This document shows, one piece after another, positions 1 to 64,000 of a stretch of 64,000 bases of DNA. The translations under genes were made by a program, and so were the position numbers. Below the pieces are notes generated by a model. That model ran no database searches. It saw only the letters and a program-made list of their open reading frames with translations, and had not been told where the DNA came from. The stretch comes from Phallusia mammillata (taxonomy: Eukaryota): positions 3,782,001-3,846,000 of the forward strand of contig OZ281496.1 in assembly GCA_965637545.1 (NCBI GenBank), in the 5' to 3' direction. Each line of letters begins with the position of its first letter. Positions within the stretch are counted from its first letter, which is position 1.

Positions 1-164
1 AGATTGAAACCACCTTGTTTTTATGAATCAAACGTTCCAGATTCATACTGACAAACGGAATGATGCAAGTAATGGGGCTCGATGAAATACAAAATCTTTG
101 TTTGACTTAAAGTCACCCTCAATAGTGTGGCATTTTTAACACGGGACTTAAATATTTCACTTAC

Positions 165-1428
165 CTTTCTTTTACGTTCCAACTCAATCTTCTGAAAGGA
201 ACAAAACCCGGTGAAATGCATTTATTGCAATATATTGCCCTAAGCGGCTTTCAAAGATCAGTAAAGTAGAATTAGTGACTAAAAACACAGCAAGGGCCGA
301 TAACCTTATATTAACTTCAACTATATTGGTATAAAATTCCAAAGAAATAACTAAACAAACAATGGTTTTGACAAAAAGCAACTCCTCAAAATTATGTTAC
401 CATGGATGGTTGTGATGCCGGTGAAGAGGCTGATCCGGAAACATTCTAAAATTTAAATGTAAATGCTAAAAGCATTTTTTTAGAATAACTTGCTCAGAAA
501 TTGTGTTCCCTAAACACCATCGCCCAAAGTTAACCAAAAATGGCAAAAAAATAAAAAAATACACACGATAAGCTGGGATTCTTGGTTCCACAAACTTGTT
601 TGTTGGTTTATGTTACAGCAATGTAATTTATACAACAAAGGTTCTCTCAGTATAAAGTTTTATTTGTTGCTTATATCATATTTTTTGTTAAAATTCACTC
701 AAGTTTTGGAAGGATATTTTCTTTCAGAAAATACAAGTTATAAATTGCAAATTCAACAATTTTCCATTTAATACGTGTCATGAAGATGTAATAAAAACGG
801 GGAAACTAGAATTGTAACTAATATATTTTAGTAGCCTACCGTTTTTTCTTCGATAAATTCGCCGCTTGTACTTGAAGTGTGGATTGGCTGTTCCACTATG
901 TTATCTTTCAAAGTTATTACCTTTGCTTTTTCCGCTAAATCAGATGAAAAAAGAGTATATTCTTAAAAATACCACTGCTTGCACAAAAAATACCAAACTT
1001 GTCTTTAAATTGTAACTGAATCCTTTATTATTCTGTTTGTAACCTACATTTATTTGAAAAATCCAGGCCTACAAAATAACACAAAACTTAAATAAGGTGT
1101 TGTGTTTAAATTATTCTTTGAAAGTTAGACATTATATCTCAACTCTCACGCAAATTTATTAATTATAACAATTATTAATTTGCTTTGCAATATCTCATCG
1201 CCAAGAGAGCAAAACTTGTTGGTTCTAATCCCACCACACTTGTGTTTTACGTATCAATTAAAAACATCAATCTAACTTATTGGAAACCTGGCGACACGAA
1301 CCGATTAAGTTTGTCATTATCCTTCTTCTATATATCACGAACAACATAAACAAAAAACTAACCTTTTTTTGTTGGTTCCCCCATATACGTCGAAGCTTCT
1401 CTTTTGCAATGGTTTAAAACACATGCAC
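165..1428 (-). CDS. Micro-exon gene family member C (partial; runs off the left edge)
   Basis: Phase-consistent AG/GT exons on minus: 1428-1363 (GACVLNHCKREASTYMGEPTKK, phase 1-1), 934-840 (AEKAKVITLKDNIVEQPIHTSSTSGEFIEEKT, 1-0), 445-401 (NVSGSASSPASQPSM, 0-0), 191-165 (KIELERKRK, 0-0). Homologous exons occur at 18692-18789 and 60529-60555. Confidence 0.5.
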
Positions 1429-2500
1429 CTAAAATTGATGCAAACAGAAATATTCTATCCAATATACTGTAAAACAGACTAAGTAAAGTAAATACAAAGA
1501 CGCAGATTTGGATTTTTCACATAATCGGAGAATAAATGATGTCACCAATACGATGTAGGCTATTCAGCTTTAATAGTTGACAGGTTGAAAAATAAAACTT
1601 AAAATCTGAAAGCTAAACAAGTTACACGGATGTTTTGATGCTTCAAAATCTATTTAGCTTATTGTCATGTCGAGCCACATCTATGTTGTAACAAGCAAAG
1701 CTGTAGTATTTGGTCAGCATTATTTTTGACATGAAATTAGAACAAACACTGAACGGTAAGTAAAGGTCTAATAACAAATGGTTCGGGCGTACAAACATAT
1801 GATCAAAATGTATTTAACATGTAACATTTGTTTCTAGCTTAGTTCTTACGAGGCTGGTTTCGTTTGATAGGTAAATTGCACCATTTAAATGCACTTAATT
1901 ACAATATTCAAACACACACAAAAAACACAACATGCAATCACAACAATGTTATAAAACCACAACTTTAAGGCAAGTAACGTACCCTCACTTATTTGTGCCA
2001 AATAAACCAACTTTTAAAATCAGAAATCCACACACAACCATAACACAAACCGTTTTGCGCAGGTTCAAGCTGCTTGATAGGCAGAAAGCAATCGGTAGGC
2101 GATCGTTCGTTCATTTCTACGGGATATGAGCGCCGGAATCAGTCAAGCGCGAAACCAGAGAGCAAAAATGAAACAAATAGTCTTACGCAGGTTTGAGCGA
2201 ACGCGATATGCTCAGTGCAAACGGGCTGTCAGGACTCGTTCACGCAAAACCTCATCTCAGTGGGGCACATGAGGTTTTGCGGTTTCCGTTAAAAGCCTTA
2301 GGTTACCAAACGCTGGTCTGTTGCCTAATACAAAGGAAATCGGTCATATTTTCAGTAATATTTTCCAGGCATCAAAATTTTTTATGAATTTTTTTCATAT
2401 CAGAGATACATGCTTTTGTCATCCGATTGATTACTTTTGTAAAAGCACAACTCAAATCTTATAAAGAAACAACGGGTACCCGACTACGTCACACACATAA

Positions 2501-2640
2501 TGACGTCACTATGACGTCATCATAGAATTATACAGACCTTCCAAAAAACGCCAATTTGTGAAATATACATCGTAGCGTACTCAAACTTTACACATGACGT
2601 CATCATACCTTCTGATGACGTCATACCAGAAATGACGTCA
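2501..2640. repeat. Cluster of five perfect TGACGTCA palindromes
   Basis: TGACGTCA at 2501, 2512, 2595, 2616 and 2633, with another at 3783. Could be the interior of a non-autonomous repeat or a CRE/ATF-site cluster. Confidence 0.6.
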
Positions 2641-4624
2641 ATCGCACATCATTAACACAACTTTTTTACATCTTAAACTAAGTTAACTCTGTGATGCTAC
2701 CAATGCAAATACAACGTAGCGCCTCTGTGGTAAAACAGGAGTTAGGTACAGTCCCGCAAAAATACTTAAAATGGCGATGATGAATGAGTGCATGTTACGA
2801 CCCTAGTTTGCCAAGATAATTAAGATGGCTATTTAACCTAGACCGTACGTGAGTTCTGTTTAATGTGTTCCCTAACCTGACATGGCTCAGAGTCTGACAA
2901 AATCTCACTCTTGTTTGGGTTAATAAGACAAGGTTGTTATTATGTAAAAGTATCCACAACTGTTAACAAATATACAACTGAGAGCTATTAAGTCATAAGA
3001 TAAACGCAAACTAAACACACATCCGAACACACAATCATGTCAGAACCAAACTTACACTCTACCGTACATCTACAACACAAATATATATACGCCATGGTCG
3101 AGCAATTACGCAATTTCATAGAAACATAAAGAAACATGTTGTAAGTAAGAGAAACAAGCATTACGCAAAGAGGAAGGACGAGAAAGAGAGAGTAGCTAGC
3201 AGACACGAACACTAACGCCTGAGGGCTATAACATTAACTTTGGTTGTCCAGCTAAAAGCATTGCGTGCGAACCAAAGATTGGCAACTGTATAAGAATGCG
3301 ATTAAAAAGTCCATTTTGCAACGGAAAGTTCCAGAACGAAATCAGCGCTTTACCGAATTGTTTAAAACGGTTGCGAAATCCTGAGATGCATGACATAACG
3401 TGACTATTTTCGTGACCAAGTTCAAATGACGTAATCATGTAACGTTAAACACGTTACAGTGCATCCAAAGCAAGAAACCGTGCATGGAAATGCCTGTTTA
3501 TATGGTTACACCCGCGTGTGATCATACTGACCCAATTACAAGTCACCAACAGCCGTAAATCAAATGAAAAATAATATGTCGAGATGTGAATTGTAATGCC
3601 CAAATATAACATTGTAAACATTGGATCAGGTTCGATGGAAAAGGCAATTTTTTACAAAGCGACAATCCCGATATCTATGTAAAGATCGATTCCTCCTCTC
3701 AACCTTGCACCCCTTACTTTGCCCAACCAAGTACGTGCGCCATCCAGCGATTGTTTAAACAAAGGAAGTTTTTATCGCATTGTGACGTCACAACGGATTA
3801 TGGTAAAACTATGGGACCGCGTTCGATGGAAAGAGTAATACTTCTTGATAGTTCATGCAAAATTTCGAATTAGTACCTTGAAAGGTTTGTTGTTAATAGC
3901 TGCCCCAACGGTGGCATTTCCAAGCCACGCAAGCGCTGACTTTAACAGCGTAAAAGGCCTATGCTTGCACCATGTGTACTTTCTTGGCCAGAAATTTTGC
4001 GTACCTTCTACTGGTTTTTCGGCTGGCAACATTGAATGTTTTTTAACCTAGGAACCGTCTTATAAATTTTTATGTCAGATTGTGTTTTGTAAAACATTGC
4101 GCAACTTTTTGTGTTTGAATCTAAAATGCCTTGTTTGTTTGTTTATTGTTTTTTGTTTAAAAACCCGTTGGGCGGGCAACGTCTAAATGCGTTTTGTCAC
4201 GATGGTTTGTAAAAAAGCTGCCTGTGTGACCGGAGCAGGTTTAGATCCCATTGGATTTTGAACACAAGTCGATTTGGTTACTATTCGGCCAAATTAAACG
4301 TATATTTGCTTGATTTGATTTCTGACGTCGCACTTTAGTCTCTTTTTATTTTGGGAAAATCAAAGTTGCTTGCGAAAACTAAAAAAGGTTAACAACTGGA
4401 TAATATTGTTTCGAGGTTACGAAACCCATGACATGCTGATATTTTTGTCTTCGCCTTGTTGCAATAAAAATATTCAGAACCAGGTCGATTATGTATTAAG
4501 ACGCTTGCTGACTTGTCATTGCGCAATGTAAATAGTAGTTTAACATTATTATTGGGCAGCACCAACATTTAAGAACGGGTTCTGGTAACAAATGCTCTCG
4601 CATACTTATGCATATTTATTGCAG

Positions 4625-4818
4625 ACACTCCAGGAGACAAAGATGAAGTAAATGAAGCAGCTGACAACATCTTCCACCTTGTGATGTTTGTTCCTGTGGC
4701 TACTGTAATTATCGCAGCTGGTTACCTTGTATGGGGCAAAATGGCCCAAGATGTAAAATCTAAACAAATTATCCTGCAGATAACATTTCACAATAACTTT
4801 CCGCAAATTGCATTGTAG
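4625..4818 (+). pseudogene. Orphan terminal (TM) exon of a CUB-ZP paralog of the gene-2 type
   Basis: ttgcag|AC ACT CCA GGA GAC... gives DTPGDKDEVNEAADNIFHLVMFVPVATVIIAAGYLVWGKMAQ..., matching 29509-29639. There is an L>P change in the TM, and a +1 indel moves the stop to 4816-4818. No upstream CUB/ZP exons were found in 1-4590. Confidence 0.75.
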
Positions 4819-6492
4819 TGATTCTCACGAGATAAAATCGCTTTAAATTTTCCCCAAAACAACAAACTAGGCAGCGATTTATTCCCAAATTCGGTTTCAA
4901 AAGAGGCTTCAAAAACTAGTCACTACGGTACATTTTATATTTTTTCGTGCTTTATTTTTATTAGAAAATTTCCTCGTCAAAGTTTGTTTGTTTCAATGAC
5001 TGTAGAACAATACAATCGGATGCAATTGATACTGTGTGTGCATTGGTTATACGGACACCAAAGTCACATTTTTGCTTTTCACGTTTCAATTAGCCATTTT
5101 GGAGTAGCATGTATCTCTTAATCAAATTGTGAGAGGAACTACTACGAAGTTTGTAACATTATAAGCAAATGGCTGTTTTTTTAATAGTTGCTACATTTGA
5201 ATGATTCATAGGAACCACTAAGTAAAACTAGAATGGAAGTTTAGAAATGGCAGTCACAGCCAGAATAAAGTTTTATGGTCAAAACATTTACTGGTTAAGT
5301 ATTAAACAAGTTTTTGGATGTCGAGAGGAAATAATCTTAACAAGCTTATTTGTGGTGGATTTGGTTTGCAAGTTGGGATTGTTTCTTATGGTGACTGAAT
5401 ACGATTTTATTTTTAACTTAATGCCTCCACCTAGTGTATTGATTGTTTCCAACGTTACATTTAGTTTCGGATACAAACCAACCTACGACAAACATGTATA
5501 ATCTGTTGAATCAAATCTTCACAAACAAATACACATTTTACATATTTATGTTTCAAAGAAAATCCATGAGTTTCGTTGCTCTATTAGTCTGATATTTTAA
5601 CGGTTTAGATTTGGTTGGTCTTATCTATTTTAACATTTTTATTCATTAAATGTTTTGACCAGTGGAAACACATATGTTTATATTTAACTGTAATTGTTTA
5701 ATAATTTGGATTTCACCTTATTTTTTATTATGGCACCTTTAAAACGTACCGCTAGTTTGCCATATTTATTAACTACTGTCACGCACCAATGATTTTGACA
5801 TCGACGAGTCGCGCCTGCACATTTGTAATTGTCCGGTGAGGTCATGTGAGTTTTGTGCTGCCATGTTTCGTGCTATATTTAGGGTAGTTCTTGCCTGGGC
5901 CTTATGGTGTTTAGAGCGTTCGCATTGTAGCTGCAAAACATGGCGGTGTTGTGTTGCAACTTATTGAAACTTTGGAGATAGCCAACGTCCTTTCAGTTTT
6001 ATATTTATTATTTCTATTAAACTTACATTAGTTGTTCAGTGTGAACATTACACCTTTGTCTTTAGCAGTCAGCCGTCAGTGCAGGAGAAATCTATTAAGT
6101 TAAAGGCGGTGATCCGCTATAATAGTGGATAGGGTTGGGTAAGCTTACTCTGTTCAGTCAAAGTTAACCACCTCGCCTTTCCCTCAAATCCTAGGCCAAA
6201 TCCGGGTTCACCTAACTAATTTCGGTTACAATTATACCGATTTTTAATATTTTTACCTGAATCAAATGGTGTGTCGGTGGCGTTGTAAATGACCAAAATG
6301 TTTGCTTGTGCTGGGAAAGTCTCTGACATGTTCGACCGAACGTCAATTCACCAGTTTGATTGCTTCCTCTTGTATTTGAGCTGTAACTGTGTCGTCATTG
6401 GCGTCGCTTTGCAAGTAGGCGCTTGATAAATAAATGTGAGGCAATATTGAGAAGTTTCAGGTTTCCAACCGGAGTGCCGATATACCCTAATG

Positions 6493-6817
6493 CAGGGGTT
6501 CCCAACCTTTTTACGATCTCATACCAAATGACGCTCTCTACTGCCACGCGTACCACTTCCTGCAGAACAACTAATTGGCTCGACATATATTTAATTGAGA
6601 ATAATAATATTGGCCTACTAACCACTAAAGCACCACAACCAAATTTAACGAGATTTTTGTGTTTGTTTACTGTCTACCAATTGGTCGATGCGCGGTGTAA
6701 ATTTGCTAACAGCGCATCGAAAGTCATTTCCGGGCGCACCCAGTTTTTGTGAAAAAAACGGAAGCTACTGGCGTACCACCTGAAAAACCTTCGCGTACCA
6801 CAGGTTGGGAACCCCTG
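6493..6817. mobile_element. hAT-type MITE (325 bp) just upstream of the gene-1 ATG
   Basis: 16-bp TIR CAGGGGTTCCCAACCT / AGGTTGGGAACCCCTG. Perfect 8-bp TSD CCCTAATG (6485-6492, 6818-6825). Empty site CCCTTATG in the paralog at ~33468. Confidence 0.9.
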
Positions 6818-6900
6818 CCCTAATGTGACATGTTTGTTGCAGAGGGTGCAGATTTCAGGTACTTAGTGATATTGCTGTTAATTATATCTCCAAAGTAAAA

Positions 6901-9900
6901 ATGTCAAGTCGACTATTAAAAGCGGCTCTTTTTGTGAGCGCTCTGAGTATGCTCCTCCGAGGTTAGTGACTTTATTGATTTTTGTTGTGATTTCAACTTA
7001 AGTGGTATGCATGATAAGTCAAATTCTGGCAGTACGACAACATTAAGCTTTGCTGTGCGTTTTTCTGGAGGACCACGAGTACAAGCTCAGTAGAAACGAC
7101 CAAAACAGTGGTCGGCAACCGCCGGTACGCGACGAGTTCGTTATCAGGCTGTATAATCTTTAAGGTTTTAAATGGTCTAAAACATTTTGTCCATGTATCC
7201 CGGGGAATACAAACTAATTTAGGTTTTTTCATTGCCAAATATTTGTAGTTTTTTTTAAGACCGGTCCGCGATAAAACTTTAGTTTCAAAAACGGTCTGCA
7301 GTAGAGAAAAGGTTGCCGACACCTGCTCCAAAAGACATTAATGTTGTGTTGCAAATATCACGGATGTTATATAAAGGGAGCTATGGGTCCCGAGGGTTAC
7401 TTAAAGGGGTAATCGATCTATAAAAGGCTGGGAATCACTGTTCTAGTATTGAGAAATCAGAGAGAGTAACACGAGGACAAAAATTCAGGCCCCACATTGA
7501 TTAGATATAGTTTAGTATTTAAAAAAATATTTTCTACTTTAGTATTAATGCGACATCTTTAGGCGAGCATTCTTCTTGGCTAATACGTATATATCAAGGG
7601 AAATATTGGTTGTGGCCAGGAGAAGTCCTGCAAAGCATCGTTTTCAACTTGATATAGATTTTCGTTTTTTTTTAGTATCCTATAATGCCGCTTTTCGTAT
7701 TTTTTGCAGCTGAAACTGCTTCCTAGCATAATAAACAGAGTGGCAATATCCATCGTTGCGCCTTTTTTAATTTTTATGTATTTTAGTTGCACACCAACCA
7801 AGTAACATCCCACAAACCCTTTATGTCATACAACAATACCTGGTCATACGGCACAAGGGGAGACTGTCCGTTATATTGTCGAACATTGAAAGATATATTT
7901 TCGTAAATTGAAAACTTTGGAATATGTAGGCTTAAACAAGTAAATTGGGCGAAAATACGCCATGGTGGCGAACAGGCTTGTATGAGAGCTAAAGCTTGTT
8001 AAACAGCATGTTATACTGTTTTACTTAAAATGGTGCTTGTATCATTTAGTTTCCGACACACTGTGTGCAGTGGAGAATGTAAGCGGTGCTCATTATTATA
8101 CAACAATTGCCCCTAACTGTAACACATGGGCCCGACGATTTGTTTCAACTGGAGATTCTTCTCGGTTAATTGCACATTTCCGTTTGGGACAGCTTGCTGC
8201 AAACAACTTTTGCAAGGTAAAACTTTACGAACTTAGTCCTTGAAATGAGCCTAATTCGAAATTCGTCCGTTCGTTTCCGCGTAGGTTCGAATTTCATTTC
8301 TTTCAGTTAGATTTTAAATACTTTCCTAACCTTATGCGCAAATCGTGAACAAAAAACATCTAGATTTACGAGGGATCCGACGACCAAGGTAAATTAGCTG
8401 GAACGTTGGAAGGTGGAGGCTTATCTTTTCCAGTTATCGTTGAAAGTTCGTCTGCTTATATATCTTGTGTCACAGACCTCACATCGGAATCTGTGTCGTT
8501 TTGTCTACAACCATGTAAGTCAGGCTTACGATTCATTTAAAACCGAAACTTAAAGCATATATTGTAGATGAAACATGTTTTCGGGTCGATATCAGCAACA
8601 AATAAAATGATGTCAAATCTATTATTTTGCAGACATTGAAAAAAATAATAATTTGCAAACATAGTTTTAATGTAAAAAAATCGCAGTTGATGAGCACTTT
8701 TTAAACAGTGGTGATATTCCATTGCTTATCGGATCGACAACTACACATAAGTCACAGAAAATCGACAACACGATGGTCAAAACAATTGCTTGGAACTATT
8801 TTACCAGCTGTGTTGTCTCAAGCTAAACTTTTTGTGTTTTATAGTTACTTCGTGCGGGGAAGATGTTGCTGATATACCGTACAATTTACTATCTCCGATG
8901 TTTCCTGGTAACTACCCCAACCTTGCTGGTTGTATTTGGAGACTTCAAATGAATTGCAGCACAACCTTATTGTTCCAATTTTCCTCATTTGACACTGAAA
9001 CCAACTACGACATTCTATACGTAAGTGTCTTAACTTATAATATAACCTAAAAATCCAGGAGATATTGACAACGCATATAATCGAGTGGAAACGGTTTGTT
9101 ATCTGTGGGACATTTCCTGCCGCACGCACTGAAAGTAATACATGATTAAGTTTTTTTTTAAATGTATTTTAGAGTAACATATTTATTATAAACTGATTTT
9201 GCAGTGCGAAAAAGTTCACTTCTAATATTGAGGAAAGCAATAAATTTGTTTAAAGTGAAATCCTATTTTTGTTAAGCGCCTAACTAAATGATGAAAAACT
9301 TGCGGCTTTAAGAAGGTATGCGGCCTTTTATGACAAAAAGTGCGCCCCCCCTGCGGCATAATGTTAACATTCCTGAACATACGAAAAGTAACTAAATGGA
9401 GTATTGTTTTCAGTTCAAGAACGAAGAGGGTATTGTGGACAGATTTTCTGGGACGCTTCGATCATCTGATTACACGATGACAGCAACAAATCTTACTGTT
9501 GTGTTTTTGACCGACGGTAGCGGGCAATACAGAGGATTTAATGCGACAGTAGGTGAGGCAAATCTTCTTTCAGGCACACAATTTTGACATGCAAATAATA
9601 ATAATACACTTGATCTCAGCTAGCATGGGTTGTGGTACGATGTAAAAAAACTTCAATATTTATTTTAAAAACTAAGATCTAGTCAATAAGATAACACCGA
9701 ATAATTGCGACAAGTGCTATAGATTTCCTTTTGGTTTAGCTAATTACATTCTAGAGAGTTCCCCACGGGCTCTTTTGACATCAAGTTCTTATTTTTGGTT
9801 CTGTCTCACCAAATTACATCATTTTGTTAGTTCGCTGATGCCAAGCTGTACCATTTTATATGATAAAAATGCGGGGTAAATAAAATCCATTAAATTATTA

Positions 9901-12900
9901 TCACAATATAAAAGCCATGAAATGTTTGAAATAACAAATTTAATAAAAGCAATGAAATAACAAATTTAATGCGTGGAAGTAAATTTTAATCCATAAAAAG
10001 TGGACTAGTGCTCGAACTTTATTATCACGGTTTAAGAATGCTTTTTGTGTAGAAATACAACCAACTGTTGAATGTAGGACTGCAAATTTGATCATAAGGT
10101 AGGTTAATACTTTCTTTTTGATTCTTTTGTGAAATTTATTGATAATTGTTGAAAGTAATAATCAGAAGATTGTTGAAAAAATTTGAAGTATTTCAAGCAT
10201 TTTGTTGTGCTGCCTGTTTTTGTCATAAGCCTGCAATTGCTTGTTTTTCATTGATTGAGACATCTTTTACTTATCAGCAATGGGTCTTCTAATGGGATGC
10301 CGCTAGAAAAACTGCAACATAGTATAAATGTTTGGAAAATAAAAAAAATGACAGGTTGTCTAGACTTTTATAATGCCCAAAAACACGACAGTCCAATTTT
10401 CGCAGAGTAACAGCTGATCAACAGAACACATTAGATTACGAACTCGGTGACACACTTTACATCGCATTGGACAGGGAAACTCCCCTTTCTCAACTCAATA
10501 ACAGCTGCAAGGTCACGGGGTCAAACCCAGTGTTTACGTTTGACATTGGCCAATGCAAAGGTGTTTTTAAGGTAAAATTGGATTTTGTTCTGAACTCATA
10601 GACTATATGTCCTTATTATTTTTTTAGACAACATTATTCGTTAGAAGTAATAAACATTGCATGGCTAGGGGTAATAATAAAGTGCAATAAGCTTTTTATT
10701 GCTGCATAATAAAAATGAAATACCAATTTTGAAATATAATGTAATTTTCGTGCTCTTATACAGAATGAAAACGGTATGGTGTCGGTGTCTTTCCTGATCT
10801 GGAGGTTTCTAGCTCCATCCCCTGCAGTGATCCAGCGTGACGTTCAAAACAAGCTCAATGTGACTTGTTTATTTGACGCGGACCTTCTTATCGCGTCATC
10901 CAAAATTAGTACACAAATCGGGTAAAGCGACGAAAAACAAACCATTATATAACAGCTATGGAGTGGCATTCGGCACAAGACATCATGTACAAGACACACA
11001 GTAGGCGTCATAAAACGTAACACGTAGTCTTTTGTTGACATCACTTTGAAACAAATTGACACTGGGAAAACAGAAATGTTCCATATGATACAAAACATCC
11101 AACCACACCACGAATGGCATACAGCAGTTAACACATTACACACGACACAGAACACATCAATCTACCCATGGCACAAACCACATGACACGCACGACACATT
11201 TGACATGAAATACAGTAAAAGTATACCACATCTGCCACATGTAACAAGACATGCACCCAACAGCACCTGCCGCACTATGTCTGACACGCATCACAGTTTG
11301 TCTTTCCCTTTCAATTTTTATTAATCGCAAACATTTTATTTATTGTAGATCTGCCGAAATTATTGCAAAGAAAAAAGGAAGTTTGGATGTCGACCTAAAT
11401 CTCTTCAGCAACGAATATTTTACCGAAAGCTTGCCCGGAGAAGTAACTGTGCCCAACTACATTTTTGCTAAATTTAAACTAGATGGGATTTCTGTAGGCG
11501 ATGATTACTTTATTGTCCAGGTGAATTGAAAACAAAATGCTTTTAGTGCAAGAAAACACTGCATTTACTAGTTTAGTTTTTAATAGTTCTGGCATCGTTG
11601 CACTGGTTTGTAAATTGAACTGTTAAAGTGGAATACCTTTCTTACAGCTGGAAACCTGTTGGGCGACACGCAGTGGAAACTCCAATAGTTTGCCGAATTA
11701 TCAAATTGTACAAAGCGGGTAAGATATACTTGAATTACCTCAACATTTTTTTCTCGTTTGGGAGCTTATTTCTTCAATGATTAATTTTCCACACCTGTAT
11801 TTCACTCTGTTTAACTTGGAATCGAAATATTTAGATGCGTAGTGCCACCCAGTGGAGGCGAGGCTGCCAACGCTAAGACGTTGATACGAAATTACGAATC
11901 CAACTTTGCAACTTTCAAGTTGATGAGCTTTGTGTGGACAAACTTTACCGACGCAGAACAATTTATCTATATCCACTGCGACGTGACCGTCTGTCATAAT
12001 TCAACTGGACAATGCCCTGAACAGGTGAGTTGAGTTAAGTATGTTGCTTCCAAACTGGTGTGTCCTAGGTTCGCTTGCCAATACGGTATATTTTCTGACA
12101 CCAGCTGCACTCATGAGATTTTACTTGTTTAATCAGTACAAAGGCCGAGTAGTCTGGCGCGTCTGACCCAAAAAGACCTAAAAAAAACTTGATCTGGATT
12201 AGTCCCCCATCCCGCCGTCTCGGGTCCGAACCACATGATAAAAACGATGTTTACTGTCCATAGCTTACATGCAAACTAAAGAGTATTTGAACCCTCTTGT
12301 TTGGTTCAGCTGATAGAGTAATAGCACGGATAATACGCGGTGCCGTGTAGGAATGCTTGGGAGACCGGCCTTTAATCGGCCTGACGCACTGTGTTTATAT
12401 ATATGTGTGTAATTCGGTATGACGCCTTCAATAAAACTGGTGTACAATGAAATATCAATATGAGTGTAATTGTTTTGCAGACTTGTTCTGGTAAGAAACG
12501 GCGATCTGTTGAAGACAATGGTCGCCATCAACTGCTTTCTGCAGGGCCAGTGCATATCGTTCAAGGTACCGGTTATATGCACTTGCTTGGTAACGCAATT
12601 TAAACATCATTTAATCTATATTCTAGATAATATTGCTGATACACGAGCTTTTGCTAAGCAAATTTGTAGTTCTAGCAAGCAGGTCACACCTCTTGGGGCA
12701 TAATAACTTAAGTTTTCGAAATATTTTCCCCATTTATTGTACTGTGGCTTGGTGACTACTTACATAGATGTATATGTGATTAACTTGACTGGTAACATTA
12801 ACAACCGCACCTTTGTTAACTGCCTTGACTTACTTCAAAAAAAGGCTATGTTTGCATCAAAAGACACATATAAATAGGTAAATAAAATTAGACAATTACC

Positions 12901-13272
12901 TTAAAACATATTTCATGGGTTCGAATCCCATCTCTAATTTTATTTTCTTGTATCCGTTGCTGTAACAACGAGACTGGTTCGATGGCTTCTTGCAATCTTG
13001 ACATATACTGCGATTTTTATTATAGCGAACACATGACCGTTTCATGGTTGGCTACATCAATAAATAAACAATTCTTCACACATTTTGTTTTTGTTAAGCA
13101 TGACTTTTTTATCGCTTATACAACAGGAGAAAGAAACGAAGCTATAGAAGGAGTTGGCAACAGCTACCAACTTGTGATGTTTGTTCTTCTGGCTGTAATT
13201 ATTATAGGAGCTGGTTACATCGTATGGGGCAAACTGACCCAGGGTCGCAATGCGAGACAAAATCGCCAGTAA
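6901..13272 (+). CDS. CUB-CUB-ZP-TM protein (CUZD1-like architecture), gene 1, 575 aa, intact
   Basis: 13 GT-AG exons with continuous frame: 6901-6961, 8050-8216, 8364-8514, 8845-9020, 9414-9552, 10053-10098, 10406-10571, 10764-10921, 11349-11520, 11648-11718, 11835-12024, 12481-12565, 13127-13272. Signal peptide MSSRLLKAALFVSALSMLLRG. CUB motifs CGE..SPMFPGNYP...CIW and FLTDGS...GFNA. ZP-C motifs LETCWAT and YIHCDVTVC. Furin site KKRR/S, EHP LSAGPVHIV, TM LVMFVLLAVIIIGAGYIVW. Confidence 0.9.
7106..7325 (-). mobile_element. hAT (Charlie-like) MITE in intron 1
   Basis: TIRs CAGTGGTCGGCAACC / GGTTGCCGACACCTG with a degenerate TSD (gaccaaaa/ctccaaaa). The reverse complement matches 45432-45665; the orthologous copy is at 33758-34415. 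Confidence 0.75.
12143..12244 (+). mobile_element. Short tRNA-derived SINE (older copy) in intron 11
   Basis: GGCCGAGTAGTCTGGCGCGTCTGAC...GGGTCCGAACC...AAAA. Same family as 39231-39349 and 39928-40017. Confidence 0.55.
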
Positions 13273-13754
13273 ATGAACTTTTTATTATTCTCATCATAGC
13301 ATTGTTTGTGTGCATGTAAATAACTATTTACTTTTGAAGATAAAAACAAATAACAAATTAAAGCTGTTTTTCATTTAAAAAAACGCTGTTTAAAATTTTG
13401 TAAATAAATATTATGCATCATTTCACTTAATACATGCATCATTCATAGCTAAAGTGCTGACATGAAATTAGTTGTCAAAGTATTGTTGTGTATCTGTTTA
13501 ATTGTTATGTACAATATAATCACATAGGGTCAAAACTGTGTCTTTTGGCTTAGCTTATGCAATGAATCAGGAAATAACATTTTCAATTATTTTAGCGCGG
13601 TAGCCTCTGTTGAGCGTGGTTATATTCACCTTTGAATCTCATTTATGGTATTTAATTTAACACAAATTAAACCCATAACAAAATGATTTTTGTCTGGGGG
13701 TCACTAACCCTATGCCCGCTAGACTAATTCTTAAAAGAGCCGGTTGGGCACCGT

Positions 13755-15280
13755 TGGTAAAACCAGTCAAGTTGAGAACTAAAGCTAACCACCCGTGTTA
13801 GGAAAAGAGGGTGGGGTTTAACAGGAAAAGAAACCACCCAAAGAAACCCTGTTGGATAGTTTCAGGCGCCGAAAGAAAGGATGCAGCACAAAACACAGTG
13901 ACGATATTAAACAATATGTAGTTTTACTACATTACTAAAAAATGGCACAAAAAATGCAAGCAGAAGTTTCAAAAGAGATTGGGCCCTGTTTTTGTTTGAA
14001 TGAAAATCATGACATGCTAATTTGAACAAAGCCACTTTGACAATAGCACAAAACAATTTATATAAACGCATTGCTTCAACACGTTTATACTTATGTTCTG
14101 AACTGGTAGCCTTTGAACCATTTGGTTATCTTAAGGTAGCACTCGGGTTTTAAAAAATGTAAATAACACGATAGTTTTGAAAGCCTAATTTCCGTACGAA
14201 TTTGAGCAATAGATAGTGTTTGTTACAAACAAGGTGTTGCATGCTTATATTTAAAGATTTCATATTATAATCTTGGCTAGTTATATTTCGATGTATATGG
14301 TCGATTCCAATTTCTTCTTTGTAATCCATTTCACACACGCAAAAATCAATATCTGCCGGTCTGGAAAATGCAGTAGGCCTGCGTTCTGAAGATTTCTGTG
14401 TTTCTTCTTCCAAGGCTTCTGTCGCCAAGTTGGTCCCCATTGTATTGATAAATGCATGGCTTGGCTCTTGATACACATTAAACATTATTCATATTTTGTT
14501 GTGATGTGTGGTTGTGTAATGCAGTAAAAACAACTATCTGATTTTTCTGTGTTTTATAGCTCTTGTTAATTCAGTACAACAGGTTTGAAGTACCTTATGT
14601 AGACCTGAAACCGCTTGTTTATTTGTTGGTCTGAACAATGTGTGGACATTTCTGATTAGCAGTAAGGAAAACCTAGACAACCAGTTGCAACCGGTACGAA
14701 ACCAGCCAAATTACAACTATAATTTGCTTTAAATTTGATTATTTAAAGAAGAATATATTTTTTGACATTGCAGATTTACATGTTAGTACAAGTAGCTTTC
14801 CACCTACAATTTTTAACGTTGTATTGAAGGTGTTATCTAATGTCGCGTATAAACCAATTTAATCGTGATATTTATTCATCAACGCGGGAAACACCTTTTG
14901 TATATGGCACAGTATACTAAAAGGTCATGCATGTCTGTAGGCAATATGCTACGTTGCTTTTGAACTCACTCTTTGGTGAGCACCCTCACTCAACAATTCT
15001 GATACAAAAATTGCAACACAAACCGAAGTGTGTTGGAAATTATGCGGTATATTTATAACGTTTTCGGGTAGAATGCCAGTTTACAATACGATAAAAACGA
15101 TCTCAATTTTTTTTTTCGATCGAGTTATATCACGTTCTCGTACATTGTTTTGACTGATTTCACAAAACAGAAACATTTTAAGTCCTGACATTGCAGGCAT
15201 TTATTACACAAATCGTATACAGCATAAGAGTTTCTGTATAACAACCACATGTTCTTGTTTATGTTGAAAGGGACAGTGTA
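13755..15280. other. ~1.5 kb segment present only in the left duplication copy
   Basis: Flanks align to 41340 and ~41545, with a much shorter, different sequence between them in the right copy. Contains an inverted fragment of the micro-exon family terminal exon (14668-14722). Confidence 0.5.
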
Positions 15281-16926
15281 AGTAACACATTTTGAGTGTG
15301 ACACATTGCAAGATGAAGTACTAAGCCACACTAGAGCAAAGAGTACCGGAAGTCAATCGGGAAAACTTTTCTCAAAAATTCAAAGTAATAAAAATTCTGT
15401 TATTCACGATTTAATGGAGATTTATTAATTGATTGGTTAGTTTTATGCCACAGCAAATACAAGACTAGTATTTTCGATCTTTTTAAATTTGTTTCCAAAA
15501 ACATTACAGAAAGCAAAATGTCGCACGTGCCGCAAAATTTTAAAACTGATCGGTATTTGGGAAACTAGGTAATGATGTAGAATCACGTTTTGTACAATTT
15601 AAAGTCTATGTGCCCAGGGTTTTTTTAAGATTTGGTTTGGGTGACCGCTAAGTAGTTTTAAGAGACCGCAAGTGTTTCATTTAAATACCAAAAACTGTAG
15701 TTGTAGTTGCAAGTCCAAATTTTGGGAAACCGCTGGAGAAAACACCTTGAAAAAACACTGCATGTGCCCTGAAATTAACGATAACGGGTGGAGCCCCGAT
15801 ATATTCCCTAATGCAGCTGGTTGTGGCGAATTCCTCCCCTGTTCTCATCCCTTTGCATTCGCTCTTGTGCTGGGGCTCCATTGGGGTCGAAATGGTCAAA
15901 GGCGATTCGTGCTAAAATATGAGGAAAAATTGCTTAAATGAAGAGTTTTTATATTAAACATGGTGTTTATTACCCTTGTTTTGTGGTGGTCGGTTATGTC
16001 GGTCGGATTTTACCTTGGGTAAAACCTAAAACGGAAAATGTCATCAAAGTTTTTATATTAAACGTATCCAATGTTTTTCTGAGATATTGTTGCAAAGCTA
16101 TGACCACTAAAAAATCTCAATCAAAATCATTGAGTTTGCAAAACAAATATTTTTATTTGTTAAATACTGATAATAATTCAATACTTCATGAGAAAATGTA
16201 ATTCTATTTCAAAAATGTTAAAGCGTTTTGTGGGGAGTAGAATTAAATTCCCAGCAAAAATAAACTGAAACATCATTTATTTTCCTACTTGATCTACGGT
16301 AGCTTAACTTTATGTGGAATGCAAATATGCTGGATAAATCAACTAACTATTGTAATGAGTTTGATATGACTGGTCAAAATAATTCAATCAGTTGTTAAAC
16401 ATAATAACTGATAAGAATGTATAGAAAATCTGGTCTGAATACAAGGTCAGCAAACACGAAAAACCTTAACCAGAACTGAACTGATTTGTGTTTTGCAAGA
16501 GCTATCATAAAGGGTATGTTGACACCTTCACAAAGTTTTTAACTAGACATTTTGAGTAAGTTGGTTACTAGTCTACGTTGTCACTAGTGTTCGTGTAAAT
16601 TTAGAGCTACAGCATTTGCCTGTTTATGCAAATAAATAGTTTATGTAATTAATTTGTGACTTAATGAAGTCATACGTTTGTTTGTTTTGGCAGTGATATA
16701 CATGCACGACAAAATGCACCACACTAATCACTAACTTTTAAACTTATTTACTTACATTAGTTTCCAAATCCTAATCCCCGAAGCAGTTCCCGTCCCACCC
16801 AAATTCACTGTCAACATCAAAATCATCTGGAAAATAAGAGTCGAGGTTCTTTGATTTTGAAGGAACCACTTTATCTTTTTTCTGACAAAAACACAAAAAA
16901 AGAATGTTTAGATCTTTTTTAAATTT

Positions 16927-17013
16927 TTTTTCGAACACTATCTGTTTGAAAATTTAACGGTTAACAAATTCATTTTCGAACACTATCTGTTTAAAAATTT
17001 AACGGTTAACAAA
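16927..17013. repeat. ~45-bp tandem duplication
   Basis: TTTTCGAACACTATCTGTTT(G/A)AAAATTTAACGGTTAACAAA occurs twice. Confidence 0.8.
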
Positions 17014-17249
17014 ATAGACGTAAAAAGCGACATGCTTTATTTTTCAACCGTTTCGGCTAATGCTCATTTCACCATCAGTGACGTGAAGGGCCACATCAGT
17101 TACACCCGTTTATACCCACTTAAGTCACGTAAAAGAATGACAAAAAGGTGAAACAAGTGTCGCTTAAGAATAGTAGATAAACAAGATTTGGGCACTTATT
17201 TTTGTCGTTAGATCATTTTAGTTTTATAATTTGAATGCATTCTAGTCAA

Positions 17250-17303
17250 TTCGAGAAATTCGAGAAATTCGAGAAATTCGAGAAATTCGAGAAATTCGAG
17301 AAA
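17250..17303. repeat. 9-bp minisatellite (TTCGAGAAA)x6
   Basis: Read directly from the sequence. Only two units are present at the paralogous site ~43396. Confidence 0.9.
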
Positions 17304-19110
17304 ACTCTTCGTGTGTTTTCCAGAAAAAGGGTTATCAGAAGCGGTAACCAAATTACTAGGAACCAATCAGTTTAATTGTTACTCAATCAACCATCATCAA
17401 TCGTGAATATGGTTTATTCTAATTAAATATGTCACTATCGTCAAATACCAACGTGTGATCCTCGGCTTTTGCGCTGCTGGTTTTTTTTTGAAATTATTTT
17501 CTGTTTTGCTGAAAACAGAAATGCTTCATTAAATACTGACACTTTTTGATACGTTCGTGACTAATCAAACGCAAAATTATGGAAGAGATAATGACACCAT
17601 ACATCACGACAGCTTCACACTTTGCATAATTCAGATAAGTGGCGCAAAGAGCTGGGTTATTAATTTAACAACTAAAGAGGGATAGGATTGGGAAGTACGT
17701 TTCTTTTAAATTTTAAATTGCGAACTAACTTTTTAAGTTAGTGTTATTGAACTGGTGATGATAATGCCTTACCCCAACCAAAATAACCCTATCCGTCAGC
17801 ATTTTTAGAGATATATACAATCAGAATATTTACTCATAATTACGTTTCAAGCAAGTTCAAGACGACGTACAAATATTCAAGCGGCTTTTTCCATCGCTGG
17901 AACAAGAAGTGTTTGAAAATGCAGCAGAGCACACTCCTTATGGAAACACTAGCCATGTACAAGTCTGTTAGAAAAATATGACCATGAACTCTTTATAAAG
18001 TGTCGTTTTTCTCATACTTACTTGAACCTGAACAGAAACCCACAAAATTATTACCAGTATACGTACAATGGCTCCTTAACTTTGATGTTTCCTGGTTAAT
18101 GATTTTCGGATTCACTGGTACTTGTACTAGCAACAAAAAAAGCTTCTATTTTTTTGAAAAAGATATTTTTTATTACTTCTTTATATGTCTCAGAATTTAT
18201 TCGCGATCGATGTTATGTTTGAAAAGCAGCTAATTTTAACTTTCTATCTTTTGTAATTTGATTTTTATCAAACAAGCCTTTTTCAACGAAACCCAGTGTG
18301 TTTGTTCAATGTACGCAAATAGACAAAAAATCTACGAGCCTGAATTTCCTATTACCTGTGTATTGTGGCGGTGAGGACATGCTGTATTCATTTTCACCGT
18401 ATTTGACATTGCATGAAACCTAGATGACAAATCATTTTTTTAACGTTTTACTTTTATGTTTGATTGCTAAATACAAATTAAAGGAGAAAGACAAATTTTC
18501 TCTTAAAATTTCTTTGCATTTTTTACTACAAAGAGCTTTCTTACCCATGAATGATTGTTTTGGTAATTTAATAAGCAACGTAGGTCCTCGCAGTATTGAA
18601 TTTTACTTGTTTATTATTATACGTGATGGTGGAATGAAAACAAATGAAGCATAATTGTTAATTAATAGTGTCATTATTTTAATTTCTTTACCGGTTTTAC
18701 TACAACACTTTCGGTACCAGCATTCGGAATGTTGATTGGTTGTTCCACTGTTTGATCTTTTAAAGTTAATTTCACCGTTTTCTTTTTCGCTATATTACAA
18801 AAAAAGTTTACTTTTTAATGCTTACATTAACCAATGTTTTGCTTTTCAATAAACAACTTTAGATCATATAAAATGTGGAAAACTGACCTTTTTTAGTTGA
18901 TCCCTTCATATTTTCCGAAGCTTCTTCTGTTTGTGATCGTTTTGAAACACGTGCATCCATAATTTAGGCAACAGACTGAGCAATGTGAATACTAACACGC
19001 AATCAATGACTTTGCCGGTTTAATGTTGACTACTTAGGTTTTGTAGTTGACAGGTTGAAAAATAAAAATGTCTAAAAAGCTAAGACGGTCTTGGAACACT
19101 GCAGCACAAG

Positions 19111-20200
19111 AAATTTAATTAAAATTAACCTTTTTCGGACCAATGATTTTGGACACAAATCAGGACCGTGTCAGTCTCTTATTTCGCGAATGCCTTTGCA
19201 CTCAGAAACATGATCCGGGGCTTAACGTCGACACAGGGTCTTTGCGTCTATGAAACAACTAAGCCTTACCTCCCGTCATCAACACTTGTTTAATCGTCGA
19301 TTTTAACTATTTTTAAAAATGTAAAAACGCAATAAAATTCTGGACCGAAACTCGCAGAAAAACTGATAACAAAGTTACTAAATTGACTTGAGCCAAATCC
19401 ACAAACAACCTTTTAACCGTAAAGTTCTTACAGAAAACGCTTTACACATTGTAAGCACAAGAGCTGAACTGACGCACAGCGCAGAAAAACACAATTGGTC
19501 GCCGACATGTTACACATCAGCACGTCCAAACGTTTAATATCGTGGGTGCGTACGGGACGTAATTTGATCGTTGAAACGAAAGCTTTTGTTTGGAGCTGTT
19601 CCAAAACATTTTTCTGATGCCAGACGAAACGCTCTCTTTTAATTCATAACTGTTAGGCAGAGCAACGGCTTGAAACACTATACAGGAGATTAAAAGCAAT
19701 TTAATTAAAATTAAGCCCGTGTCAGGCTCTTATTTCTCTCAGCGTCTATGTCTTTGCGTCTGCTCATCACCTGACCCATTTTCCTGTGCTTATCGTTTCG
19801 TTAGACCTACTTGTGTAATCGTCGATTTTAACTGTGCAAGTTGTAAAAAAATTTAAAACGCAATAAGGTTAATTCTTTAGCGAAACATTCAGAATAAAAT
19901 GGTAACGAAGTTACCAAGATCTACTTGAGCCAAGACAATACGCCTACAATCAACCCTTAAACTATAAAGCTCTAACACAAATCGCTTCATACAGTATAGG
20001 CACAAGAACTGAATTGGGGCACAGCGCTTAAAAAAACAATTGGACTACGACATTTAATACTTCAACGCCTCCAAACAACCTCATACCGTGGGTGTGTACG
20101 CGAAGTAATTTAATAGTTGAAACGAAAACTTTGTTTCGTTGTTTTGGCAAAACATTGTTTTCATTGCTGCAATAACGTTACGTTTTCCATATCAAAGCTT
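19111..20200. repeat. Diverged ~550-bp tandem duplication
   Basis: Shared anchors AATTTAATTAAAATTAA (19111, 19699), AATCGTCGATTTTAACT (19293, 19817) and GCACAAGA(G/A)CTGAA (19455, 20000). The last motif also occurs at ~61735. Confidence 0.6.
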
Positions 20201-21619
20201 GTGCACAAGTTTCACATAATATATTTCATTTGGGGTTCAAACTAAGACTTCTTTGAAGGCCAGAAAATTCGTGGCAGTACTATTAAAAGTGAGCTGCATC
20301 TATAGAAACATTTGTTGCAGTAATACATGACAACGAAAGCATTGCATAGTTATGGTGCAGCATAATGAAAGTACTAGCTGTGCTTTGTAATTGTGTGAAG
20401 CTGACACACACTGACTTAACTGTTGAAAAGTATGACCCAACCATCGCAATTTCCAATTCTCGGATAAGCCATTTCCATCATGTTATAAAAACGTTGGACT
20501 TATTTCTGGTAAAACACGTAACTAGCAAAAATAATTCGCTGGTTGCAGAAAAACCTTTCTAATGACCGCATTAAATGTTTTCGCGGTCATGAGTTTTTGT
20601 ATACAAACATAAGTACGATTCTATTTGATGTTTTTTTATTGGGCAGATTAACAACCCACATCCTACGAATGGCATGTGACAAGCAACAAAGACAATGTGC
20701 ATGGGATTGGAGGCAAAGAATCGGGAACTATAGGTCAATGGCAGGCTGAGCTAAAATTGAAACACGTTTTAAAGGTTAAATGCTAATTTTGTTTTAATGG
20801 CGACGTTCAGTCACTTGATCGAACTTATATATCAGTACTAATAAAAGATTGTAGCGACCTCACTAGCGTATTTGCTTATGTGCATCAAAGCGTGGTATAT
20901 GTCTTGCAACATGTAATCACCGCCTTATTCTGTAGGGTTCTACATTGTCAGAAGATGTATCACAATTCTAATCAGCAGTCGACACGCTACAGTTCTGCAT
21001 GTATTGTGCAGCACTGTACGTTGCTCCTTTGGCTGCTTACCAAGCGGTATAACAGAGAGAAACAGAATCAATCTAATAACTGTAGATCCATTAATATAAT
21101 GCATAAATAAGTTTTACAAATATATTTCACAAGGTTTCACATACATTAAACAGTTTAGGGATGGATTTCTGGGTAAACCAAGCCACTTAACCCAGTTGCA
21201 ATGTAGCAGTTAACATTGTAATGATTAAAAGATCCCACCCTGGTTTACAAACTATTAGTGCATAGATGCTATAAACCTAGGTTGAAAAGCGGAACGTGCT
21301 TTTCGCGTAGATTTCTGGCTCGAATTTCAATAAATCGACCTAACTTTATAATTGACATCAACATTTTTTGTTGTGGGTGGTAACTATGTAATTGAGAAGT
21401 ACTAAGTTTTGCATGTGGTTAGAAATCAAATTGAAGGCAGTTTATGTAAAGAATAACAGCAAATGTGTAAAAAGTATGTTTTTATTACCGAATGAATTTG
21501 TACGATTGAAGCACAAATTTCATATTTCAATTTCAGTAATAAAACTAAAACGGTTAGAAAGTAACGAAATAATTAAACACAGGTTCCATAATATAGTCGA
21601 ACCACATGAGTTATGTATT

Positions 21620-22918
21620 ACGCGTCAAACCCAGTTGCATAGAGCGGCATCGCTACCGCATAGGCGCCGCAAGTGTATTGATCCGGTTTGAATCACCTGC
21701 ATTGTGTTACGAGGTTTGTGATGGTTTGCGCTGGCAATCTCTAAGTAGGCCGCAGTGTGTTCGGGGTATATGAGGAAACATGAAGCATACAAAGCATTTT
21801 AGCTGAGATGTAGCATTATGACACTGGTATAGCTGAAACGGTTTAAACAAAGCTTTTGCAACACTTGATTCAGCAATTCAGTCACTGACTAATTGATTCA
21901 ACTGTAAGAACTGGTATTGGACAAAGTTTGCTAAATACCGATAGATGGCACAAAGAGCATTTGTAAATTGTCAAGGAAGATTGTATGAAAACGCTGACGG
22001 TTTATGCGATTACAGTTGAGGTGAGGTTTTATAATGAAAATAATTTTAACCTGCAAACTTAGTTCTCGTGTTAAATTTAGCCCCTAACTTTATCCCAGAC
22101 GATCTGTAGTTAAATAATTGTGCTCTTTACGCCATCTATCGGAACTAAAGAAACTTTATCTGTCGCAAGTTTATTAATGGCTCTAACCTCCTATACACCC
22201 TTGTATAGCAAACGATTTCAAGGTGTAAGTAAAAGAGGGTGTACCCAGTCGTGGGGAGCCCTGCAAGCTAACCAACCGTGTTTGGTAAGGGGTGGGGCTT
22301 TGATCTTGCTCATTTCAATTTCAAACTTGGGCGCCAAAGGACTTGTGAGTTTTTTTGTATAATGACCAGGGAAAAAATGCTGTCTTGCCAAATAAAATTA
22401 AAAATCGTGCAAACTGCTGTAAACACTAAAACGTGTTCTACGAAACTTACTATTAAACTTTTACTATGAGTTTCAGTACATATAGATGGTTAAAATCTTA
22501 AATGGTTCACTTTATATCAGACTGTTACTCCCAACAAACAGGAGTGGCGTTACAAAAAAACAGCAGCTGCAATGACGGGACTTGTGGATTAAAACAATGG
22601 GCACTGTCTGCAGCTTGCTTCCGCGGAGTTTGAAAAAAGAACGACGACTCACGTGAATAACGTAATACGCGTTTTAACCCAGTTGGATGTAGCGGCATCG
22701 GCACAGGACAAGCGTCGCAACTGTATTGATCCGGTTTGAATCACCTGCGTTGTGTTACGGGGCTCGCGGTGTTCGCGCCGGTAATCTCTAAGTAGGCCAC
22801 AGTGTGTTATAATGTATAAAAGGAAACCCGCTTGACGCATATGAAGTGTTGCAGCTGAGAGGTAGCATTAGAATACTTGTATTGCTGAAACGATTTAGAT
22901 AAAGTTTTGGCCACACTT
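21620..22918. repeat. Dispersed GC-rich ~250-bp direct repeat (21620-21866 and 22666-22918)
   Basis: Shared core TGTATTGATCCGGTTTGAATCACCTGC..TGTGTTACG and AATCTCTAAGTAGGCC.CAGTGTGTT. Confidence 0.8.
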
Positions 22919-23099
22919 TAATTAACAAGGGTGCCGACCTCAAGAAAGTTCAAATAGAAAATGTTAAATATTGATAGGCAAACATATGCTTACGTACTAG
23001 TTGATGTGCAAATACATATAGTTGTAAGTTATATCGGTAGTATTAAATTAGTATGTTTATTCATTTATTTGCATTGTATAGTAGTAGATATTAGTTGGT

Positions 23100-23108
23100 G
23101 ATATAAAA
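23100..23108 (+). promoter_or_regulatory. Possible TATA box of gene 2
   Basis: GATATAAAA about 40 nt upstream of the ATG at 23140. Motif match only. Confidence 0.3.
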
Positions 23109-23139
23109 CAGTTGCTATTTGTCCAACAAAACGACCAAA

Positions 23140-26100
23140 ATGTCAATCAGGCTGATAAAGGTTGCTCTTTTCGTCTGCTCTATGAGTTTATTACATCGAG
23201 GTAAGTAATTTTAAAACATAGCCAGTCGAAAGTAATTGTTCTAATGGCGGCATACAAAACTTACAAACTTCATAGACTTAGATGACATTTTACTGCAATG
23301 TATCAAATAAAGCCCTAATTGTGTAAGTTTAAATATTGCATTTGCACGAACAGCTTTGAGTTGTTTGCGACGAGCTTCAAAATATGGTTTCCCGTCATTT
23401 AAAACAAGGTTAAAAAACAAATTTTAATCATTTTCGAACTATTGAAATCAAACAAATACTTTGACAAAACCATTTTATTAGGGTCTTATGGGCTCGGTGT
23501 AAAATATTGTTCCAGTTAACTGGTAAAACATATTCACCAGGCTTAAAATAGCGACGCAAAGTTGCGATGTCATAAACCGCGAGAAAGCGGATGGCACATT
23601 GGCGGAAATATAAAAAAAACGCGCTGCAGCTATGCCGAACTCTCTATGTAGCAGCTTATTGGTGTCAGGATTGTAAAGGGATGCTCGATTGTTAAAATTT
23701 ATTTTTCTGATGGTCAATTTCATATTAAGTGTCGGACGGTCAGTGTCACGACGGGGATGTAACTACAATTCACTTTTCTGACAACATTTTACCTGAATGT
23801 ACCACATATACTCGCCGCTTTATCCACGATCAGGGTTCCACAAGATTGGTTACTTATTTTCGAAGAGGAGAGCTAGCTGCAGACAACTTTTGTGAGGTAA
23901 AGTCTTATGAGTATAGCTTTCGACTTCGGTACATAAGATTTTGTTGGTTTGGTTCTTTTTTAACCTCTAGGGTGGAGGTCACGCACACAGTAAGTCTGCA
24001 TCGTATTGCTAGTTGTTAGTTACTTTATTTGTTGATATTTTTTTTATCAAAACAGGTTCACACGTGTACGCATATAACATCTTTTCTTCGATTCGACTTG
24101 AGTAACGAACCAAAATCTATTTTTTAAACTATTTTAACTCGATTTGTGGTTTGTTTCAAATCCATGGATTAAAAAAATACTTTGGAATGTTGTAGATTTA
24201 TTATGATTGGGAGTTGTTCTTGAAACAAAGTTGTTTTGGGAACAAATTTGGACTGGTTTTAACCAAAAGGGCTCATTTTTTGCCTGACTTTCTACTCGGC
24301 TACATTTGCTGCGTTTTTTTCGAGTTGGTTAAACGAACGGGTTTTCTTTTAAAAAGTTCGGGTTTGGCGTTTAGGGCTCAGACGTTCGGGCTCGGTAACA
24401 ACTCGTAATAAAACTAATTGCCACTAATGTGCAAATTTTGAGCATTATCCTCATTCTGTTTAATCTAGATTTACGAGGGATCCGACGACCAAGGTACATT
24501 GGCTGGAACGTTGGAAGGTGGAGGCTTATCTTTTCCGGTTTTCGTTGAAAGCTCGTCTGCTTATATATCATGTGTCACAAACCTCACAACGGGAACTGCA
24601 AAAATTCTTATGCACGCTGGTAAGTCACATCTATAAGTTTTCTCAAAATTTGGGCTTTTTAGGTGATAAGTAAGCTGCAGTCAGAGCGTCACTTTCGTTC
24701 TGTATCATCTCATCAGTGAAATGGTGACAAAAAATTGAGTGTGCAAATTCTTGCAGCCAGACTGTGTTGCGTTTCATGAGTAAGAGGTCAAAAGTAACTG
24801 CACAGAAACCAAATTTGTTTTACCAGCCGGACTGTCTGCAGCTAAACTAACAAACAATTAACGCCTTTTGTGTATTTTAGCTACTTTGTGCGGGGAAGAT
24901 GCTACAGGACCGATATATAATTTACAGTCTCCTAACTTTCCAAATAACTACCCAGCTACGGCTGGTTGTGTTTGGAGATTTCGCATGGAAAGCAGCACGT
25001 CCTTGGTGTTTCAATTCTCCACTTTTACAATCGAAAATAACTTTGACCTTTTATACGTAAGTGAGTGGTTATTTCTTTTTAAATTACATTGCAGAACCAA
25101 AACGGACCGAACCAGGTTTTAATCTTGTTTCGAGTTAACATTTTACAACATAATAATTTTTGGCAATGTAAAAAAACATAAGGACACACGGTGGCTGAGA
25201 TGGCAGTCAGGTCCAAATCAAACATATTTTGTTGAAACAAAAGTCGTACCTAAGCCGAAAAGCCTGGCTCTACATAAAACTTTCATTTGAACCAGGAGTG
25301 CACAACAAACAAATCCGTTCTAACGTTGCATAAAAATCTAGAAAACAATCTCTTTTATAGAGATTAATTTGAGGGCAATCATGTCCTAAATATTTAGGAC
25401 GCCATCATCTACATTGCACGTTGTACGTTGGTTTATTCAGTATTTGTACCCAATGATTAATAAGCAATGATTAATATGGTTACTAAGCAGGTAACAAATC
25501 TTTCCAGCCCCACGAAACCCAGTCCGAGCGGTTTTCCAACCTTAATTTCTAAAATAAGGCATAATCCATTAACACCCACTGTACATGTATTTTTGCGGCC
25601 TCATACTTTTGTCAGTTCTGCCGCGCCTTATGCACCCCCGATTTAAACCAGAATTTGTTTACACTTGTTGACTGGTGCGACATTATTTTCAGTTCAAAGA
25701 CGATCAAGGAAATGTAGAAAGATTGACTGGGAATTATGATGGAGGATTGAATCACACAGTTACTGCAACAAATCTTACTCTTATCTTTATCAGCGATACT
25801 GACGGAGCTGAGCAGGGATTTAATGCAACAGTCAACCTTCCATCAGGTTAGTGCAATTTGTTTTCAAAAGACAACAGACAAAAACGCAAATCTTACAATG
25901 AAAATGTTGGGTACATTTTCAAAAGTTTATACGGATGGAAATCATTTTAAACTTTGCGATTTACTCTCCATGCAAATCAGATTATTTTTAATTGATTTGT
26001 ACCATGTCATGTTGGTTATTTGTCGTTTTCTTAATTAAGTGGCATAATTTGTATGTTGTGGAAAAAGGAAAACAAAACCCATCAGGTCCATTTTATGGGT

Positions 26101-29100
26101 AACGACAATAAATTATGTTTTGAAACACTTGGTGGAATATGATGAAGCAAAATTTTATCTATCCAATGCAGCAAAGTAATCGTTGTTTTGTTCGAAAGTG
26201 TAAGCTAACCGTAAGTAATGCAATGTTTTTTGTAGGATCGCAACAATCAACGATGGTTTGTCAGACCGAAGGTTTGACCCTACCGTAAGTTCTTTTTTAG
26301 TGTTTAGGTTAACATTAAATAATCCTTAAGAAATATATAATGATTTTAGAATTTTTGTGGGGGGATGGCGTTTTTAGACATTGCACAAAGAAGTCGTTTG
26401 TGCAAAAGAAATATAGGCACCATCACAGGAATAAATAAGTAAGAAGTGGGTAATAATTTGACATGTCTGAAATTAATATTTCAAATTGCAGTTAATTTAG
26501 GTTGCACATTGAAAAGTGCGCATACATATAAATCTATTGAAATGTCACCGCTATATAATACCTGTTACAGCCACCGTTCTGCGCTTGATAACGTTTTGTC
26601 GGTACCAAGCTGGTTTTAAAGCAATTGTGTCTCTACAAGTGTTCTCTTCCCAAGCGATCAAAGAAAAAATTAACGCAACCCAACAACAAAAATAAGATTA
26701 CCTTCTAAACAGTGTTGTTAATGTAGTAGGCAGTTTCTTTGAAGATGCTGCATTAAAAGTGTTGTTGCTCTACAAAAACTCTAATGTCCAATATTCGCAG
26801 GGTTACGCCTGATGAACAGAACACATTGGACTACGAACTCGGTGACACTCTTTACATCGCATTAGACAGGGAAACTCCCCTTTTACAACTCAATGACAAC
26901 TGCAAGGTCACGGGGTCAGATCCGGTGTTCGTGTTTGACATTGGTCAGTGTGAAGGTGCCTACAAGGTAACATGCGATTTTATATATTAATGGTGTATAA
27001 AAAGATTGACAACGCTTAAACAAATCATCGGTTACATTTTAACAACGAAAAAGGATAGTTAGCAACGACCAAATGTGTTAAAATTTATCGCACCAAATAA
27101 AATAAAGTATTAAGATAGATTTGTTTAGTAAACTTTGTTGCGGTCGTATAAAAAATGATTACGTACATTTTTGTATTAACAGAATGAGAACGATATGGTG
27201 TCGGTGTCTTTTCTGATCTGGAGATTTTTAGCTCCATCCCCTGCCGTGGTCCAACGCGACATTCAAAACAAGCTCAATATGACTTGTCTATTTGAAGCCG
27301 ATCAAGTTCTCTCGTCATCTAATGTCCAACCACAAGTCGGGTAAGTGGACAATAAGGGCACATGCCATATGTTACACGGCAAACGACATCAGTTGGTAAT
27401 TGTTTCAATGGACAATGTTAGTTTTATCATCACTAGTACTAGCCAAACATTATGAAAAGTAACCAATAAAAACAAGAAAATGAAACTATAGTTCTAAATC
27501 CCTATAGAAATATGTTTAATTTTCTTCGAAATAACAATGTGCAGATCCGTTGAAATTTCGGCCGAGAATACAGGAAACTTTGACGTCGCTCTAAATCTTT
27601 TTACAAACGAACATTTCAACGAAAGCTTGTCTGGGGAAGTCACTGTGCCCAACTACATATTTGCTGAAGTTAAACTTGAAGAAGTTTCTCCAAGCAACGA
27701 TGACTTCATTGTCCAGGTAAATCATTAAGGCAACAAAGGTTACTAAATTGTAGTTCGCGTTTTGTAGAAAATGCACATTACAGTCGTTGCATTATTTTGT
27801 GTGTGACGTTATCCATCTTCTTGAGTAAAGATTTTAAAACTGTAAAACACTTTTGAGTTTTTATTCCCATGTTAAGTATTTAAGCATCATTTAGGTGCTA
27901 TAGGGGTTGCACATTTGATTTCATTACAATTTTGTATACAGCTTGAAGAATGTTGGGTAACACGCGTTGAAAACTCTGGTGGTTTGCCGAACTACCCTGT
28001 TGTAGTAAGCGGGTAAGCAGTACTTGTATTGGATTTGTAGTGTGCACTCTTGCTTTTCATAAAACTGAACGGCACACTGTTTTAGCCTTGCGTAAATTTG
28101 TGCCAATATGAGTAGATGTGTTGCGCCACCCAGTGGAGGCGAGGCTGCCGACGCGAAAATGTTGATCAGAAATTACCAAGCCAACTTTGCAACGTTCAAG
28201 CTGATGAGCTTTGTGTGGACAAACTTTACCGATGCAGAACAATTTATCTACATTTACTGCGACGTGACCATTTGTCAAAACTCAACTGGACAATGCCCTG
28301 GACAGGTGAGTTGAGTTTGTTTGCTCCGTTAGATTCAAAATAAGTCGGCCGTCGAGCTGCCCACATCATTGCAAGTAAAGTGGATTATATTTGATTGATT
28401 TATACGTCAATAAATTTGCTTTATTAAATTAACAGAGAAAAAACACGATATGTCTGAGTTTTTTCAGATTACATTTAGCTGCTTTATTTATTCTTAATAA
28501 TATTTATATACATCAAAAAAATTATAAATATTAAACTTATTTGCAGATGTGTGGTGGGAAAAAAAGACGGTCTGTTGACAACAATGGACGCAGCCAACGA
28601 CTTTCTGCAGGGCCAGTGCACATCTTACAAACTACCAAGTATCTTCTTATGCAAGGTACCAACACAATAGTTAAACTCTTCTTTCCTATATATTAACTTT
28701 GTTCAGGGCAAAATACTGCAGTTGCCTGTGTTTTAACTACTCAAATCATTGCATTTATCAACTAAAACCCTTGGGGACATATTTACTTAAGCTATATTAG
28801 ACCTCAATTATCAAACATTTCGCTTGTTTCTTTGTCTAAAATTACTGCGCCTTAAAGTGAATTTGTTTGTTTGTTTTATTTAATCCTCGATGGGCCGACA
28901 ACGCCTGAATGCGTTAACTAACAGTCAGTCCACGGTCGAGCTGCCTGAATTGTTGCAACTCAGTTGAATATTTATTATTTGAGACTTATAGGGGACGTTA
29001 ATGTAGTGCAACCCTTCGGGTTTCAGTGGGTTAGAGCAATTCCAAAGTTTTTTGCCCAGGGAAACACAAGCTGCCGAAACAGTATTAGAACCCACAAGCG

Positions 29101-29639
29101 ATTGAACGCAAGTCGGCTGCACTTACCACTCGGCCATTTTGGCAAACTCATGCATGGCCCTTAACGTAGCTTTTTTCCGTTTTTTTGAAGTTTTGTATCA
29201 AAAACATACTCCACACCGTCATAACCAGCAAACTTAAATTAAAAGTTACTTCAAAAAAGAAACACTTAATTCCGAATAATGGTAAGCGGTGAGTTCGAAT
29301 CCCACCATCAACTGATTCTTTATAATCTGAAGTGTATTGAGAATCAACTCGATTCGGCGTTAAATCTTTTGCAAACTTGGCCCACTTCGAAGTATACATA
29401 AGAGTGGTATTAATTTTAGTCTGTATGAAGTTTTTAATCTCTAGTTCAGGGGCAAATGCTTTCGCACGCATATATGTTTATCTAAGTTAAACTATCTTTT
29501 TATCGCAGACACTCCAGGAGACAGAGTTGAAGTAAATGAAGCAGAGTATAACATCTTTCAACTGCTGATGTTTGTTCTTCTGGTTGCTGTAATTATCGGA
29601 GCTAGTTACATTTTGTGGGGCAAAATTGCCCAGATGTGA
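23140..29639 (+). CDS. CUB-CUB-ZP-TM protein, gene 2 (divergent paralog), 584 aa, intact
   Basis: 13 exons, continuous frame: 23140-23200, 23730-23896, 24469-24619, 24881-25056, 25693-25846, 26236-26284, 26801-26966, 27183-27340, 27545-27716, 27942-28012, 28116-28305, 28547-28655, 29509-29639. Same intron phases as gene 1. KKRR/S furin site, LSAGPVHIL, TM LLMFVLLVAVIIGASYILW, very short tail GKIAQM*. Confidence 0.88.
28862..29143 (-). mobile_element. tRNA-derived SINE with CORE-like central domain, in gene-2 intron 12
   Basis: Reverse complement has box A TGGCCGAGTGG, a box B-like GGTTCTAATAC, TGTGTTTCCCTGGGCAAAAAACTTT..AATTGCTCTAACCCA (resembles the CCTTGGGCAAG core motif, recalled from memory) and an (AAAC)n tail. 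Confidence 0.7.
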
Positions 29640-31599
29640 ATTCCAAACAAATTGGTCTGTAAAATAACATTTCAGATTGAGTTTTCACAAATAACATTGT
29701 ATTAATTCTCATGACATAAACAAATTTCCCCAAAACAACAAATTAGGCAGCGATTTATTCTCAAATTCGTTGATAAATTTGCTAGAGGTTTCAAAACTAG
29801 TCATTACAGTACATGTAATATTTAATGCTTTATTGTTGTCAGAAAAATGCCTTGTCAAAGTGATTTTGTTTGTATGACTGTGAAACAATATAATCGGATG
29901 CAATTGATACTGTGTGTGTGTTGGTTATATGACCACCAAAGTTACATTTGCGCTTGGCACGTATGAATTAACCAGTCTAGAGTAACATGTGTCTCCTAAT
30001 TAAATTGTGATAGGAAGTATTACGAAGTTTGAAACATTGTTAGCAATAGACAGAAACTAGCTTGTTACACGATTTGACTTCCAAACCAGCTGTTTTTTTT
30101 TTAAATAATTGCTAAATTTGCACAATTCATGTTAACCACTAAATAAAACTGGAATGAAAGTTTAGAAATGGCAGTCACCGCCAGAATGACGTATTTTGAT
30201 CAAATAATTTACTGGTGAAGTCCTAACAGGTTTTTGGATAAGGAAATAATCTTGACAAGCTTATTTGTGGTGGATTTGGTTTGCAAGTTGGGATTGTTTC
30301 TTTTGATGTGTGAATTTGATTTCATGCACAACTTAATGCTTCCACCAAGTGTATCGATTGTATCCAACGTTCTATTTAGTTTCAGATTCAAACCAACCAA
30401 CCGTAAACATATATTATCTGTTGAATCAAATCTTCACAAACAAATAAACATTTTACATATTTATGTTTCGAAGAAAATCCAAATGAGTTTCGTTGCTTTC
30501 ATTAGACTTGAATTTTAACGGTTTGGATTTGTTTGGTCTGATCCATTTTAACATTTTTATTCATTAAATGTTTTGAGCAGTGGAAACACATGTGTTTATA
30601 TTTAACTTTGATTGTTTAATAATTTGGGTTTCACCCTATTTTTTGTAATGGCACTTTTGAAACGTACCGCTACTTTGCCATATTTATTAACTACTGTCAC
30701 GCACCAATAATTTTGACATCGACTAGTCGCGCCTGCACATTTGTAATTGGCCGGTAAGGTCATGTGACTTTTGGTCTGCCATGTTTTGTGTTATATTTAG
30801 GGCAGTTATTGCCTGGGCCTCATGGGGTTTGGAGCGTTTGCGTTGTAGTTACAAAACGTGGTCGTGTTGTGTTGTGTTGTAACTTATTAAAACTTTGGAG
30901 ATAGCCAATGTTCTTGCCATTTTATATTTATTATTTATATTAAAATTGTTTTAGTTGTTCGGTGTGAACATTACATCTTTGTCTTTAGCAGTAAGCCGTC
31001 AGTGCAGGAGAAATCTAGCAAGTTAGGGGCGGTGATCCTACTATAATAGTGGATAGGTTTGGGTCAGCATACTTTGTTTAGTGGAAGTTAACCACCTCGC
31101 CTTTTCCTAAATCCTAGGCCAAATCCGGTATCACCTAACTAATTTTGGTTGCAATTAAACCGATTTTTAATATTTTCACCTGAATCTAATGGTATCTCGG
31201 GGACGTTGTGAATGACCAAGATGTCTGCTTGTGCTGGAAAAGTCTCTGGCAGGTTCGACCGAACGTCAATTCACCAGTTTGATTGCTTCCTCTTGTTGTT
31301 GAGCTGTAATTGTGTCGTCATTGGCGTCGTGTCGCAAGTCGTCGCTTGATAAAGAAATGTCAGGCAATGTTAAGAAGCTGCAGCTTATCATTTAATAGCT
31401 CGATGCTTTTACATTGATACTGTGACACTGATCCGACTTCACTTTGGTTCCCAAGCAGTTGCTTGGCCATTGTTAGCCAGTTTCCTCTGTGGTGTATGCC
31501 CAGTTGTGGCATCGCACAGACTAGGTGAGGCATGGGTTTTTGCCTTGTTACTCCCAGCAAACTGGAGTGCCGTTGGATGGCTAGTATCAACGCAACATG

Positions 31600-32226
31600 T
31601 TTGTGCGAGCTTCTTTCTTAGCAAATACGTTTATATCAACGAAAATACTGGTTGTGGTTAGGAGAAGTGGTGCTAAGCACAGTTTTCAACTTGATATAGA
31701 TTTTCGTTTTTTTATGAACCATGAAGAACAAAACTAATGTTCAGATACTATCTTGGAATGGCAATATGTTGTATTGTTTTTGCAACTCAAACTGTTTCCT
31801 GGCATAATAAACAAAGTGGTAATATACATATTTGTTTTTGTGTGGTTCAGTTGTACACCCACCAAGTAGCATCCCGCAAACTCTTTACGTCGCGCAGCAA
31901 TAGCTTGTTCTACGGCAAATAAAATGCGTTATATTTTCGAACATCAAAAGATGTATTTTCGTAAGTTGGTATATGTTGGTTTAAACCACCAAATTGGGCG
32001 AAAGATGCCATTGTGGCAACTCTGGTACAGGATGTATGGGAGCATAAGCTTGTTATACTGTTTTACTTTTAAATGGGGCTTGTATTATTTGGTTTCAGAA
32101 ACATTGTATGCAGTGCATAATGTAAACGGTCGTTCATATTATTTAACAATTTCCCCCGACTTTAAGTCCTGGGTCCGACGATTTGTTTCAACTGGAGTTT
32201 CCTCTCGGTTAATTGACTATTTCCGT
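31600..32226 (+). pseudogene. Remnant of CUB-ZP intron 1 (3' part) plus truncated exon 2
   Basis: VSETLYAVHNVNGRSYYLTISPDFKSWVRRFVSTGVSSRLIDYFR aligns to gene-1 exon 2. The acceptor is changed AG>GG (tatttgg), two Cys are lost, there is no exon 1, and it is truncated at ~32226. Confidence 0.75.
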
Positions 32227-33757
32227 TGCGACGGAAAACGAAAACGTTTGTTGTAGTTGTTTTAAAACTTTTTTCCTGGTGTCAGATATAACGCGCAATT
32301 TTGATAACTGTCAACGGCTATTCTCATTCATTACGTTTCCTGTTTCCGAATTAAGCTTTAACAACTTAATTATTACGACATAGCATTTATTTCAATAATG
32401 ATTTCCAGCATCATGAATTCAACAAGTGAAACTTTTATTTGTAATTAACAACAAACGGCTATTTTTTGATTAAGTAACAACAAACAAACTAATACTGACG
32501 TGCGACATACAACAATAAGTTCCGTATGAGATTGGATCAAAGAATAATAAACTTTTGGCCAGTGGAAACACGTTAATGGAAGATTAAATTGAAATGGAAA
32601 ATCATTTCATGAACTAACAAACATTTCCCTCATACTTTTTGTTTATATTTAACAACGTTTCACTACATAATATTTAATTTGTTTCTACTTTGTCTACACG
32701 CACACTTTGTCTAGATTTAACTTTTCCCAAAACGTACCACTACTTTTGTTTACTTAATTAACTACTCTCTCGCACCAGTGATTTTGACGTCGTCGCGCCT
32801 GCACGTTTGTGATTGGCCGGAAAGATCATGTTACTTTTGACCTGGCGTATTGTGTGCTATATTTAGGGCAGTTCTTGCCTGGACCTTGTGGTGTTTAGAG
32901 CGTTCGCATTTTAGCTGCAAAGCATGACGGTGTTGTGTTGTAACATATTGAAACTTTGGAGATAGCCAACGTCATTTCAATTTCATTTTTATTATTTATA
33001 TTAAACTTGTATTAGTTGTTCGGTGTGAACATTACACCTTTGTCTTTAGCAGTAAGCTGTCAGTGCAGGAGAAATCTAGTAAGTTAAAGGCGGTGATCCG
33101 CTATAATAGTGGATAGGGTTGTGTAAGCTTACTTTGTTCAGTCAAAGTTAACCACCTCGCCTTTCCTTAAATTCCTAGGTCAAATCCGGGTTCACCTAAC
33201 TAATTTCGGTTACAATTATGCCGATTTTTTATATTTTTACCTGAATCAAATGGTATTTCGGTGGCGTTGTAAATGACAAAAATGTTTGCTTGTGCTGGGA
33301 AAGTCTCTGGCAGGTTGACCGAACGTCAATTTACCAGTTTGATTGCTTCCTCTTGTATTTGAGCTGTAACTGTGTCGTCATTGGCGTCGCTTTGCAAATA
33401 GGCGCTTGGTAAATAAATGTCAGGCAATATTGAGAAGTTTCATCTTTCCAACCGGAGTGCCGCTATACCCTTATGTGACACGTTTGTTGCAGGGGGTGCA
33501 GACTTCATGTGGTTAGTGATATTGCTGTTAAAAATATATCTCCAAAGTAAAAATGTCAAGTCGACTATTAAAAGCGGCTCTTTTTGTGAGCGCTCTGAGT
33601 ATGCTCCACCGAGGTTAGTGCATTCATTGATTTTTGTTGTGATTTCAACTTAAGTGGTATGCATGATAAGTCAAATTCTGGCAGTACGATAAAATTAAGC
33701 TTTGCTGTGCGGTTTTCTGGAGGACCACGAGTAAAAGCTCAGTAGAAACGACCAAAA

Positions 33758-34415
33758 CAGTGGTCGGCAACCGCCGGTACGCGGTCGGGTACGAGTTTCT
33801 GACGGGTTCGTTATCAGGCTGTATAATCTTTCAGATTAAATGGTCTAAAACATTTTGCCCATGTATCCCGGGGATTATAAACTAATTTAGGTTTTTTCAT
33901 TGCCAAATATTTGCAGTTTTTTTTAAGACCGGAAAGCTTTAGTTTCAAAAACGGTCCGCAACAGAGTTGCAAGCGGGCCCGAAATCTGAGCCCGAAACCG
34001 GCCCGAACCCGAAAGTATGAGCCCGAAGCCCGGCCCGAACCCGAAACGTTTTTGCGAAGCCCGTTTAGGCCCGAAATTTTGATTGACAGGATGAGAAAGA
34101 AAAAAGAGATAGACAACAAATACAATGATCAATAGTAGACCATGGGGTAAACAATACGTTTTAGAGTAGAGTGGGCATTAGGTCAAAGCCAGAGTTTCTT
34201 AGCCGAGTGATTTTATTTTGTTTTTTTAAATGGCGGACACGGAACGTAAAGTCAGGCCCGTTTTAAGCCCGTTTTCTCACAAATACCTAAGCCCGAACCC
34301 GGCCCGAACCCGGCCCGAACCCGGCCCGAACCCGGCCCGAACCCGAACCCGGCCCGAAAAGCCCGGCCCGACTTGCAACTCTGGTCCGCAATAGAAAAAA
34401 GGTTGCCGACACCTA
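33758..34415 (-). mobile_element. hAT (Charlie-like) MITE, ortholog of 7106-7325, interrupted by a nested element
   Basis: Same TIRs and flanks as 7106-7325, split at 33961/34384. Confidence 0.8.
33962..34383. mobile_element. Young GC-rich hAT MITE (422 bp) nested in another MITE
   Basis: TIR CAGAGTTGCAAG / CTTGCAACTCTG. Perfect 8-bp TSD GTCCGCAA (33954-33961, 34384-34391). Subterminal GGCCCGAACCC arrays. Absent from the left copy. Confidence 0.9.
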
Positions 34416-34684
34416 CTCCAAAAGACAGTAATGTTGTGTTGCAAATATCACGGGTGTTATATAAAGGGAGCTACGGGTCCAGAGGGTTACTTAAAGGGGT
34501 AATCGATCTATAAAAGGCTGGGAATCACTGTTCTGGTATTGAGAAATCAGAGAGAGTAACACGAGGACAAAAATTCAGGCCCCACATTGATTAGATATAG
34601 TTTAGTATTTAAAAAAATATTTTCTTCTTTAGTATTAATGCGACATCTTTAGGCGAGCTTCTTTCTTGGCTAATACGTTTATAT

Positions 34685-35204
34685 CAGTGGTTCCCAACCT
34701 TTTTGTAGTCACGGACCCCTTATATAATTTTTTTCGCTCCACGGACCCCCAACGTAATTTAGTTTTTTTTGCGTTTTCTGCATTATACGTTATTATACTT
34801 TCGTTTTTCGGGGGCAGAATTTTAATCAACCTTCACAGTCCTTTAACCTCAATAAAGTTCTGTACTGTAGCAGCCAATGCAACGAAGAGATGAATTTTCT
34901 AGTGTACAATACTTAAAACAAAGCACAAAGAATGCTATTGTTATTTGTTGTGGTGTGTGTTGTGATGTCACAATGGAGGTAACAATCACCATAACAGTTC
35001 ATAACAATAACAATCATAACAGTTTTCCTAATCCAAGGGTTTGATAAACAGTTTGCACTTATTTACAGGATTGTAAAAACGGTTTGGGAACCTAAAAATA
35101 TTGTACTGTTGTTAATGCTACTGCAAATATTTGCCTTCACGGACCCCCTGAAACCATCTCACGGACCCCTTAGGGGTCCGCGAACCCCAGGTTGGGAACC
35201 ACTG
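34685..35204. mobile_element. hAT MITE (520 bp) in gene-3 intron 1
   Basis: Perfect 16-bp TIR CAGTGGTTCCCAACCT, perfect TSD GTTTATAT, internal CACGGACCCC repeats. Empty site at ~7587 in gene 1. Confidence 0.92.
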
Positions 35205-38200
35205 GTTTATATCAAGGGAAATATTGGTTGTGGCCAGGAGAAGTCCTGCAAAGCATCGTTTTCAACTTGATATAGATTTTTTTTAGTATCCTATAATGCC
35301 GCTTTTCGTATTTTTAGTATCCTATAATGCCGCAGCTGAAACTGCTTCCTAGCATAATAAACAGAGTGGCAATATCCATCGTTGCGCCTCTTTTAATTTT
35401 TATGTATTTTAGTTGTACACCAACCAAGTAACATCCCACAAACCCTTTATGTCATATAACAATACCTTGTCATACGGCACAAGGGGAGACTGTCCGTTAT
35501 ATTGTCGAACATTCAAGATATATTTTCGTAAATTGAAAACTTTGGAATATGTAGGCTTAAACAACTAAATTGGGCGAAAATACGCCATGGTGGCGAACAG
35601 GCTTGTATGAGAGCTAAAGCTTGTTAAACAGCTTGTTATACTGTTTTACTTAAAATGGTGCTTGTATCATTTAGTTTCCGACACACTGTGTGCAGTGGAG
35701 AATGTAAGCGGTGCTTATTATTATACAACAATTGCCCCTAACTGTAACACATGGGCCCGACGATTTGTTTCAACTGGAGATTCTTCTCGGTTAATTGCAC
35801 ATTTCCGTTTGGGACAGCTTGCTGCAAACAACTTTTGCAAGGTAAAACTTTACGAACTTTGTCCTTGAAATGAGCTCAATTCGAAATTCGTCCGTTCGTT
35901 TCCGCGTAGGTTCGAATTTCATTTCTTTCAGTTAAATTTTAAATACTTTCCTCACCTTATGCGCAAATCGTGAACAAAAAACATCTAGATTTACGAGGGA
36001 TCCGACGACCAAGGTAAATTAGCTGGAACGTTGGAAGGTGGAGGCTTATCTTTTCCGGTTATCGTTGAAAGTTCGTCTGCTTATATATCTTGTGTCACAG
36101 ACCTTACGACGGAATCTGTGTCGTTTCGTCTACAACCATGTAAGTAAGGCTTACGATTCATTTAAAACCGAAACTTGAAGCATATATTGTAGATAAAACA
36201 TGTTTTCGGGTCGATATCAGCAACAAATAAAATGATGTCAAATCTATTATTTTGCAGACTTTGAAAAAAATAATAATTTGCAAACACAGTTTTAATGTAA
36301 AAAAATCGTAGTTTATGAGCACTTTTTAAACAGTGGTGATATTCCATTGCTTATCGGATCGACAACTACACATAAGTCACAGAAAATCGACAACACGATG
36401 GTCAAAACAATTGCTTGGAACTATTTTACCAGCTGCGTTGTCTCAAGCTAAACGTTTTGTGCTGTTTAGTTACGTCGTGCGGGGAAGATGTTGAAGATAT
36501 ACCGTACAATTTACTCTCTCCAATGTTTCCTAGTAACTACCCCAACTTTGCTGGTTGTGTTTGGAGATTTCAAATGAATAGCAGCACAACCTTAGTGTTC
36601 CAATTCTCTACATTTAACACTGAGGGCGAATCCGACATTCTTTACGTAAGTGTCTTAACGTATAATATAACCTAATTTAAGGGTTCCAACAGAGGAAATC
36701 CAGAGATTGCGTGCAAAATGAGGGTAGTGTGGACAAAATATTTTTTTCTCTCTCATTATTTAACATGGTAATATTGTCGACGCAAATAATCGAGTGGAAA
36801 CGGTTTGGTATCTTTAGGAGATTTCTTGCAATACGCACTGAATTAATATGTGGCCCTCTGCGGCTAAATGTTAGCATTTCTGATCAAACCAAATATAAAT
36901 AAATACCGTATTGTTTTCAGTTCAAGAACGAAGAAGGTAATGTGGACAAATTTTCTGGGTCGCTTGGGTCATTTAACTACACGGTGACTTCATCAAATCT
37001 CACTGTCATGTTTGAGAGCGACGATAGCGTGCTAAGAGTCGGATTTAATGCCAAAGTAGGTGAGGCAAATCTCCTTTCAGGCACAAAATGTCGACATGCA
37101 AATGATAAAAATACACTTAAGCTCAGCCAGGATGGGTTGTAGGTTCACGATGGTCTGTAAAAAAAACTTCTTTGTGATTTAAACTAAAATCTAACTAATA
37201 AGATAGCAACGAAAATTTTTTGACTCCTTTTACTGCATTGCGACAAGTGCTTTAAATTCCTTTTAGATCAGCTAATTAGAATCTAGAGAGTTCCCAACAA
37301 GCTATTTTGACATCAAGTTCTTTTTTTTTGGTCCTGTCTCACCAAATTACATCGTTTAGTTCGATGCCAAGTTGTAACATTTTATATGATAAAATACGGG
37401 GTAGGTAAAATCCATTAAATTAATATCACAATATAAAGGCAATGAAAGGTCTAAAATAACAAATTTAATATTCAAAAGTAAATTTTAATCCACAAAAGGT
37501 TGAAAAATGCTTTATTTATACTTTATTTAATTTTTTTTATACCGTAGAAATACAACCATCTGTTGAATGTAGGACTGAAAATTTGATCATCAGGTAGGTT
37601 AATATTTTCTTTTTGATTCGTAAGTGAAAATTATTGATGCTTTTTGAAAGTCTTTTATAATCAAAAGGTTATTGAAAAAAATTCTTTATTGATTGAGACA
37701 TCTTTTACTTCTCAGTTTTCAATGGGTCTTCTAATGGGATGCGGCGATAAAAACAGCAATATAGTATAAATGTTTGAAAAGTAAGCAAAAAAAGAACAGG
37801 TTGTCTAGACTTTTATAGTGTACAAAAACTTAGCAGTGTAATCTTCGCAGAGTAACAGCTGATCAACAGAACACATTAGATTACGAACTCGGTGACACGC
37901 TTTTCATCGCATTGGACAGGGAAACTCCCCTTTCTCGACTCAATAACAACTGCAAAGTCACGGGGTCAAACCCAGTGTTTACCTTTGACATTGGCCAATG
38001 CAAAGGTGCTTTTAAGGTACAGTTGGATTTTTTTTCCAAACACATAGAAAGTTTGTCCTTATTATTTTTAGAAAACATTAGCTATTAGAACCAATTAACA
38101 ATACATAGTTAGGTATAATGATAAGTGTTATAATCTTTTTCTTGCTGCATAATAAAAAACTGCCAATTTTGAAATATAATGTAATTTTCCTGCTAATATA

Positions 38201-38419
38201 CAGAATGAAAACGGTACGGTGTCGGTGTCTTTCCTGATCTGGAGATTCCTAGCTCCATCCACTGCCGTGATCCAACGCGACGTTCAAAACAAGCTGAATG
38301 TGACTTGTTTATTTGACGCGGACCTTCTTATCTCGTCATCCAAAATTCGTACAAAAATCGGGTAAAGAGGCGAAGAACAAACATTTATATAACAGCTAAG
38401 ATGAACATATTTAAAGTAG

Positions 38420-38590
38420 GATCAGCCCTGAAGCGTCGATGAAGACCAGCGATCATGGCGTACATATCGATAAATCATAGAACGCCAGGCTTATTAAAGG
38501 CGTGTACCGAGTGAGCTGGTCCCCCGAGCATTGGGAATGTCAGATGGAAATGCTTGGGAGACCAGCTGATTCGGCACACGCATTCTATTT
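38420..38590 (-). mobile_element. SINE body fragment in gene-3 intron 8
   Basis: Reverse complement matches 56200-56265 (GCCTGGCGT...GACGCTTCAGG(G/A)CTGATCCTA). Not seen in gene-1 intron 8. Confidence 0.5.
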
Positions 38591-39230
38591 AGACAAGCTC
38601 ATATTATTGTGGAGAGTGTATTTACCAATGCTGCTCAACAAAATGCACGGTTTTAATCTAGTGCGTTAATTTGTATTTGATAATCTCGCGTACACACCAG
38701 GGAGTTAAAAATAGTAAGCTATTTGTCATATTGATTGCCATTTTTATTTCCGAACATTTTTAAATATTGTAGATCTGAAGAAATTTCGGCGAAGAATGCA
38801 GGAACTTTGGATGTTGCCCTAAATCTCTTTAGCAACGAATATTTTACCGAAAGCTTGCCCAGCGAAGTCACTGTACCTAACTACATTTTTGCTAAACTTA
38901 AACTTAATGAGATTTCCGTAAGCAACGATGACTTTATTGTTCAGGTGACTTGAAAACAAACAGCTTTTAGTGCAAGAAACCATTGTATTCTTTAATTTAA
39001 TATTCACTATTCTGGCATCGTTGGTCTAATTTGTAATTTATACTCTTAAAGTGGAATATATTTTTGCACAGCTAGAAGCCTGTTGGGCGACACGCAATGA
39101 AAACTCCGATAGTGTGCCGAGTTACCAAATTGTACAAAGCGGGTAAGATATACTTGCATTACCTCAACACATTTTTTTCTCATTTGGGAGCTTATTTGTT
39201 TAGTGATTAATTTTCCACCTGTATTTCACT

Positions 39231-39349
39231 ATGTTTTTTTTCACGGGGTTCGAACCCAGGACACTCCCGGGGAAAAATCCCGATCAAGGTTTTTTTTGAG
39301 TCTGTATGTGGGTCAGGCGCGCCAGACCATTCGGCCAAGTTCCTGCCCA
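39231..39349 (-). mobile_element. Young ~119-bp tRNA-derived SINE with TSD
   Basis: Reverse complement has box A TGGCCGAATGG, box B GGTTCGAACCC and an A9 tail. 9-bp TSD TATTTCACT (39222-39230, 39350-39358). Empty site at ~11798. Confidence 0.82.
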
Positions 39350-39927
39350 TATTTCACTGTGCTTAACTTTGCATCGAAACTTTTAAATGCGTTGCGCCAC
39401 TCAGTGGAAGCGAGTCCGCCGAGGCGAAGATTTTGATCCGAAACTACGAATCCAACTTTGCAAACTTTCAAGCTGATGAGCTTTGTGTGGTCAAACTTTA
39501 CTGACGCAGAACAATTTATCTACATCCACTGCGACGTGACCGTCTGTTATAATTCAACTGGACAGGTGAGTTGAGTTGACCGTATTTAGGACTTGTGATA
39601 GAGATTACAGTTTACCAAGAAATGTTAGTCAAAAAATATAAGAAGGTGTAGGAATATCGGTTTTAGTGATATCAGTTTTTTCTAAACCAACAAAACCACT
39701 GTATATTGCTAAACCACAGTGAACTTATAACGATATATCTTTATAGATAAACTAAAGAATTTCATAGGCGTTTATGGCCAGTTGTGACATTAAAAAGATT
39801 TAGTGAGGCGCGGTTTTATAGTCTGTTGCACCCAACTAACTGGAGTGTCCTAGGTTCGCTTGTCATTACGGTATATTTTCTGTCAACAGTTGCACTCATA
39901 AGATTTTATATGGCAAACCAGTGCAAA

Positions 39928-40017
39928 GGCCGAATGGTATGGCGAGCCTCACCCATATAAAGACATAAAATAATTTGATCGGGATTCGTTCCCTCGGGTT
40001 CGAACCACATGAAAAAT
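39928..40017 (+). mobile_element. tRNA-derived SINE, ortholog of 12143-12244
   Basis: GGCCGAATGGTATGGCG...GGGTTCGAACCACATGAAAAA. Confidence 0.55.
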
Positions 40018-41860
40018 AACGATGTTTATTGTCCGTAGCTTATATACAAACTAAAGAGTATTTAAACCCTCTTGTATGGTTCAGCTGATAGGGTAATAGC
40101 ACGGAAAATACGCCGTGCCGTGGAGGAATGCTTGGGAGACCGGCCCTTAATCGGCCTGGCGCACTATGGATTATATATATGTGTGCCGTGATCGCCTTAA
40201 TTCGGTATGACGCCTTTAATAAGACTGGTGTACGATGAAATATCAATATTAGTATAATTGTTTTGTAGTCTTGTTCTGGTAAGAAACGACGATCTGTTGA
40301 AGACAATGGTCGCAATCAACTACTTTCTGCAGGGCCAGTGCACATTGTAGTTTTCGAAATATCTTCCCCTTGTATAGTACTATGTCTTGCTGACTACTTA
40401 CGTATATGTTCATGCGATGAACTTGACTGGTAACAATCCCACCTTTTATTTAATTTTCATGGAAGGGCACATATGAAAGGTAAATAAAACAATAATTATC
40501 GTAAAACATATTTCATGGGTTCGAATCCCATCACTAATTTTCTTTTTCTTGTATCCGTTGCTTTAACAACCAGACCGATTCGCTGGCCTCTTGCAATCTT
40601 GACATATACTGCGACTTTCATGGGTATAACCAACACATGTCCGCTTCAGTGCTGACTACATCGATATATAAGCAGTTATTTACCTATTTTTATCGTTTTT
40701 TTGTTAAGCATGACCTTTTTTTTATCTGTTATACAACAGAAGAAAGAAACGAAGCTATAGAAGGTGCTGGCAACAGCTACCAACTTGTGATGTTTGTTCT
40801 TCTGGCTGTAATTATTATCGGAGCTGGTTACATCGTATGGGGCAAACTGAACCAGGATCGCAATGCGAGACAAAATCGACTGTAGATAAATGTTTTAGTA
40901 TTCTCATCATGGCTTGTTAATCTGCATTTAAAAGCTATTGCCTTTGAAGATCAAAAAACAAATAACAAATTAAAGCTGTTTTTCATAGGGCTGTTTGTTA
41001 GTTTAGTTATCAAATAAATATTATGCATCAATTCACTTATTACATGCTTCATTCATAGCTGACATGAAATTACTTTGTCAAAGTATTGTCGTGTTTCCGT
41101 TTAACTGTTGTATACAATATAATCAGATGGGCCTTTGAATCCTTTGAATTAGCTGATATCATGAGTCAGAAAAAAACATTTTTAAATATTTTAGCGTGGT
41201 AGCCTGTGTTGACCGAGGATATATTGGCCTTTAAATCTCATTTATGGTAATTAATTCAACACAAACAAAACCCATACCACCGTCCTCAAAAAGGCTTATT
41301 GTCTAGAAGTCACCAACACTATGCCCGTTAGACTAATTCTTAAAAGAGCCGGTTGTGCCTCCAGTTTACACAATAGGCTACGCCTCATGACGATTCTTTT
41401 TAAAGTGGTGCAATAGGTTTATCTAACCATGGACAATTAATACTTAACAAAGCATTATGTAACAATCATGGAATTCGACTGTTACGTCATACGCGCTATA
41501 ATAAATGGCAGTTGGTGAACAAAGTGGTACCTGGAATGCTAAACTGATGTAACACATTTTGATTGTGACACATTGCAAGATGAAATAATAAGCCACACTA
41601 GAGAAAAGAGTACCGGAAGTCAATCGGGAAAAACTTCTCAAAAATTCAAACTAATAAACATTCCGTTATTCCCGATTTATGGAGATTTATTAATTGATTG
41701 GTTAGTTTCATGCCTCAGGAAATACAATTTGTTCCCAAAATATTACAGAAAGCAAAATGTCGCATGTGCTGCAAAATTCCAAAACTGATCGGTATTTGCG
41801 AAATTAGGTAATGATGTAGAATAACGTTTTGTACAAATTTACAGTCTATGAGCCTTGGAA

Positions 41861-44800
41861 TTAACGATAACGTGTGGAGCCCCGATTTCTTCCATGATGC
41901 AACTGGTTGTGGCGAATTTCACCTCTGTTCTCATTCCTTTGCATTCGCTCTTCTGCTGGGGCTCCATTGGGGTCGAAATGGTCAAACGCGATTCGTGCTA
42001 AAATATGAGAAATAATTGCTAACATGAAACACAGAGTTTTTATATTAAACATGGTGTTTATTACCTATGTTTTGTGGGGGTCGGTTATGTCGGTCGGATT
42101 TAACCTTGGGTGAAACCTAAAGAGGAAATTGTCATTAAAGATTTTACTGTGAACGCAGAAAATTGATTAAGTACCATTGTTATCAAACGTATTCAATGTT
42201 TTTGTCAGACATTGTTGTAAAGCTATAACCACCAAAAAAGTTCAAATAAATCATCAGATTCGCAAAATAAACATTTTTATTTGTTAAATACTGATAATAA
42301 CCTGAAATGTCCTGTAAAAATGTCTTTCTATTTTAAAAATGTTAAAGCGCCTTTTATGGAGTAGAATTAAATTCCCAGCAAAAAATAAAAAAATGAAAAA
42401 TAAACTGACACATCATTTATTTTCTTGCTTGATTCACCATGGCTTAACGGTATGTGGAATGCAAATTTGCGTAAGAAATCAACTAACTATTGTATTGACT
42501 TTACCGGTCTAAAGCAAAATAACTGAATCTTTTGTTAAACATAAAAACTGATAACGAATGTATAGAAAACGTGGTCGGGATACAGGCTCAGCAAACAGGA
42601 AAAACTTCGACACAGAACTGAACGTTACAAAGCAGCAAATTAAACCAATGAACGTGGGCAATGCCAAAACTATCACAAAGTTTTTGACTAGTCAAATTAA
42701 GTAAGTTGGTTTCTAAGTTAGTCTGCGTTGTCACTAGTGTTTGTGCCTTCACATTTAAAGCAATCACATTTGCCTTGTTGCGTAAATAAATAGTTCATAT
42801 ATTTAATTTGTGTCTTTATGTAGTCAAACGTTTGTTTGTTTTAGGCAGTGATACAAAACGCACGAAATTAATCACTAACTTCCAAACTTATTTACTTACA
42901 CTAGCTTCCAAATACCTAGGGCAGTTCCCGTCCGGTCCAATTTCACTGTCATCATCATAATCATCAAATAAAAACGAATCTAGGATCTTTAGACTCTTAG
43001 ATTTTAATGGAGCAGTTTTGTTATTTCCTAAAGAAATAATGTTTAGATCTTTTTTGTGTATTTTCTTTTCAAACAATAAAAAAGAAACGAAACAAAACGG
43101 ATTGGTTTTAGAACACTATTTGTTCACAAGTATATTGATGAAAATAAAGATCCAAATATACTTAAAAAACGACATGCTTCATTTATTAACCGTTTCGGCA
43201 AATGCTCATGTCATCATTAGAGATAAGAAGGGCCACATCAGTTATACCCGTTTATATGCACTTGAGTCACGCAAAACAATGATAGAAAGGTACGAAATAA
43301 GCGTCGCTTGGAAATGGCAGATAAACAAGATTTGGGCTCTTATTTTTGTCGTTAGATTAATTGTATTTTAATAATTTGGCATGCATTCTAGTCTATTCGA
43401 GAAATTTGAGAAAACTCTTTCCGTGTTTTCCAGAAAAGCGGATAATTTGAAGCAGTTAACAAGTAAATTGGATGCCCTTCAGTTTTACTGTTACTAAATA
43501 AACCATCATCAATCGTGATTGTGGTTTATTCTAATTTAATACTATCGTCAAATACCCACGTGTGGTCCTCGGCTTTGGTGTTGCTGGTTTTGGAAGTTTT
43601 GAAATTACTTTCTTTTTCGCTAAAAACAGAAATGCTTGATTAAATAATGACACTTTTTGATACGTTCGTGACCAACTGAACGCAAAAGTACAGAAAAGCT
43701 GATGACACCATACACCATAACTGCTTCACTCTTTGCATAATTCCGGTAAGTGACACAAAGAGATGAGTTATTAATTTAACAGCTGAAGAGGGGTAGGGGT
43801 AGAAACACTTTTTAAAGTGTCGTTTTTCTCATACTTACTTGGGACTTGAGACTTCTTGGTTTCGTGTTTTAAAGTTTTTGGTATTACTTTCTGTTTTGCT
43901 AATACACAGTTGTGATTCAAAATATTTTATCATTTACTTTCCTTCCAAACAGAAATCCACAAAATTATTAACTTACCAGTATAGGTACAATGGCTCCTTA
44001 ACTTTGGTGCTTCGTGGTTAATGATTTTCGGATTCACTTGTACTTGTACTGGAAACAAAAAAAGCTTTAAGTTTGTTTTGTTTTTTCAAAGTTTTTGTTA
44101 CTTCTTTATAAATAGATGTAAGTTCAGAAATACCACTTAGTCGTTCACCCTTTAGTTTAAAAGATATATATATATTTCGCTAATACAGCATCGTCAGTAC
44201 CTTATTCAAATGGAATCCTTAAACCAACTATTCTTTATAAGTCTCACAATTTATTGATTGATGTTATGTTTGCAAAAGAGTTATTTTTAACTTTCTATCT
44301 TTTGGAATTTGCGTCTTTGGTTTATACCAAACAAGCCTTTTTCAACGAAACCCAGTGTGTTTGTTCAATGTAACTTACGCAAATACACAAAAAAGCTACG
44401 AGCCTAAATTTCCCTTTACCGTTGTATTGTGGTGATGAGCTTGTGTTGCATTCATGTTCACCGTATTTAACATTACATGAAACCTAGATAACAAAATAAA
44501 GCAGAAAGACAATTTATTTCTCAAAATTTCTTTACTTTTTTAATGAAAAGAGATTTCTTACCTTAGAGTACGGATTACTTGGTGGTAGAATGGCGCCCTT
44601 AGCAAAATGAAAACAGCATTAGAGGCACATAGGAATTTTAATTGTGAAATACACAGTTCAATTTTATTAACTCAGGCTTGGTTATTTACATAGTAATCTG
44701 AAAGAAAATAAGTTTAGATGGAAAAGACCCAATAAATAATGACCGATAAAATTGGAAGAATTCGAAGTTTGTTCTACTGTTAAACTTTTCACCACGCTTT

Positions 44801-47368
44801 GTTTTTACGATTTTTTAATTTTCACTTACCATTTGGGGTAGAAAGTATTGTTGTGAAACAGACGGTGCCTGGAAATAAACATGTGAATGATTTTTAAACT
44901 ATTTACTGACAAGGAATATTTTTATGAAGCTTTCCAGGTAATATGTTAAATGTTTAATAGAAAATTTGTCTAAAATAATTTTGCTGCTCGTTTTTTTATA
45001 AGTAACCCAGAACGAAAGCACCGAAATATTTTTTATAATTAAAAATATACAATTTGGAAATTTGAATAACGATTACGAACATTTAAAGCCATGTTGCGCA
45101 TCTACTCTGGTTTACATTTTTTAGAGTAATACGAAATTTAAAATGTTGAAAATTTGTCGACGCAAAAATTCAATTTATAAAACGTGTTTTGTACTTAAAC
45201 CGACAAAATTACTTCTTGACAATGTTCTTACCATCATCATCTGACCGGCTTGAACCAATGGATTGTACTGCGGCTAAAAATCAAAAAAATAAATTGAAGA
45301 TAAGTCTTTTAGAAGGTCTTTCTTAGCCAAAGACAAACTTGTATCTACATTGTCGGTTTATCCAATTGTTATTGTTGTAAAATTCAAGAACAGCGAACAA
45401 ACATTGGTAACGCAGCAGGTGTCCCTTAGACCAGGGGTCGGCAACCTTTTTTGCACTGCAGACCGTTTCTGAAAGTGAATTTTATCGCGGACCGGTGTTA
45501 AGAAAACTACAAATATTTAGCAATGAAAACACATGAATAAGTTTATCATTCCCGGGATATGAATGTAAAATTTTTTAAAGCATTTAACCTGAAAAACTAT
45601 ACGGCCCGGTAACGAATTCCTCGCGAAAAGATACTGGGCCGCGGACCTGCGGTTGCCGACCACTGCATTAGACACATTTTAAATCCTGAAGTTTGTCAAA
45701 ATATCAAAGAAATAACAGAAAACATGTTTGTTAAAGTAGGTCGCCAATTTAGTGTTTATTTGTTTACTTATTTTAGGCGTTTTATTTTTAATAACCTATC
45801 TTGTCAGCAGGGAAGCCTTTATAATCTCCTGAGTAAAAAAAATGTTTTGCTTACGTTTTGTCAATAGCCTATGCTGGTAAAGTAGTTGGTAGTGCAAAGT
45901 GGTTATGTGTTTCATCGTGACATATCTATTTGAGGCTAGCAAAAATAACAACTCACATTTTTAAACGAAATTGAAAAAAATAACTAGAAATTCTGTTCTG
46001 AAGGCTGGACTTGTTTTGATTAAAAACTTTTTTACACTTTCATTAGCAACATAATTTAAAGAAACATTAACTTTAATTAAAATACGCTAATTAACCTTTT
46101 CGTAAAACCATTAAAAATAGTAACAGTCCGATTTACGTGTTTCTTTTTCCATTAATTTTCAGAGAAACGTTTATAATTCTTACCGGTTGGGGCAGAAAAT
46201 ATTGTTGTGGTGCAGCCTAAAATACATGAAGACATTGTTAAGTTTACACTTTTAAATTGCTATTTTACACAAATTATTCCAGTTGACAAAAAATATTTAC
46301 AATTTATTTCGAATCTAATACAAGATTGGGAGGAATTCAATTGACAGTTTTGAAATATTTTATTGAACTCAATTGATTGTTTTGTTTGGTTTTTCAAACT
46401 GTATTTTCCAAGCATCCCATGTTTTATATTCTTAGAATAATTTAAATTGGAAAATACTTTTTGGTTTAAAGAATAAATAACTTATTAGATGCTAACCTTG
46501 TAGTTACTTATTTATGTTCTTACCGGCTGAGGCAGAAACATTTGTTGTGGAGTAGACGGGATCTAGTGATTGCAAAAGAAACAATTTGGTGCATTATCTA
46601 TCAAAGACTTTGCATGTTTAAAAGCTGAAAGACTTTAAGTGTAAAAAATAAAGGCAACTATCACGGTACAGTTTAGGGCTTTTACCGCCAATCAATGTAT
46701 GCACATCTTAAGAAACCAATTACCAACCTTCCCATATCCACTTTACCACGGAGCTAAATTGTGCAGCATACGAGGCAGGCAACGGTGCTCAAATTTCGAC
46801 CTTCGACGAGCTTACCACTGGGCTTGTATAGCGAGACCCGAAAGTTAGTATAGTGGGTTCGAATCCCGGGCGGGCCAGCTTGTTTCGTACTATGTCCAGC
46901 CCCAAGAAAATGCTTTTAGAGGCCGGTTTGTTTCGGTACAAAGCTTTTATACGTCTGGCGCGCTATGAGCATCGATGACTGTTTTACATGAACGCCAGTA
47001 ATAATAGTATGTTGATTTTTTACCTTTTCGGCGTTTAAATTTAGAAACTGGTATGATTCAAACATAATATTTGAAATTGTACTTACCACCATGAAGTTAT
47101 AAGCAGGACGAAATTGACTATTCAGACCCTATAAAAACAATCAATTTAATGCTTTGTGAAAACTGTCCGACATACTTTAAAGAATACTTACAAAGTTTGT
47201 GTAATTCTGCATATTTATTTATAGCGATATGGTTGCTGGCAATCGTTTCAATCCAGCAGATGAATAGTTAATCGCATATAATGGGAAAACTGTGTTGTTG
47301 CAGATATTGTTAACTCTAACTTTAAACAACACCCAGACTTACAACTGTACTTCTGTACACTACAGCAG
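41861..47368 (-). CDS. Micro-exon gene family member B (P/Q-rich then K-rich modules; central part may be disrupted)
   Basis: Exons: 47368-47343 (AAVVYRSTV), 47128-47087 (GLNSQFRPAYNFMV), 46562-46524 (IPSTPQQMFLPQP), 46216-46184 (AAPQQYFLPQP), 45273-45232 (PQYNPLVQAGQMMM), 44868-44830 (APSVSQQYFLPQM), 44597-44562 (GAILPPSNPYSK), 44483-44420, 44048-43977, 43898-43839, 43619-43556 (64 nt, phase break), 42964-42900 (acceptor TG), 42116-42065, 41997-41861 (ARIAFDHFDP...). Most donors are GTAAG. Start exon not located. Confidence 0.62.
45432..45665 (+). mobile_element. hAT (Charlie-like) MITE, 234 bp
   Basis: TIR CAGGGGTCGGCAACC / GGTTGCCGACCACTG. TSD CCTTAGAC/CATTAGAC (7/8). Same family as 7106-7325. 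Confidence 0.85.
46770..46990 (+). mobile_element. tRNA-related SINE-like repeat
   Basis: Box B GGGTTCGAATCCCGG at ~46855. Upstream CAGCATACGAGGCA.GCAACGGTG is shared with ~57465. Confidence 0.4.
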
Positions 47369-49019
47369 CTGTTTATAGCGCGATGCTGGGACAAAAGCCT
47401 TCACTCAGTGGTGGGATCGTATTTCTGCGAAAACAATACATCGCCTAGAAAGGTACGTCACAAATATTTTGACATATATTCACATCGGTTAACGAGACTC
47501 GCAGAATTATGCGCATCATAAACCACTTGCAAAGCTTTAATACCAAACGTCAAGAAGACGATCCAATGCAGTAGCCGTCGTAATTTAATTCTTTATTTAA
47601 GTTATTATTTTTTTGGAAATATTGCACAATTTTCGAAAGTAAGCACTAGACAACATTAATTTGGATAGAAATTTCACGCCAAATATGTTTGCATATAATG
47701 GCTTAAGTATAGTGAATAAAAAACATTAAATCGCGCAACTTCAAAATAATGATCAGCTTATTTTTCGTCTTTCAACTTTCTTAATGTCTGCGCATTGTTT
47801 AACAGTTTAACGAACCATTAAGACTTCCAAGCTTAGTTCCGCAGTAAGGTAAGTTTATTTTAAATTGTTTAAAACGATGTTCAGTGCCCGGTTCGGTGTT
47901 ATATAAAGTTGTCTAAATATCCACCACCGTTAACCAGAGAATAAATTATATTTTTTCTTTTAACTTACGCGGATCACCGTCATCTCTCCCAGCCACATGA
48001 CACCAGAACATCTTACATGTAAGCATCATACATATGACCATAATAATTGTTTATTAATTGGGTGACAGGTAAATTTGATACAACAAAATTTTGGTTGCGG
48101 CACTTAGTTTTCAAATTATCATTATAATATACTCGTTTGACATTTATTTCTCTTCTTGATAAACATATAAATAAATATTTTGTATGTCGCATGAACTGTT
48201 TAATGTGAATGTGTAGCAGCCTCTCTCACTACCGATATCGTGTGCTTTCATACTACAACGAACCGGATAGATTGCCTTCTTTCTCTGACTCTCGTCTTAT
48301 GAGGCGTATTCGCTCATTGTGTTATTCTATTACGATGTACTTTGAATAAACACATCGCTACATTTTGTGACCCTAAGCGTGCAGAAACGTTATTTTTTGC
48401 ATTATGACAGAAGCCACAAACTCAAAAAATGCTGTAGCAGTAAAGTTACCGACGTGCATTAACTTTTTTACATATTTACGCTGTCATCCATCAATCTTTC
48501 CATTTAAACAATAATATAACTACATGTTGTATTGTGCATATTTTAACACAATAAATAACACGATTTTGTTTGGATTTAGCGCTGATTGGGTTTATGCTTG
48601 TATTAAACCGGAGATTAATGGGATATAAAGTTTTCGGCGGGTTAAACGGTTCAAGGTGTGTTACTATTTTTTTTTAACCTGAAACGAATAGAGATCTTTA
48701 TTACAAAGCAATTTTTATTTAACGGAAATCTAGGTTTTACATACCTATGTTTTGCTAGCCAGATGACTTGAACCGTATTGGTATGCTGATGACCAAACAA
48801 TCATATTGTATGACGCATAATTGCGTTTCCGCTTTTCTGTGACGTAACATTGCCCAAGGTACAGGTGTTGTTGTTGTTGTTTTGATTAATAGCCCTGCCG
48901 AGTATTCTTTGTAATGTAAACTGAGTCTGTCTTGCGTTTGCTTGTGTGTTTCTCTTAACAGGTTCTGTTTTATATTTTGCTTTGCAGCTATGTTTTCTTT
49001 CATTACATTGGAGAACAAT

Positions 49020-52000
49020 ATGGGTGCATGTGCTTTATTATGTTTGCCAAGAAATCATGAGTGTAATAAACCGTCATCAGATGTAAGTTTTAAAATGCGT
49101 TTTAATTGACTTGTGAACAATATATCTATTCATCACTCGACACAGAACGATAAACTAAAGGAACGAATAGAAAAAGACAACAAGAAAAATAGTGACACTC
49201 TAGTCGAGCAATAGTTTAGCAGAAACATAAATGTGCTTTCAGTATTAAATCACTGGTTGTGTTTTTACTTAACCAAACTAAAAACTACTTCAACAAACTA
49301 GAAAAAAAAATGGTTTCAACCTAGCAGCATTTAACACGTATTTGTTTTTGTTTAGTATACTTCGAGTATAGGAAACAGTTCGTCAAACACGGTAAACTTT
49401 GATTGATTGTGAGAGTAATTGTTCGCCTCATAGCTTTGATATTGTCGTTTTCAGTTTGCGTTACCTTTTATAGGGTTTCTTTGAAATGAGACATCAAGAA
49501 TATCATAATAAATTCGACAGTCAAAACAATGGTAGGAAGAATTCACATAAATATTGTCTATGTATTTGAGTGAACATCATTGTTATGTTAAACTATTTAT
49601 AGCCCGAAATGTGTTCTCCAATTTCGACAATAATATGAGCAGAACAACCAACACGTATAGATGGTGATGAGGGTCGAAACCACTTCAACCAGTTACAACC
49701 ACAATCAAAAGACACTCAAACAACTAATGCTTGCTATATATTGCGTTTGAACAAAACAAAGCTCAATATTTAAAAAATCTAACTTTTTTAAGTTTTGTTC
49801 ATTTCAAACAACCATATTACTATAAGTTGTTGTGTTAGCAAGACCGGATCATACAATTAAATTTTATCAAAGAATACTAATGAAACGGTTTGCAATATTT
49901 CTTTATTGTGTTTTTTGAACTTTTTTAAACAATATCCAGTATTTCTTTTTTTAATGCAGTCTGAAAAACAAATGCAGCATTTTGTACTGCATCGCGTGAC
50001 GTGCTATCGAAAACCAGAGACAATATTCATTTTAACACACATAAATGCTATTTTTGTTTTCAATTTTGTCATCAATCGTTTTTTATTTGCTGTAGAACAT
50101 TTTTAAGTGTGTCTGGTCATCTGTACATTCGCATCATATTCGTAAAGTACAATCGTTTTCAACTGTAATTTTGAGTCAAAGAGGAACGCAAATATACAAA
50201 GTTTTAAGTAAATTGGTATGGTCACAACAGGCTTGTTTAAACTGCTTGAGGCAAAAGTGTATCGAGAGTTTGAGGCAACATCTTTCATTATGTTGCACTT
50301 GAACCAGCAATGAATCGAACACATTGCTTGTTTTTTTTGCTGTCTTTAAGTGAGCGCACACACATATAACGTGTTGCAGTGTTTCCTTCTGCATCTACTG
50401 CTGTGCAACATGTAAGCGGTACGTTTCTGTTTTGTTAACATGTTCAATAAACGTACAGTACCTTTGTCTGTAGTCACTATGGGTTAGATTCCAATGCAAA
50501 TGTTTTTAAAAATTGTTGGAATTTCTTGAATCAGGAATTTGTAAGAACCTCACTGATTTTGCCTTTTGTAAGAACCTCACTAATTTTGCCAACTTACTGT
50601 TTTTGCCTTGTATCATACGGTATATCCCAGAGCAGGGGTCTTTAACTATTTTAGCATAATCGCCCCCTTCAAAATCACCCTGTATGAGAACGTTATTTTT
50701 TATAAAGTCCTTGCCTCTTTAGCATATGAGATGAAAACACGAAAACGTCAGTTAACTGGTAAAACCTAATTGAATAGCAATTGCAGCACCCAAGGTTCAT
50801 TTTACGCAAATCTCACGTCTGCGATTATTTTTTACTTTATTGACAAGTTAATATGATTATGCGCAAACAATTGCCTACTTTTGTTGAAAACAATCGGTAA
50901 AGGAGATTCACATACATTCAACTTCAGGTTACACTAGATTTACCAAATTGAACGATACAAATACTTCGCAGTTTAAAAAGCGCTATACGCCAATAGGAAG
51001 TGTAAATGGAAAACAAGTTTAAGGAAAAGCTCCATACCGTTGTATTTGAAAGGCAAATTGAACAACTAATGGTTGTTTATTACAAATATAAAAGAACTAA
51101 ACACACGATTTTGCATTTGCTCTGATTTTAACATGCCCCTGCAGCGGACCGGATATTTTGCGTTCTTTCTTTTTATTTCCAATCGTGAAAAGCTTTAGCA
51201 TCCCGTGTTGTAGTATCTGATGTTACGGCTTCTGTTGGATATGCAGCAGAAAAACAAGTCCACTACTAAATTCATAAAATGTAAACGTCTTCTTAGTTTA
51301 TTTCGAAATGTAACTATATTTCTCCCCATATTTTCGATAAATAAAAGTAATAAATGTTATAACATTTTAATACAACTACCTAAACTCTGTCTATAAAGTG
51401 AATGCTTTGTACATTATGCTTCTGCGAACATGTTGTCACTATTTGTACGATGTAAAAAATGAGTTGTCATTTGAAACCTGATTCTAAGGTAAGAAAAAAG
51501 CTTTTGCTGCCATAGCATTAACTTTATAGAGCTCTTCTTGGCAATTGTATGTTTGGAGCGACGTTTCGACGTCCAATACAGGTCGTCTTCATCGGGGTAA
51601 ATGATACTGAATTCGTGTAGCACTCAATGTTTTCTAAATAGCTGCTGGTATTTAACGGGGTTTGTGTGGAATCCATGCTTGTTTATTATATTGTATGTCA
51701 AAACCAACATGGTATTTGCATTGAAGCGTTACCTACCTCAGTCGTGCTTTTGTAAAGTGAGTCAAGTTCATTTTCTGTATTGAAGGTCTCGTTATATAAG
51801 CCTTTGTAATGCACAGCTCTACGAATTTGGTCTCCACCAATTGTGACCAAATCCTTTAGCATTCAACGACTTTTCAACGTTGCGCAACTACTTGCTACTA
51901 AATGATGGTTCTGGTGCAATTGCCGCAATTTTTCACAAACAAAACAATCGCACAGACCAGCAAGTTGATGCCATAAAGTTTCCTTTTAAAATGTTTATCA

Positions 52001-55000
52001 CTAAATGGATGTTTTTTTTATCATTTCGTCACCTTTCAAGGTTTTTTTTTTAATTTTTTTGTGCTTTGAATGGGGTTTTACCTTCATGTTGTAATGCTGG
52101 TTGATGTGACTTTCTCCTTTTGTTCATCATTGCGAAATAACCACAGGCAAATAAGCAAGTCGTTCCAAGGTAAACCATTTATGTCGAATGAGCTAAACAT
52201 TAGTATTACTATGTGACTTCAAATAGGTGCATAGAATGCTAAATGCTACCGGCTAAATGAAGAGGTTTCAACGATTGCTGTCATCATCAGTGCATCTATA
52301 CATCACTTTTGTTATGTGCATAGCTTTCGTAAATGCGACAGCAGGTGATGACATCATAACATTTAGGAGACCAAGTGATGCTTTTAACTGTATGTCATTG
52401 TGGCGTAATAAAGCACTTTCATTCCATTTCGTGTTTCACATACTTTCTGCATCACGCAAGATATGTCTATGACGTGTCAATTTTTTGGTTTACATACCGT
52501 AGAAGTTTTGCAAATTTGCACTGTGAAAGTTAAACTTCGATAAGGATGGCTATGGAAGCAACATCGCTACTTTGCTTTCGGTTAAACCACAAACAACTTT
52601 TTCTTTTATGATCAAACTACGTCAAGATTACCACCGATAAAAAGCGTTTAAGAGCGGTGATTCGTAAAAGTCCAAGTTGTAAAGTATCATTGTGCTCTTC
52701 GACTGTGTTTAGTTTTAGTGGTTTAACCTCAGACCATTTAATGCGAGGGCTTTACAGTGTACGTTTGTAAGTAGATGGTGCTGAACAAATTCAGATATTT
52801 GATATGGCAAATGGTGTTTGATTAGTTGTGTTAATTAGCTTTAACTTTACGTGAGTTTGCAGCAAGTTATGAATCACACAAGTATCTCAAATAGGTCTTC
52901 AATTATCGTCCGATAATGTTTGTTTAACAGATGAGCATATAAATAACTATTCTGTGGCACATCTCGAAAATAAAGTTGGCAAGTTTGGAGCGAATAAGCT
53001 AAACGACATGTTTTTGCAAGTGAAACCATAAACTACGTGTACTGTAGCTAAAGTTGACCACAGAAAGTGTCTGAACTATCATTACAATAATTCAGTTGGT
53101 TGACGTTTGTGAAAACCAGTAACTACTTCGGAGAACTATAATTTTTTTACGATGCAAATAAACTGCACGATTACTAATTAACGTTTGGTTTGCTTCATGT
53201 CTCCTTAGTGTTTACCTGTGACAACATTGTCAGCTGAACATATTGTGAATTTGATTTATATGCAGTGTCAATTGGTAATGTAATCCAGTGCAGTTACTTT
53301 ACATAGCATGGATTGAGCATATATCTATTGTTGGAATCAATTTATAGGTTCTTAATGACACAATATTACGTAGTAATGTGTAAATATATTTGGACATGCT
53401 TGAACAAATTCATTGGAGCAAAGGAAAACATCAGCAAATAATAAAATGATAGATTTGTAAGTTTCGCCCGGGATTGAAAAGATTCGAAATGAAAACAATT
53501 AAGGTTTACCCAGTTCTGAATGTGACACATAACACAAAAAGAATAAAACAACTTGCTTAGAAGTTGGCAGTGGTACATAATTACAAAAAAAAAACTAGAA
53601 CAAATTCACAAAAATATGAATTCAAAAAACTTGAAACAAGACACAACTCAACATGACATTGCATCTGCTTCTTCCAATATGGATCAGGTAAGTGACAAAT
53701 TTGCTTTACTAGATATTACCACCGCATTATTCCGCCACGAATATTTATCTGCATGTTAACATAGTGTCCAACACATATACGTTTAATTTTGTTCTGTAGG
53801 CTACATTAAATTGTTTCCAGAAAAAAAGTAGTGTGGACTTACAGATCGTTATTAAAATAGCAATATTAAAATGCATTACACCCAGGAATTTTGAAATTAC
53901 AGCTTTTCTTGAAATGCGGTGTACAAACAAGCAAAACCTATCATGCATTGCGACTTTCACAAAACTTGGTTTATGACAATGTATTATTTTTGATTTTCAG
54001 AATCAAATAGATCTGGCATTATCATCATCCAGATCGTCTGAAAAGGTATATGGTGAAAAATCTGTAAGCTTTATGAAATTTGTGCTAACAAATTAATTTG
54101 ATGCTTATGTTTTAAACAAGGGTAAATACGTGCAGCAAGATTTCGACTCACCACTTCAAAACAAGGGTAAAAAACTGCAAACTTATGTGTGTATGAGGTA
54201 TTTGCCAGCTGGTTAATTGGTTCAGTATAGGAAAAAGATTAAGCGTATCCTTTGTTACTTGCTCCACTCAGGCATTGCCGAGACAACAATTACTTTCAAG
54301 ATAATGAAACGTCGTATTTAATTGTAATGTTTTAATTTCAGACGGGAAAATGACTTCCAGCTCATTGGAACAAGAAACAGCGAAAGTTGGGTCGAAACCA
54401 GTTATGCTGGGACCTATAATGGCTGATACGAGTTGGGTAAGCAAAACAACAAGTTCGGATTGTTGACTCTCGAATTACACAAACTTTAAAAGGAGAAACT
54501 TATCACTCTATTTTGTTTCTGATTTTTAGGTCAACGAATATATGGAACTCAGACAATCGTCTGCAAAAGAAGACAAAGTAGGAAACTTTATTAGATAAAA
54601 GTTTAATGATAATTGTTGCAAAGAAGAGATCCTATGTAACAAATCAATGGTTTTGTTTGGATTTTTATTCATTTTGCTACTAATTTATCAATATATCAAA
54701 ATAGGAAAAATGCAACTACAGCTGTTTAGTACTTTGGCAAAACACACTGAAACACCAAAATATATCAGGTATTTACGGTCCCAATATCATTTGATCAATT
54801 TTTATTTTTAGGCTTTAAATCAACATGTGAAGGTTGAAGGCAAATAATATCAACCAATAACACCGCATAAACCAAAAGAGGATATTTGAGTGCGAAGTTT
54901 GAATTTTTACTTTAATATTAACAAGTAATCGATCGCTACTTACCCCAATTTGCATTTTACAAATTTTACTGTAGTAGAATGTCACATATGGCAAATATTT

Positions 55001-57796
55001 ACTACTAATGATTAATAACGTAGAGAAATCAGACCAACACCAAAAAATAATTAAGTTCATGTGAGTTTAAACAAAATTATCTTGATTACGACTGACCAAA
55101 ATTTGTGTTTTTTGTGGCTTCCATTACAATTTAACGATAATTATTGCAAAAACCGTGTATTATTTTTACAAATATAAATATATTGTTTTACATCGATGTG
55201 TTGTCTTAGGTCTGTTTTGTTCAGTACTTTAAAGCTTGCGTTTCACAATCACCAAGACCCCAATTGGGTTTAACTTTCACATGTAAGTTAAAAAGGACAG
55301 GAGTCAACAAACCGCCACTGACAAAAGCTATTAAAATTCGGTCTGAAAAGGAAAAAGCGCAAACACTCGTAAAAATCTCTTAAAACGATTTCGCCGTCCG
55401 ACTGCAAATTTGTTTACTTTGGACTTGAAGCCGAACTTAGGTCGAGCAACGGACGATACGACATACTTAGCTTTTTGTTAACCTCATGTTTTAAAGACGG
55501 CAGTATTTTTCGCGAACATCGTTATGAATTTTAGTATGTCGGCCTGGATTACATTAATGAATTAGTCTAGTATTGAAATAGTATGGGCAGCCAATATTGC
55601 TAAAACGTTTGGACTATGTAAGACATTACTGTTGGTTAACATTGCCTTTTGCGTAAAGGTAATACACAAAATGAAACCGTTTACAAAAGCAAACATGTAA
55701 AGCACTTAGCCATTGTGCTTAAATCCGCCAATTTAAAATAAAACCTGACACAAAATTTTTGCGAAAGAGCAGACTTCGTATTAGGCAGGAAAAACTTTGC
55801 TGGTACGTTCTAAAATGTACAGCCAATTACAATTTGCTTGGGAATCAAGTTCAAGCAGTAAATGGACAAATCATCAACTTAACTTGCCACATGAGTAGAG
55901 TAAACTTAGTTTCGTGTAAAATTACACAAAGTAGAAAACTGTATTCGAAAGTATGTTTATATTTTTTTGTGCTAATATCTGATTTGCATTTGCTGTTTAA
56001 ACAAAGGCAGACAATAATGCTTGTGATGCGACTTCGACGGACTTACTGCTGAGTCTCCGTAGCTCAGTTGAAGAGCGCGAATCCCGAAAAGACTCGTGGG
56101 TTCGTATCCCACCGCAAGCTAGCCTATGCTTGCCATATGGTCGTGAATGCTTGGTGACCGGGTCATTCGGTATAGCGCCTCAATGGGCCTGGCGTACTGC
56201 GACTTATATATGAATGTGCCGTGATTGCTAGTCTGCACAGACGCTTCAGGACTGATCCTAGTTATTGAATCCGATTTCAAGCAGCATTCAGGCGCACACA
56301 GTGGTGGTATCGTATTTCTGCACGTCACGAATAGTTATAGGTCTCTTCTGAATTTAATTCCTTTTTTATTTTGCCACTATTTTGCATTAAAATCGTCTCT
56401 TTAGCATGTTTGGCTCACAACAAAACTCGAGTCAACTTGTAAGGTATAAAGCTGCGACCACGAGCAGTTATTGGTATCTGTTTGACCACTTGTTAAATAT
56501 TGTCTCAGCTGTGGACAGTGGACACAGTTTCGACAAATAGTGTCTTATCAGTGGTGCTGGTGACAAGAGATTGACCGAACAGGCCAGTATAGCCAGGTAA
56601 CAATATATTGTCACAAGCTGCACTAAGAATACTTAATTGGTCAACACTGAAGTGAATGCAGGGTCGGCAGTTTATTTATCATTGCATCTATGCATTGCTT
56701 TATTTCAGTTTGCCCTCGATGTTAAATCTTTTATCTGATAAATTTATTAACAAATATACCAACAATAAAATGGTTTATTCTTGTATGATTCAGCAATTGC
56801 CAAATCTTTTTGTCTCGTAATCGTTTTATTTTTGTGCAGTTAATAGCCCCTATACTGTCGCAACGCTTGGTAAAACATGCACCTAAATAAATAATCTCGA
56901 CAAATTTTCCGATAAATACAACACTAATCACACGACACACACACTATGTATCTGAATTTCCATGTGAAACTGATCAGTTCACGTAGCTTTATTGGCCTTT
57001 CAAAAGAAGTGTATGTTGTTAAACGGTTTATGTATCGTAATAGTAATTGTGTTACGTAATGACATTTCAAATAAGTTTGAAGTTAAGGCAACCAGGAAGA
57101 CTTTGGCATTTTTGTTATGTTTAACCTAACATATTGTCTGTGTATATCAGCATAAAATGAGCCAAAGTACCTCCAAACAAGAAGTGGGTTGGCAAGATCA
57201 ATCTGAAACAATCAAGGAATATGATACTGACCCTAAAACTGGAACGACGTGTACTGAAAAGTAAGACAAATAAGTTGCTTGGATGTTCACATATTTTTTT
57301 GTTCATTAGTGAAGCTTGGAAGAACTATTTAATTCCCTATTGCGCCTTTAACGAATTACACATTAGTGTGCTGTGACCGCTGATTGATTCCAGGGCTGAT
57401 CCAATTAATTAAAAAGATTTGTGTGGTTTGTCGACCAACGGTCTGTTTCGAAGCGGACATGCCCAGCATACGAGGCACGCAACGGTGATTGTTATTTGAC
57501 TTATCATGGGTTCACTACAGAGCTTATGTAGCTGAACAGTTTGTCTAGCCACTTCTGTCGTGGTTAGATATATATTTAGCTATTGCCTTTGTCTAGCCAC
57601 TTCTGTCGTGGCTAGATTTATATTCAGCTATCGCCTTTCTGCTTGAAAACCCTTGGCAGTTCGATTTTCTTTGGTAGGAATGCTTTTGTAGTTTAAGATT
57701 ATCACTCATTTAACATTTGCTTTCCCTCTTATTACAACAGCTTGTTTGAAGAGAAGGCAATATCTTCAAAGAGTGTTAAGAATATACCCCAAACTT
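49020..57796 (+). CDS. Unknown micro-exon gene E, Ser/Lys/Glu-rich, possibly N-lipidated (3' end lost at the gap)
   Basis: Phase-consistent exons: 49020-49082 (MGACALLCLPRNHECNKPSSD) and/or 53616-53687 (MNSKNLKQDTTQHDIASASSNMDQ), then 54001-54045, 54121-54166, 54342-54436, 54530-54577 (VNEYMELRQSSAKEDK), 57151-57260, 57741-57796. Phases 0/0/1/0/0/2/1 join without stops. Confidence 0.55.
51559..51800 (-). mobile_element. Possible degenerate 3' end of a Penelope-like retroelement
   Basis: Reverse complement contains GATGAAGACGACCTG...GTCGAAACGTCG, resembling PLE 3' termini. It is preceded by broken frames (..HVGFDIQYNKQAWIP) reminiscent of the GIY-YIG C-terminus. Recognition is from memory only. 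Confidence 0.35.
56051..56325 (+). mobile_element. tRNA-derived SINE (~275 bp)
   Basis: Box A TAGCTCAGTTG (56060), box B GGTTCGTATCCC (56099). Body shared with 38420-38590, 40125-40215 and 47405-47430. Confidence 0.6.
57540..57637. repeat. 49-bp tandem duplication, each unit carrying a hairpin
   Basis: TCTAGCCAC-TTCTGTC-GTGG(T/C)TAGA occurs twice; the second unit is a perfect 9-bp stem. Confidence 0.8.
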
Positions 57797-57913
57797 GTAA
57801 GTTTCCTCAGGGTGTTTAGCGTTTTTTAATCATATCTTACATGCGAAAAATTGCAAGAGCTTCATTTCGTTTTTTGAAAATTGTTCTGTTTCAGTACAAG
57901 CTAATAATAATAC

Positions 57914-58113
57914 NNNNNNNNNNNNNNNNNNNNNNNNNNNNNNNNNNNNNNNNNNNNNNNNNNNNNNNNNNNNNNNNNNNNNNNNNNNNNNNNNNNNNNN
58001 NNNNNNNNNNNNNNNNNNNNNNNNNNNNNNNNNNNNNNNNNNNNNNNNNNNNNNNNNNNNNNNNNNNNNNNNNNNNNNNNNNNNNNNNNNNNNNNNNNNN
58101 NNNNNNNNNNNNN
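57914..58113. other. Assembly gap (200 N)
   Basis: Run of N. Confidence 1.
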
Positions 58114-58835
58114 AGTGTCTGTTTTCACCCTCAAGTCCATCAACAATTTTGCTGTTTCCCTCTGCAGGTTTTATGATGATGTTTTGTGCCGTACATTACC
58201 AACAATGTTCTTTAGTTGAATACAAATACTTAACTTTAATGACTAATGAGCAGATTTGTGACCGTTAAATTATCGAGGGAAACCCTAAAACAACAGTTTA
58301 GGTACCATTGAGCAGTACAGTCAGTACATAACTTTCCGCCGGTTAAGAACCACTGCTTTCGACCGGTGGTTCAAAAACTTCTGGATTATAAGCTGCATTA
58401 AAATTCTATTCTTACAACATCATTATAATCGAAAAGCTTGAGTTAATAAACAATAGCCCATAATTTTTTAAGTAACATACAGAATTTAAGTAACATACAA
58501 ATTCAAGAAATTACGCATATTATTCATCCGAAGGCAGCTAAAGTTTACAAAAAATACCACCAAGAGTGTGCGCGAACAATTGCATTTTTAAAATTTTCAG
58601 CAATGGTTGATTTTTCTGCTAATGAAGACGATCCTCAAATTGTACCTTGATATACATACATCTTCATATAAACAGTTCTAGAAGATATAAAAACAGCGAA
58701 ATTCTCGCGAATTGCTTTACGGGCTGCTTAAGAATCGAAGATGCCAGTATAAGAATCTGTGCATTAGACAATACAACAAAATTCAGCGAATATATTTACA
58801 TTATAAGCATCTGTAGCAGGTTATCTACAGCAACA

Positions 58836-60555
58836 TTAGTTGTTATGAGGCTGGTTTCGTTCCGGTTGCAACTGGTTTTCCGGGTTTTCAACCTCATCTC
58901 CATCCATTGGCGCTGGTTCTTCTGCTGGGTCGAAATGGTCGAATGCAATTCGGTCTAACACATAAACAAATACTTGAAATCGCAAACCAGTATCATGCTT
59001 CAATTTACAGAAAATTAAATCTTAAACACTCTTGCCTAAGTTGAGAGGTGCTCGATTTAAATTTTCTTCTTCGTATTCAACCTTTCTTGAAATCTAAACG
59101 AACAAGTTAAATGGAGAAAGTTAAAATAATAAGTAGATTAAGGTTAGAGATCTCCAACAAAAAAGATCTCCAACAAATTTAAACACTTCACATAAGAGTA
59201 AAAATTTAAGCACAAAAAATGCATATATAAGTTGTTACCTTATAGAATGATATTGGTGTGTGATCTACAATCCCGTAATGCTGGAAAATCAAATAGTACG
59301 TATCGTGTTGTAGGAGATAATCCTAATAAGAGTAGAACCAACTTATTTCGTATGTTTGTTTTTTTGACTTGATTTTTCTATTGAAATACCGATGATTGAA
59401 GTGATCAGCATAGATTTACTGTTTTAACAAAGAATTTTTATTTTTATGAAACCTGATGTTATACAAAAGTGTTATAATATATATAATTTGTTGCCAATGT
59501 TATAGTTTGGTTATTTATGATTATAGTTGTTTCAAATTGAAACGAGCTATTGTGCATAAAATGTGGATTTTGATTTTTGATACAAAGAGGTATTATCAAT
59601 ATATGACTTGCGTTCGAATAAAAAAATGATTCATACTGGTTCATGTTTGTTTGTTTTTTTGCTTCAGAGCTCGCAACGCTTTTTGGCTTCAACTATATTA
59701 AAAGCAAAAATCACTCTAAACCAACGGCGGGCAAAACCCGTATTCGAATGCATGTGAATATAAATGACGGATATAAATCCCCCACGTTGGGTTGTCACAC
59801 TGTGACATAAAATCGATCACCATTTCGACATTACAAATGTTCCCACAATGCTTTAACGACAGTTAATGCTAATAAAGCGTTACACATTCATACTGACAAA
59901 CTTACGATTGTCAACAATTATTAAACACAGTTAATAGTTCCATATGCTGCATGAAATGCGGATTACTCGGAAGCACAATCTTCTTTGGACTTAAATTTAT
60001 TTCTCAACTGTTTTGCATTTTTTACCACAGAATGTGAAATTTTTACTTACCTCCATTTCACGTTCGAACTCCTCCGCCTGAAAGGAAGAAAACAATGTTT
60101 ATTACACGTTATGTCTTTTTATTTTTGTGTTTGTTATGGAATGTCAAACTGTCAGATGTTCTTTCACATGAAGTGAATGTTTAAAATTCATGTTTTTTGT
60201 TGCATGATTTCTATAATGCCAAATTGTTTGATTCTTTTGCCCTAAAATGTTTGATTACTAATTTTCTCACTTCCAGTGCCCTTTCAAAAATTTCTGGAAA
60301 GGAAGCGTTGCGTCAAAACGAATAGTATCACAATCACATTGCCTTTCATGCATTTATCACCGATTCCCGCTATGCTGTGAAGAAATACAATTTTATACTG
60401 ACAAACTGGCTGTCAACAAATGTTAAACATGGTTAATGGTTGGGAGTGCTGCAGGACATGCGGATTAGTGGAAAGCAAATTCCTGTTTCGAAGTGAATTG
60501 ATCTTCCATAACGTAAGTGTTTTACTTACCACCCGTTTACGTTCCAACTCAATCC
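58836..60555 (-). CDS. Micro-exon gene family member D (3' part intact)
   Basis: 60555-60529 (RIELERKRV), 60077-60051 (AEEFEREME), 59280-59239 (HYGIVDHTPISFYK), 59093-59036 (ISRKVEYEEENLNRAPLNL, AG|GCAAG donor), 58954-58836 (DRIAFDHFDPAEEPAPMDGDEVENPENQLQPERNQPHNN*). All phases join in frame. Confidence 0.65.
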
Positions 60556-60677
60556 TCTGAAAGAAGCAAAACACGGTGTTAGGGCAGGTGCAGTTGGGAC
60601 CGCGGTATGGTTTCTCGCACACCGGAAGATTTTCAGGTTCTGCAAAGGAAAGGTTTCAATTAAATGTAGGAAGTAAG

Positions 60678-60854
60678 CAGTGGTGGAATTTAAATTTTTG
60701 TCAGCCGGTTCTATCACAAATGTCATATTTTCAGCAGGTTCTGTTTCAAAAAATTCAATGACAGTAACCAGTAATGCTACCGGTTCGCTGATCTCACCAA
60801 ATTTCGTGAGACGGTTCTATTGAACCGGTGCGAACCGGCCGAATCCTACCACTG
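60678..60854. mobile_element. hAT MITE, 177 bp
   Basis: TIR CAGTGGTGGAATT / AATCCTACCACTG. Perfect TSD GAAGTAAG (60670-60677, 60855-60862). Internal AACCGG/CCGGTT repeats. Confidence 0.88.
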
Positions 60855-60913
60855 GAAGTAAGTCATTAAAAGAAGTAAAACCACGAAAACGGTTAAGAAT
60901 CACTGGCCTAAAG

Positions 60914-61121
60914 CAGGGAAGCTTTCTTGCTCTGCGACCCCATTTCAGAAAAGAAATTTCCACGCGACCCCTTGATAGGATAGCCTATACACGTGAATGA
61001 TGTTTTTCGCACGTATACCATTTATTGTGACAACGTCATAACAACGCATGATGTTTCGCGACCCCAAAATTATATTTCACGACCCCAATTTGGGTCGCGA
61101 CCCACAGTTTGAGAAGCCCTG
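60914..61121. mobile_element. Degenerate hAT (Charlie-like) MITE
   Basis: CAGGG... to ...TTTGAGAAGCCCTG with repeated GCGACCCC motifs. Left TIR and TSD are imperfect. Confidence 0.5.
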
Positions 61122-62109
61122 GTCAAAAAGATTGTTTGACAATGTATGAGAAAGCAGAAACTGCAGCCTTCATCGCACAGAACCTAAATCTACAATTGTA
61201 ACATTATCTCGCTATTTGACAGTAATTTAATGCCGCCAATGTCACTGTAGGCCGCGACCATTTGTGGATGCTAGGAGATTGGAGATTGGAGATTGGGCCA
61301 TTTAAAACAAATCATTTTGTACTCACAAGTCAATCAAGTCATATTACTTTTATAGGGACGTGGAGCGATGCTTAAATCCTCTCCCGGACATTTACACTCC
61401 AAGCATTCGATTATACCAGACAGCATTACAAGAAATATTAGTAGCATCGTTGCTGTGATACCTGAAAAATACTGCAGTTAGTACACTTTTCTTATAACAC
61501 TGCATGTTATATAGTTTTTATACACATCTTTATATAGTTGTCGGTTATATAGTCGTCGGTAAAAACAGACACTTATTCTAATAGTATTTCGGAGCAAAAA
61601 CTATCAAACTAGATCTTAAACTTAACAGCAATGCGTTACTACCATATAAAGTTGGCTGCAGACTGTAAGACCCTGCAAACTGTCTTACTTTAAGTAGCCA
61701 ATGTCATCCCACACAAAACGCTTTATACATTGTAAGCACAAGAACTGAATTGACGCACTGCACAAAAAGACAGAAAATGTTCGCACTACAACGCAGAAAG
61801 ACACCCGGACAATGACATGTTACACCCCAGCGCCTCGTGAAGCATTCTGGCCTCTCATGCCTGGGTTAAAGGAATGTCTATTTTCGTAACAATTGAGCGG
61901 GCCTTTTTTGTACTGCCCAGATCATCTAGCTAAACCATTTGTTGTCAATGTGAATCAAGTATGTTGTTAGGTTAATGCCACAAGAACTGATTAGACACAT
62001 ATTTAAAATAATTACCTAAAGCACTTTCATTGACCAAAGCGCCTAAGCAACTGAGTTACAAAGAATAGGTGGAGTGCTTCGATAAAGGAAATATTTATGA
62101 ATGCGTGAC

Positions 62110-63650
62110 GGTTTTACGACCCATGCAAGCAACGACTATTTACCTCGGTCCACTTCTACGACAGATTTACGAGTGATTACCAGTAATAGCAAAGTATGAA
62201 ATCAGCTTGTTGATAAGTTAGCACTGATAACAGCTATTTACAGGAAATAATAACCGTTGTGTACCAAGTTGCAATGACTTCGACAACAAGACTTTTTCTC
62301 GTTTGTACTCTTGCTTTGCAGTCGGATTTGTCGCCTTTGACTTCAACTTTTCCTAAAATGGAGACGGGGATGCGAACGTTTAATTTGATTTAAGTTTGTT
62401 AATGTTTCAGAGGCTACGTTTTGATTCGCCCTTCGAAGATAACGATTATTATCAATGAAAACACAATTGATCATTAGCAATCAACATGTAAATCGCTTGC
62501 TTAATTCGACTAAAAATACTAATGTATGTATAGTTAAAACCAACATTTGTTAAAGCCAAGGAGTTTCCAATCTTTTTAATGTATAGATTGTAAAAACACT
62601 AAAGTTTTGTAAAATAATGCATATTATTTGTGAAACTTTACGAAAATTTATAGAGTGTTTAATCCTAAACGTGCTAATGGCAGGGTTTTTTTGTGTTTAA
62701 CTGTCTACAACATTTTCGAGTTCACTAACCGTTTGTTCCCACAAGAATGACGTGCCAGTCAATCTAACGGTTGTCTCACATTGCTTCGGGTTGAAGCGAC
62801 CTAGTGTATCGCGTTAACGGGCGGGCCCACGGAATTAAGTGATGTTCGCTTATCATTTCCGTTTCGCTAACCTGAACAAATGAAACTTTACAAGTTGTTC
62901 CTAATGGAATTCCAAGTTGGTTAATGAAAATCGTTCAATTTTATCTGAGTTTGTTTATGTTTTCGATCTGTCGTTGTGGTTGTCCGTTCGAAGGCAAAAT
63001 ATTTTTTCAATGTTTTTGATTATACGGCAGCAGCTTCCCACTTAAATTACGGAGAATCCTTAAATCCAAAAAATCGCTATCAAGCTTTACTTTTACACTT
63101 AACGTTTAGTTTTTAGAAACAAAGTTTTACATCCGCGTGGACGATAACCAATAAAAAATTTCGTTTTCGAAACACATTTGTATGTCCCGCAAAGTTCGTT
63201 TTTCACCGTTAGGAAAATTCGTTACCACTTCAAAAAATCGTTTCCTGTCGTTGCATCGGTAAAGATATTATTTATTGATCGAGTTTGCTTGACTTTTTTA
63301 CGACGCATGCAAACAGCGACTATTTCAACAAATGTATGAGTGACTGCCACTTTTACGATTTGTTAACAAGTTTTTCGAGTTAGTTACTTTTGCGAATTTT
63401 ATGTGTCAACTTTTACGACAGATTTACGAGTAACTGCCAGTAATAGTAATGTACATTACTTTCCTGAAACCTATTTGAGGATCTAAAATTTAGCTTTGCG
63501 AAATCAGAGTGTTAAAAAGATTGCACTGACAACATAAATCGACAGCAAATAATAATAGTTGTGTATCAAGCTACTCCTTTGCACTCTTGCTTTGCAGTCG
63601 CTTTAATTTTGACTTTAACTCTTCTCAAATTGGGACGTGGATGCGTTCAA
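62110..63650. repeat. Diverged direct repeat (62110-62380 and ~63295-63650)
   Basis: Shared TACGACAGATTTACGAGT..(C/T)..CCAGTAATAG and ACTCTTGCTTTGCAGTCG. Confidence 0.7.
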
Positions 63651-64000
63651 TTTCATCTCAGTTGCTCATGTTTTGGATTCAATAAGGCATATTCACAGTC
63701 GGCTGCTTTTATCGCATTTACGGCCGTGCTCTCGAACATAAGCACAAAGTCTGTGTAGCGATTACGTCATAATTTGTACAAACTTTGCAATAGTTGTTTA
63801 CCAAATTAGCTCGTTTTACTTGCTAAAATGCTCGAGTTGATAATATTCCCTGTTACAGTTAAATTAGGCGGTTGATTGACTTTGCTATCTGGTGTTTACT
63901 CGCTTTAATCGTATGTTTTGTCTCATGCGGTGAATTAGTCGCTGTTTTGTGTGTGAGAAAATGTGCAAGAGCCAACGGCAAGAGCATAGTTGTACAGTTT

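What the first reader, a model, noticed from the sequence alone, without database searches (positions are those of the whole stretch)
4590..44562. A paired two-gene cassette (CUB-ZP membrane protein + micro-exon gene, tail to tail) is the unit of duplication
Both copies of the ~14-15 kb block keep a plus-strand CUB-CUB-ZP-TM gene converging on a minus-strand micro-exon gene (stops 13272/15808 and 40885/41861). Further micro-exon copies lie at both window ends. Linked, co-duplicated, birth-and-death gene pairs with variable extracellular parts are typical of recognition loci (gamete, allorecognition or immune). That the two families act together is inference only.
Basis: partly seen in the sequence, partly recalled or inferred. 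Interest (0 to 1): 0.75.

Follow-up and report, generated by a model that had tools for sequence, protein, structure and literature searches.

The report
Interleaved ZP and small-exon gene array
A sea-squirt chromosome carries a roughly 2 Mb array in which surface-protein genes (CUB-ZP-membrane anchor) often sit tail to tail with a previously undescribed small-exon gene. The two copies in this window each have one broken partner, and nothing yet shows that the two proteins work together.

Summary
The duplication is real.

It is not a clean two-gene cassette, for four reasons:
- **The block ends cut through genes.** The left end keeps only the last exon of an upstream ZP gene. The right end lies in an intron of the minus-strand gene.
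- **Each block has one broken partner.** Block A has an apparently intact ZP gene (two junctions unresolved), but only the last five exons of the small-exon gene, with two premature stops. Block B has a complete 12-exon, 235-aa small-exon gene, but its ZP gene is frameshifted.
- **A third ZP gene** lies between the blocks with no tail-to-tail partner.
- **A third gene family** (MGxCxxxC start) sits head to head with the small-exon gene.

Across the genome, all three families are amplified in one region (C3, about 2.9-5.2 Mb). Of 58 small-exon terminal exons, 26 lie 2.4-4.0 kb from a convergent ZP-C exon (chance expectation 4.7).

The small-exon family is under purifying selection (dN/dS 0.17-0.47), matches no Pfam family and had no credible relative in a 1.84-billion-protein library (last-exon profile). 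It has no signal peptide, which argues against an extracellular recognition partner. Expression and functional coupling remain untested. Other notes of this scan had already described each family separately.

The parts
4615..18431 (.). Block A of the duplication
   Evidence: Collinear self-BLAST pieces to 29499-44495 at 72-95% identity.
29499..44495 (.). Block B of the duplication. It contains an internal repeat of the 5' region (30660-31386 ~ 32730-33446).
4612..4767 (+). Orphan membrane-anchor exon left from an upstream ZP gene. No other ZP exon lies in 1-4600.
   Evidence: 49-65% amino-acid identity to the last exons of genes 1-3; translation.
6901..13272 (+). ZP gene 1: signal peptide, CUB-like domain, CUB, ZP module, KKRR cleavage site, membrane anchor. 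It appears intact. Resolved exons: 6901-6961, 8050-8216, 8364-8514, 8845-9020, 9414-~9550, ~10400-10571, 10764-10921, 11349-11520, 11648-11718, 11835-12024, 12481-~12594, ~13026-13272.
   Evidence: Pfam CUB and ZP-C; PDB cubilin CUB match; phase-consistent AG/GT junctions. The exon 5/6 and 11/12 junctions are not resolved.
15808..18466 (-). Small-exon gene copy A, a 3' remnant. Exons: 18466-18452 (15 nt; family-conserved but left out of the model), 18419-18356, 18126-18055, 16874-16756, 16025-15974, 15911-15808. It has an in-frame TAG in the acidic exon, an early terminal stop and no 5' exons.
23140..29639 (+). ZP gene 2, a more diverged paralogue. Eleven exons are in frame with kept splice sites. 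It has no convergent small-exon partner.
33553..40885 (+). ZP gene 3. Exons 1-9 are intact. Exon 10 (about 39387-39564) has a 1-nt indel giving stops. Exon 11 is only partly alignable. The membrane-anchor exon is kept.
41861..48503 (-). Small-exon gene copy B, a complete 12-exon model giving 235 aa. Exons: 48503-48480, 47128-47087, 46562-46524, 46216-46184, 45273-45232, 44868-44830, 44597-44562, 44483-44420, 44048-43977, 43027-42900, 42116-42065, 41997-41861.
   Evidence: All AG/GT sites, all phases consistent, only the terminal stop. Exons are shared with other family copies.
49020..49085 (+). First coding exon (MGACALLC...) of a third co-amplified gene, head to head with copy B. The two start codons are 517 bp apart.
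58836..60556 (-). Third family member, with no ZP partner in the window. Exons: 60556-60530, 60077-60051, 59280-59239, 59093-59036 (GC donor), 58954-58836.
165..191 (-). A 27-nt exon unit of a further family member that runs off the left end of the window.

Best explanation
The window is a slice of a roughly 2.3 Mb array on contig C3, built by repeated segmental duplication of multi-gene units. Three families are interleaved in it.
- **ZP genes.** CUZD1-like genes encoding a signal peptide, CUB-like domain, CUB, ZP module and membrane anchor.
- **The small-exon gene.** An orphan gene of 10-12 small exons. It encodes a 180-235 aa P/S/N/Q-rich protein that is probably disordered and cytosolic, with a conserved C-terminal RIAFDNFDPNG motif.
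- **A third gene.** It starts MGxCxxxC, which looks like a lipid-anchor start.

A recurrent layout is ZP gene, then the small-exon gene tail to tail, then the third gene head to head. The two families stay neighbours because duplications copy whole stretches, not because anything shown here ties their functions together.

The A/B duplication is one such event, with arbitrary breakpoints. It copied the last exon of one ZP gene, a whole ZP gene and the 3' half of the small-exon gene. Since then gene 3 and copy A have decayed, which is birth-and-death turnover.

Shown: the anatomy, the copy numbers, the adjacency statistics, the coding constraint and the lesions. Inferred: the duplication mechanism (unequal or non-allelic recombination), the cytosolic location and the lack of functional coupling.
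For: - **Block structure and breakpoints:**
- **Copy numbers, almost all on C3 between 2.9 and 5.8 Mb:** at least 112 hits for the small-exon terminal exon, at least 150 for the ZP-C exon, at least 128 for the CUB exon and at least 25 for the MGxC exon.
- **Adjacency:** 26 of 58 against 4.7 expected; 16 of 20 fetched loci.
- **Head-to-head third gene:** seen in the window and in L001, L003 and L012.
- **The small-exon family is coding:**
  - Splice sites are kept and exon indels are multiples of 3.
  - The stop position is kept within each C-terminal subtype.
  - dN/dS is 0.17-0.47.
  - Exon lengths are identical in 12 copies.
  - Of the 6 copies whose start exon lies inside the fetched locus, 5 give an uninterrupted 180-aa frame and one is frameshifted.
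- **Lesions:** copy A and ZP gene 3.
- **Re-duplication:** near-100% copies of window 18500-20900 and of the block A exons lie at C3 3.52-3.53 and 4.12-4.13 Mb, so the truncated layout is itself carried in larger duplicons.
- **Gene histories:** ZP and small-exon histories are coupled deeply but not among young copies.
- **Independent samples:** DNA runs from four studies hold 82-94% of the sampled 31-letter words of 12600-18599.
Against: - No expression data were obtained for either gene, so co-regulation or co-function is not excluded.
- The adjacency is very strong and orientation-specific, which could also reflect selection to keep the genes together.
- The copy lists from the genome search are lower bounds.
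- Many copies are recent duplicates of each other, so the number of independent events behind '26 of 58' is smaller.
- The near-100% identical distant copies could partly be assembly artefacts.
- The N-terminus of the small-exon protein rests on a gene model without RNA support.
Confidence: 0.65

Rival explanations
1. The ZP gene and its convergent small-exon neighbour form a functional two-gene recognition cassette (gamete, allorecognition or immune). It is kept together and diversified by selection, like linked receptor-ligand pairs.
For: - The convergent adjacency is far above chance.
- Deep subfamilies co-diverge.
- The CUB heads are more diverged than the ZP stalk: 44-58% against 73-86% amino-acid identity between genes 1 and 2.
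- The small-exon family has variable front ends and a conserved end piece.
Against: - The small-exon protein model has no signal peptide or membrane segment. It cannot be an extracellular ligand unless it is exported unconventionally.
- In both window blocks one partner is broken.
- Only 26 of 80 ZP-C exons in the cluster have such a partner.
- There is no coupling of histories among young copies.
- dN/dS is below 1 everywhere tested.
- No expression evidence was found.
Confidence: 0.15
2. The three co-amplified families form one signalling module. The CUB-ZP protein would be a surface receptor. The small-exon protein would be a cytosolic disordered adaptor with a docking motif at its end. The MGxCxxxC protein would be anchored by lipid to the inner face of the membrane.
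For: - All three families are confined to the same 2-Mb region.
- The orientations are fixed: tail to tail, and head to head with about 0.5-0.7 kb between start codons, which looks like a shared promoter.
- The predicted locations would be complementary.
Against: This rests entirely on inference from gene order and short motifs. The lipid-anchor start is a pattern only. There are no expression, interaction or cross-species data. Linkage alone is expected from segmental duplication.
Confidence: 0.1
3. Blocks A and B are alleles, or an assembly artefact of one locus, rather than paralogues.
For: - The region is highly repetitive, and near-100% identical copies lie hundreds of kb away.
- The window contains an assembly gap at 57914-58113.
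Against: - A and B differ by 5-28%, with different lesions and different structures.
- They lie on one contig with a third gene between them.
- The 3' part of block A is found in DNA runs of four studies.
Confidence: 0.03
4. The minus-strand 'micro-exon gene' is not a protein-coding gene. It would be conserved non-coding sequence or a repeat.
For: - No RNA support was found on the stretch laid.
- There is no Pfam family and no relative in the 1.84-billion-protein library.
Against: - Splice sites are kept and exon indels are in frame.
- The stop position is kept.
- dN/dS is 0.17-0.47.
- Models of 10-12 exons stay open in many copies.
- The stretch laid covers only the broken copy A.
Confidence: 0.03

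Closest known systems
Vertebrate CUZD1 (CUB and zona pellucida-like domains 1). Its architecture is recalled from established knowledge of the family.
   Same: Signal peptide, CUB domain(s), ZP module, basic cleavage site, single membrane anchor and short tail.
   Different: There are more than 100 tandem copies here. The first head domain is not statistically a CUB. Orthology was not tested. Tissue and ligands are unknown.
Schistosome micro-exon genes (MEGs)
   Same: Much of the coding sequence is in small symmetric phase-0 exons. In copy B these are 24, 42, 39, 33, 42, 39 and 36 nt. Both are multi-copy, lineage-restricted families with variable products.
   Different: There is no signal peptide here. 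Five exons are 52-137 nt and are not symmetric. Exon skipping was not shown. There is no sequence similarity. The host is a free-living chordate.
Linked self-incompatibility pairs of Ciona (s-Themis and v-Themis; review PMC9265791)
   Same: Two unrelated genes are tightly linked in an ascidian, one of them a surface protein.
   Different: Themis partners are a sperm membrane receptor and a secreted egg-coat protein, with proven polymorphism and genetics. Here one partner looks cytosolic, and polymorphism, gamete expression and genetics were not tested. That review mentions no CUB-ZP gene in such a role.
Ordinary birth-and-death multigene arrays built by segmental duplication
   Same: Higher-order repeats, breakpoints inside genes, a mix of intact genes and pseudogenes, and patchy gene conversion (dS from 0 to 0.4 along one gene pair).
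   Different: Three unrelated families are interleaved in fixed orientations, and one of them has no known relatives.

Membership tests
CUZD1-like CUB-CUB-ZP-TM proteins | N-terminal signal peptide | tested here: met
   Exon 1 of genes 1-3 encodes an M-S-x-R-L start followed by a hydrophobic run, with a phase-1 donor. This was judged by eye, not with a predictor.
CUZD1-like CUB-CUB-ZP-TM proteins | Two CUB domains | tested here: inconclusive
   The second domain passes Pfam CUB (E 3e-8 and 2e-4 on its two exons) and matches cubilin CUB. The first domain has no Pfam hit, no BLASTP match to CUB2 and hhalign E 0.18. It shows only a CUB-like residue pattern.
CUZD1-like CUB-CUB-ZP-TM proteins | ZP module (ZP-N plus ZP-C) | tested here: inconclusive
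   ZP-C passes Pfam on exon 10 (29.5 bits against a cut-off of 24.6) and is near the cut-off on exon 9. The ZP-N exons gave no Pfam hit on their own. Only three of the four expected cysteines are placed, because the exon 5/6 junction is unresolved.
CUZD1-like CUB-CUB-ZP-TM proteins | Basic cleavage site followed by a membrane anchor and a short tail | tested here: met
   KKRR lies in exon 11. A hydrophobic run of about 21 residues and a tail of about 15 residues lie in the last exon.
CUZD1-like CUB-CUB-ZP-TM proteins | Orthology to vertebrate CUZD1 | not testable with these tools
   Joined gene models could not be sent to the search tools. Exon-wise word search is limited by length.
Schistosome-type micro-exon genes | Most of the coding sequence in symmetric micro-exons of up to 36 nt | tested here: not met
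   Seven of the 12 exons are symmetric phase-0 exons of 24-42 nt. Only three are 36 nt or shorter, and more than half of the coding length lies in exons of 52-137 nt.
Schistosome-type micro-exon genes | Secretory signal peptide | tested here: not met
   The model starts MERLMDDS, with an in-frame TAA directly upstream, and has no hydrophobic stretch in 235 aa. This rests on a gene model without RNA.
Schistosome-type micro-exon genes | Protein variation by exon skipping | not tested
   No transcripts were available.
Linked recognition gene pairs (Themis-like) | Tight physical linkage of the two partners | tested here: met
   The stop codons are 1.0-2.5 kb apart in the window. Adjacency is enriched across the genome.
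Linked recognition gene pairs (Themis-like) | Both partners exposed outside the cell | tested here: not met
   The small-exon protein model lacks a signal peptide and a membrane segment.
Linked recognition gene pairs (Themis-like) | High allelic polymorphism and complementary expression | not tested
   No per-individual or tissue data could be obtained.

The most novel reading that the evidence does not exclude
The fixed three-gene layout may be a lineage-specific receptor-adaptor module, amplified to dozens of variants in one sea-squirt chromosome region. In this reading the CUB-ZP surface protein converges on an orphan disordered cytosolic protein, which in turn shares a short divergent promoter with a lipid-anchored protein. 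The variable heads would sense external ligands (self, gametes or microbes). The conserved RIAFDNFDPNG end piece would act as the docking site.
Probability: 0.12. Interest if true: 0.75.

Novelty: new member of a known kind. Interest (0 to 1): 0.4.

Why it matters
If the neighbourhood is only hitch-hiking, this is a well-documented example of how segmental duplication co-amplifies unrelated genes and litters an array with half-genes. That is useful for annotating this genome, where the small-exon family is unlikely to be picked up by homology-based gene finders.

If the three families do work together, the locus would be a large, diversified surface-receptor system in the closest invertebrate relatives of vertebrates, built from a ZP scaffold and an orphan adaptor. 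That would be worth testing for roles in fertilisation, allorecognition or immunity.

Tried and rejected
- **RNA check.** Four runs guessed to be RNA were laid on 12600-18599. Only short repeat-like pieces matched, with unlike flanks, so this gives no evidence for or against expression. The stretch also turned out to hold the broken copy A.
- **Library search.** A profile of the small-exon terminal exon was run against 1.84 billion representative proteins. The only hit was a bacterial repeat protein sharing a D-P-D/N-G-x-P motif, which I rejected as spurious.
- **Control for that search.** A word search with the ZP membrane-anchor exon found nothing at all. Short ORFs of this genome's ZP family are therefore not in that collection either, and 'no relatives' says little about same-species annotation.
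- **Databases.** Pfam on all the larger small-exon exons, Rfam and a tRNA scan gave nothing.
- **Whole-block DNA search of the genome.** Only one candidate was scored, so it was uninformative.
- **Contiguous flanks.** Pairing statistics therefore rest on hit lists re-keyed by hand.
- **Positive selection.** Pairwise dN/dS was below 1 in every exon.
- **Overlapping antisense 3' ends.** The first poly(A) signals leave the convergent genes 0.7-2 kb apart.
- **Literature.** No paper in the library links micro-exon genes with ascidians, and none of the ascidian papers retrieved, nor the review read, describes a CUB-ZP array.
- I redid it from coordinates alone.
- **Joined models.** Joined spliced models were built only inside scripts and were never sent to a search or folding tool. 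No full-length search or fold was therefore done.
Full report
**Setting.** The window is C3:3782001-3846000 of a 240 Mb genome. Earlier notes of this scan call it a sea squirt, and two name Phallusia mammillata; I did not verify this. The window is 32-41% G+C and has one assembly gap at 57914-58113, which I left untouched.

**The duplication.** Self-BLAST gives about 15 collinear pieces joining 4615-18431 to 29499-44495 at 72-95% identity.
- A six-frame comparison shows a third, more diverged ZP gene between the blocks (exons from 23140 to 29639).
- It also shows that both blocks begin inside the last, membrane-anchor exon of the preceding ZP gene.
- In block B that exon belongs to gene 2. In block A it is an orphan at 4612-4767, with no other ZP exon upstream.

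**The ZP genes.**
- *Domains.* Pfam confirms a CUB domain on two exons and ZP-C on two exons. The CUB exon also matches cubilin in the PDB.
- *Gene models.* Exon 1 encodes a signal peptide. Ten junctions have canonical, phase-consistent sites shared by genes 1, 2 and 3. A KKRR site, a hydrophobic anchor and a short tail follow.
- *Open points.* The first head domain has a CUB-like residue pattern but failed every statistical test. The exon 5/6 and 11/12 junctions stay unresolved.
- *Integrity.* Genes 1 and 2 are in frame. Gene 3 has a 1-nt indel with stops in exon 10 and a partly lost exon 11.
- *Selection.* Pairwise dN/dS is 0.14-0.76 in the exons with measurable dS. dS varies from 0 to 0.42 along the gene 1 / gene 3 pair, which suggests patchy gene conversion rather than diversifying selection.

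**The minus-strand gene is a real coding family.** I aligned 22 copies (three in the window, 19 in fetched loci).
- The last two exons keep their AG and GT sites. One copy has a GC donor.
- Length changes inside exons are all multiples of three, whereas the intron between them changes freely.
- The stop is at a fixed place within each of the two C-terminal subtypes, which differ by two codons; copy A alone ends earlier.
- The end piece carries an invariant R-x-A-F-D-x-F core within RIAFDNFDPNG.
- dN/dS on that exon is 0.17-0.47.
- Copy B gives a 12-exon model (48503-41861) with an uninterrupted 235-aa frame.
- The related 'type I' copies keep exon lengths 24/39/42/39/15/64/89/36/58/137 in 12 loci. 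Of the 6 whose start exon lies inside the locus, 5 give an intact 180-aa frame and L008 carries a 1-nt deletion. L009 carries a 2-nt deletion, L005 has lost an acceptor and L015 lacks one exon.
- The start (MERLMDDS or MERFMDDS) has an in-frame TAA directly upstream. The protein has no hydrophobic stretch and is rich in P, S, N and Q. It is therefore probably a soluble, disordered intracellular protein.
- No Pfam family matches. A profile of the end piece found only a spurious bacterial hit among 1.84 billion representative proteins. A control search shows that this genome's own short ORFs are not in the related word-search collection either, so this absence is weak evidence.

**Copy A is a remnant.**
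- It keeps the family's conserved 15-nt exon and the last five exons of the 12-exon copy-B model.
- The six P/Q-rich micro-exons and the start exon of copy B (44597-48503) have no counterpart in 18432-23800.
- Its acidic exon holds an in-frame TAG, and its last exon ends 11 codons early.
- The right edge of the A/B homology (18431 / 44495) therefore lies inside this gene.
- Block A pairs an apparently intact ZP gene with a dead small-exon gene. Block B pairs an intact small-exon gene with a damaged ZP gene.

**Genome-wide picture.**
- The small-exon terminal exon has at least 112 hits, all but one between 2.93 and 5.18 Mb of C3.
- The ZP-C exon has at least 150 hits, about 100 of them at 80% identity or more, mostly on C3 between 2.9 and 5.8 Mb.
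- The CUB exon has at least 128 hits.
- Of the 58 significant terminal exons, 26 have a convergent ZP-C exon 2.4-4.0 kb away, against 4.7 expected by chance and a maximum of 13 in 2000 trials. Conversely, only 26 of 80 ZP-C exons in the cluster have such a partner.
- In 20 fetched loci, 16 show the ZP anchor exon 1.1-2.3 kb from the terminal exon. That sample was partly chosen for pairing.
- Many unpaired copies sit about 12 kb upstream of the next ZP gene, as copy A does relative to gene 2.
- A third gene, whose first exon reads MGACALLC..., lies head to head with the small-exon gene. The starts are 517 bp apart in the window and about 670 bp apart in L001, L003 and L012.
- That first exon has at least 25 copies, all within the same region. 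About half of them lie 4-7 kb from a terminal exon in this head-to-head layout (hand check).

**Is the pair copied as a unit?**
- Distances between ZP anchor-exon regions and between small-exon 3' regions correlate overall (Mantel r 0.75, p 0.0006). That correlation is driven by one deep subfamily split.
- Within the 11 distinct young type-I units the correlation is weak (r 0.25, p 0.13).
- The ZP 3' ends of genes 1 and 3 resemble type I (6-17% distance). Their small-exon neighbours are 40% away from type-I copies.
- Window 18500-20900 and the block A exons have near-100% copies at 3.52-3.53 and 4.12-4.13 Mb. Gene 2, gene 3, copy B and the third gene recur together at an offset of 189 kb.
- The array therefore grows by large duplicons whose ends ignore gene boundaries, with exchange between units.

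**Expression and alleles.**
- The one read-laying run showed only short dispersed-repeat matches on 12600-18599, so expression is untested.
- DNA runs from four studies hold 82-94% of that stretch's sampled 31-letter words.
- Together with the 5-28% divergence and the different lesions, this makes an allelic or purely artefactual origin of A and B unlikely.
- The first poly(A) signals leave the convergent genes non-overlapping.

**Verdict.** It is one layout inside a three-family, birth-and-death array.
- The most likely reason for the linkage is co-duplication by proximity (confidence 0.65).
- A functional module is not excluded.
- Other notes of this scan had already described the ZP array and the small-exon family separately.
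- What is added here: their quantified interleaving, the third family, the full small-exon gene model and the broken state of both window pairs.

Noticed in passing
window 49020-49085 (+) and onwards to about 57800: A gene whose first exon reads MGACALLC..., a pattern like a myristoyl/palmitoyl anchor start. It lies head to head with the small-exon gene. That first exon has at least 25 copies, all on C3 between 3.05 and 5.11 Mb. I did not model the rest of the gene.
   Followed up: partly
window 15615-15740, 17012-17067, 17758-17816, 13785-13864: Short stretches matched by many high-depth contigs of RNA-like runs, always with unlike flanks. They are probably dispersed repeats (SINE- or MITE-like) that are transcribed elsewhere. 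No Rfam or tRNA match was found in the window.
   Followed up: partly
L001, L003, L008, L015 (gene-oriented, about 1.5 kb upstream of the PQYNP exon): A tRNA-like stretch (clover-leaf-like arms followed by a conserved tail) sits in an intron of the type-I small-exon genes. It looks like a tRNA-derived SINE.
   Followed up: no
window 30660-31386 and 32730-33446: The 5' region upstream of ZP gene 3 is duplicated within block B at 85% identity.
   Followed up: no
L003, L006, L011 (15-nt exon of the small-exon gene): The acceptor of the 15-nt exon is AT instead of AG in three otherwise intact copies, and copy B lacks this exon. It may be optional, since skipping it keeps the frame.
   Followed up: partly
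window 36919-37061 (exon 5 of ZP gene 3): Two compensating 1-nt indels shift a short stretch of the second CUB domain out of frame and back, relative to gene 1.
   Followed up: no
window 17248-17303 and 34291-34358: Perfect short tandem repeats: a 9-nt unit repeated 6 times inside the copy A remnant, and 11- and 17-nt units upstream of gene 3.
   Followed up: no

Follow-up and report, generated by a model that had tools for sequence, protein, structure and literature searches.

The second CUB domain (CUB2) of gene 1, which lies in the window analyzed here (the complete stretch of 64,000 nucleotides from Phallusia mammillata), carries two loops, L5 and L9, that are hypervariable throughout a large tandem gene family. 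Selection for differing loop sequences, in combination with a recent gene-conversion tract and purifying selection on the putative ZP-N exons, is proposed as the probable explanation (rough probability 0.6).

Structure of Gene 1 and Contents of the Window

Within the window, three clearly different tandem genes and the end of a fourth were observed. The N-terminal half of gene 1 comprises a signal peptide, a Cys-rich domain (exons 2–3, designated CUB1 in a preceding sequence-only reading of the window) and CUB2 (exons 4–5), and its C-terminal half a ZP module (exons 6–10), a KKRR cleavage site (exon 11) and a transmembrane helix (exon 12). Gene 1 is a member of a tandem family of membrane-anchored proteins with a CUZD1-like build. 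The features referred to below are as follows, residues being numbered by codon within exon 4 or exon 5:

6901–13272, plus strand: gene 1, 12 coding exons, intact, 559 amino acids, open frame, AG/GT at all introns
8811–8870, plus strand: approximate 3' edge of the high-identity tract between genes 1 and 3, as deduced from sliding identity, per-segment K and mismatch positions
8845–9020, plus strand: gene 1 exon 4, first half of CUB2, 58 codons, in-frame codon 1 from 8847
8913–8915, plus strand: Y23, invariant Tyr of the calcium-CUB motif
8922–8924, plus strand: L26, hypervariable position (L/Y/F/D/T), preceding odd-numbered loop
8991–9011, plus strand: L5 region, D49-T50-E51-T52-N53-Y54-D55, with E51 (8997–8999) and D55 (9009–9011) as predicted calcium ligands
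9414–9552, plus strand: gene 1 exon 5, second half of CUB2, 46 codons and one extra base
9513–9533, plus strand: L9, with D34 (9513–9515) as predicted calcium ligand and the hypervariable residues G35–R40 (9516–9533)
24881–25056 and 25693–25846, plus strand: exons 4 and 5 of gene 2 CUB2, loops IENNFD and TDGAEQ
36470–36645 and 36921–37059, plus strand: exons 4 and 5 of gene 3 CUB2, in a gene broken further downstream

Searched alone against Pfam, both CUB2 exons matched the CUB family (PF00431) above its cut-off of 21.4 bits, exon 4 with 33.9 bits (E = 4e-8, HMM positions 1–58) and exon 5 with 22.4 bits (E = 1.6e-4, HMM positions 67–109). The nearest solved relative of exon 4 was cubilin CUB6 (3KQ4). 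Exon 10 was assigned to ZP-C (PF00100; 29.8 bits, E = 7.5e-7). Exons 6 and 7, which occupy the place of ZP-N, yielded no Pfam match when searched singly; both their place in the gene and the arrangement of their Cys residues agree with ZP-N. Furthermore, the translation of exon 11 contains GKKRRS, a predicted basic (furin-type) cleavage site, which is followed by a 21-residue hydrophobic stretch in the translation of exon 12, VMFVLLAVIIIGAGYIVWGKL, representing the membrane anchor.

For the N-terminal head (exons 2–3), neither exon matched Pfam at E ≤ 1, PDB profile searches gave nothing relevant, and hhalign comparison of the head exon families with the CUB2 exon families resulted in a probability below 2%. 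Hints of a CUB domain in this head are confined to the four-Cys spacing, C-x-W and IYEG-type motifs. The top PDB matches of exon 5 were antibody light chains (E = 0.001–0.3), the stretch concerned being FR3-like (GxxDRFSG...D[YF]T[LM]T); these matches were treated as chance or convergent beta-strand similarity.

Size and Mosaic Structure of the Gene Family

Genome-wide, at least 124 matches to exon 4 were counted, 79 of which are located within C3:2.94–5.21 Mb, alleles and paralogs being taken together in this assembly. The array occupies about 2.3 Mb of chromosome C3. Copies analyzed were confined to 20 of nine kb and 30 of three kb, including several pseudogenes or copies of uncertain status, and loop variability was counted over 22 distinct CUB2 sequences. 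In most family comparisons, exon 5 was the most divergent exon: nucleotide identity of most paralogs to gene 1 was in the range of 76–87% for exon 5, 85–97% for exon 4 and 90–96% for exon 6.

Exon-scale mosaics were found everywhere in the family. The L5 variant TETNYD is combined with four L9 types (GSGQYR, LSGQRK, ESESST and LSTTRA), and a single head-exon type is combined with four CUB2 types across copies. Moreover, copies differ in their lesions and in the number of head modules. When exon 4 was searched against 1.84 billion representatives, all matches were generic multi-CUB proteins with at most 44% identity, and no full-length member of the CUB-ZP family was among them; the term "CUZD1-like" is therefore used as an architecture label only. 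In literature searches, no described ascidian CUB-ZP family was encountered.

Divergence between Genes 1 and 3

In the sequence-only reading, CUB2 had been described as a hypervariable island between otherwise close paralogs, based on amino-acid differences between genes 1 and 3 counted by hand. These counts were reproduced for exon 2 (1/56), exon 3 (2/50), exon 4 (12/58) and exon 5 (18/46), the number of five exon-5 codons with purely synonymous changes was exact, and the values given for exons 7 and 8 (4/55 and 5/53) were recovered for exons 6 and 7 of the 12-exon model. The additional exon 6 implied by the earlier numbering, between exon 5 and the next, was not found in intron 5 of genes 1, 2 and 3 by means of blastn-short and tblastx; the intron 5 sequences share nothing conserved in these comparisons, and the splice phases fit without such an exon. 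The excess of differences in CUB2 is beyond chance (30/104 versus 12/214 residues, Fisher p = 4e-8). Changes also cluster at the acidic residues, as had been noted: eight of the nine predefined loop codons differ, compared with 22/95 other CUB2 codons (p = 2e-4). The loop motifs listed earlier, TETNYD/TEGESD/IENNFD and TDGSGQYR/SDDSVLRV/SDTDGAEQ, agree with the sequences of genes 1, 3 and 2, respectively.

The characterization as otherwise close paralogs applies to exons 2–3, introns 1–3 and the ZP-N exons, but not to introns 4–11 and exons 8–10, which have diverged. A high-identity tract extends from about position 6055 through intron 3, with intron K values of 0.035–0.037 in introns 1–3 (about 0.035 for the tract), whereas K rises to 0.14–0.24 in introns 4–11; nucleotide identity in exons 8–10 is just 84–89%. 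Much of the contrast between genes 1 and 3 is due to a recent conversion or duplication tract, reaching from the promoter to intron 3, and to purifying selection on the putative ZP-N exons. In part, the CUB2 "island" of this pair is simply the boundary of a tract that recently underwent gene conversion.

Synonymous divergence between both genes is also raised, namely to 0.24 in exon 4, 0.29 in exon 5 and 0.42 in exon 8. Neither CUB2 exon, taken as a whole, reaches a dN/dS of 1 (exon 4, 0.45; exon 5, 0.84), and the total divergence of exon 5 (0.255) slightly exceeds that of the adjoining introns (0.18–0.20). The gene 1/gene 3 pair alone does not show diversifying selection, which the earlier interpretation had suggested on the basis of this pair.

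Hypervariable Loops at the Predicted Calcium Site

Among the 22 distinct CUB2 sequences, L5 (TE-xxx-D) occurs in 10 variants, e.g., TETNYD, TELNYD, TEGESD, TQSAYD and TENCCD, its hypervariable residues being 49, 52, 53 and 54. L9 (SD-xxxxxx-GF) occurs in 16 variants, which without exception comprise six residues and are embedded in invariant flanks, SD before and GFNATV after the loop. The lengths of L5 and L9 are fixed in all 22 sequences. In nucleotide alignments, the framework is near-identical and the loops are divergent.

Residues of the calcium-binding CUB subtype pattern are present at the corresponding positions in genes 1, 2 and 3, namely Y23, E51 and D55 in exon 4 and D34 in exon 5. 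In alignments, E51 and D55 coincide with the Glu and Asp found in the CUB domains of cubilin and enteropeptidase, and the ligand position of D34 was deduced from its Pfam register together with the consensus known for such domains. The Tyr and both Asp residues of the pattern are invariant over the 22 distinct sequences. That the acidic residues are kept, as stated in the earlier reading, holds for genes 1, 2 and 3, but family-wide Glu51 is Q or K in three of the 22 sequences. In ligand-bound tandem CUB structures, the calcium ligands sit on L5 and L9, and these loops represent the ligand site (PMC8051872).

Substitution Rates and Codon Models

In order to relate loop divergence to surrounding sequence, introns within 200 bp of the loops were used as the yardstick. 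For L9, nonsynonymous divergence in seven independent pairs was 45/96 compared with 410/2669 for flanking intron (ratio 3.05, p = 1e-12). L5 showed nonsynonymous divergence of 17/51 compared with 279/2313 for flanking intron (ratio 2.8, p = 8e-5), and its synonymous count was 0/12. Moreover, the loops diverge 5–9 times faster than adjacent synonymous sites, and the four closest independent pairs differ in L9 by 18.5 nonsynonymous versus 0.5 synonymous differences. Loops outpacing neighboring introns would be expected if each copy were selected for a different binding partner. Parsimony counts revealed 10–14 nonsynonymous changes in each L9 codon versus about 3.4 expected and 11 versus 3.8 expected at exon-4 site 26; no site with such an excess was found by these counts in the ZP exons. 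According to tree counts, synonymous change in L9 is raised as well, with 18 changes on about four synonymous sites.

Maximum-likelihood codon models were fitted using our own code (tree topology fixed to that of FastTree, branch lengths proportional, posteriors by NEB). Comparison of M1a with M2a, the likelihood ratios of which are inflated by the recombination that is rampant among the copies, resulted in LRT values of 15.7 for exon 4 (p = 4e-4, omega2 3.5) and 75 for exon 5 (p = 5e-17, omega2 8), and was null for ZP exons 6, 7, 8 and 10 (LRT 0–1.7). The signal was still significant in copies without visible lesions. Values of P(omega > 1) were 0.94–1.0 at exon-4 sites 49, 52 and 53, 0.93–0.99 at exon-4 site 26 and at least 0.999 at exon-5 sites 35, 37, 38, 39 and 40.

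Exon 4 also rejects a null model containing a fast neutral class (p = 0.0026; p = 0.0015 in lesion-free copies). For exon 5, M2a is outperformed by a model that lets about 11% of codons evolve at omega = 1 with a rate 5–7 times higher, and omega, when freed in the fast class, is 1.7–2.0 and not significantly above 1 (p = 0.11–0.14, lesion-free copies included). Significance of omega > 1 is lost in exon 5 because the loop is also high in synonymous divergence, so that the L9 signal could be old sequence spared from homogenization. Diversifying selection on the CUB2 loops is thus partly supported by these sequence comparisons: the loop rates of about three times those of introns and the M1a/M2a results for exons 4–5 argue for it family-wide, but the gene 1/gene 3 pair and the exon-5 fast-neutral test do not.

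Proposed Explanation and Alternatives

Based on these results, the island between genes 1 and 3 would have three causes. Conversion or duplication would recently have covered the stretch from the promoter to intron 3, stopping at the start of exon 4, and purifying selection would keep the putative ZP-N exons 6–7 close despite diverged introns. In addition, L5 (position 49 and the residues between Glu51 and Asp55), L9 and position 26 are hypervariable throughout the family. By analogy with solved calcium-CUB complexes, the loops may form the ligand-contact face. Selection would prefer new or different loops, with loop length, calcium ligands and the beta framework staying fixed. Through exon-scale recombination and gene conversion among paralogs, L5, L9 and the N-terminal head would be joined in many different ways, and the ZP stalk would polymerize and display the heads. 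In this scheme, the gene anatomy, the concentration of variability in the loops, their rates as compared with introns and synonymous sites, and the mosaic arrangement were observed, and we infer calcium binding, a ligand face, ZP polymerization and a selective agent.

A neutral mosaic could lead to a similar pattern if the loops were unconstrained and conversion homogenized the remaining sequence, leaving the loops with old sequence or with short patches received from other copies. The fivefold rise of background divergence at exon 4, the exon-scale mosaics throughout the family, the raised synonymous change in L9 and the better fit of exon 5 by a fast neutral class than by M2a, with omega2 not significantly above 1, are in line with this explanation. 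However, neutral sequence should not outrun introns within 200 bp three-fold or adjacent synonymous sites 5–9-fold, nor should it give rise to the preponderance of nonsynonymous differences in L9 of the closest pairs or in L5 (17 versus 0). Furthermore, the exon-4 sites reject the fast-neutral null, patches free of selection would not fall on the two structural loops time and again across independent pairs, and the ZP exons undergo the same recombination, yet lack the signal. Since loop length never varies, the loops are moreover unlikely to be unconstrained. A neutral mosaic is accordingly regarded as rather unlikely; if it were the sole cause, the family would provide a clean example of gene-conversion boundaries mimicking "hypervariable islands".

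Two further explanations concern the identity and the integrity of the compared copies. Many of the "paralogs" might be allelic haplotypes or false duplicate blocks of a highly heterozygous region that the assembler placed in series, the variation then being allelic polymorphism at a smaller number of loci and perhaps subject to balancing selection. Blocks indeed recur at a spacing of about 100–270 kb in both orientations with exons 97–100% identical, gene 1 and copy L031 have identical exons and an intron indel of 109 bp, and high synonymous divergence is tightly linked to the loops, as in long-term balanced alleles. This reading is considered improbable, because the window alone contains three distinct tandem genes and the end of a fourth, lesions and head-module numbers vary between copies, and 79 matches in 2.3 Mb far exceed the yield of two haplotypes; it would alter copy identity only, the loops being hypervariable either way. 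Still far less credible is an alternative named in the sequence-only reading, namely that the CUB2 differences between genes 1 and 3 arose solely because selection was relaxed on gene 3 as a pseudogene. Gene 3 is broken by an AG to AA change at the exon-10 acceptor, a frameshift and stops in exon 10, and loss of the exon-11 donor. Nevertheless, the intact-looking copy L044 (exons 1–12 open) matches the gene 3 CUB2 at 99.4% (exon 4) and 100% (exon 5) of nucleotides, which refutes such decay as the cause, and the CUB2 of L041 is 98–99% identical to that of gene 3. Polarization within the family shows that both lineages have acquired derived states; gene 1 has the minority state at exon-4 positions 21, 30, 33, 37 and 47 and at exon-5 positions 7, 10, 16, 18, 22 and 33. 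In addition, the signal remains when visibly lesioned copies are left out, and decay would not target loops.

Selection for differing loops may have a wider meaning, which is advanced here as a tentative and rather doubtful possibility: the 2.3-Mb array would represent a germline-encoded variable recognition system with the calcium-CUB domain as its diversified binding scaffold, in which dozens of ZP-polymerizing proteins would each present their own set of L5, L9 and N-terminal head, produced by exon shuffling and maintained in diversity by selection. Its role could be egg-coat self/non-self or species recognition, or microbe binding at a mucosal or tunic surface, and soluble two-head forms might be contributed by GG-acceptor copies. 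Ascidians, whose self-sterility and allorecognition are well studied, are more closely related to vertebrates than other invertebrates are. CUB domains are conserved single-partner modules with calcium-mediated ligand binding, and we know of no described family in which specifically the calcium-site loops have been diversified among dozens of tandemly arranged copies with a polymerizing ZP stalk. If driven by selection, the loops would constitute an ascidian repertoire for recognition, built on a scaffold with no such known role. Moreover, roughly ten codons, the set lengths of the loops and the naturally occurring exchanges of loops between near-identical frameworks offer concrete targets for binding assays and for the question of whether egg-coat or mucosal ZP proteins hold specificity in their heads.

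Comparison with Known Systems

The architecture of gene 1 corresponds to that of CUZD1 in the common order of signal peptide, two N-terminal heads, ZP module, basic cleavage site and C-terminal transmembrane helix. CUZD1 is single-copy, whereas the ascidian family comprises dozens to more than 100 copies, and the first ascidian head lacks a CUB match at the exon level. To our knowledge, hypervariable calcium-site loops have not been reported for CUZD1.

Ligand-recognizing calcium-binding CUB domains include those of cubilin (CUB5–8), MASP, C1r/C1s, PCPE-1 and neuropilin, as listed in PMC8051872 after Gaboriaud et al. 2011. The ascidian CUB2 probably belongs to this type, given its Pfam CUB match, cubilin as the nearest solved relative and the Tyr-Glu-Asp-Asp residues at the expected places, and its hypervariable residues are located on L5 and L9, the ligand-bearing loops of solved complexes. 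Whereas the known proteins conserve these loops for a single partner, the loops of the ascidian family vary more than any other part of the protein, and the ascidian CUB2 is devoid of the second disulfide.

According to PMC8849226, the oocytes and follicle cells of Ciona have ZP-domain proteins that are reported to be individually variable and highly polymorphic (Kurn et al. 2007) and were proposed as fertilization or allorecognition molecules; the same article gives the s/v-Themis pairs, not ZP proteins, as the established Ciona self-sterility genes. These variable proteins and the family described here are both ascidian and contain ZP domains. Multigene recognition families featuring hypervariable loops and gene conversion are exemplified by MHC peptide-binding codons, snail FREPs and amphioxus VCBPs. 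By analogy, the ascidian family would share with them birth-and-death tandem arrays with pseudogenes, homogenized frameworks with diversified contact residues, elevated synonymous divergence beside selected sites and reshuffled modules. It differs from these systems in its scaffold, a CUB domain on a ZP stalk.

Gene Complement and Domain Architecture

The window consists of AT-rich eukaryotic DNA with short introns and no resemblance to human sequence; self-comparison revealed three tandem CUB-ZP paralogs, of which gene 3 is a broken copy.

4654-4748: last (TM) exon of a fourth family member, assigned by homology, its body lying upstream of the window start
~6.9-13.3 kb, + strand: gene 1
8845-9020: gene 1 exon 4, first half of CUB2
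9414-9552: gene 1 exon 5, second half of CUB2
~23.1-29.6 kb, + strand: gene 2
~33.5-40.9 kb, + strand: gene 3
57914-58113: 200-base N run, assembly gap or masked

The gene 1 model comprises 12 exons (all introns AG...GT) and encodes a 559 aa product with, in order, a signal peptide, an N-terminal domain rich in Cys (exons 2-3), the calcium-binding-type CUB2, a ZP module, a GKKRRS site and a TM helix. Single-exon Pfam queries assigned CUB to exons 4 and 5 and ZP-C to exon 10, and cubilin CUB6 is the closest solved structure to exon 4. Exons 2-3, termed CUB1 in the sequence-only reading, yielded no CUB match by Pfam, hhalign or PDB profile search. Querying 1.84 billion representative proteins with exon 4 returned nothing above 44% identity. 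Queried against PDB sequences, exon 5 hit antibody chains (E = 0.001-0.3) ahead of CUB structures; its residues 6-27 (9429-9494), GIVDRFSGTLRSSDYTMTATNL, resemble antibody light-chain framework 3, probably by chance or through convergence between beta-strands.

Across the 240-Mb genome, at least 124 sites match the exon-4 peptide; 79 of these fall within C3:2.94-5.21 Mb, frequently as near-identical blocks in both orientations. Family analysis covered 30 loci sampled over 3.2 kb and 20 sampled over 9 kb.

Variation in CUB2 and the N-Terminal Domain

Among 22 distinct CUB2 sequences, the framework is conserved throughout and variation resides in two loops of constant length: L5 in exon 4 (F-x-T-[E/Q/K]-x-x-x-D, 10 variants) and L9 in exon 5 (S-D-xxxxxx-G-F-N-A-T-V, 16 variants). 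In nucleotide alignments, the loops differ at 7-16 of 27 nt beside frameworks identical across ~100 nt. The L5 variant TETNYD is paired with four different L9 loops, and a single head-exon type is joined to four CUB2 types. According to the literature, the calcium ligands are located on L5 and L9, and in tandem CUB structures solved with bound ligand it is these loops that make up the ligand site (PMC8051872). The predicted acidic calcium ligands are kept in genes 1, 2 and 3, as stated in the sequence-only reading. Across all 22 sequences Asp55 and exon-5 Asp34 are, like Tyr23, invariant; Glu51 is replaced by Q or K in three.

Furthermore, variable patches occur in the N-terminal domain: in exon 2 (8050-8216) at residues 13-18 and at residue 44, and at the end of exon 3 (8484-8514) at residues 41-50, the latter in an alternating i, i+2 pattern, and exon-3 residues 1-40 are nearly invariant across the family. 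Site models gave omega2 values of 3.3-6.9 for these patches. CUB2 is therefore not the sole variable part.

Divergence between Gene 1 and Gene 3

The residue differences counted by hand in the sequence-only reading were all reproduced (its exons 7 and 8 are exons 6 and 7 here). CUB2 carries an excess (30/104 vs 12/214, p = 4e-8), and the proposed clustering near the calcium ligands was confirmed with pre-defined loop codons (8/9 vs 22/95 elsewhere in CUB2, p = 2e-4).

Table. Gene 1 vs gene 3 by exon (residue differences; nucleotide identity) and family-wide M1a vs M2a comparison
Exon 1: 98.4%
Exon 2: 1/56; 99.4%; LRT 13.7, p 1e-3, omega2 3.3, sites 8, 14, 18, 28, 44, 45
Exon 3: 2/50; 96.7%; LRT 53.6, p 2e-12, omega2 6.9, sites 41, 43, 45, 47, 49, 50
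Exon 4: 12/58; 87.5%; LRT 15.7, p 4e-4, omega2 3.5, sites 26, 42, 49, 52, 53
Exon 5: 18/46 (5 purely synonymous codon changes); 80.0%; LRT 75.1, p 5e-17, omega2 8.0, sites 35, 37-40
Exon 6: 4/55; 95.7%
Exon 7: 5/53; 93.0%
Exons 8-12: 83.7, 88.7, 89.3, 93.7, 95.1%
ZP exons 6, 7, 8 and 10: LRT 0-1.7, not significant

The description of otherwise close paralogs holds for exons 1-3 and introns 1-3 (K = 0.035-0.037) but fails for exons 8-10 and from intron 4 onward (K: intron 4, 0.196; 5, 0.176; 6, 0.21; 8, 0.24; 9, 0.14; 10, 0.14; 11, 0.17). Since K jumps after intron 3 and mismatch density climbs at ~8811-8870, a recent conversion or duplication tract extends from the promoter to intron 3 and stops at exon 4. 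Exons 6-7 seem close because of purifying selection (omega 0.24-0.37) amid diverged introns. An exon-2-like remnant at 32093-32227 (81.6% identity to gene 1 exon 2), 1.3 kb upstream of the present gene 3 exon 1, fits replacement of the gene 3 5' end.

Mosaic and Lesion-Bearing Copies

Exon mapping revealed pervasive exon-scale mosaics across the sampled copies. In L033, exons 1-3 are 99% gene 1/gene 3-like, exon 4 is 96.6% gene 1-like and exon 5 87%; L037 resembles gene 1 in exons 4-5 and 10-12 and gene 3 in exons 6-9. A gene 1-like 5' module is common to L033, L041, L044 and L045 at 98-99%. In L046 (C3:4582426-4591426), L047 (C3:3431328-3440328), L027 and L028, the exon 2-5 set occurs twice in succession, with an exon-5-like piece upstream; at least four head domains thus precede the ZP module, and head-module number varies within the family.

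Lesions were observed in gene 3 and L042, in L033-36, and in the L039 type. Gene 3 exons 10-11 (39387-40353) show an exon-10 acceptor AA instead of AG, an exon-10 frameshift with stops and a deleted exon-11 donor region; L042 is a twin with identical lesions. The exon-6 tandem acceptor cagAG is changed to cagGG in gene 2 (26795-26805) and in at least five other copies (L033-L036 and L038), the exons being otherwise open. Splicing at the leftover AG would give a frameshift with a stop one codon (L033, L038) or 20 codons (gene 2) past CUB2; the product would be a soluble two-head protein devoid of ZP and TM. These copies may be pseudogenes or may encode secreted variants. Exon 5 of L039, L014 and L015, with its first 20 codons frame-shifted (FSSRTKKVMWTNLLGRLGRL...) and the frame restored ahead of L9, is either a compensating frameshift pair or a pseudogene; these copies were left out of the exon-5 tests.

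Tests for Selection

Codon models were computed with own code (F3x4, fixed FastTree topology, scaled branch lengths, NEB posteriors), and M0 omegas were consistent with counting estimates. A harder null, whose third site class evolves quickly yet neutrally (rate r, omega = 1), was rejected for exon 4 (omega2 3.46, r = 1, p = 0.0026), exon 3 (p = 0.003) and, marginally, exon 2 (p = 0.045), but not for exon 5 (r = 4.9, omega2 = 1.7, p = 0.11). Results were unchanged after dropping lesion-bearing copies: exon 4 gave LRT 17.8 (harder null p = 0.0015), and exon 5 gave LRT 35 with the harder null again not rejected (omega2 = 2.0, p = 0.14).

Parsimony counts on per-exon trees yielded dN/dS of 0.58-0.85 for head exons and 0.31-0.41 for ZP exons. 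Sites above neutral expectation (Poisson p < 0.01) were confined to exons 2-5, and L9 codons showed 10-14 nonsynonymous changes each vs ~3.4 expected. Flanking introns within 200 bp served as pairwise yardstick: at intron p ~0.05, loop pN was 0.32-0.33, framework pS 0.07-0.14 and framework pN 0.04-0.05. In seven non-overlapping pairs, nonsynonymous differences reached 45/96 vs intron 410/2669 for L9 (ratio 3.05, p = 1e-12) and 17/51 vs 279/2313 for L5 (ratio 2.8, p = 8e-5; synonymous 0/12). The four closest pairs showed 18.5 nonsynonymous vs 0.5 synonymous differences in L9 (p ~0.002-0.02). The CUB2 loops far outpace every local neutral yardstick, and their short-range change is almost wholly amino-acid-altering.

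Interpretation

The proposal of diversifying selection on a ligand surface is supported by the loop rates and the exon 4 models, but not by whole-exon dN/dS of gene 1 vs gene 3, where omega remains below 1 (exon 4, 0.45; exon 5, 0.84) and dS is also elevated (0.24-0.29), nor by exon 5 under the harder null. Because the loops outpace neutral yardsticks and ZP exons under the same recombination lack such a signal, the evidence leans towards diversity-promoting selection at the predicted ligand face; a probability of about 0.6 is assigned to diversifying or balancing selection. The same two observations make it rather unlikely that L9 loops merely escaped homogenisation in a neutral mosaic, for which their deep synonymous divergence leaves room.

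Relaxed selection on a decaying gene 3, raised earlier as an alternative source of the gene 1/gene 3 differences, is contradicted by derived states on both lineages and by L044, a copy with all 12 exons open whose CUB2 matches that of gene 3 at 99.4% identity in exon 4 and 100% in exon 5; this explanation therefore fails and is considered highly improbable. That many copies represent alleles or assembly duplicates is doubtful, and this would alter the identity of the copies, not the loop signal.

Gene 1 shares its architecture with CUZD1, a likeness of domain order alone. Under selection for diversity, the synonymous depth of L9 would fit loop lineages that have persisted for a long time next to a framework kept homogeneous, a pattern of balanced loci. 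In Ciona, oocytes and follicle cells are reported to carry individually variable ZP proteins (Kurn et al. 2007, as cited in PMC8849226).

Follow-up and report, generated by a model that had tools for sequence, protein, structure and literature searches.

Vertebrate proteins that join CUB domains to a ZP module (e.g., CUZD1 and DMBT1) belong to exocrine or mucosal epithelia. Not every ZP protein forms polymers, endoglin and betaglycan being two that do not. Vertebrate CUZD1 is built, in order, of a signal peptide, two CUB-type domains, a ZP module, and a transmembrane (TM) helix. Uromodulin and GP2 (structures 6tql, 4wrn, and 8xc5) have a ZP-C half with six cysteines and are anchored in the membrane, and a blocking hydrophobic patch comes after their cleavage site. 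In ascidians, the vitelline-coat proteins HrVC70/120, HrVLP-1/2, and CiVC57 combine a ZP module with a TM anchor (review) and carry heads made of EGF repeats (plus vWF in CiVC57); the review of ascidian coat ZP proteins describes EGF-ZP proteins and does not mention CUB-ZP proteins, and it reports polymorphic ZP proteins from Ciona and Halocynthia. Outside the chordates, the nemertean NeZPL2, with transcripts detected in oocytes, carries eight CUB domains together with a ZP module, and a ZP-related gene transcript occurs along the endostyle of Botryllus. NeZPL2 and vertebrate DMBT1 (SRCR-CUB-ZP) resemble the genes described here in having CUB joined to ZP with a cleavage site, although their CUB domains differ in number and in context. 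A literature search for CUZD1 with tunicate or ascidian found no paper.

The window analysed here, a stretch of 64,000 nt from Phallusia mammillata contig OZ281496.1, contains three gene-length CUB-ZP copies in tandem on the forward strand (g1, g2, and g3; Table 1), each with 13 exons, GT-AG introns, and the identical series of intron phases 1,0,1,0,1,2,0,2,0,2,0,1. The tandem array proposed at 6901-40885 by the first-pass annotation, which had the sequence as its only source, is real, running from the ATG of g1 at 6901 to the stop of g3 at 40885. That annotation had counted three full-length paralogs; all three are of gene length and have all phases in common, but g3 is not intact, its ZP-C exons being broken, and complete open reading frames are found in g1 (575 aa) and g2 (581 aa), which are 65% identical at the amino acid level. 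The two additional fragments it listed are both present, one as a copy of exon 13 (E13) and the other as a relic of exon 2 (E2). The cluster comprises two intact genes, a chimeric pseudogene, and the relics of two exons. As a lineage-specific expansion of an already known type of protein, it is an ordinary one. The g1 model was built by hand, and its junctions from E8 to E13 are colinear with CAB3262700.1 (P0001, partial), a Phallusia protein derived from cDNA. An initial 12-exon model was dropped, as it left out the first ZP-N cysteine and needed a non-conserved acceptor; a phase-constrained search gave the 46-nt micro-exon E6 instead.

Table 1. Features of the CUB-ZP array, in window positions
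Feature	Positions	Strand	Basis or remark
g1, gene	6901-13272	+	
g1 E1-E7	6901-6961, 8050-8216, 8364-8514, 8845-9020, 9414-9552, 10053-10098, 10406-10571	+	
g1 E8-E13	10764-10921, 11349-11520, 11648-11718, 11835-12024, 12481-12565, 13127-13272	+	
g1 E1, signal peptide (20 codons + 1 nt), then phase-1 intron	6901-6961	+	ATG, then hydrophobic stretch
g1 E2-E3, N-terminal CUB-like domain, ~106 aa	8050-8514	+	E2 variable, E3 highly conserved
g1 E4-E5, bona fide CUB (CUB2)	8845-9552	+	Pfam PF00431 and cubilin match
g1 E6-E8, ZP-N half, including 46-nt micro-exon with Cys1	10053-10921	+	
g1 E9-E11, interdomain linker and ZP-C half	11349-12024	+	Pfam PF00100 on E11
g1 E12, polybasic site KKRR, then Ser, then hydrophobic patch LLSAGPVHIV	12481-12565	+	Read from sequence
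g1 E13, TM helix, short basic tail, and stop	13127-13272	+	20-residue hydrophobic run, aa 543-562
g2, gene	23140-29639	+	
g2 E1-E7	23140-23200, 23730-23896, 24469-24619, 24881-25056, 25693-25846, 26236-26284, 26801-26966	+	
g2 E8-E13	27183-27340, 27545-27716, 27942-28012, 28116-28305, 28547-28655, 29518-29639	+	
g3, gene	33553-40885	+	
g3 E1-E5, open	33553-33613, 35675-35841, 35989-36139, 36470-36645, 36921-37059	+	
g3 E6-E10, open	37548-37593, 37851-38016, 38204-38361, 38773-38944, 39072-39142	+	
g3 E11-E13	39387-39565, ~40269-40353, 40740-40885	+	Nucleotide alignment to g1 (E11)
Older exon 2 relic	32092-32226	+	64% aa identity to g1 E2; both cysteines lost; no donor
Orphan terminal (TM) exon copy and 3' flank	4615-4783	+	No ZP exons upstream within the window

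The proteins of g1 and g2 are laid out as a signal peptide (its exon also kept in g3), a CUB-like N-terminal domain, a CUB domain, the ZP module, the KKRR site, the hydrophobic patch, and the TM helix. Queries of Pfam, protein databases, the PDB, and structure prediction were made with single exons, the spliced g1 and g2 proteins being used in local scripts only. The expectation of two CUB heads held in part when examined with PF00431. E4 and E5 form a CUB domain in all copies, with E4 scoring 34.4, 41.9, and 35.9 bits and E5 21.8, 13.4, and 20.6 bits in g1, g2, and g3, respectively, and the two exons covering profile positions 1-61 and 65-109. In addition, g1 E4 matches cubilin (3kq4; E 1.7e-13), with the Glu of its FxxE motif placed opposite the Glu in the LE motifs of cubilin. 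A similarity of E5 to framework 3 of antibody light chains was set aside as a chance short motif. The first head domain (E2+E3) is without support from its sequence: no Pfam match was obtained at E<=1 in g1, g2, or g3, no CUB in the PDB was matched by phmmer or by a profile of the domain, and hhalign gave no significant match to CUB2 (probability 0.3%). The two-exon 1-0-1 phase layout of E2+E3 is the same as that of CUB2. Further information comes from P0006 (CAB3266892.1, "alpha-tectorin-like"), another Phallusia mammillata protein, colinear with the genes of the array over nearly the full length (197-208 bits), in whose N-terminal domains Pfam finds no CUB either. The AlphaFold model of its domain homologous to E2+E3 (pLDDT ~52-74) has CUBs of PCPE-1, neuropilin, and TSG-6 as top Foldseek matches (E 4e-6 to 1e-5), but non-CUB beta-sandwiches score as well as CUBs against this mid-confidence model, VIA-align giving CUBs Z values of 8-9 and PliG and other sandwiches 9-11. 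The short exon rows were scattered by MAFFT across the long relatives and were left out of the folding alignment. From the fold likeness seen in the relative P0006 only, the first head is best described as a putative diverged CUB-like domain. If it is such a diverged CUB, the part order equals that of vertebrate CUZD1, from which the genes differ in that the first head is not recognisable as CUB by sequence; the label "CUZD1-like" given earlier would then apply to the architecture.

The ZP module was found with a predicted cleavage site and an anchor after it. PF00100 (ZP-C) matches E11, as anticipated, at 29.2 bits in g1 (cutoff 24.6) and at 23.8 bits in g2, each with the exon alone, and reaches 77.7 bits on the relative P0001. 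The ZP-C half has six cysteines and the ZP-N half four; of the latter, Cys1 lies in E6, Cys2 and Cys3 in E7, and Cys4 in E8, all of them aligning with ascidian ZP proteins. The ZP-N assignment rests on this alignment, because none of the exons and relatives run against Pfam matched a ZP-N family. The translation of E10 carries the motif CWAT...Y..V.SGC. Among solved structures, a profile of the module finds the uromodulin filament (6tql; E 6e-17) and GP2 (8xc5; E 1.4e-15) best, far above ZP2 and ZP3, with the ZP-C domain of betaglycan at E 4e-6. In both g1 and g2, KKRR is followed by LSAGPVHI(V/L) and then by a hydrophobic run of 20 residues. The KKRR site, which does not have the P4 Arg that the strict furin consensus requires, is kept in g2, P0001, P0006, and the Clavelina proteins, and the patch and the hydrophobic run are likewise conserved in relatives. 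Each protein of the array contains eight N-glycosylation sequons.

These features indicate a tandem array of ascidian CUB-ZP genes whose intact members, g1 and g2, probably encode type-I membrane glycoprotein precursors with predicted ZP polymerisation. By analogy with uromodulin and GP2, the precursor would reach the cell surface, a protease would cut at KKRR and free the blocking patch along with the anchor, and the ZP modules would then polymerise into filaments with the two head domains projecting; the heads, we infer, bind ligands. The likeness to uromodulin and GP2 extends to the six-cysteine ZP-C, the order of cleavage site and blocking patch, and the presence of a membrane anchor. However, those proteins have EGF and D8C heads where the ascidian heads are CUB-type, and a GPI anchor where a TM helix is found here, and polymerisation of the ascidian modules is a prediction from sequence. 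A TM anchor with a short cytoplasmic tail would also suit membrane-bound, non-polymerising co-receptors like endoglin and betaglycan, their CUBs binding a soluble ligand, as would the appearance of betaglycan ZP-C among the PDB matches and the resemblance of CUB2 to the ligand-binding CUBs of cubilin, neuropilin, and MASP. Such a role is nevertheless quite improbable given the conserved polybasic site and hydrophobic patch directly after ZP-C, the presence of all four cysteines in ZP-N, and the matches to uromodulin and GP2, which are about 10 orders of magnitude better than that to betaglycan.

For the polymerising precursors favoured here, secretion from a digestive, pharyngeal, or endostyle epithelium, with filaments trapping particles or microbes in the filter-feeding tract, is a tentative possibility. 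It agrees with uromodulin and GP2 being the best solved relatives, with the exocrine or mucosal character of the CUB-ZP architecture in vertebrates, with the eight sequons per protein, and with the ZP-related transcript in the Botryllus endostyle. Against it, the similarity to uromodulin and GP2 is confined to the ZP module, and the nearest relatives in ZP-C, ascidian proteins throughout, point to no particular tissue. The same ZP module also bears on the proposal, which follows the first-pass annotation's inference of a matrix or coat protein family, that the proteins would be components of the egg (vitelline) coat, with CUB heads displayed along a shared ZP filament and diversified by selection for recognition between gametes or of self and non-self. 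ZP proteins do build ascidian vitelline coats and are polymorphic in Ciona and Halocynthia, and the transcripts of a nemertean CUB-ZP protein are found in oocytes; yet the known coat ZP proteins in the review are EGF-ZP, a head type different from the CUB heads at this locus, and the module is far nearer to uromodulin and GP2 than to ZP2 and ZP3.

The comparison of the three copies (g1, g2, and g3), on which the selection analysis is based, is of further relevance to an egg-coat role. The ZP modules are 72-85% identical between copies in the window. The earlier hand count of 25 identical residues out of 56 for exon 2 of g1 versus g2 proved exact, and the claim that the ZP part is more conserved than the heads is borne out by amino acid identity (73% in the ZP region versus 53-58% in the heads) as well as by pN (0.144 versus 0.271; Fisher p=1e-7), with pS not different. 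The accompanying claim of diverging CUB modules is accurate insofar as the heads change amino acids about two times faster than the ZP region, but E3, which makes up the latter half of the first head, is conserved more strongly than any other stretch of the gene (pN 0.03-0.09, pS ~0.18-0.20). Towards the end of E3 and in E5, pN is roughly equal to pS, and the nonsynonymous to synonymous count in CUB2 on the g1 lineage is 14:4, about the neutral ratio. Values of dN/dS per domain range from 0.24 to 0.71, all below 1, and no segment examined had dN/dS above 1, although positive selection at single sites could go unseen with three sequences. Synonymous divergence is mosaic, with pS of 0.63 in E2 versus 0.20 in E3 (p=0.0005), which suggests gene conversion. 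The contrast between heads and ZP is consistent with relaxed constraint together with patchy gene conversion; stronger purifying selection probably acts on the polymerisation module, with parts of the heads evolving near neutrality. The twofold rate of the heads, the near-equality of pN and pS at the end of E3 and in E5, and the expansion of the family in tandem arrays would suit an egg-coat role, but with no dN/dS window above 1 and with E3 as the most conserved exon that role is unlikely, and a secretory or mucosal epithelium is slightly favoured over the egg coat. A more elaborate proposal is that the many paralogues, with their similar ZP modules, co-polymerise into mixed filaments showing combinatorial, individually variable CUB heads that would recognise gametes (self/non-self) or microbes, which would amount to a diversity system built on ZP and confined to this lineage of ascidians; this is highly speculative and improbable. 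Should the family be expressed in the egg coat or the feeding mucosa, its variable heads would make natural candidate recognition molecules.

In a phylogenetic tree, g1, g2, and P0001 form a tight clade (support 100/99) on a long branch; P0001 nests inside the g1/g2 clade, and is the closest relative of g2 (75% identical over the ZP-C half). P0006 occupies a separate long branch, and neither of these two Phallusia proteins matches a copy in the window exactly. Full-length colinearity with Phallusia and Clavelina proteins was found at E 1e-61 to 1e-42. When the 63-aa ZP-C exon was used as a query (E<1e-3), the named relatives were all ascidian apart from an uncharacterised protein of a fish, and a further six matches, short or unnamed, had no organism on record. 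The Clavelina lepadiformis proteins XP_076808840.1 (named CUZD1 by NCBI), XP_076801610.1, and CAK8691415.1 (CUB-ZP-EGF) have the same domain order. No search returned a CUZD1 sequence from a vertebrate, and the NCBI name is the sole pointer to an orthology with it. The sole Clavelina gene mapped, that of XP_076808840.1, has its exon phases in common with g1 from E2/E3 to E11/E12, the same 166- and 158-nt exons, and a micro-exon of 49 nt with the phases of g1 E6. The Clavelina genes differ by an additional domain, EGF-like (FXa_inhibition), ahead of the TM helix and by having no intron after the signal peptide, and the two loci checked, whose genes fall with the present family in the tree, are without a ZP gene within 10 kb, in contrast to the tandem array in Phallusia. 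The lineage-specific expansion proposed by the first-pass annotation is thereby supported, through the 100/99 clade and the two Clavelina loci checked. The CUB-CUB-ZP gene plan, including the micro-exon, is common to distant ascidian orders, and large tandem arrays seem lineage-specific.

Summed contig depth on the conserved exons is ~5-18x the intron level, and single sites in these exons are covered by 13-36 distinct contigs, which suggests many more copies elsewhere in the genome, contig depth being a rough proxy for copy number. Variant letters in the contig mapping, which are mostly paralogue cross-mapping, were not used for allele diversity. In the RNA runs searched, g1 was not found, and g2 and g3 were likewise without an RNA match; the one spliced RNA contig found, from run X4, belongs to a paralogue.

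As it stands, the finding is a useful annotation and holds no surprise. The window offers a clean annotated case of the growth of a multidomain surface-protein family in a fast-evolving chordate genome, with tandem segmental duplication, replacement of the 5' end between copies, decay of a copy, and domain-specific constraint all on show. The pseudogene g3 is chimeric, having a 5' end copied recently from g1. From promoter to E4 (32729-36675), g3 is 92-98% identical to g1 5900-8900, introns included (self-blastn; 200-nt sliding window), and identity drops after g1 8900 to ~80-88% in the remainder. Two insertions (33967-34382 and 34687-35204) interrupt this 5' region. The damage lies at the other end of the gene: nucleotide alignment to g1 shows the acceptor of E11 changed from AG to AA at 39385-39386, an insertion of 1 nt near 39462 that shifts the frame (a change also visible by tblastn), and the loss of 12 nt after 39561, which removes a ZP-C cysteine. 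The 3' end of E12 has diverged (40346-40356), with the homologous GT donor lost near 40349 and the nearest GT giving the wrong phase for E13. The statistics for E11-E12 of g3 are approximate, because the E11 model took in 12 intronic bases. The array grew by segmental duplication of ~4.6-18.4 kb onto 29.5-44.5 kb, after which the stretch of g1 from promoter to E4 was copied into g3, a gene now decaying at its 3' end. In self-blastn, the segment that begins with the orphan terminal exon (4615-6463) matches 29499-31386 at 83%.

Within the window, tblastn with the proteins of two gene models, g1 and g2, recovered a further gene-length CUB-ZP copy (g3), an isolated E13-like exon and an isolated E2-like piece (E1-E13 denote the exons of the three copies), and no match to either protein on the minus strand of the window. 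The models, built on the + strand from paralogue alignments plus open frames, have only GT-AG introns in g1 and g2, with identical phases (1,0,1,0,1,2,0,2,0,2,0,1). A 12-exon model lacking the first ZP-N cysteine and requiring a non-conserved acceptor was replaced by the present 13-exon model; a phase-constrained search recovered a 46-nt micro-exon (E6) that carries this cysteine. Comparison of the window with itself demonstrates a segmental duplication, with a third and more divergent copy lying between the two duplicated segments.

Coordinates of features in the window (nt)
Feature	Coordinates	Strand	Remarks
g1	6901-13272	+	13 exons, 575 aa
g2	23140-29639	+	13 exons, 581 aa
g3	33553-40885	+	gene-length copy
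Micro-exon E6	g1 10053-10098; g2 26236-26284; g3 37548-37593	+	phase-constrained search
First 130 nt of exon 3	8364-8493; 24469-24598; 35989-36118		g1; g2; g3
E13-like isolated exon	near 4633-4767		tblastn
E2-like isolated piece	32092-32226		tblastn
Older promoter-like copy	30660-31386		upstream of g3
Segmental duplication	~4615-18431 / 29499-44495		window versus itself
Duplicated part 3' of g1 / g3	15282-18431 / 41549-44495		75-84% identity
Open frame in that part	15672-15938; 41848-42012		conserved
Direct repeats, g1-g2 spacer	19284-19613 / 19809-20159; 21603-21866 / 22650-22918		74-77% identity
Insertions in g3 intron 1	33967-34382; 34687-35204		missing from g1
~200-nt repeat, intron 1 of g1	7128-7337	+	
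~200-nt repeat, intron 1 of g3	33758-33960	+	
~200-nt repeat, inverted	45420-45665	-	

Domain searches were run exon by exon, and joined proteins were analysed in local scripts only. In the second head domain (CUB2, E4+E5), Pfam CUB (PF00431) matched E4 at 34.4, 41.9 and 35.9 bits and E5 at 21.8, 13.4 and 20.6 bits in g1, g2 and g3, respectively, and these matches jointly span the whole profile. E4 also matched cubilin CUB domains (E 1.7e-13), with the Glu of its FxxE motif aligned to that of the LE motifs in cubilin. A peptide in E5 of g1 (9414-9551), GIVDRFSGTLRSSDYTMTATNL, is similar to a 22-residue framework-3 motif of antibody light chains and yielded weak PDB matches by the hundred, a likeness judged to be a chance resemblance between beta-strands. 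The first head domain (head 1, E2+E3) gave no CUB match with Pfam, PDB sequences, a family profile, or hhalign against CUB2. It is perhaps a diverged CUB domain, a reading suggested by the two-exon 1-0-1 layout common to head 1 and CUB2, by its colinearity with the N-terminus of relatives, and by the AlphaFold model of the homologous region in the Phallusia 'alpha-tectorin-like' protein CAB3266892.1 (pLDDT 52-74 over the domain). Foldseek matches this model best with CUB domains from PCPE-1, neuropilin and TSG-6 (E 4e-6 to 1e-5), and VIA-align places CUBs at Z 8-9 amid other beta-sandwiches at Z 9-11; head 1 is accordingly termed CUB-like rather than a proven CUB domain.

Towards the C-terminus, E11 matches Pfam ZP-C (PF00100), and ZP-N is recognized from the alignment and its four cysteines. 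Against solved structures, a profile of the ZP exons and two Phallusia relatives returned uromodulin (6tql, E 6e-17; 4wrn) and GP2 (8xc5, 1.4e-15), next betaglycan, ZP2 and ZP3. On the C-terminal side of ZP-C are KKRR, then a hydrophobic patch and then a TM helix of 20 residues, and each protein has eight N-glycosylation sequons. By analogy, the array proteins may share the uromodulin/GP2 mechanism, in which the precursor would be delivered to the cell surface and cleaved at the polybasic site, the ZP modules would then polymerise, and the heads would project from the ZP filament. The ascidian coat ZP proteins so far described bear EGF repeats; transcripts of a nemertean CUB-ZP protein are present in oocytes, and in Botryllus the transcript of a ZP-related gene is found along the endostyle.

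Between g1 and g2, amino acid identity is 58% in head 1, 53% in CUB2 and 73% in the ZP module, with dN/dS of 0.50, 0.48 and 0.28, respectively; for exon 2, a count by hand in the first-pass annotation (25/56 residues shared) was exact. The heads (head 1 plus CUB2) have a non-synonymous difference of 0.271, versus 0.144 for the ZP module (p=1e-7), and the synonymous difference does not differ (0.447 versus 0.404). In windows of 30 codons, pN never clearly exceeds pS, and it comes near pS at the end of head 1 and in E5; on the intact g1 lineage, CUB2 is approximately neutral (N:S = 14:4). Conservation within the gene is highest in E3, at synonymous and non-synonymous sites alike. The pattern of conserved ZP modules and diverging heads described in the same annotation is therefore real but not uniform. 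Positive selection is not needed to account for the contrast; with three sequences, it can be neither demonstrated nor ruled out. The pS of E2 (0.63) versus E3 (0.20; p=0.0005) forms a synonymous mosaic that suggests either gene conversion or constraint on synonymous sites. Exon 3 has 92.6% identity among g1, g2 and g3 over its initial 130 nt; the identity begins six bases 5' of the first exon base, just inside the acceptor, and the introns on either side cannot be aligned between g1 and g2. A short conversion tract may account for this identity, as may synonymous constraint (e.g., a splicing signal).

The third copy, g3, is a chimeric pseudogene. Its E1-E10 are open, E11 has lost its acceptor (AG to AA), gained a +1 insertion and misses 12 nt including a cysteine codon, and E12 has lost its donor; with E10 closing in phase 2 and E12 opening in phase 0, skipping of E11 would not bring the transcript back into frame. 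Identity between g1 and g3 is 92-98% across g1 5900-8900, introns included, and falls to ~80-88% past a break near or inside E4. Upstream of g3 lie older remnants, namely a promoter-like copy and a decayed E2 that retains neither cysteine; therefore, the promoter-to-E4 segment of g1 was copied into g3 later than the original duplication. The first of two insertions in g3 intron 1 has Pro/Arg-rich open frames on both strands and looks like low-complexity or mobile DNA.

Searching the 63-aa E11 against 1.84 billion representatives returned only 22 proteins at E<1e-3. Those with names are all ascidian (Phallusia, Clavelina, Ciona) apart from one uncharacterised fish protein, the lowest in the list, and six are short or unnamed with no organism on record. 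The top match, the partial Phallusia mammillata protein CAB3262700.1, shares 75% identity with g2 and is colinear across the E8-E13 junctions. A ZP-module tree unites this protein with g1 and g2 in a long-branched clade (support 100/99), with CAB3266892.1 as sister and Clavelina proteins next, one of which carries the NCBI name CUZD1 (XP_076808840.1); a literature search found no paper linking CUZD1 with tunicates. Spliced mapping indicates that this Clavelina gene has the same phases as the array genes from E2/E3 to E11/E12, a micro-exon nearly equal in size and the same two exon lengths of 166 and 158 nt, together with an extra EGF-like exon and a signal peptide without a following intron. 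At two Clavelina loci examined, there was no ZP gene within 10 kb.

When depth was summed over DNA contigs from the same organism, introns and the variable E5 reached ~1.3-2 thousand, against 9-25 thousand for E3, E7, E8 and E11, where single sites are covered by 13-36 distinct contigs. As a rough indicator, this coverage suggests at least a dozen additional copies whose ZP exons are at least 90% identical. Transcripts of g1 were absent from all RNA runs searched. A small contig from a probable RNA run (X4) aligns to E8 at 10844-10903 and continues beyond it with the coding sequence of CAB3262700.1 over the E8/E9 junction (encoding ..VIPQIEADEI..); therefore, a paralogue outside the window is expressed and spliced.

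Beyond the genes, the segmental duplication extends 3 kb 3' of g1 and g3, and this part holds a conserved open frame with no Pfam match. Two local direct repeats occur in the 10 kb that separate g1 from g2. Additionally, the ~200-nt repeat found in intron 1 of both g1 and g3, and inverted elsewhere, is probably a dispersed mobile-element fragment.

What the first reader, a model, noticed from the sequence alone, without database searches (positions are those of the whole stretch)
44562..47128. Array of symmetric phase-0 micro-exons encoding P/Q-rich repeats: a MEG-like combinatorial splicing gene
Six consecutive exons of 42, 39, 33, 42, 39 and 36 nt all have lengths divisible by 3, phase 0-0 boundaries and GTAAG donors. 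Three are variants of one motif (IPSTPQQMFLPQP, AAPQQYFLPQP, APSVSQQYFLPQM). They are followed by phase 1-1 K-rich exons of 72 and 60 nt. Any subset can be skipped in frame. Established: this architecture defines schistosome micro-exon genes, which generate variable secreted proteins. I do not recognise this protein family, and the ORF track misses it entirely, so standard annotation probably would too.
Basis: partly seen in the sequence, partly recalled or inferred. Interest (0 to 1): 0.85.

Follow-up and report, generated by a model that had tools for sequence, protein, structure and literature searches.

The report
Orphan sea-squirt gene with micro-exon array
A sea-squirt gene with no known relatives encodes the proline/glutamine-rich front end of a probably disordered, non-secreted protein in six tiny in-frame exons, but whether those exons are mixed and matched could not be tested and the resemblance to schistosome micro-exon genes is only partial.

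Summary
On the minus strand, six exons of 42, 39, 33, 42, 39 and 36 nt (47128 to 44562) all have AG acceptors, GTAAG donors and phase 0-0 boundaries. Three of them encode one motif, PQQ(Y/M)FLPQ(P/M). About 2.3 such candidates are expected by chance in the whole window; 5-6 lie within 2.6 kb.

The six exons join an ATG exon and seven further exons into one open 14-exon, 274-aa model. Two results argue for real coding sequence:
- The three motif exons are 63-77% identical, while their flanking introns are at shuffle level.
- The 3' half has a paralog at 13.4-18.5 kb, with dN/dS 0.38 (p=0.001).

The MEG reading is weak:
- There is no signal peptide or hydrophobic segment.
- Exons of 42 nt or less make up only 31% of the CDS.
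- The protein is basic (pI 9.8) and hydrophilic.
- The donors are strong.

Combinatorial splicing could not be tested, because the only runs holding this locus are DNA. No homolog was found by HMMER, word-based searches or Pfam.

Verdict: a probable lineage-restricted gene for a disordered protein built by exon duplication. It is modestly interesting.

The parts
47192..47212 (-). E0: putative first coding exon, ATG plus 6 codons (MQNYTNF), 21 nt, donor GTAAGT. An in-frame TAA lies 9 nt upstream and A is at -3. The start is inferred, not shown.
47087..47128 (-). E1: micro-exon, 42 nt, phase 0-0, GLNSQFRPAYNFMV. It contains an ATG that would be the start codon if E0 is not used (for example after trans-splicing).
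   Evidence: Run X1 carries one synonymous and one R-to-G variant.
46524..46562 (-). E2: micro-exon, 39 nt, phase 0-0, IPSTPQQMFLPQP (motif copy 1)
46184..46216 (-). E3: micro-exon, 33 nt, phase 0-0, AAPQQYFLPQP (motif copy 2)
45232..45273 (-). E4: micro-exon, 42 nt, phase 0-0, PQYNPLVQAGQMMM. The E3|E4 junction creates a PPQY (PPxY) motif.
44830..44868 (-). E5: micro-exon, 39 nt, phase 0-0, APSVSQQYFLPQM (motif copy 3)
44562..44597 (-). E6: micro-exon, 36 nt, phase 0-0, GAILPPSNPYSK. Similarity to the paralog stops at its donor, which marks the duplication breakpoint.
44420..44483 (-). E7: 64 nt, phase 0 to 1, Cys-containing (VSCNVKYGEHECNTSSSPQYN), donor GTAAAG. A stronger GTAAGT donor at 44379 would give a 105-nt exon and a stop four codons into E8.
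43977..44048 (-). E8: 72 nt, phase 1-1, conserved in the paralog
43839..43898 (-). E9: 60 nt, phase 1-1, K-rich (AKQKVIPKTLKHETKKSQVP). A duplicate of E10 and absent from the paralog.
43560..43619 (-). E10: 60 nt, phase 1-1, K-rich (TKKKVISKLPKPATPKPRTT), donor GTGGGT
42900..43027 (-). E11: 128 nt, phase 1 to 0, a basic stretch followed by the acidic patch DSFLFDDYDDDSE
42065..42116 (-). E12: 52 nt, phase 0 to 1
41861..41997 (-). E13: last coding exon, with stop TAA at 41861-41863. An AATAAA lies about 160 nt downstream.
13402..18960 (-). Paralog B. It copies the 3' half only (E7, E8, E10-E13 and the introns, 75-84% nt identity up to 18545). Upstream of that it has three unrelated 5' exons (18545-18960). 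One open model of 7 exons gives 171 aa.

Best explanation
This is a real, lineage-restricted (orphan) protein-coding gene of an ascidian, on the minus strand from about 47212 to 41861, with 14 exons and a 274-aa product. Its first third is a proline/glutamine/aromatic-rich low-complexity region encoded by six symmetric phase-0 micro-exons. Three of these (E2, E3, E5) are old tandem duplicates of one exon, kept alike at the peptide level. The rest comprises a short Cys-containing segment, a lysine-rich basic region that itself contains duplicated phase 1-1 exons (E9/E10), an acidic patch, and a charged tail. The product has no signal peptide or membrane segment, is basic (pI 9.8) and is strongly hydrophilic. 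I infer that it works inside the cell as an intrinsically disordered, modular protein: a sticky P/Q/Y/F interaction region joined to a basic region that may bind nucleic acid or direct the protein to the nucleus. What is shown: the exon anatomy, the open frame, the non-random density of exons, the exon-restricted conservation, and purifying selection on the 3' half. What is inferred: transcription, the start codon, disorder, localisation, and that the micro-exons are mostly constitutive because their splice sites are strong. The frame-neutral layout would allow length variants by exon skipping, but nothing shows that this is used.
For: Exon coordinates, canonical AG/GT sites and one uninterrupted 825-nt frame across 14 exons. 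Five or six micro-exon candidates within 2.6 kb, against 2.3 expected in the 64-kb window on both strands. E2/E3/E5 cores are 63-77% identical, while 100 nt of flanking intron on either side sits at shuffle level (0.55-0.66 against a null of 0.58-0.60). About 40% of core differences are at third codon positions, and four of the five third-position changes are synonymous, so the peptide is conserved rather than the DNA. The 3' module has no in-frame ATG before E13, so it needs the upstream exons for a start codon. Against paralog B, the shared exons give dN 0.133, dS 0.347, dN/dS 0.38 and Fisher p=0.0012 over about 130 codons. The three exonic variants seen in the DNA runs (two synonymous, one R-to-G) leave frame and splice sites intact, and a fourth, 4 nt upstream of the E1 acceptor, leaves the AG intact. 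No hydrophobic N-terminus, pI 9.81, GRAVY -0.96. Read depth shows the exons are single-copy, whereas the MITE and SINE in the introns are repeated.
Against: There is no RNA evidence at all. No junction reads exist, and no RNA run of this species holds the locus. No homolog was found in any search, so cross-species conservation is untested. Non-synonymous divergence from paralog B (0.13) is only somewhat below intron divergence (7-18% mismatches), so constraint on the 3' half is moderate. B itself may be decaying: it has lost E9, has a 4-nt deletion in E10 and a stop in E11. A stronger alternative donor in E7 would truncate the protein at about 123 aa. The proposed function rests on composition alone.
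Confidence: 0.55

Rival explanations
1. MEG-like gene. The symmetric micro-exons are cassette exons that are included combinatorially, producing many variants of a secreted or surface protein of the tunic, egg coat or adhesive. This would parallel schistosome micro-exon genes.
For: All six exons are phase 0-0 with lengths divisible by 3, and E8-E10 are phase 1-1 with lengths divisible by 3, so any subset can be skipped in frame. The gene is an orphan, like MEGs. It lies tail to tail with a CUB-ZP membrane or egg-coat-type gene, and the two were duplicated together. The PPxY motif exists only at an exon junction, so exon choice could switch it on or off.
Against: There is no signal peptide in the model, and no compatible signal-peptide exon in the 1.8 kb up to the divergent neighbouring gene. 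Only 31% of the CDS is in exons of 42 nt or less, whereas MEGs are 10-20 very short exons with a majority of 15 bp. All donors are strong. The product is a basic, lysine-rich protein. No isoform data exist.
Confidence: 0.08
2. Short-product or two-part reading. The strong GTAAGT donor at 44379 is the one used, giving a 105-nt exon 7 and a stop four codons into E8. The array would then make a protein of about 123 aa (P/Q-rich plus a hydrophobic Cys-rich tail) or a transcript targeted by nonsense-mediated decay. The lysine-rich 3' exons would be untranslated or a decaying remnant.
For: GCG|GTAAGT at 44379 matches the donor consensus better than ACG|GTAAAG at 44420, and the 105-nt exon is open in phase 0. 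The duplication breakpoint lies between the array and the 3' half, which shows that the two halves can be separated.
Against: dN/dS of 0.21-0.28 in E11-E13 argues that the 3' exons are, or recently were, translated. In paralog B the GTAAGT donor has been destroyed by a 5-nt deletion while the upstream donor is kept. The 14-exon frame is intact to a TAA followed by AATAAA.
Confidence: 0.15
3. Not a functional gene. It would be a silent or decaying locus, or a chain of exon-like pieces with no product.
For: No transcript evidence and no homolog anywhere. The sister copy B shows decay-like lesions.
Against: The density of micro-exon candidates is far above chance. Conservation of the repeated motif is restricted to the exons. 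The frame is intact over 14 exons with 13 canonical introns. dN/dS is below 1 with p=0.001. The variants seen are not disruptive.
Confidence: 0.15

Closest known systems
Schistosome micro-exon genes (MEGs)
   Same: A run of very short symmetric exons with lengths divisible by 3, separated by much longer introns. An orphan gene whose product is rich in Pro, Phe and Leu with basic residues towards the C-terminus. Missed by ORF-based annotation (for MEG features; for this gene).
   Different: No signal peptide. Only 6-7 of 14 exons are micro-exons, at 33-42 nt rather than mostly 15 nt, covering 31% of the CDS. The host is a tunicate, not a schistosome. No sequence similarity was found. No evidence of alternative splicing or secretion.
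Vertebrate P/Q-rich SCPP genes (amelogenin, ameloblastin, caseins and others)
   Same: A P/Q-rich, probably disordered product encoded by small exons separated by phase-0 introns. A gene built by exon duplication and recognisable by its structure rather than its sequence (PMC9122587).
   Different: SCPPs have a conserved signal peptide and SxE phosphorylation sites, and they lie next to SPARC-L in vertebrates. This gene has neither a signal peptide nor any SxE site. It has phase-1 introns in its 3' half and is in a tunicate next to CUB-ZP genes. Pfam finds no amelogenin, casein or gliadin match.
Repeat proteins encoded exon by exon (titin PEVK, tropoelastin, fibrillar collagen 54-bp exons). 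From my own knowledge, not tested here.
   Same: One short symmetric exon per peptide repeat, growth by tandem exon duplication, and a frame-neutral layout that permits exon skipping.
   Different: Those are long arrays within large structural proteins that belong to recognisable families. This is a six-exon array at the N-terminus of a small orphan protein.

Membership tests
Schistosome MEG | The coding region consists mostly of 10-20 very short symmetric exons (6-81 bp, mostly 15 bp, multiples of 3) | tested here: inconclusive
   Nine of 14 exons are symmetric with lengths divisible by 3 (E1-E6 phase 0-0, E8-E10 phase 1-1), which is 423 of 822 coding nt. Only 31% of the CDS is in exons of 42 nt or less, and none is shorter than 21 nt.
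Schistosome MEG | N-terminal signal peptide (secreted product) | tested here: not met
   The highest 9-residue Kyte-Doolittle mean is 0.89 in the first 40 residues and 1.48 anywhere in the protein. The only hydrophobic ATG exon upstream ends in the wrong phase.
Schistosome MEG | Sequence relatedness to MEG proteins; family restricted to Schistosomatidae | tested here: not met
   No hit of any kind for the N-terminal 84 aa, the central 128 aa or the first 169 aa. The genome is an ascidian's according to other notes of this scan (not verified here).
Schistosome MEG | Protein variation generated by alternative use of the micro-exons | not testable with these tools
   The runs that hold the locus are DNA. 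The RNA-labelled run laid (X4) matched only repeats, and the other eleven hold next to none of the sampled words.
P/Q-rich SCPP | Signal peptide and SxE (Fam20C) sites | tested here: not met
   No signal peptide and no S-x-E anywhere in the 274 aa. The definition is taken from PMC9122587.
P/Q-rich SCPP | Introns within the ORF predominantly phase 0 | tested here: inconclusive
   The first seven introns are phase 0. Five of the remaining six are phase 1.
P/Q-rich SCPP | Position in the SPARC-L/SCPP cluster of a vertebrate | not tested
   The neighbours read as CUB-ZP genes and other micro-exon genes. No search for SPARC-like sequence was run.
Known P/Q-rich protein domains (amelogenin, gliadin, casein and others) | A match to the family profile | tested here: not met
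   Pfam at E up to 10 gives no family for the 84-aa N-terminal region. E7 and E11 gave only chance-level hits well below cut-off, and E8 and E13 gave none.

The most novel reading that the evidence does not exclude
An ascidian orphan gene uses its six phase-0 micro-exons, and perhaps the three phase 1-1 exons, as independent cassettes. This would give up to 64-512 in-frame versions of an intracellular low-complexity domain, including a PPxY motif that exists only when particular exons are joined. It would be a convergent, non-secreted counterpart of the schistosome MEG strategy. The 5' array may have been joined to, or separated from, the 3' module by the partial duplication that made paralog B.
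Probability: 0.1. Interest if true: 0.55.

Novelty: new member of a known kind. Interest (0 to 1): 0.3.

Why it matters
If the gene is expressed, it is a clear example of how an intron-rich tunicate genome builds a new disordered protein from duplicated mini-exons, and of how a partial segmental duplication gives the same 3' module two different 5' ends. It also shows in practice that such genes are invisible to ORF-based annotation and to homology-based annotation. It does not currently bear on any long-standing open question. Its value would rise only if long-read cDNA showed real combinatorial exon use.

Tried and rejected
- **RNA evidence.** Two run searches and the single read-laying run found only DNA runs (X1, X2, and low-coverage X3). 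These show flat depth over the introns. The tiny RNA-labelled run X4 matched only repeats. No junctions were seen, so splicing is untested.
- **Homology.**
  - HMMER with the last exon (44 aa) against 1.84 billion representative proteins gave 0 hits.
  - Word-based searches with the N-terminal 84 aa, the central 128 aa and the first 169 aa gave 0 hits. The candidate length ranges were 46-147, 70-224 and 93-296 aa.
  - The full 274-aa spliced protein was not submitted, because it has no reference and would have had to be typed.
  - The ESM Atlas search with E11 gave only weak, unrelated bacterial clusters.
  - The JGI metagenome scan with the ORF containing E13 found nothing; a first attempt was too short.
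  - Pfam found nothing. Rfam and tRNA scans of the window found nothing.
  - A literature search for the peptide motif found 0 papers.
- **Upstream signal-peptide exon.** None was found in a compatible phase.
- **A three-exon duplication unit.** The length pattern 42/39/33 then 42/39/36 suggests one. I considered it and did not adopt it. E3 belongs to the same motif class as E2 and E5. The YN(F/P)(M/L)V similarity between E1 and E4 sits at different positions within the two exons.
- **Other copies.** I looked for further copies of the P/Q exons in the window and found none.
- **Ortholog hunting through the neighbouring CUB-ZP gene.** Not attempted. The protein search accepts only candidates of similar length, and single exons would not reach full-length proteins.
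Full report
**What is in the sequence**

On the minus strand between 47128 and 44562 there are six short open segments. Each follows a pyrimidine-rich tract plus AG and ends before GTAAG:
- 47087-47128, 42 nt
- 46524-46562, 39 nt
- 46184-46216, 33 nt
- 45232-45273, 42 nt
- 44830-44868, 39 nt
- 44562-44597, 36 nt

Three of them (E2, E3, E5) carry the motif PQQ(Y/M)FLPQ(P/M).

I scanned the window objectively for units made of AG, an open frame of 27-48 nt divisible by 3, and GTAAG. The scan finds 12 on both strands. Five distinct exons of this array account for six of those entries; E1 falls below the scan's pyrimidine cut-off. Third-order Markov simulations of the window give 2.3 +/- 1.8.

**Gene model**

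Adding an upstream ATG exon and seven downstream exons gives one uninterrupted frame of 825 nt.
- The ATG exon is 47192-47212 (MQNYTNF), with an in-frame TAA 9 nt upstream and donor GTAAGT.
- The model has 14 exons and 13 GT-AG introns of 63-910 nt.
- The stop is at 41861-41863, and an AATAAA lies about 160 nt further on.
- The phases are 0-0 for E0-E6 and 0 to 1 for a 64-nt Cys-containing exon E7. They are 1-1 for E8 (72 nt), E9 (60) and E10 (60), 1 to 0 for E11 (128), and 0 to 1 for E12 (52); E13 follows.

E7 lies between the array and the phase 1-1 exons, and there are three of those exons, not two.

E9 and E10 are themselves duplicates; both begin xK(Q/K)KVI(P/S)K. The 3' module has no in-frame ATG before E13, so it depends on the upstream exons for a start codon.

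A gene on the plus strand starts at about 49020 (MGACALLC...). This limits our gene's 5' end to a 1.8-kb intergenic stretch.

**Is it coding?**

No RNA evidence could be obtained.
- The runs that hold the locus (X1, X2) cover introns and exons at the same depth, so they are DNA.
- X3, labelled as another organism, holds identical DNA at low coverage.
- The RNA-labelled run laid (X4) matched only repeats. The other eleven are tiny and hold almost none of the sampled words.

Three indirect lines support coding.
1. The last ten codons of E2, E3 and E5 are 63-77% identical. The 100 nt of intron on either side are at shuffle level: 0.55-0.66 against a null of 0.58-0.60. About 40% of the differences are at third codon positions, and four of the five third-position changes are synonymous (CTG/CTA, CCT/CCC, CAG/CAA, TAT/TAC). 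This points to an old exon duplication with the peptide under constraint.
2. The 3' half of the gene has a paralog (see below). Over about 130 shared codons dN is 0.133, dS is 0.347, dN/dS is 0.38 and Fisher p is 0.0012. The ratio is lowest in E11 (0.28) and E12-E13 (0.21).
3. The three variants seen within exons in the DNA runs are two synonymous changes and one R-to-G change. A fourth lies 4 nt upstream of the E1 acceptor and leaves the AG intact. None breaks the frame or a splice site.

Read depth shows the exons are single-copy. Two introns hold repeated elements: a 234-bp MITE (45432-45665, 15-nt terminal inverted repeats) and a tRNA-like SINE (about 46760-46900).

**The paralog and the duplication breakpoint**

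Window 13402-18545 matches 41012-44562 in the same orientation at 75-84% identity, through introns as well as exons.

Similarity stops at the donor of E6. The intron below it is 86% identical, and the exon above it is unalignable.

Upstream of the breakpoint, copy B has three different exons instead of the P/Q array: MDARVSK..., then a lysine-rich phase-1 exon, then a 42-nt phase-0 exon.

B has lost E9, has a 4-nt deletion in E10 that is compensated by a shifted E11 frame, and has a stop in E11. One open 7-exon, 171-aa model exists. B's E12-E13 remain open and 93% identical to A, and skipping B's E11 would also keep the frame.

So the same 3' module carries two different 5' ends. Which arrangement is ancestral cannot be decided without an outgroup.

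**What the product looks like**

The 274-aa protein has pI 9.8, GRAVY -0.96, and 38 K+R against 20 D+E residues. It has four parts:
- a P/Q/Y/F-rich, uncharged N-terminal 84 aa (35% P+Q);
- a 45-aa Cys-containing segment;
- a 56-aa region with pI 11.5;
- an acidic patch (DSFLFDDYDDDSE) and a charged tail.

There is no signal peptide and no hydrophobic segment. The highest 9-residue Kyte-Doolittle mean is 1.48, and only 0.89 in the first 40 residues. The only hydrophobic ATG exon in the upstream 1.8 kb ends in an incompatible phase. There are no SxE sites. A single PPxY motif (PPQY) is created at the E3|E4 junction.

From composition alone I infer a non-secreted, intrinsically disordered protein with a sticky low-complexity N-terminus and a basic region. 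This is inference, not a result.

**Relatives**

None were found; Tried and rejected lists each search. Three limits apply.
- The word-based protein search needs shared 5-residue words.
- The full 274-aa sequence was not submitted.
- Public RNA data for this species appear to be lacking.

**Comparison with known kinds**

Schistosome MEGs are defined as follows in bioRxiv 10.1101/2023.06.21.545858: 10-20 exons of 6-81 bp, mostly 15 bp and multiples of 3, with a conserved N-terminal signal peptide and secreted products, restricted to Schistosomatidae. Our gene shares the symmetric short exons and orphan status. It fails on the signal peptide, and only 31% of its CDS is in exons of 42 nt or less.

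Vertebrate P/Q-rich SCPP genes have phase-0 introns, a signal peptide, SxE sites and a position next to SPARC-L (PMC9122587). They share the P/Q-rich, phase-0, exon-duplication logic, but here the signal peptide and SxE sites are absent. The gene is therefore not a member of either family.

It belongs to the general, well-known class of repeat or low-complexity proteins encoded one repeat per symmetric exon.

All six donors have G at -1 followed by GTAAG. From general knowledge, this favours constitutive inclusion. Frame-neutral skipping is possible but unproven.

**Verdict**

The most likely reading is a lineage-restricted ascidian gene for a non-secreted disordered protein built by exon duplication (confidence 0.55). 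The rivals are the MEG-like reading (0.08), a truncated product or two-part locus through the alternative E7 donor (0.15), and a non-functional locus (0.15).

Other first-reader notes report further symmetric exon arrays in this genome (unverified), so this architecture may be common here rather than exceptional. Interest is modest (0.3) unless cDNA shows real combinatorial splicing.

Noticed in passing
window 13402-18960 (minus strand): Paralog B shares only the 3' half of the gene, with the breakpoint at the E6 donor (44562 / 18545). It has three unrelated 5' exons, including a lysine-rich phase-1 exon resembling E9/E10. The same 3' module therefore carries two different 5' ends, which makes a chimeric gene by partial duplication a possibility.
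   Followed up: partly
window 15808-16025 versus 41861-42116: E12, the 67-nt intron and E13 are about 93% identical between the two copies, against 82-84% in the two large introns upstream of them (E10-E11 and E11-E12). Yet copy B has a stop in E11 upstream. Skipping B's E11 would keep the frame (the E10-like exon ends in phase 0). Gene conversion or continued translation of B's tail could explain this.
   Followed up: partly
window 44379-44419: A consensus GTAAGT donor 41 nt downstream of the modelled E7 donor would give a 105-nt exon and a stop four codons into E8. In copy B this donor has been removed by a 5-nt deletion.
   Followed up: partly
window 46184-46186 / 45265-45273 (E3|E4 junction): The only PPxY motif of the protein (PPQY) is formed across the E3|E4 splice junction. 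It would also form if E2 joined E4.
   Followed up: no
window 45432-45665: A 234-bp MITE in intron 3 with 15-nt terminal inverted repeats (CAGGGGTCGGCAACC). Its word depth is roughly 200 times the single-copy level in both DNA runs. Related copies lie at 7128-7337 and 33758-33960.
   Followed up: partly
window about 46760-46900: A SINE-like element with a tRNA-type 3' arm (GGTTCGAATCCCGGGCGGGCC on the plus strand) in intron 1. Its depth is about 60-75 times the single-copy level. ARAGORN and Rfam call nothing there.
   Followed up: partly
window 43176-43372 and 44161-44357: Two intronic stretches have about 10-20 times the single-copy depth, so they are moderately repeated elements. The second lies in intron 7, which is 93% identical between copies A and B.
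   Followed up: no
window 60051-60077, 60530-60556 and 165-191 (minus strand): Another micro-exon family: 27-nt phase-0 exons encoding charged E/R/K peptides (AEEFEREME, RIELERKRV, KIELERKRK). It is unrelated to the P/Q array.
   Followed up: no
window 47087-44562: The exon lengths run 42/39/33 and then 42/39/36, which hints at a duplicated three-exon unit. However, only E2/E5 (and E3) are demonstrably related.
   Followed up: partly
window 41600-47500, run X3: A run labelled as a different organism holds this locus at low depth with mostly identical sequence. It is probably the same species, or a very close one, under another label.
   Followed up: no
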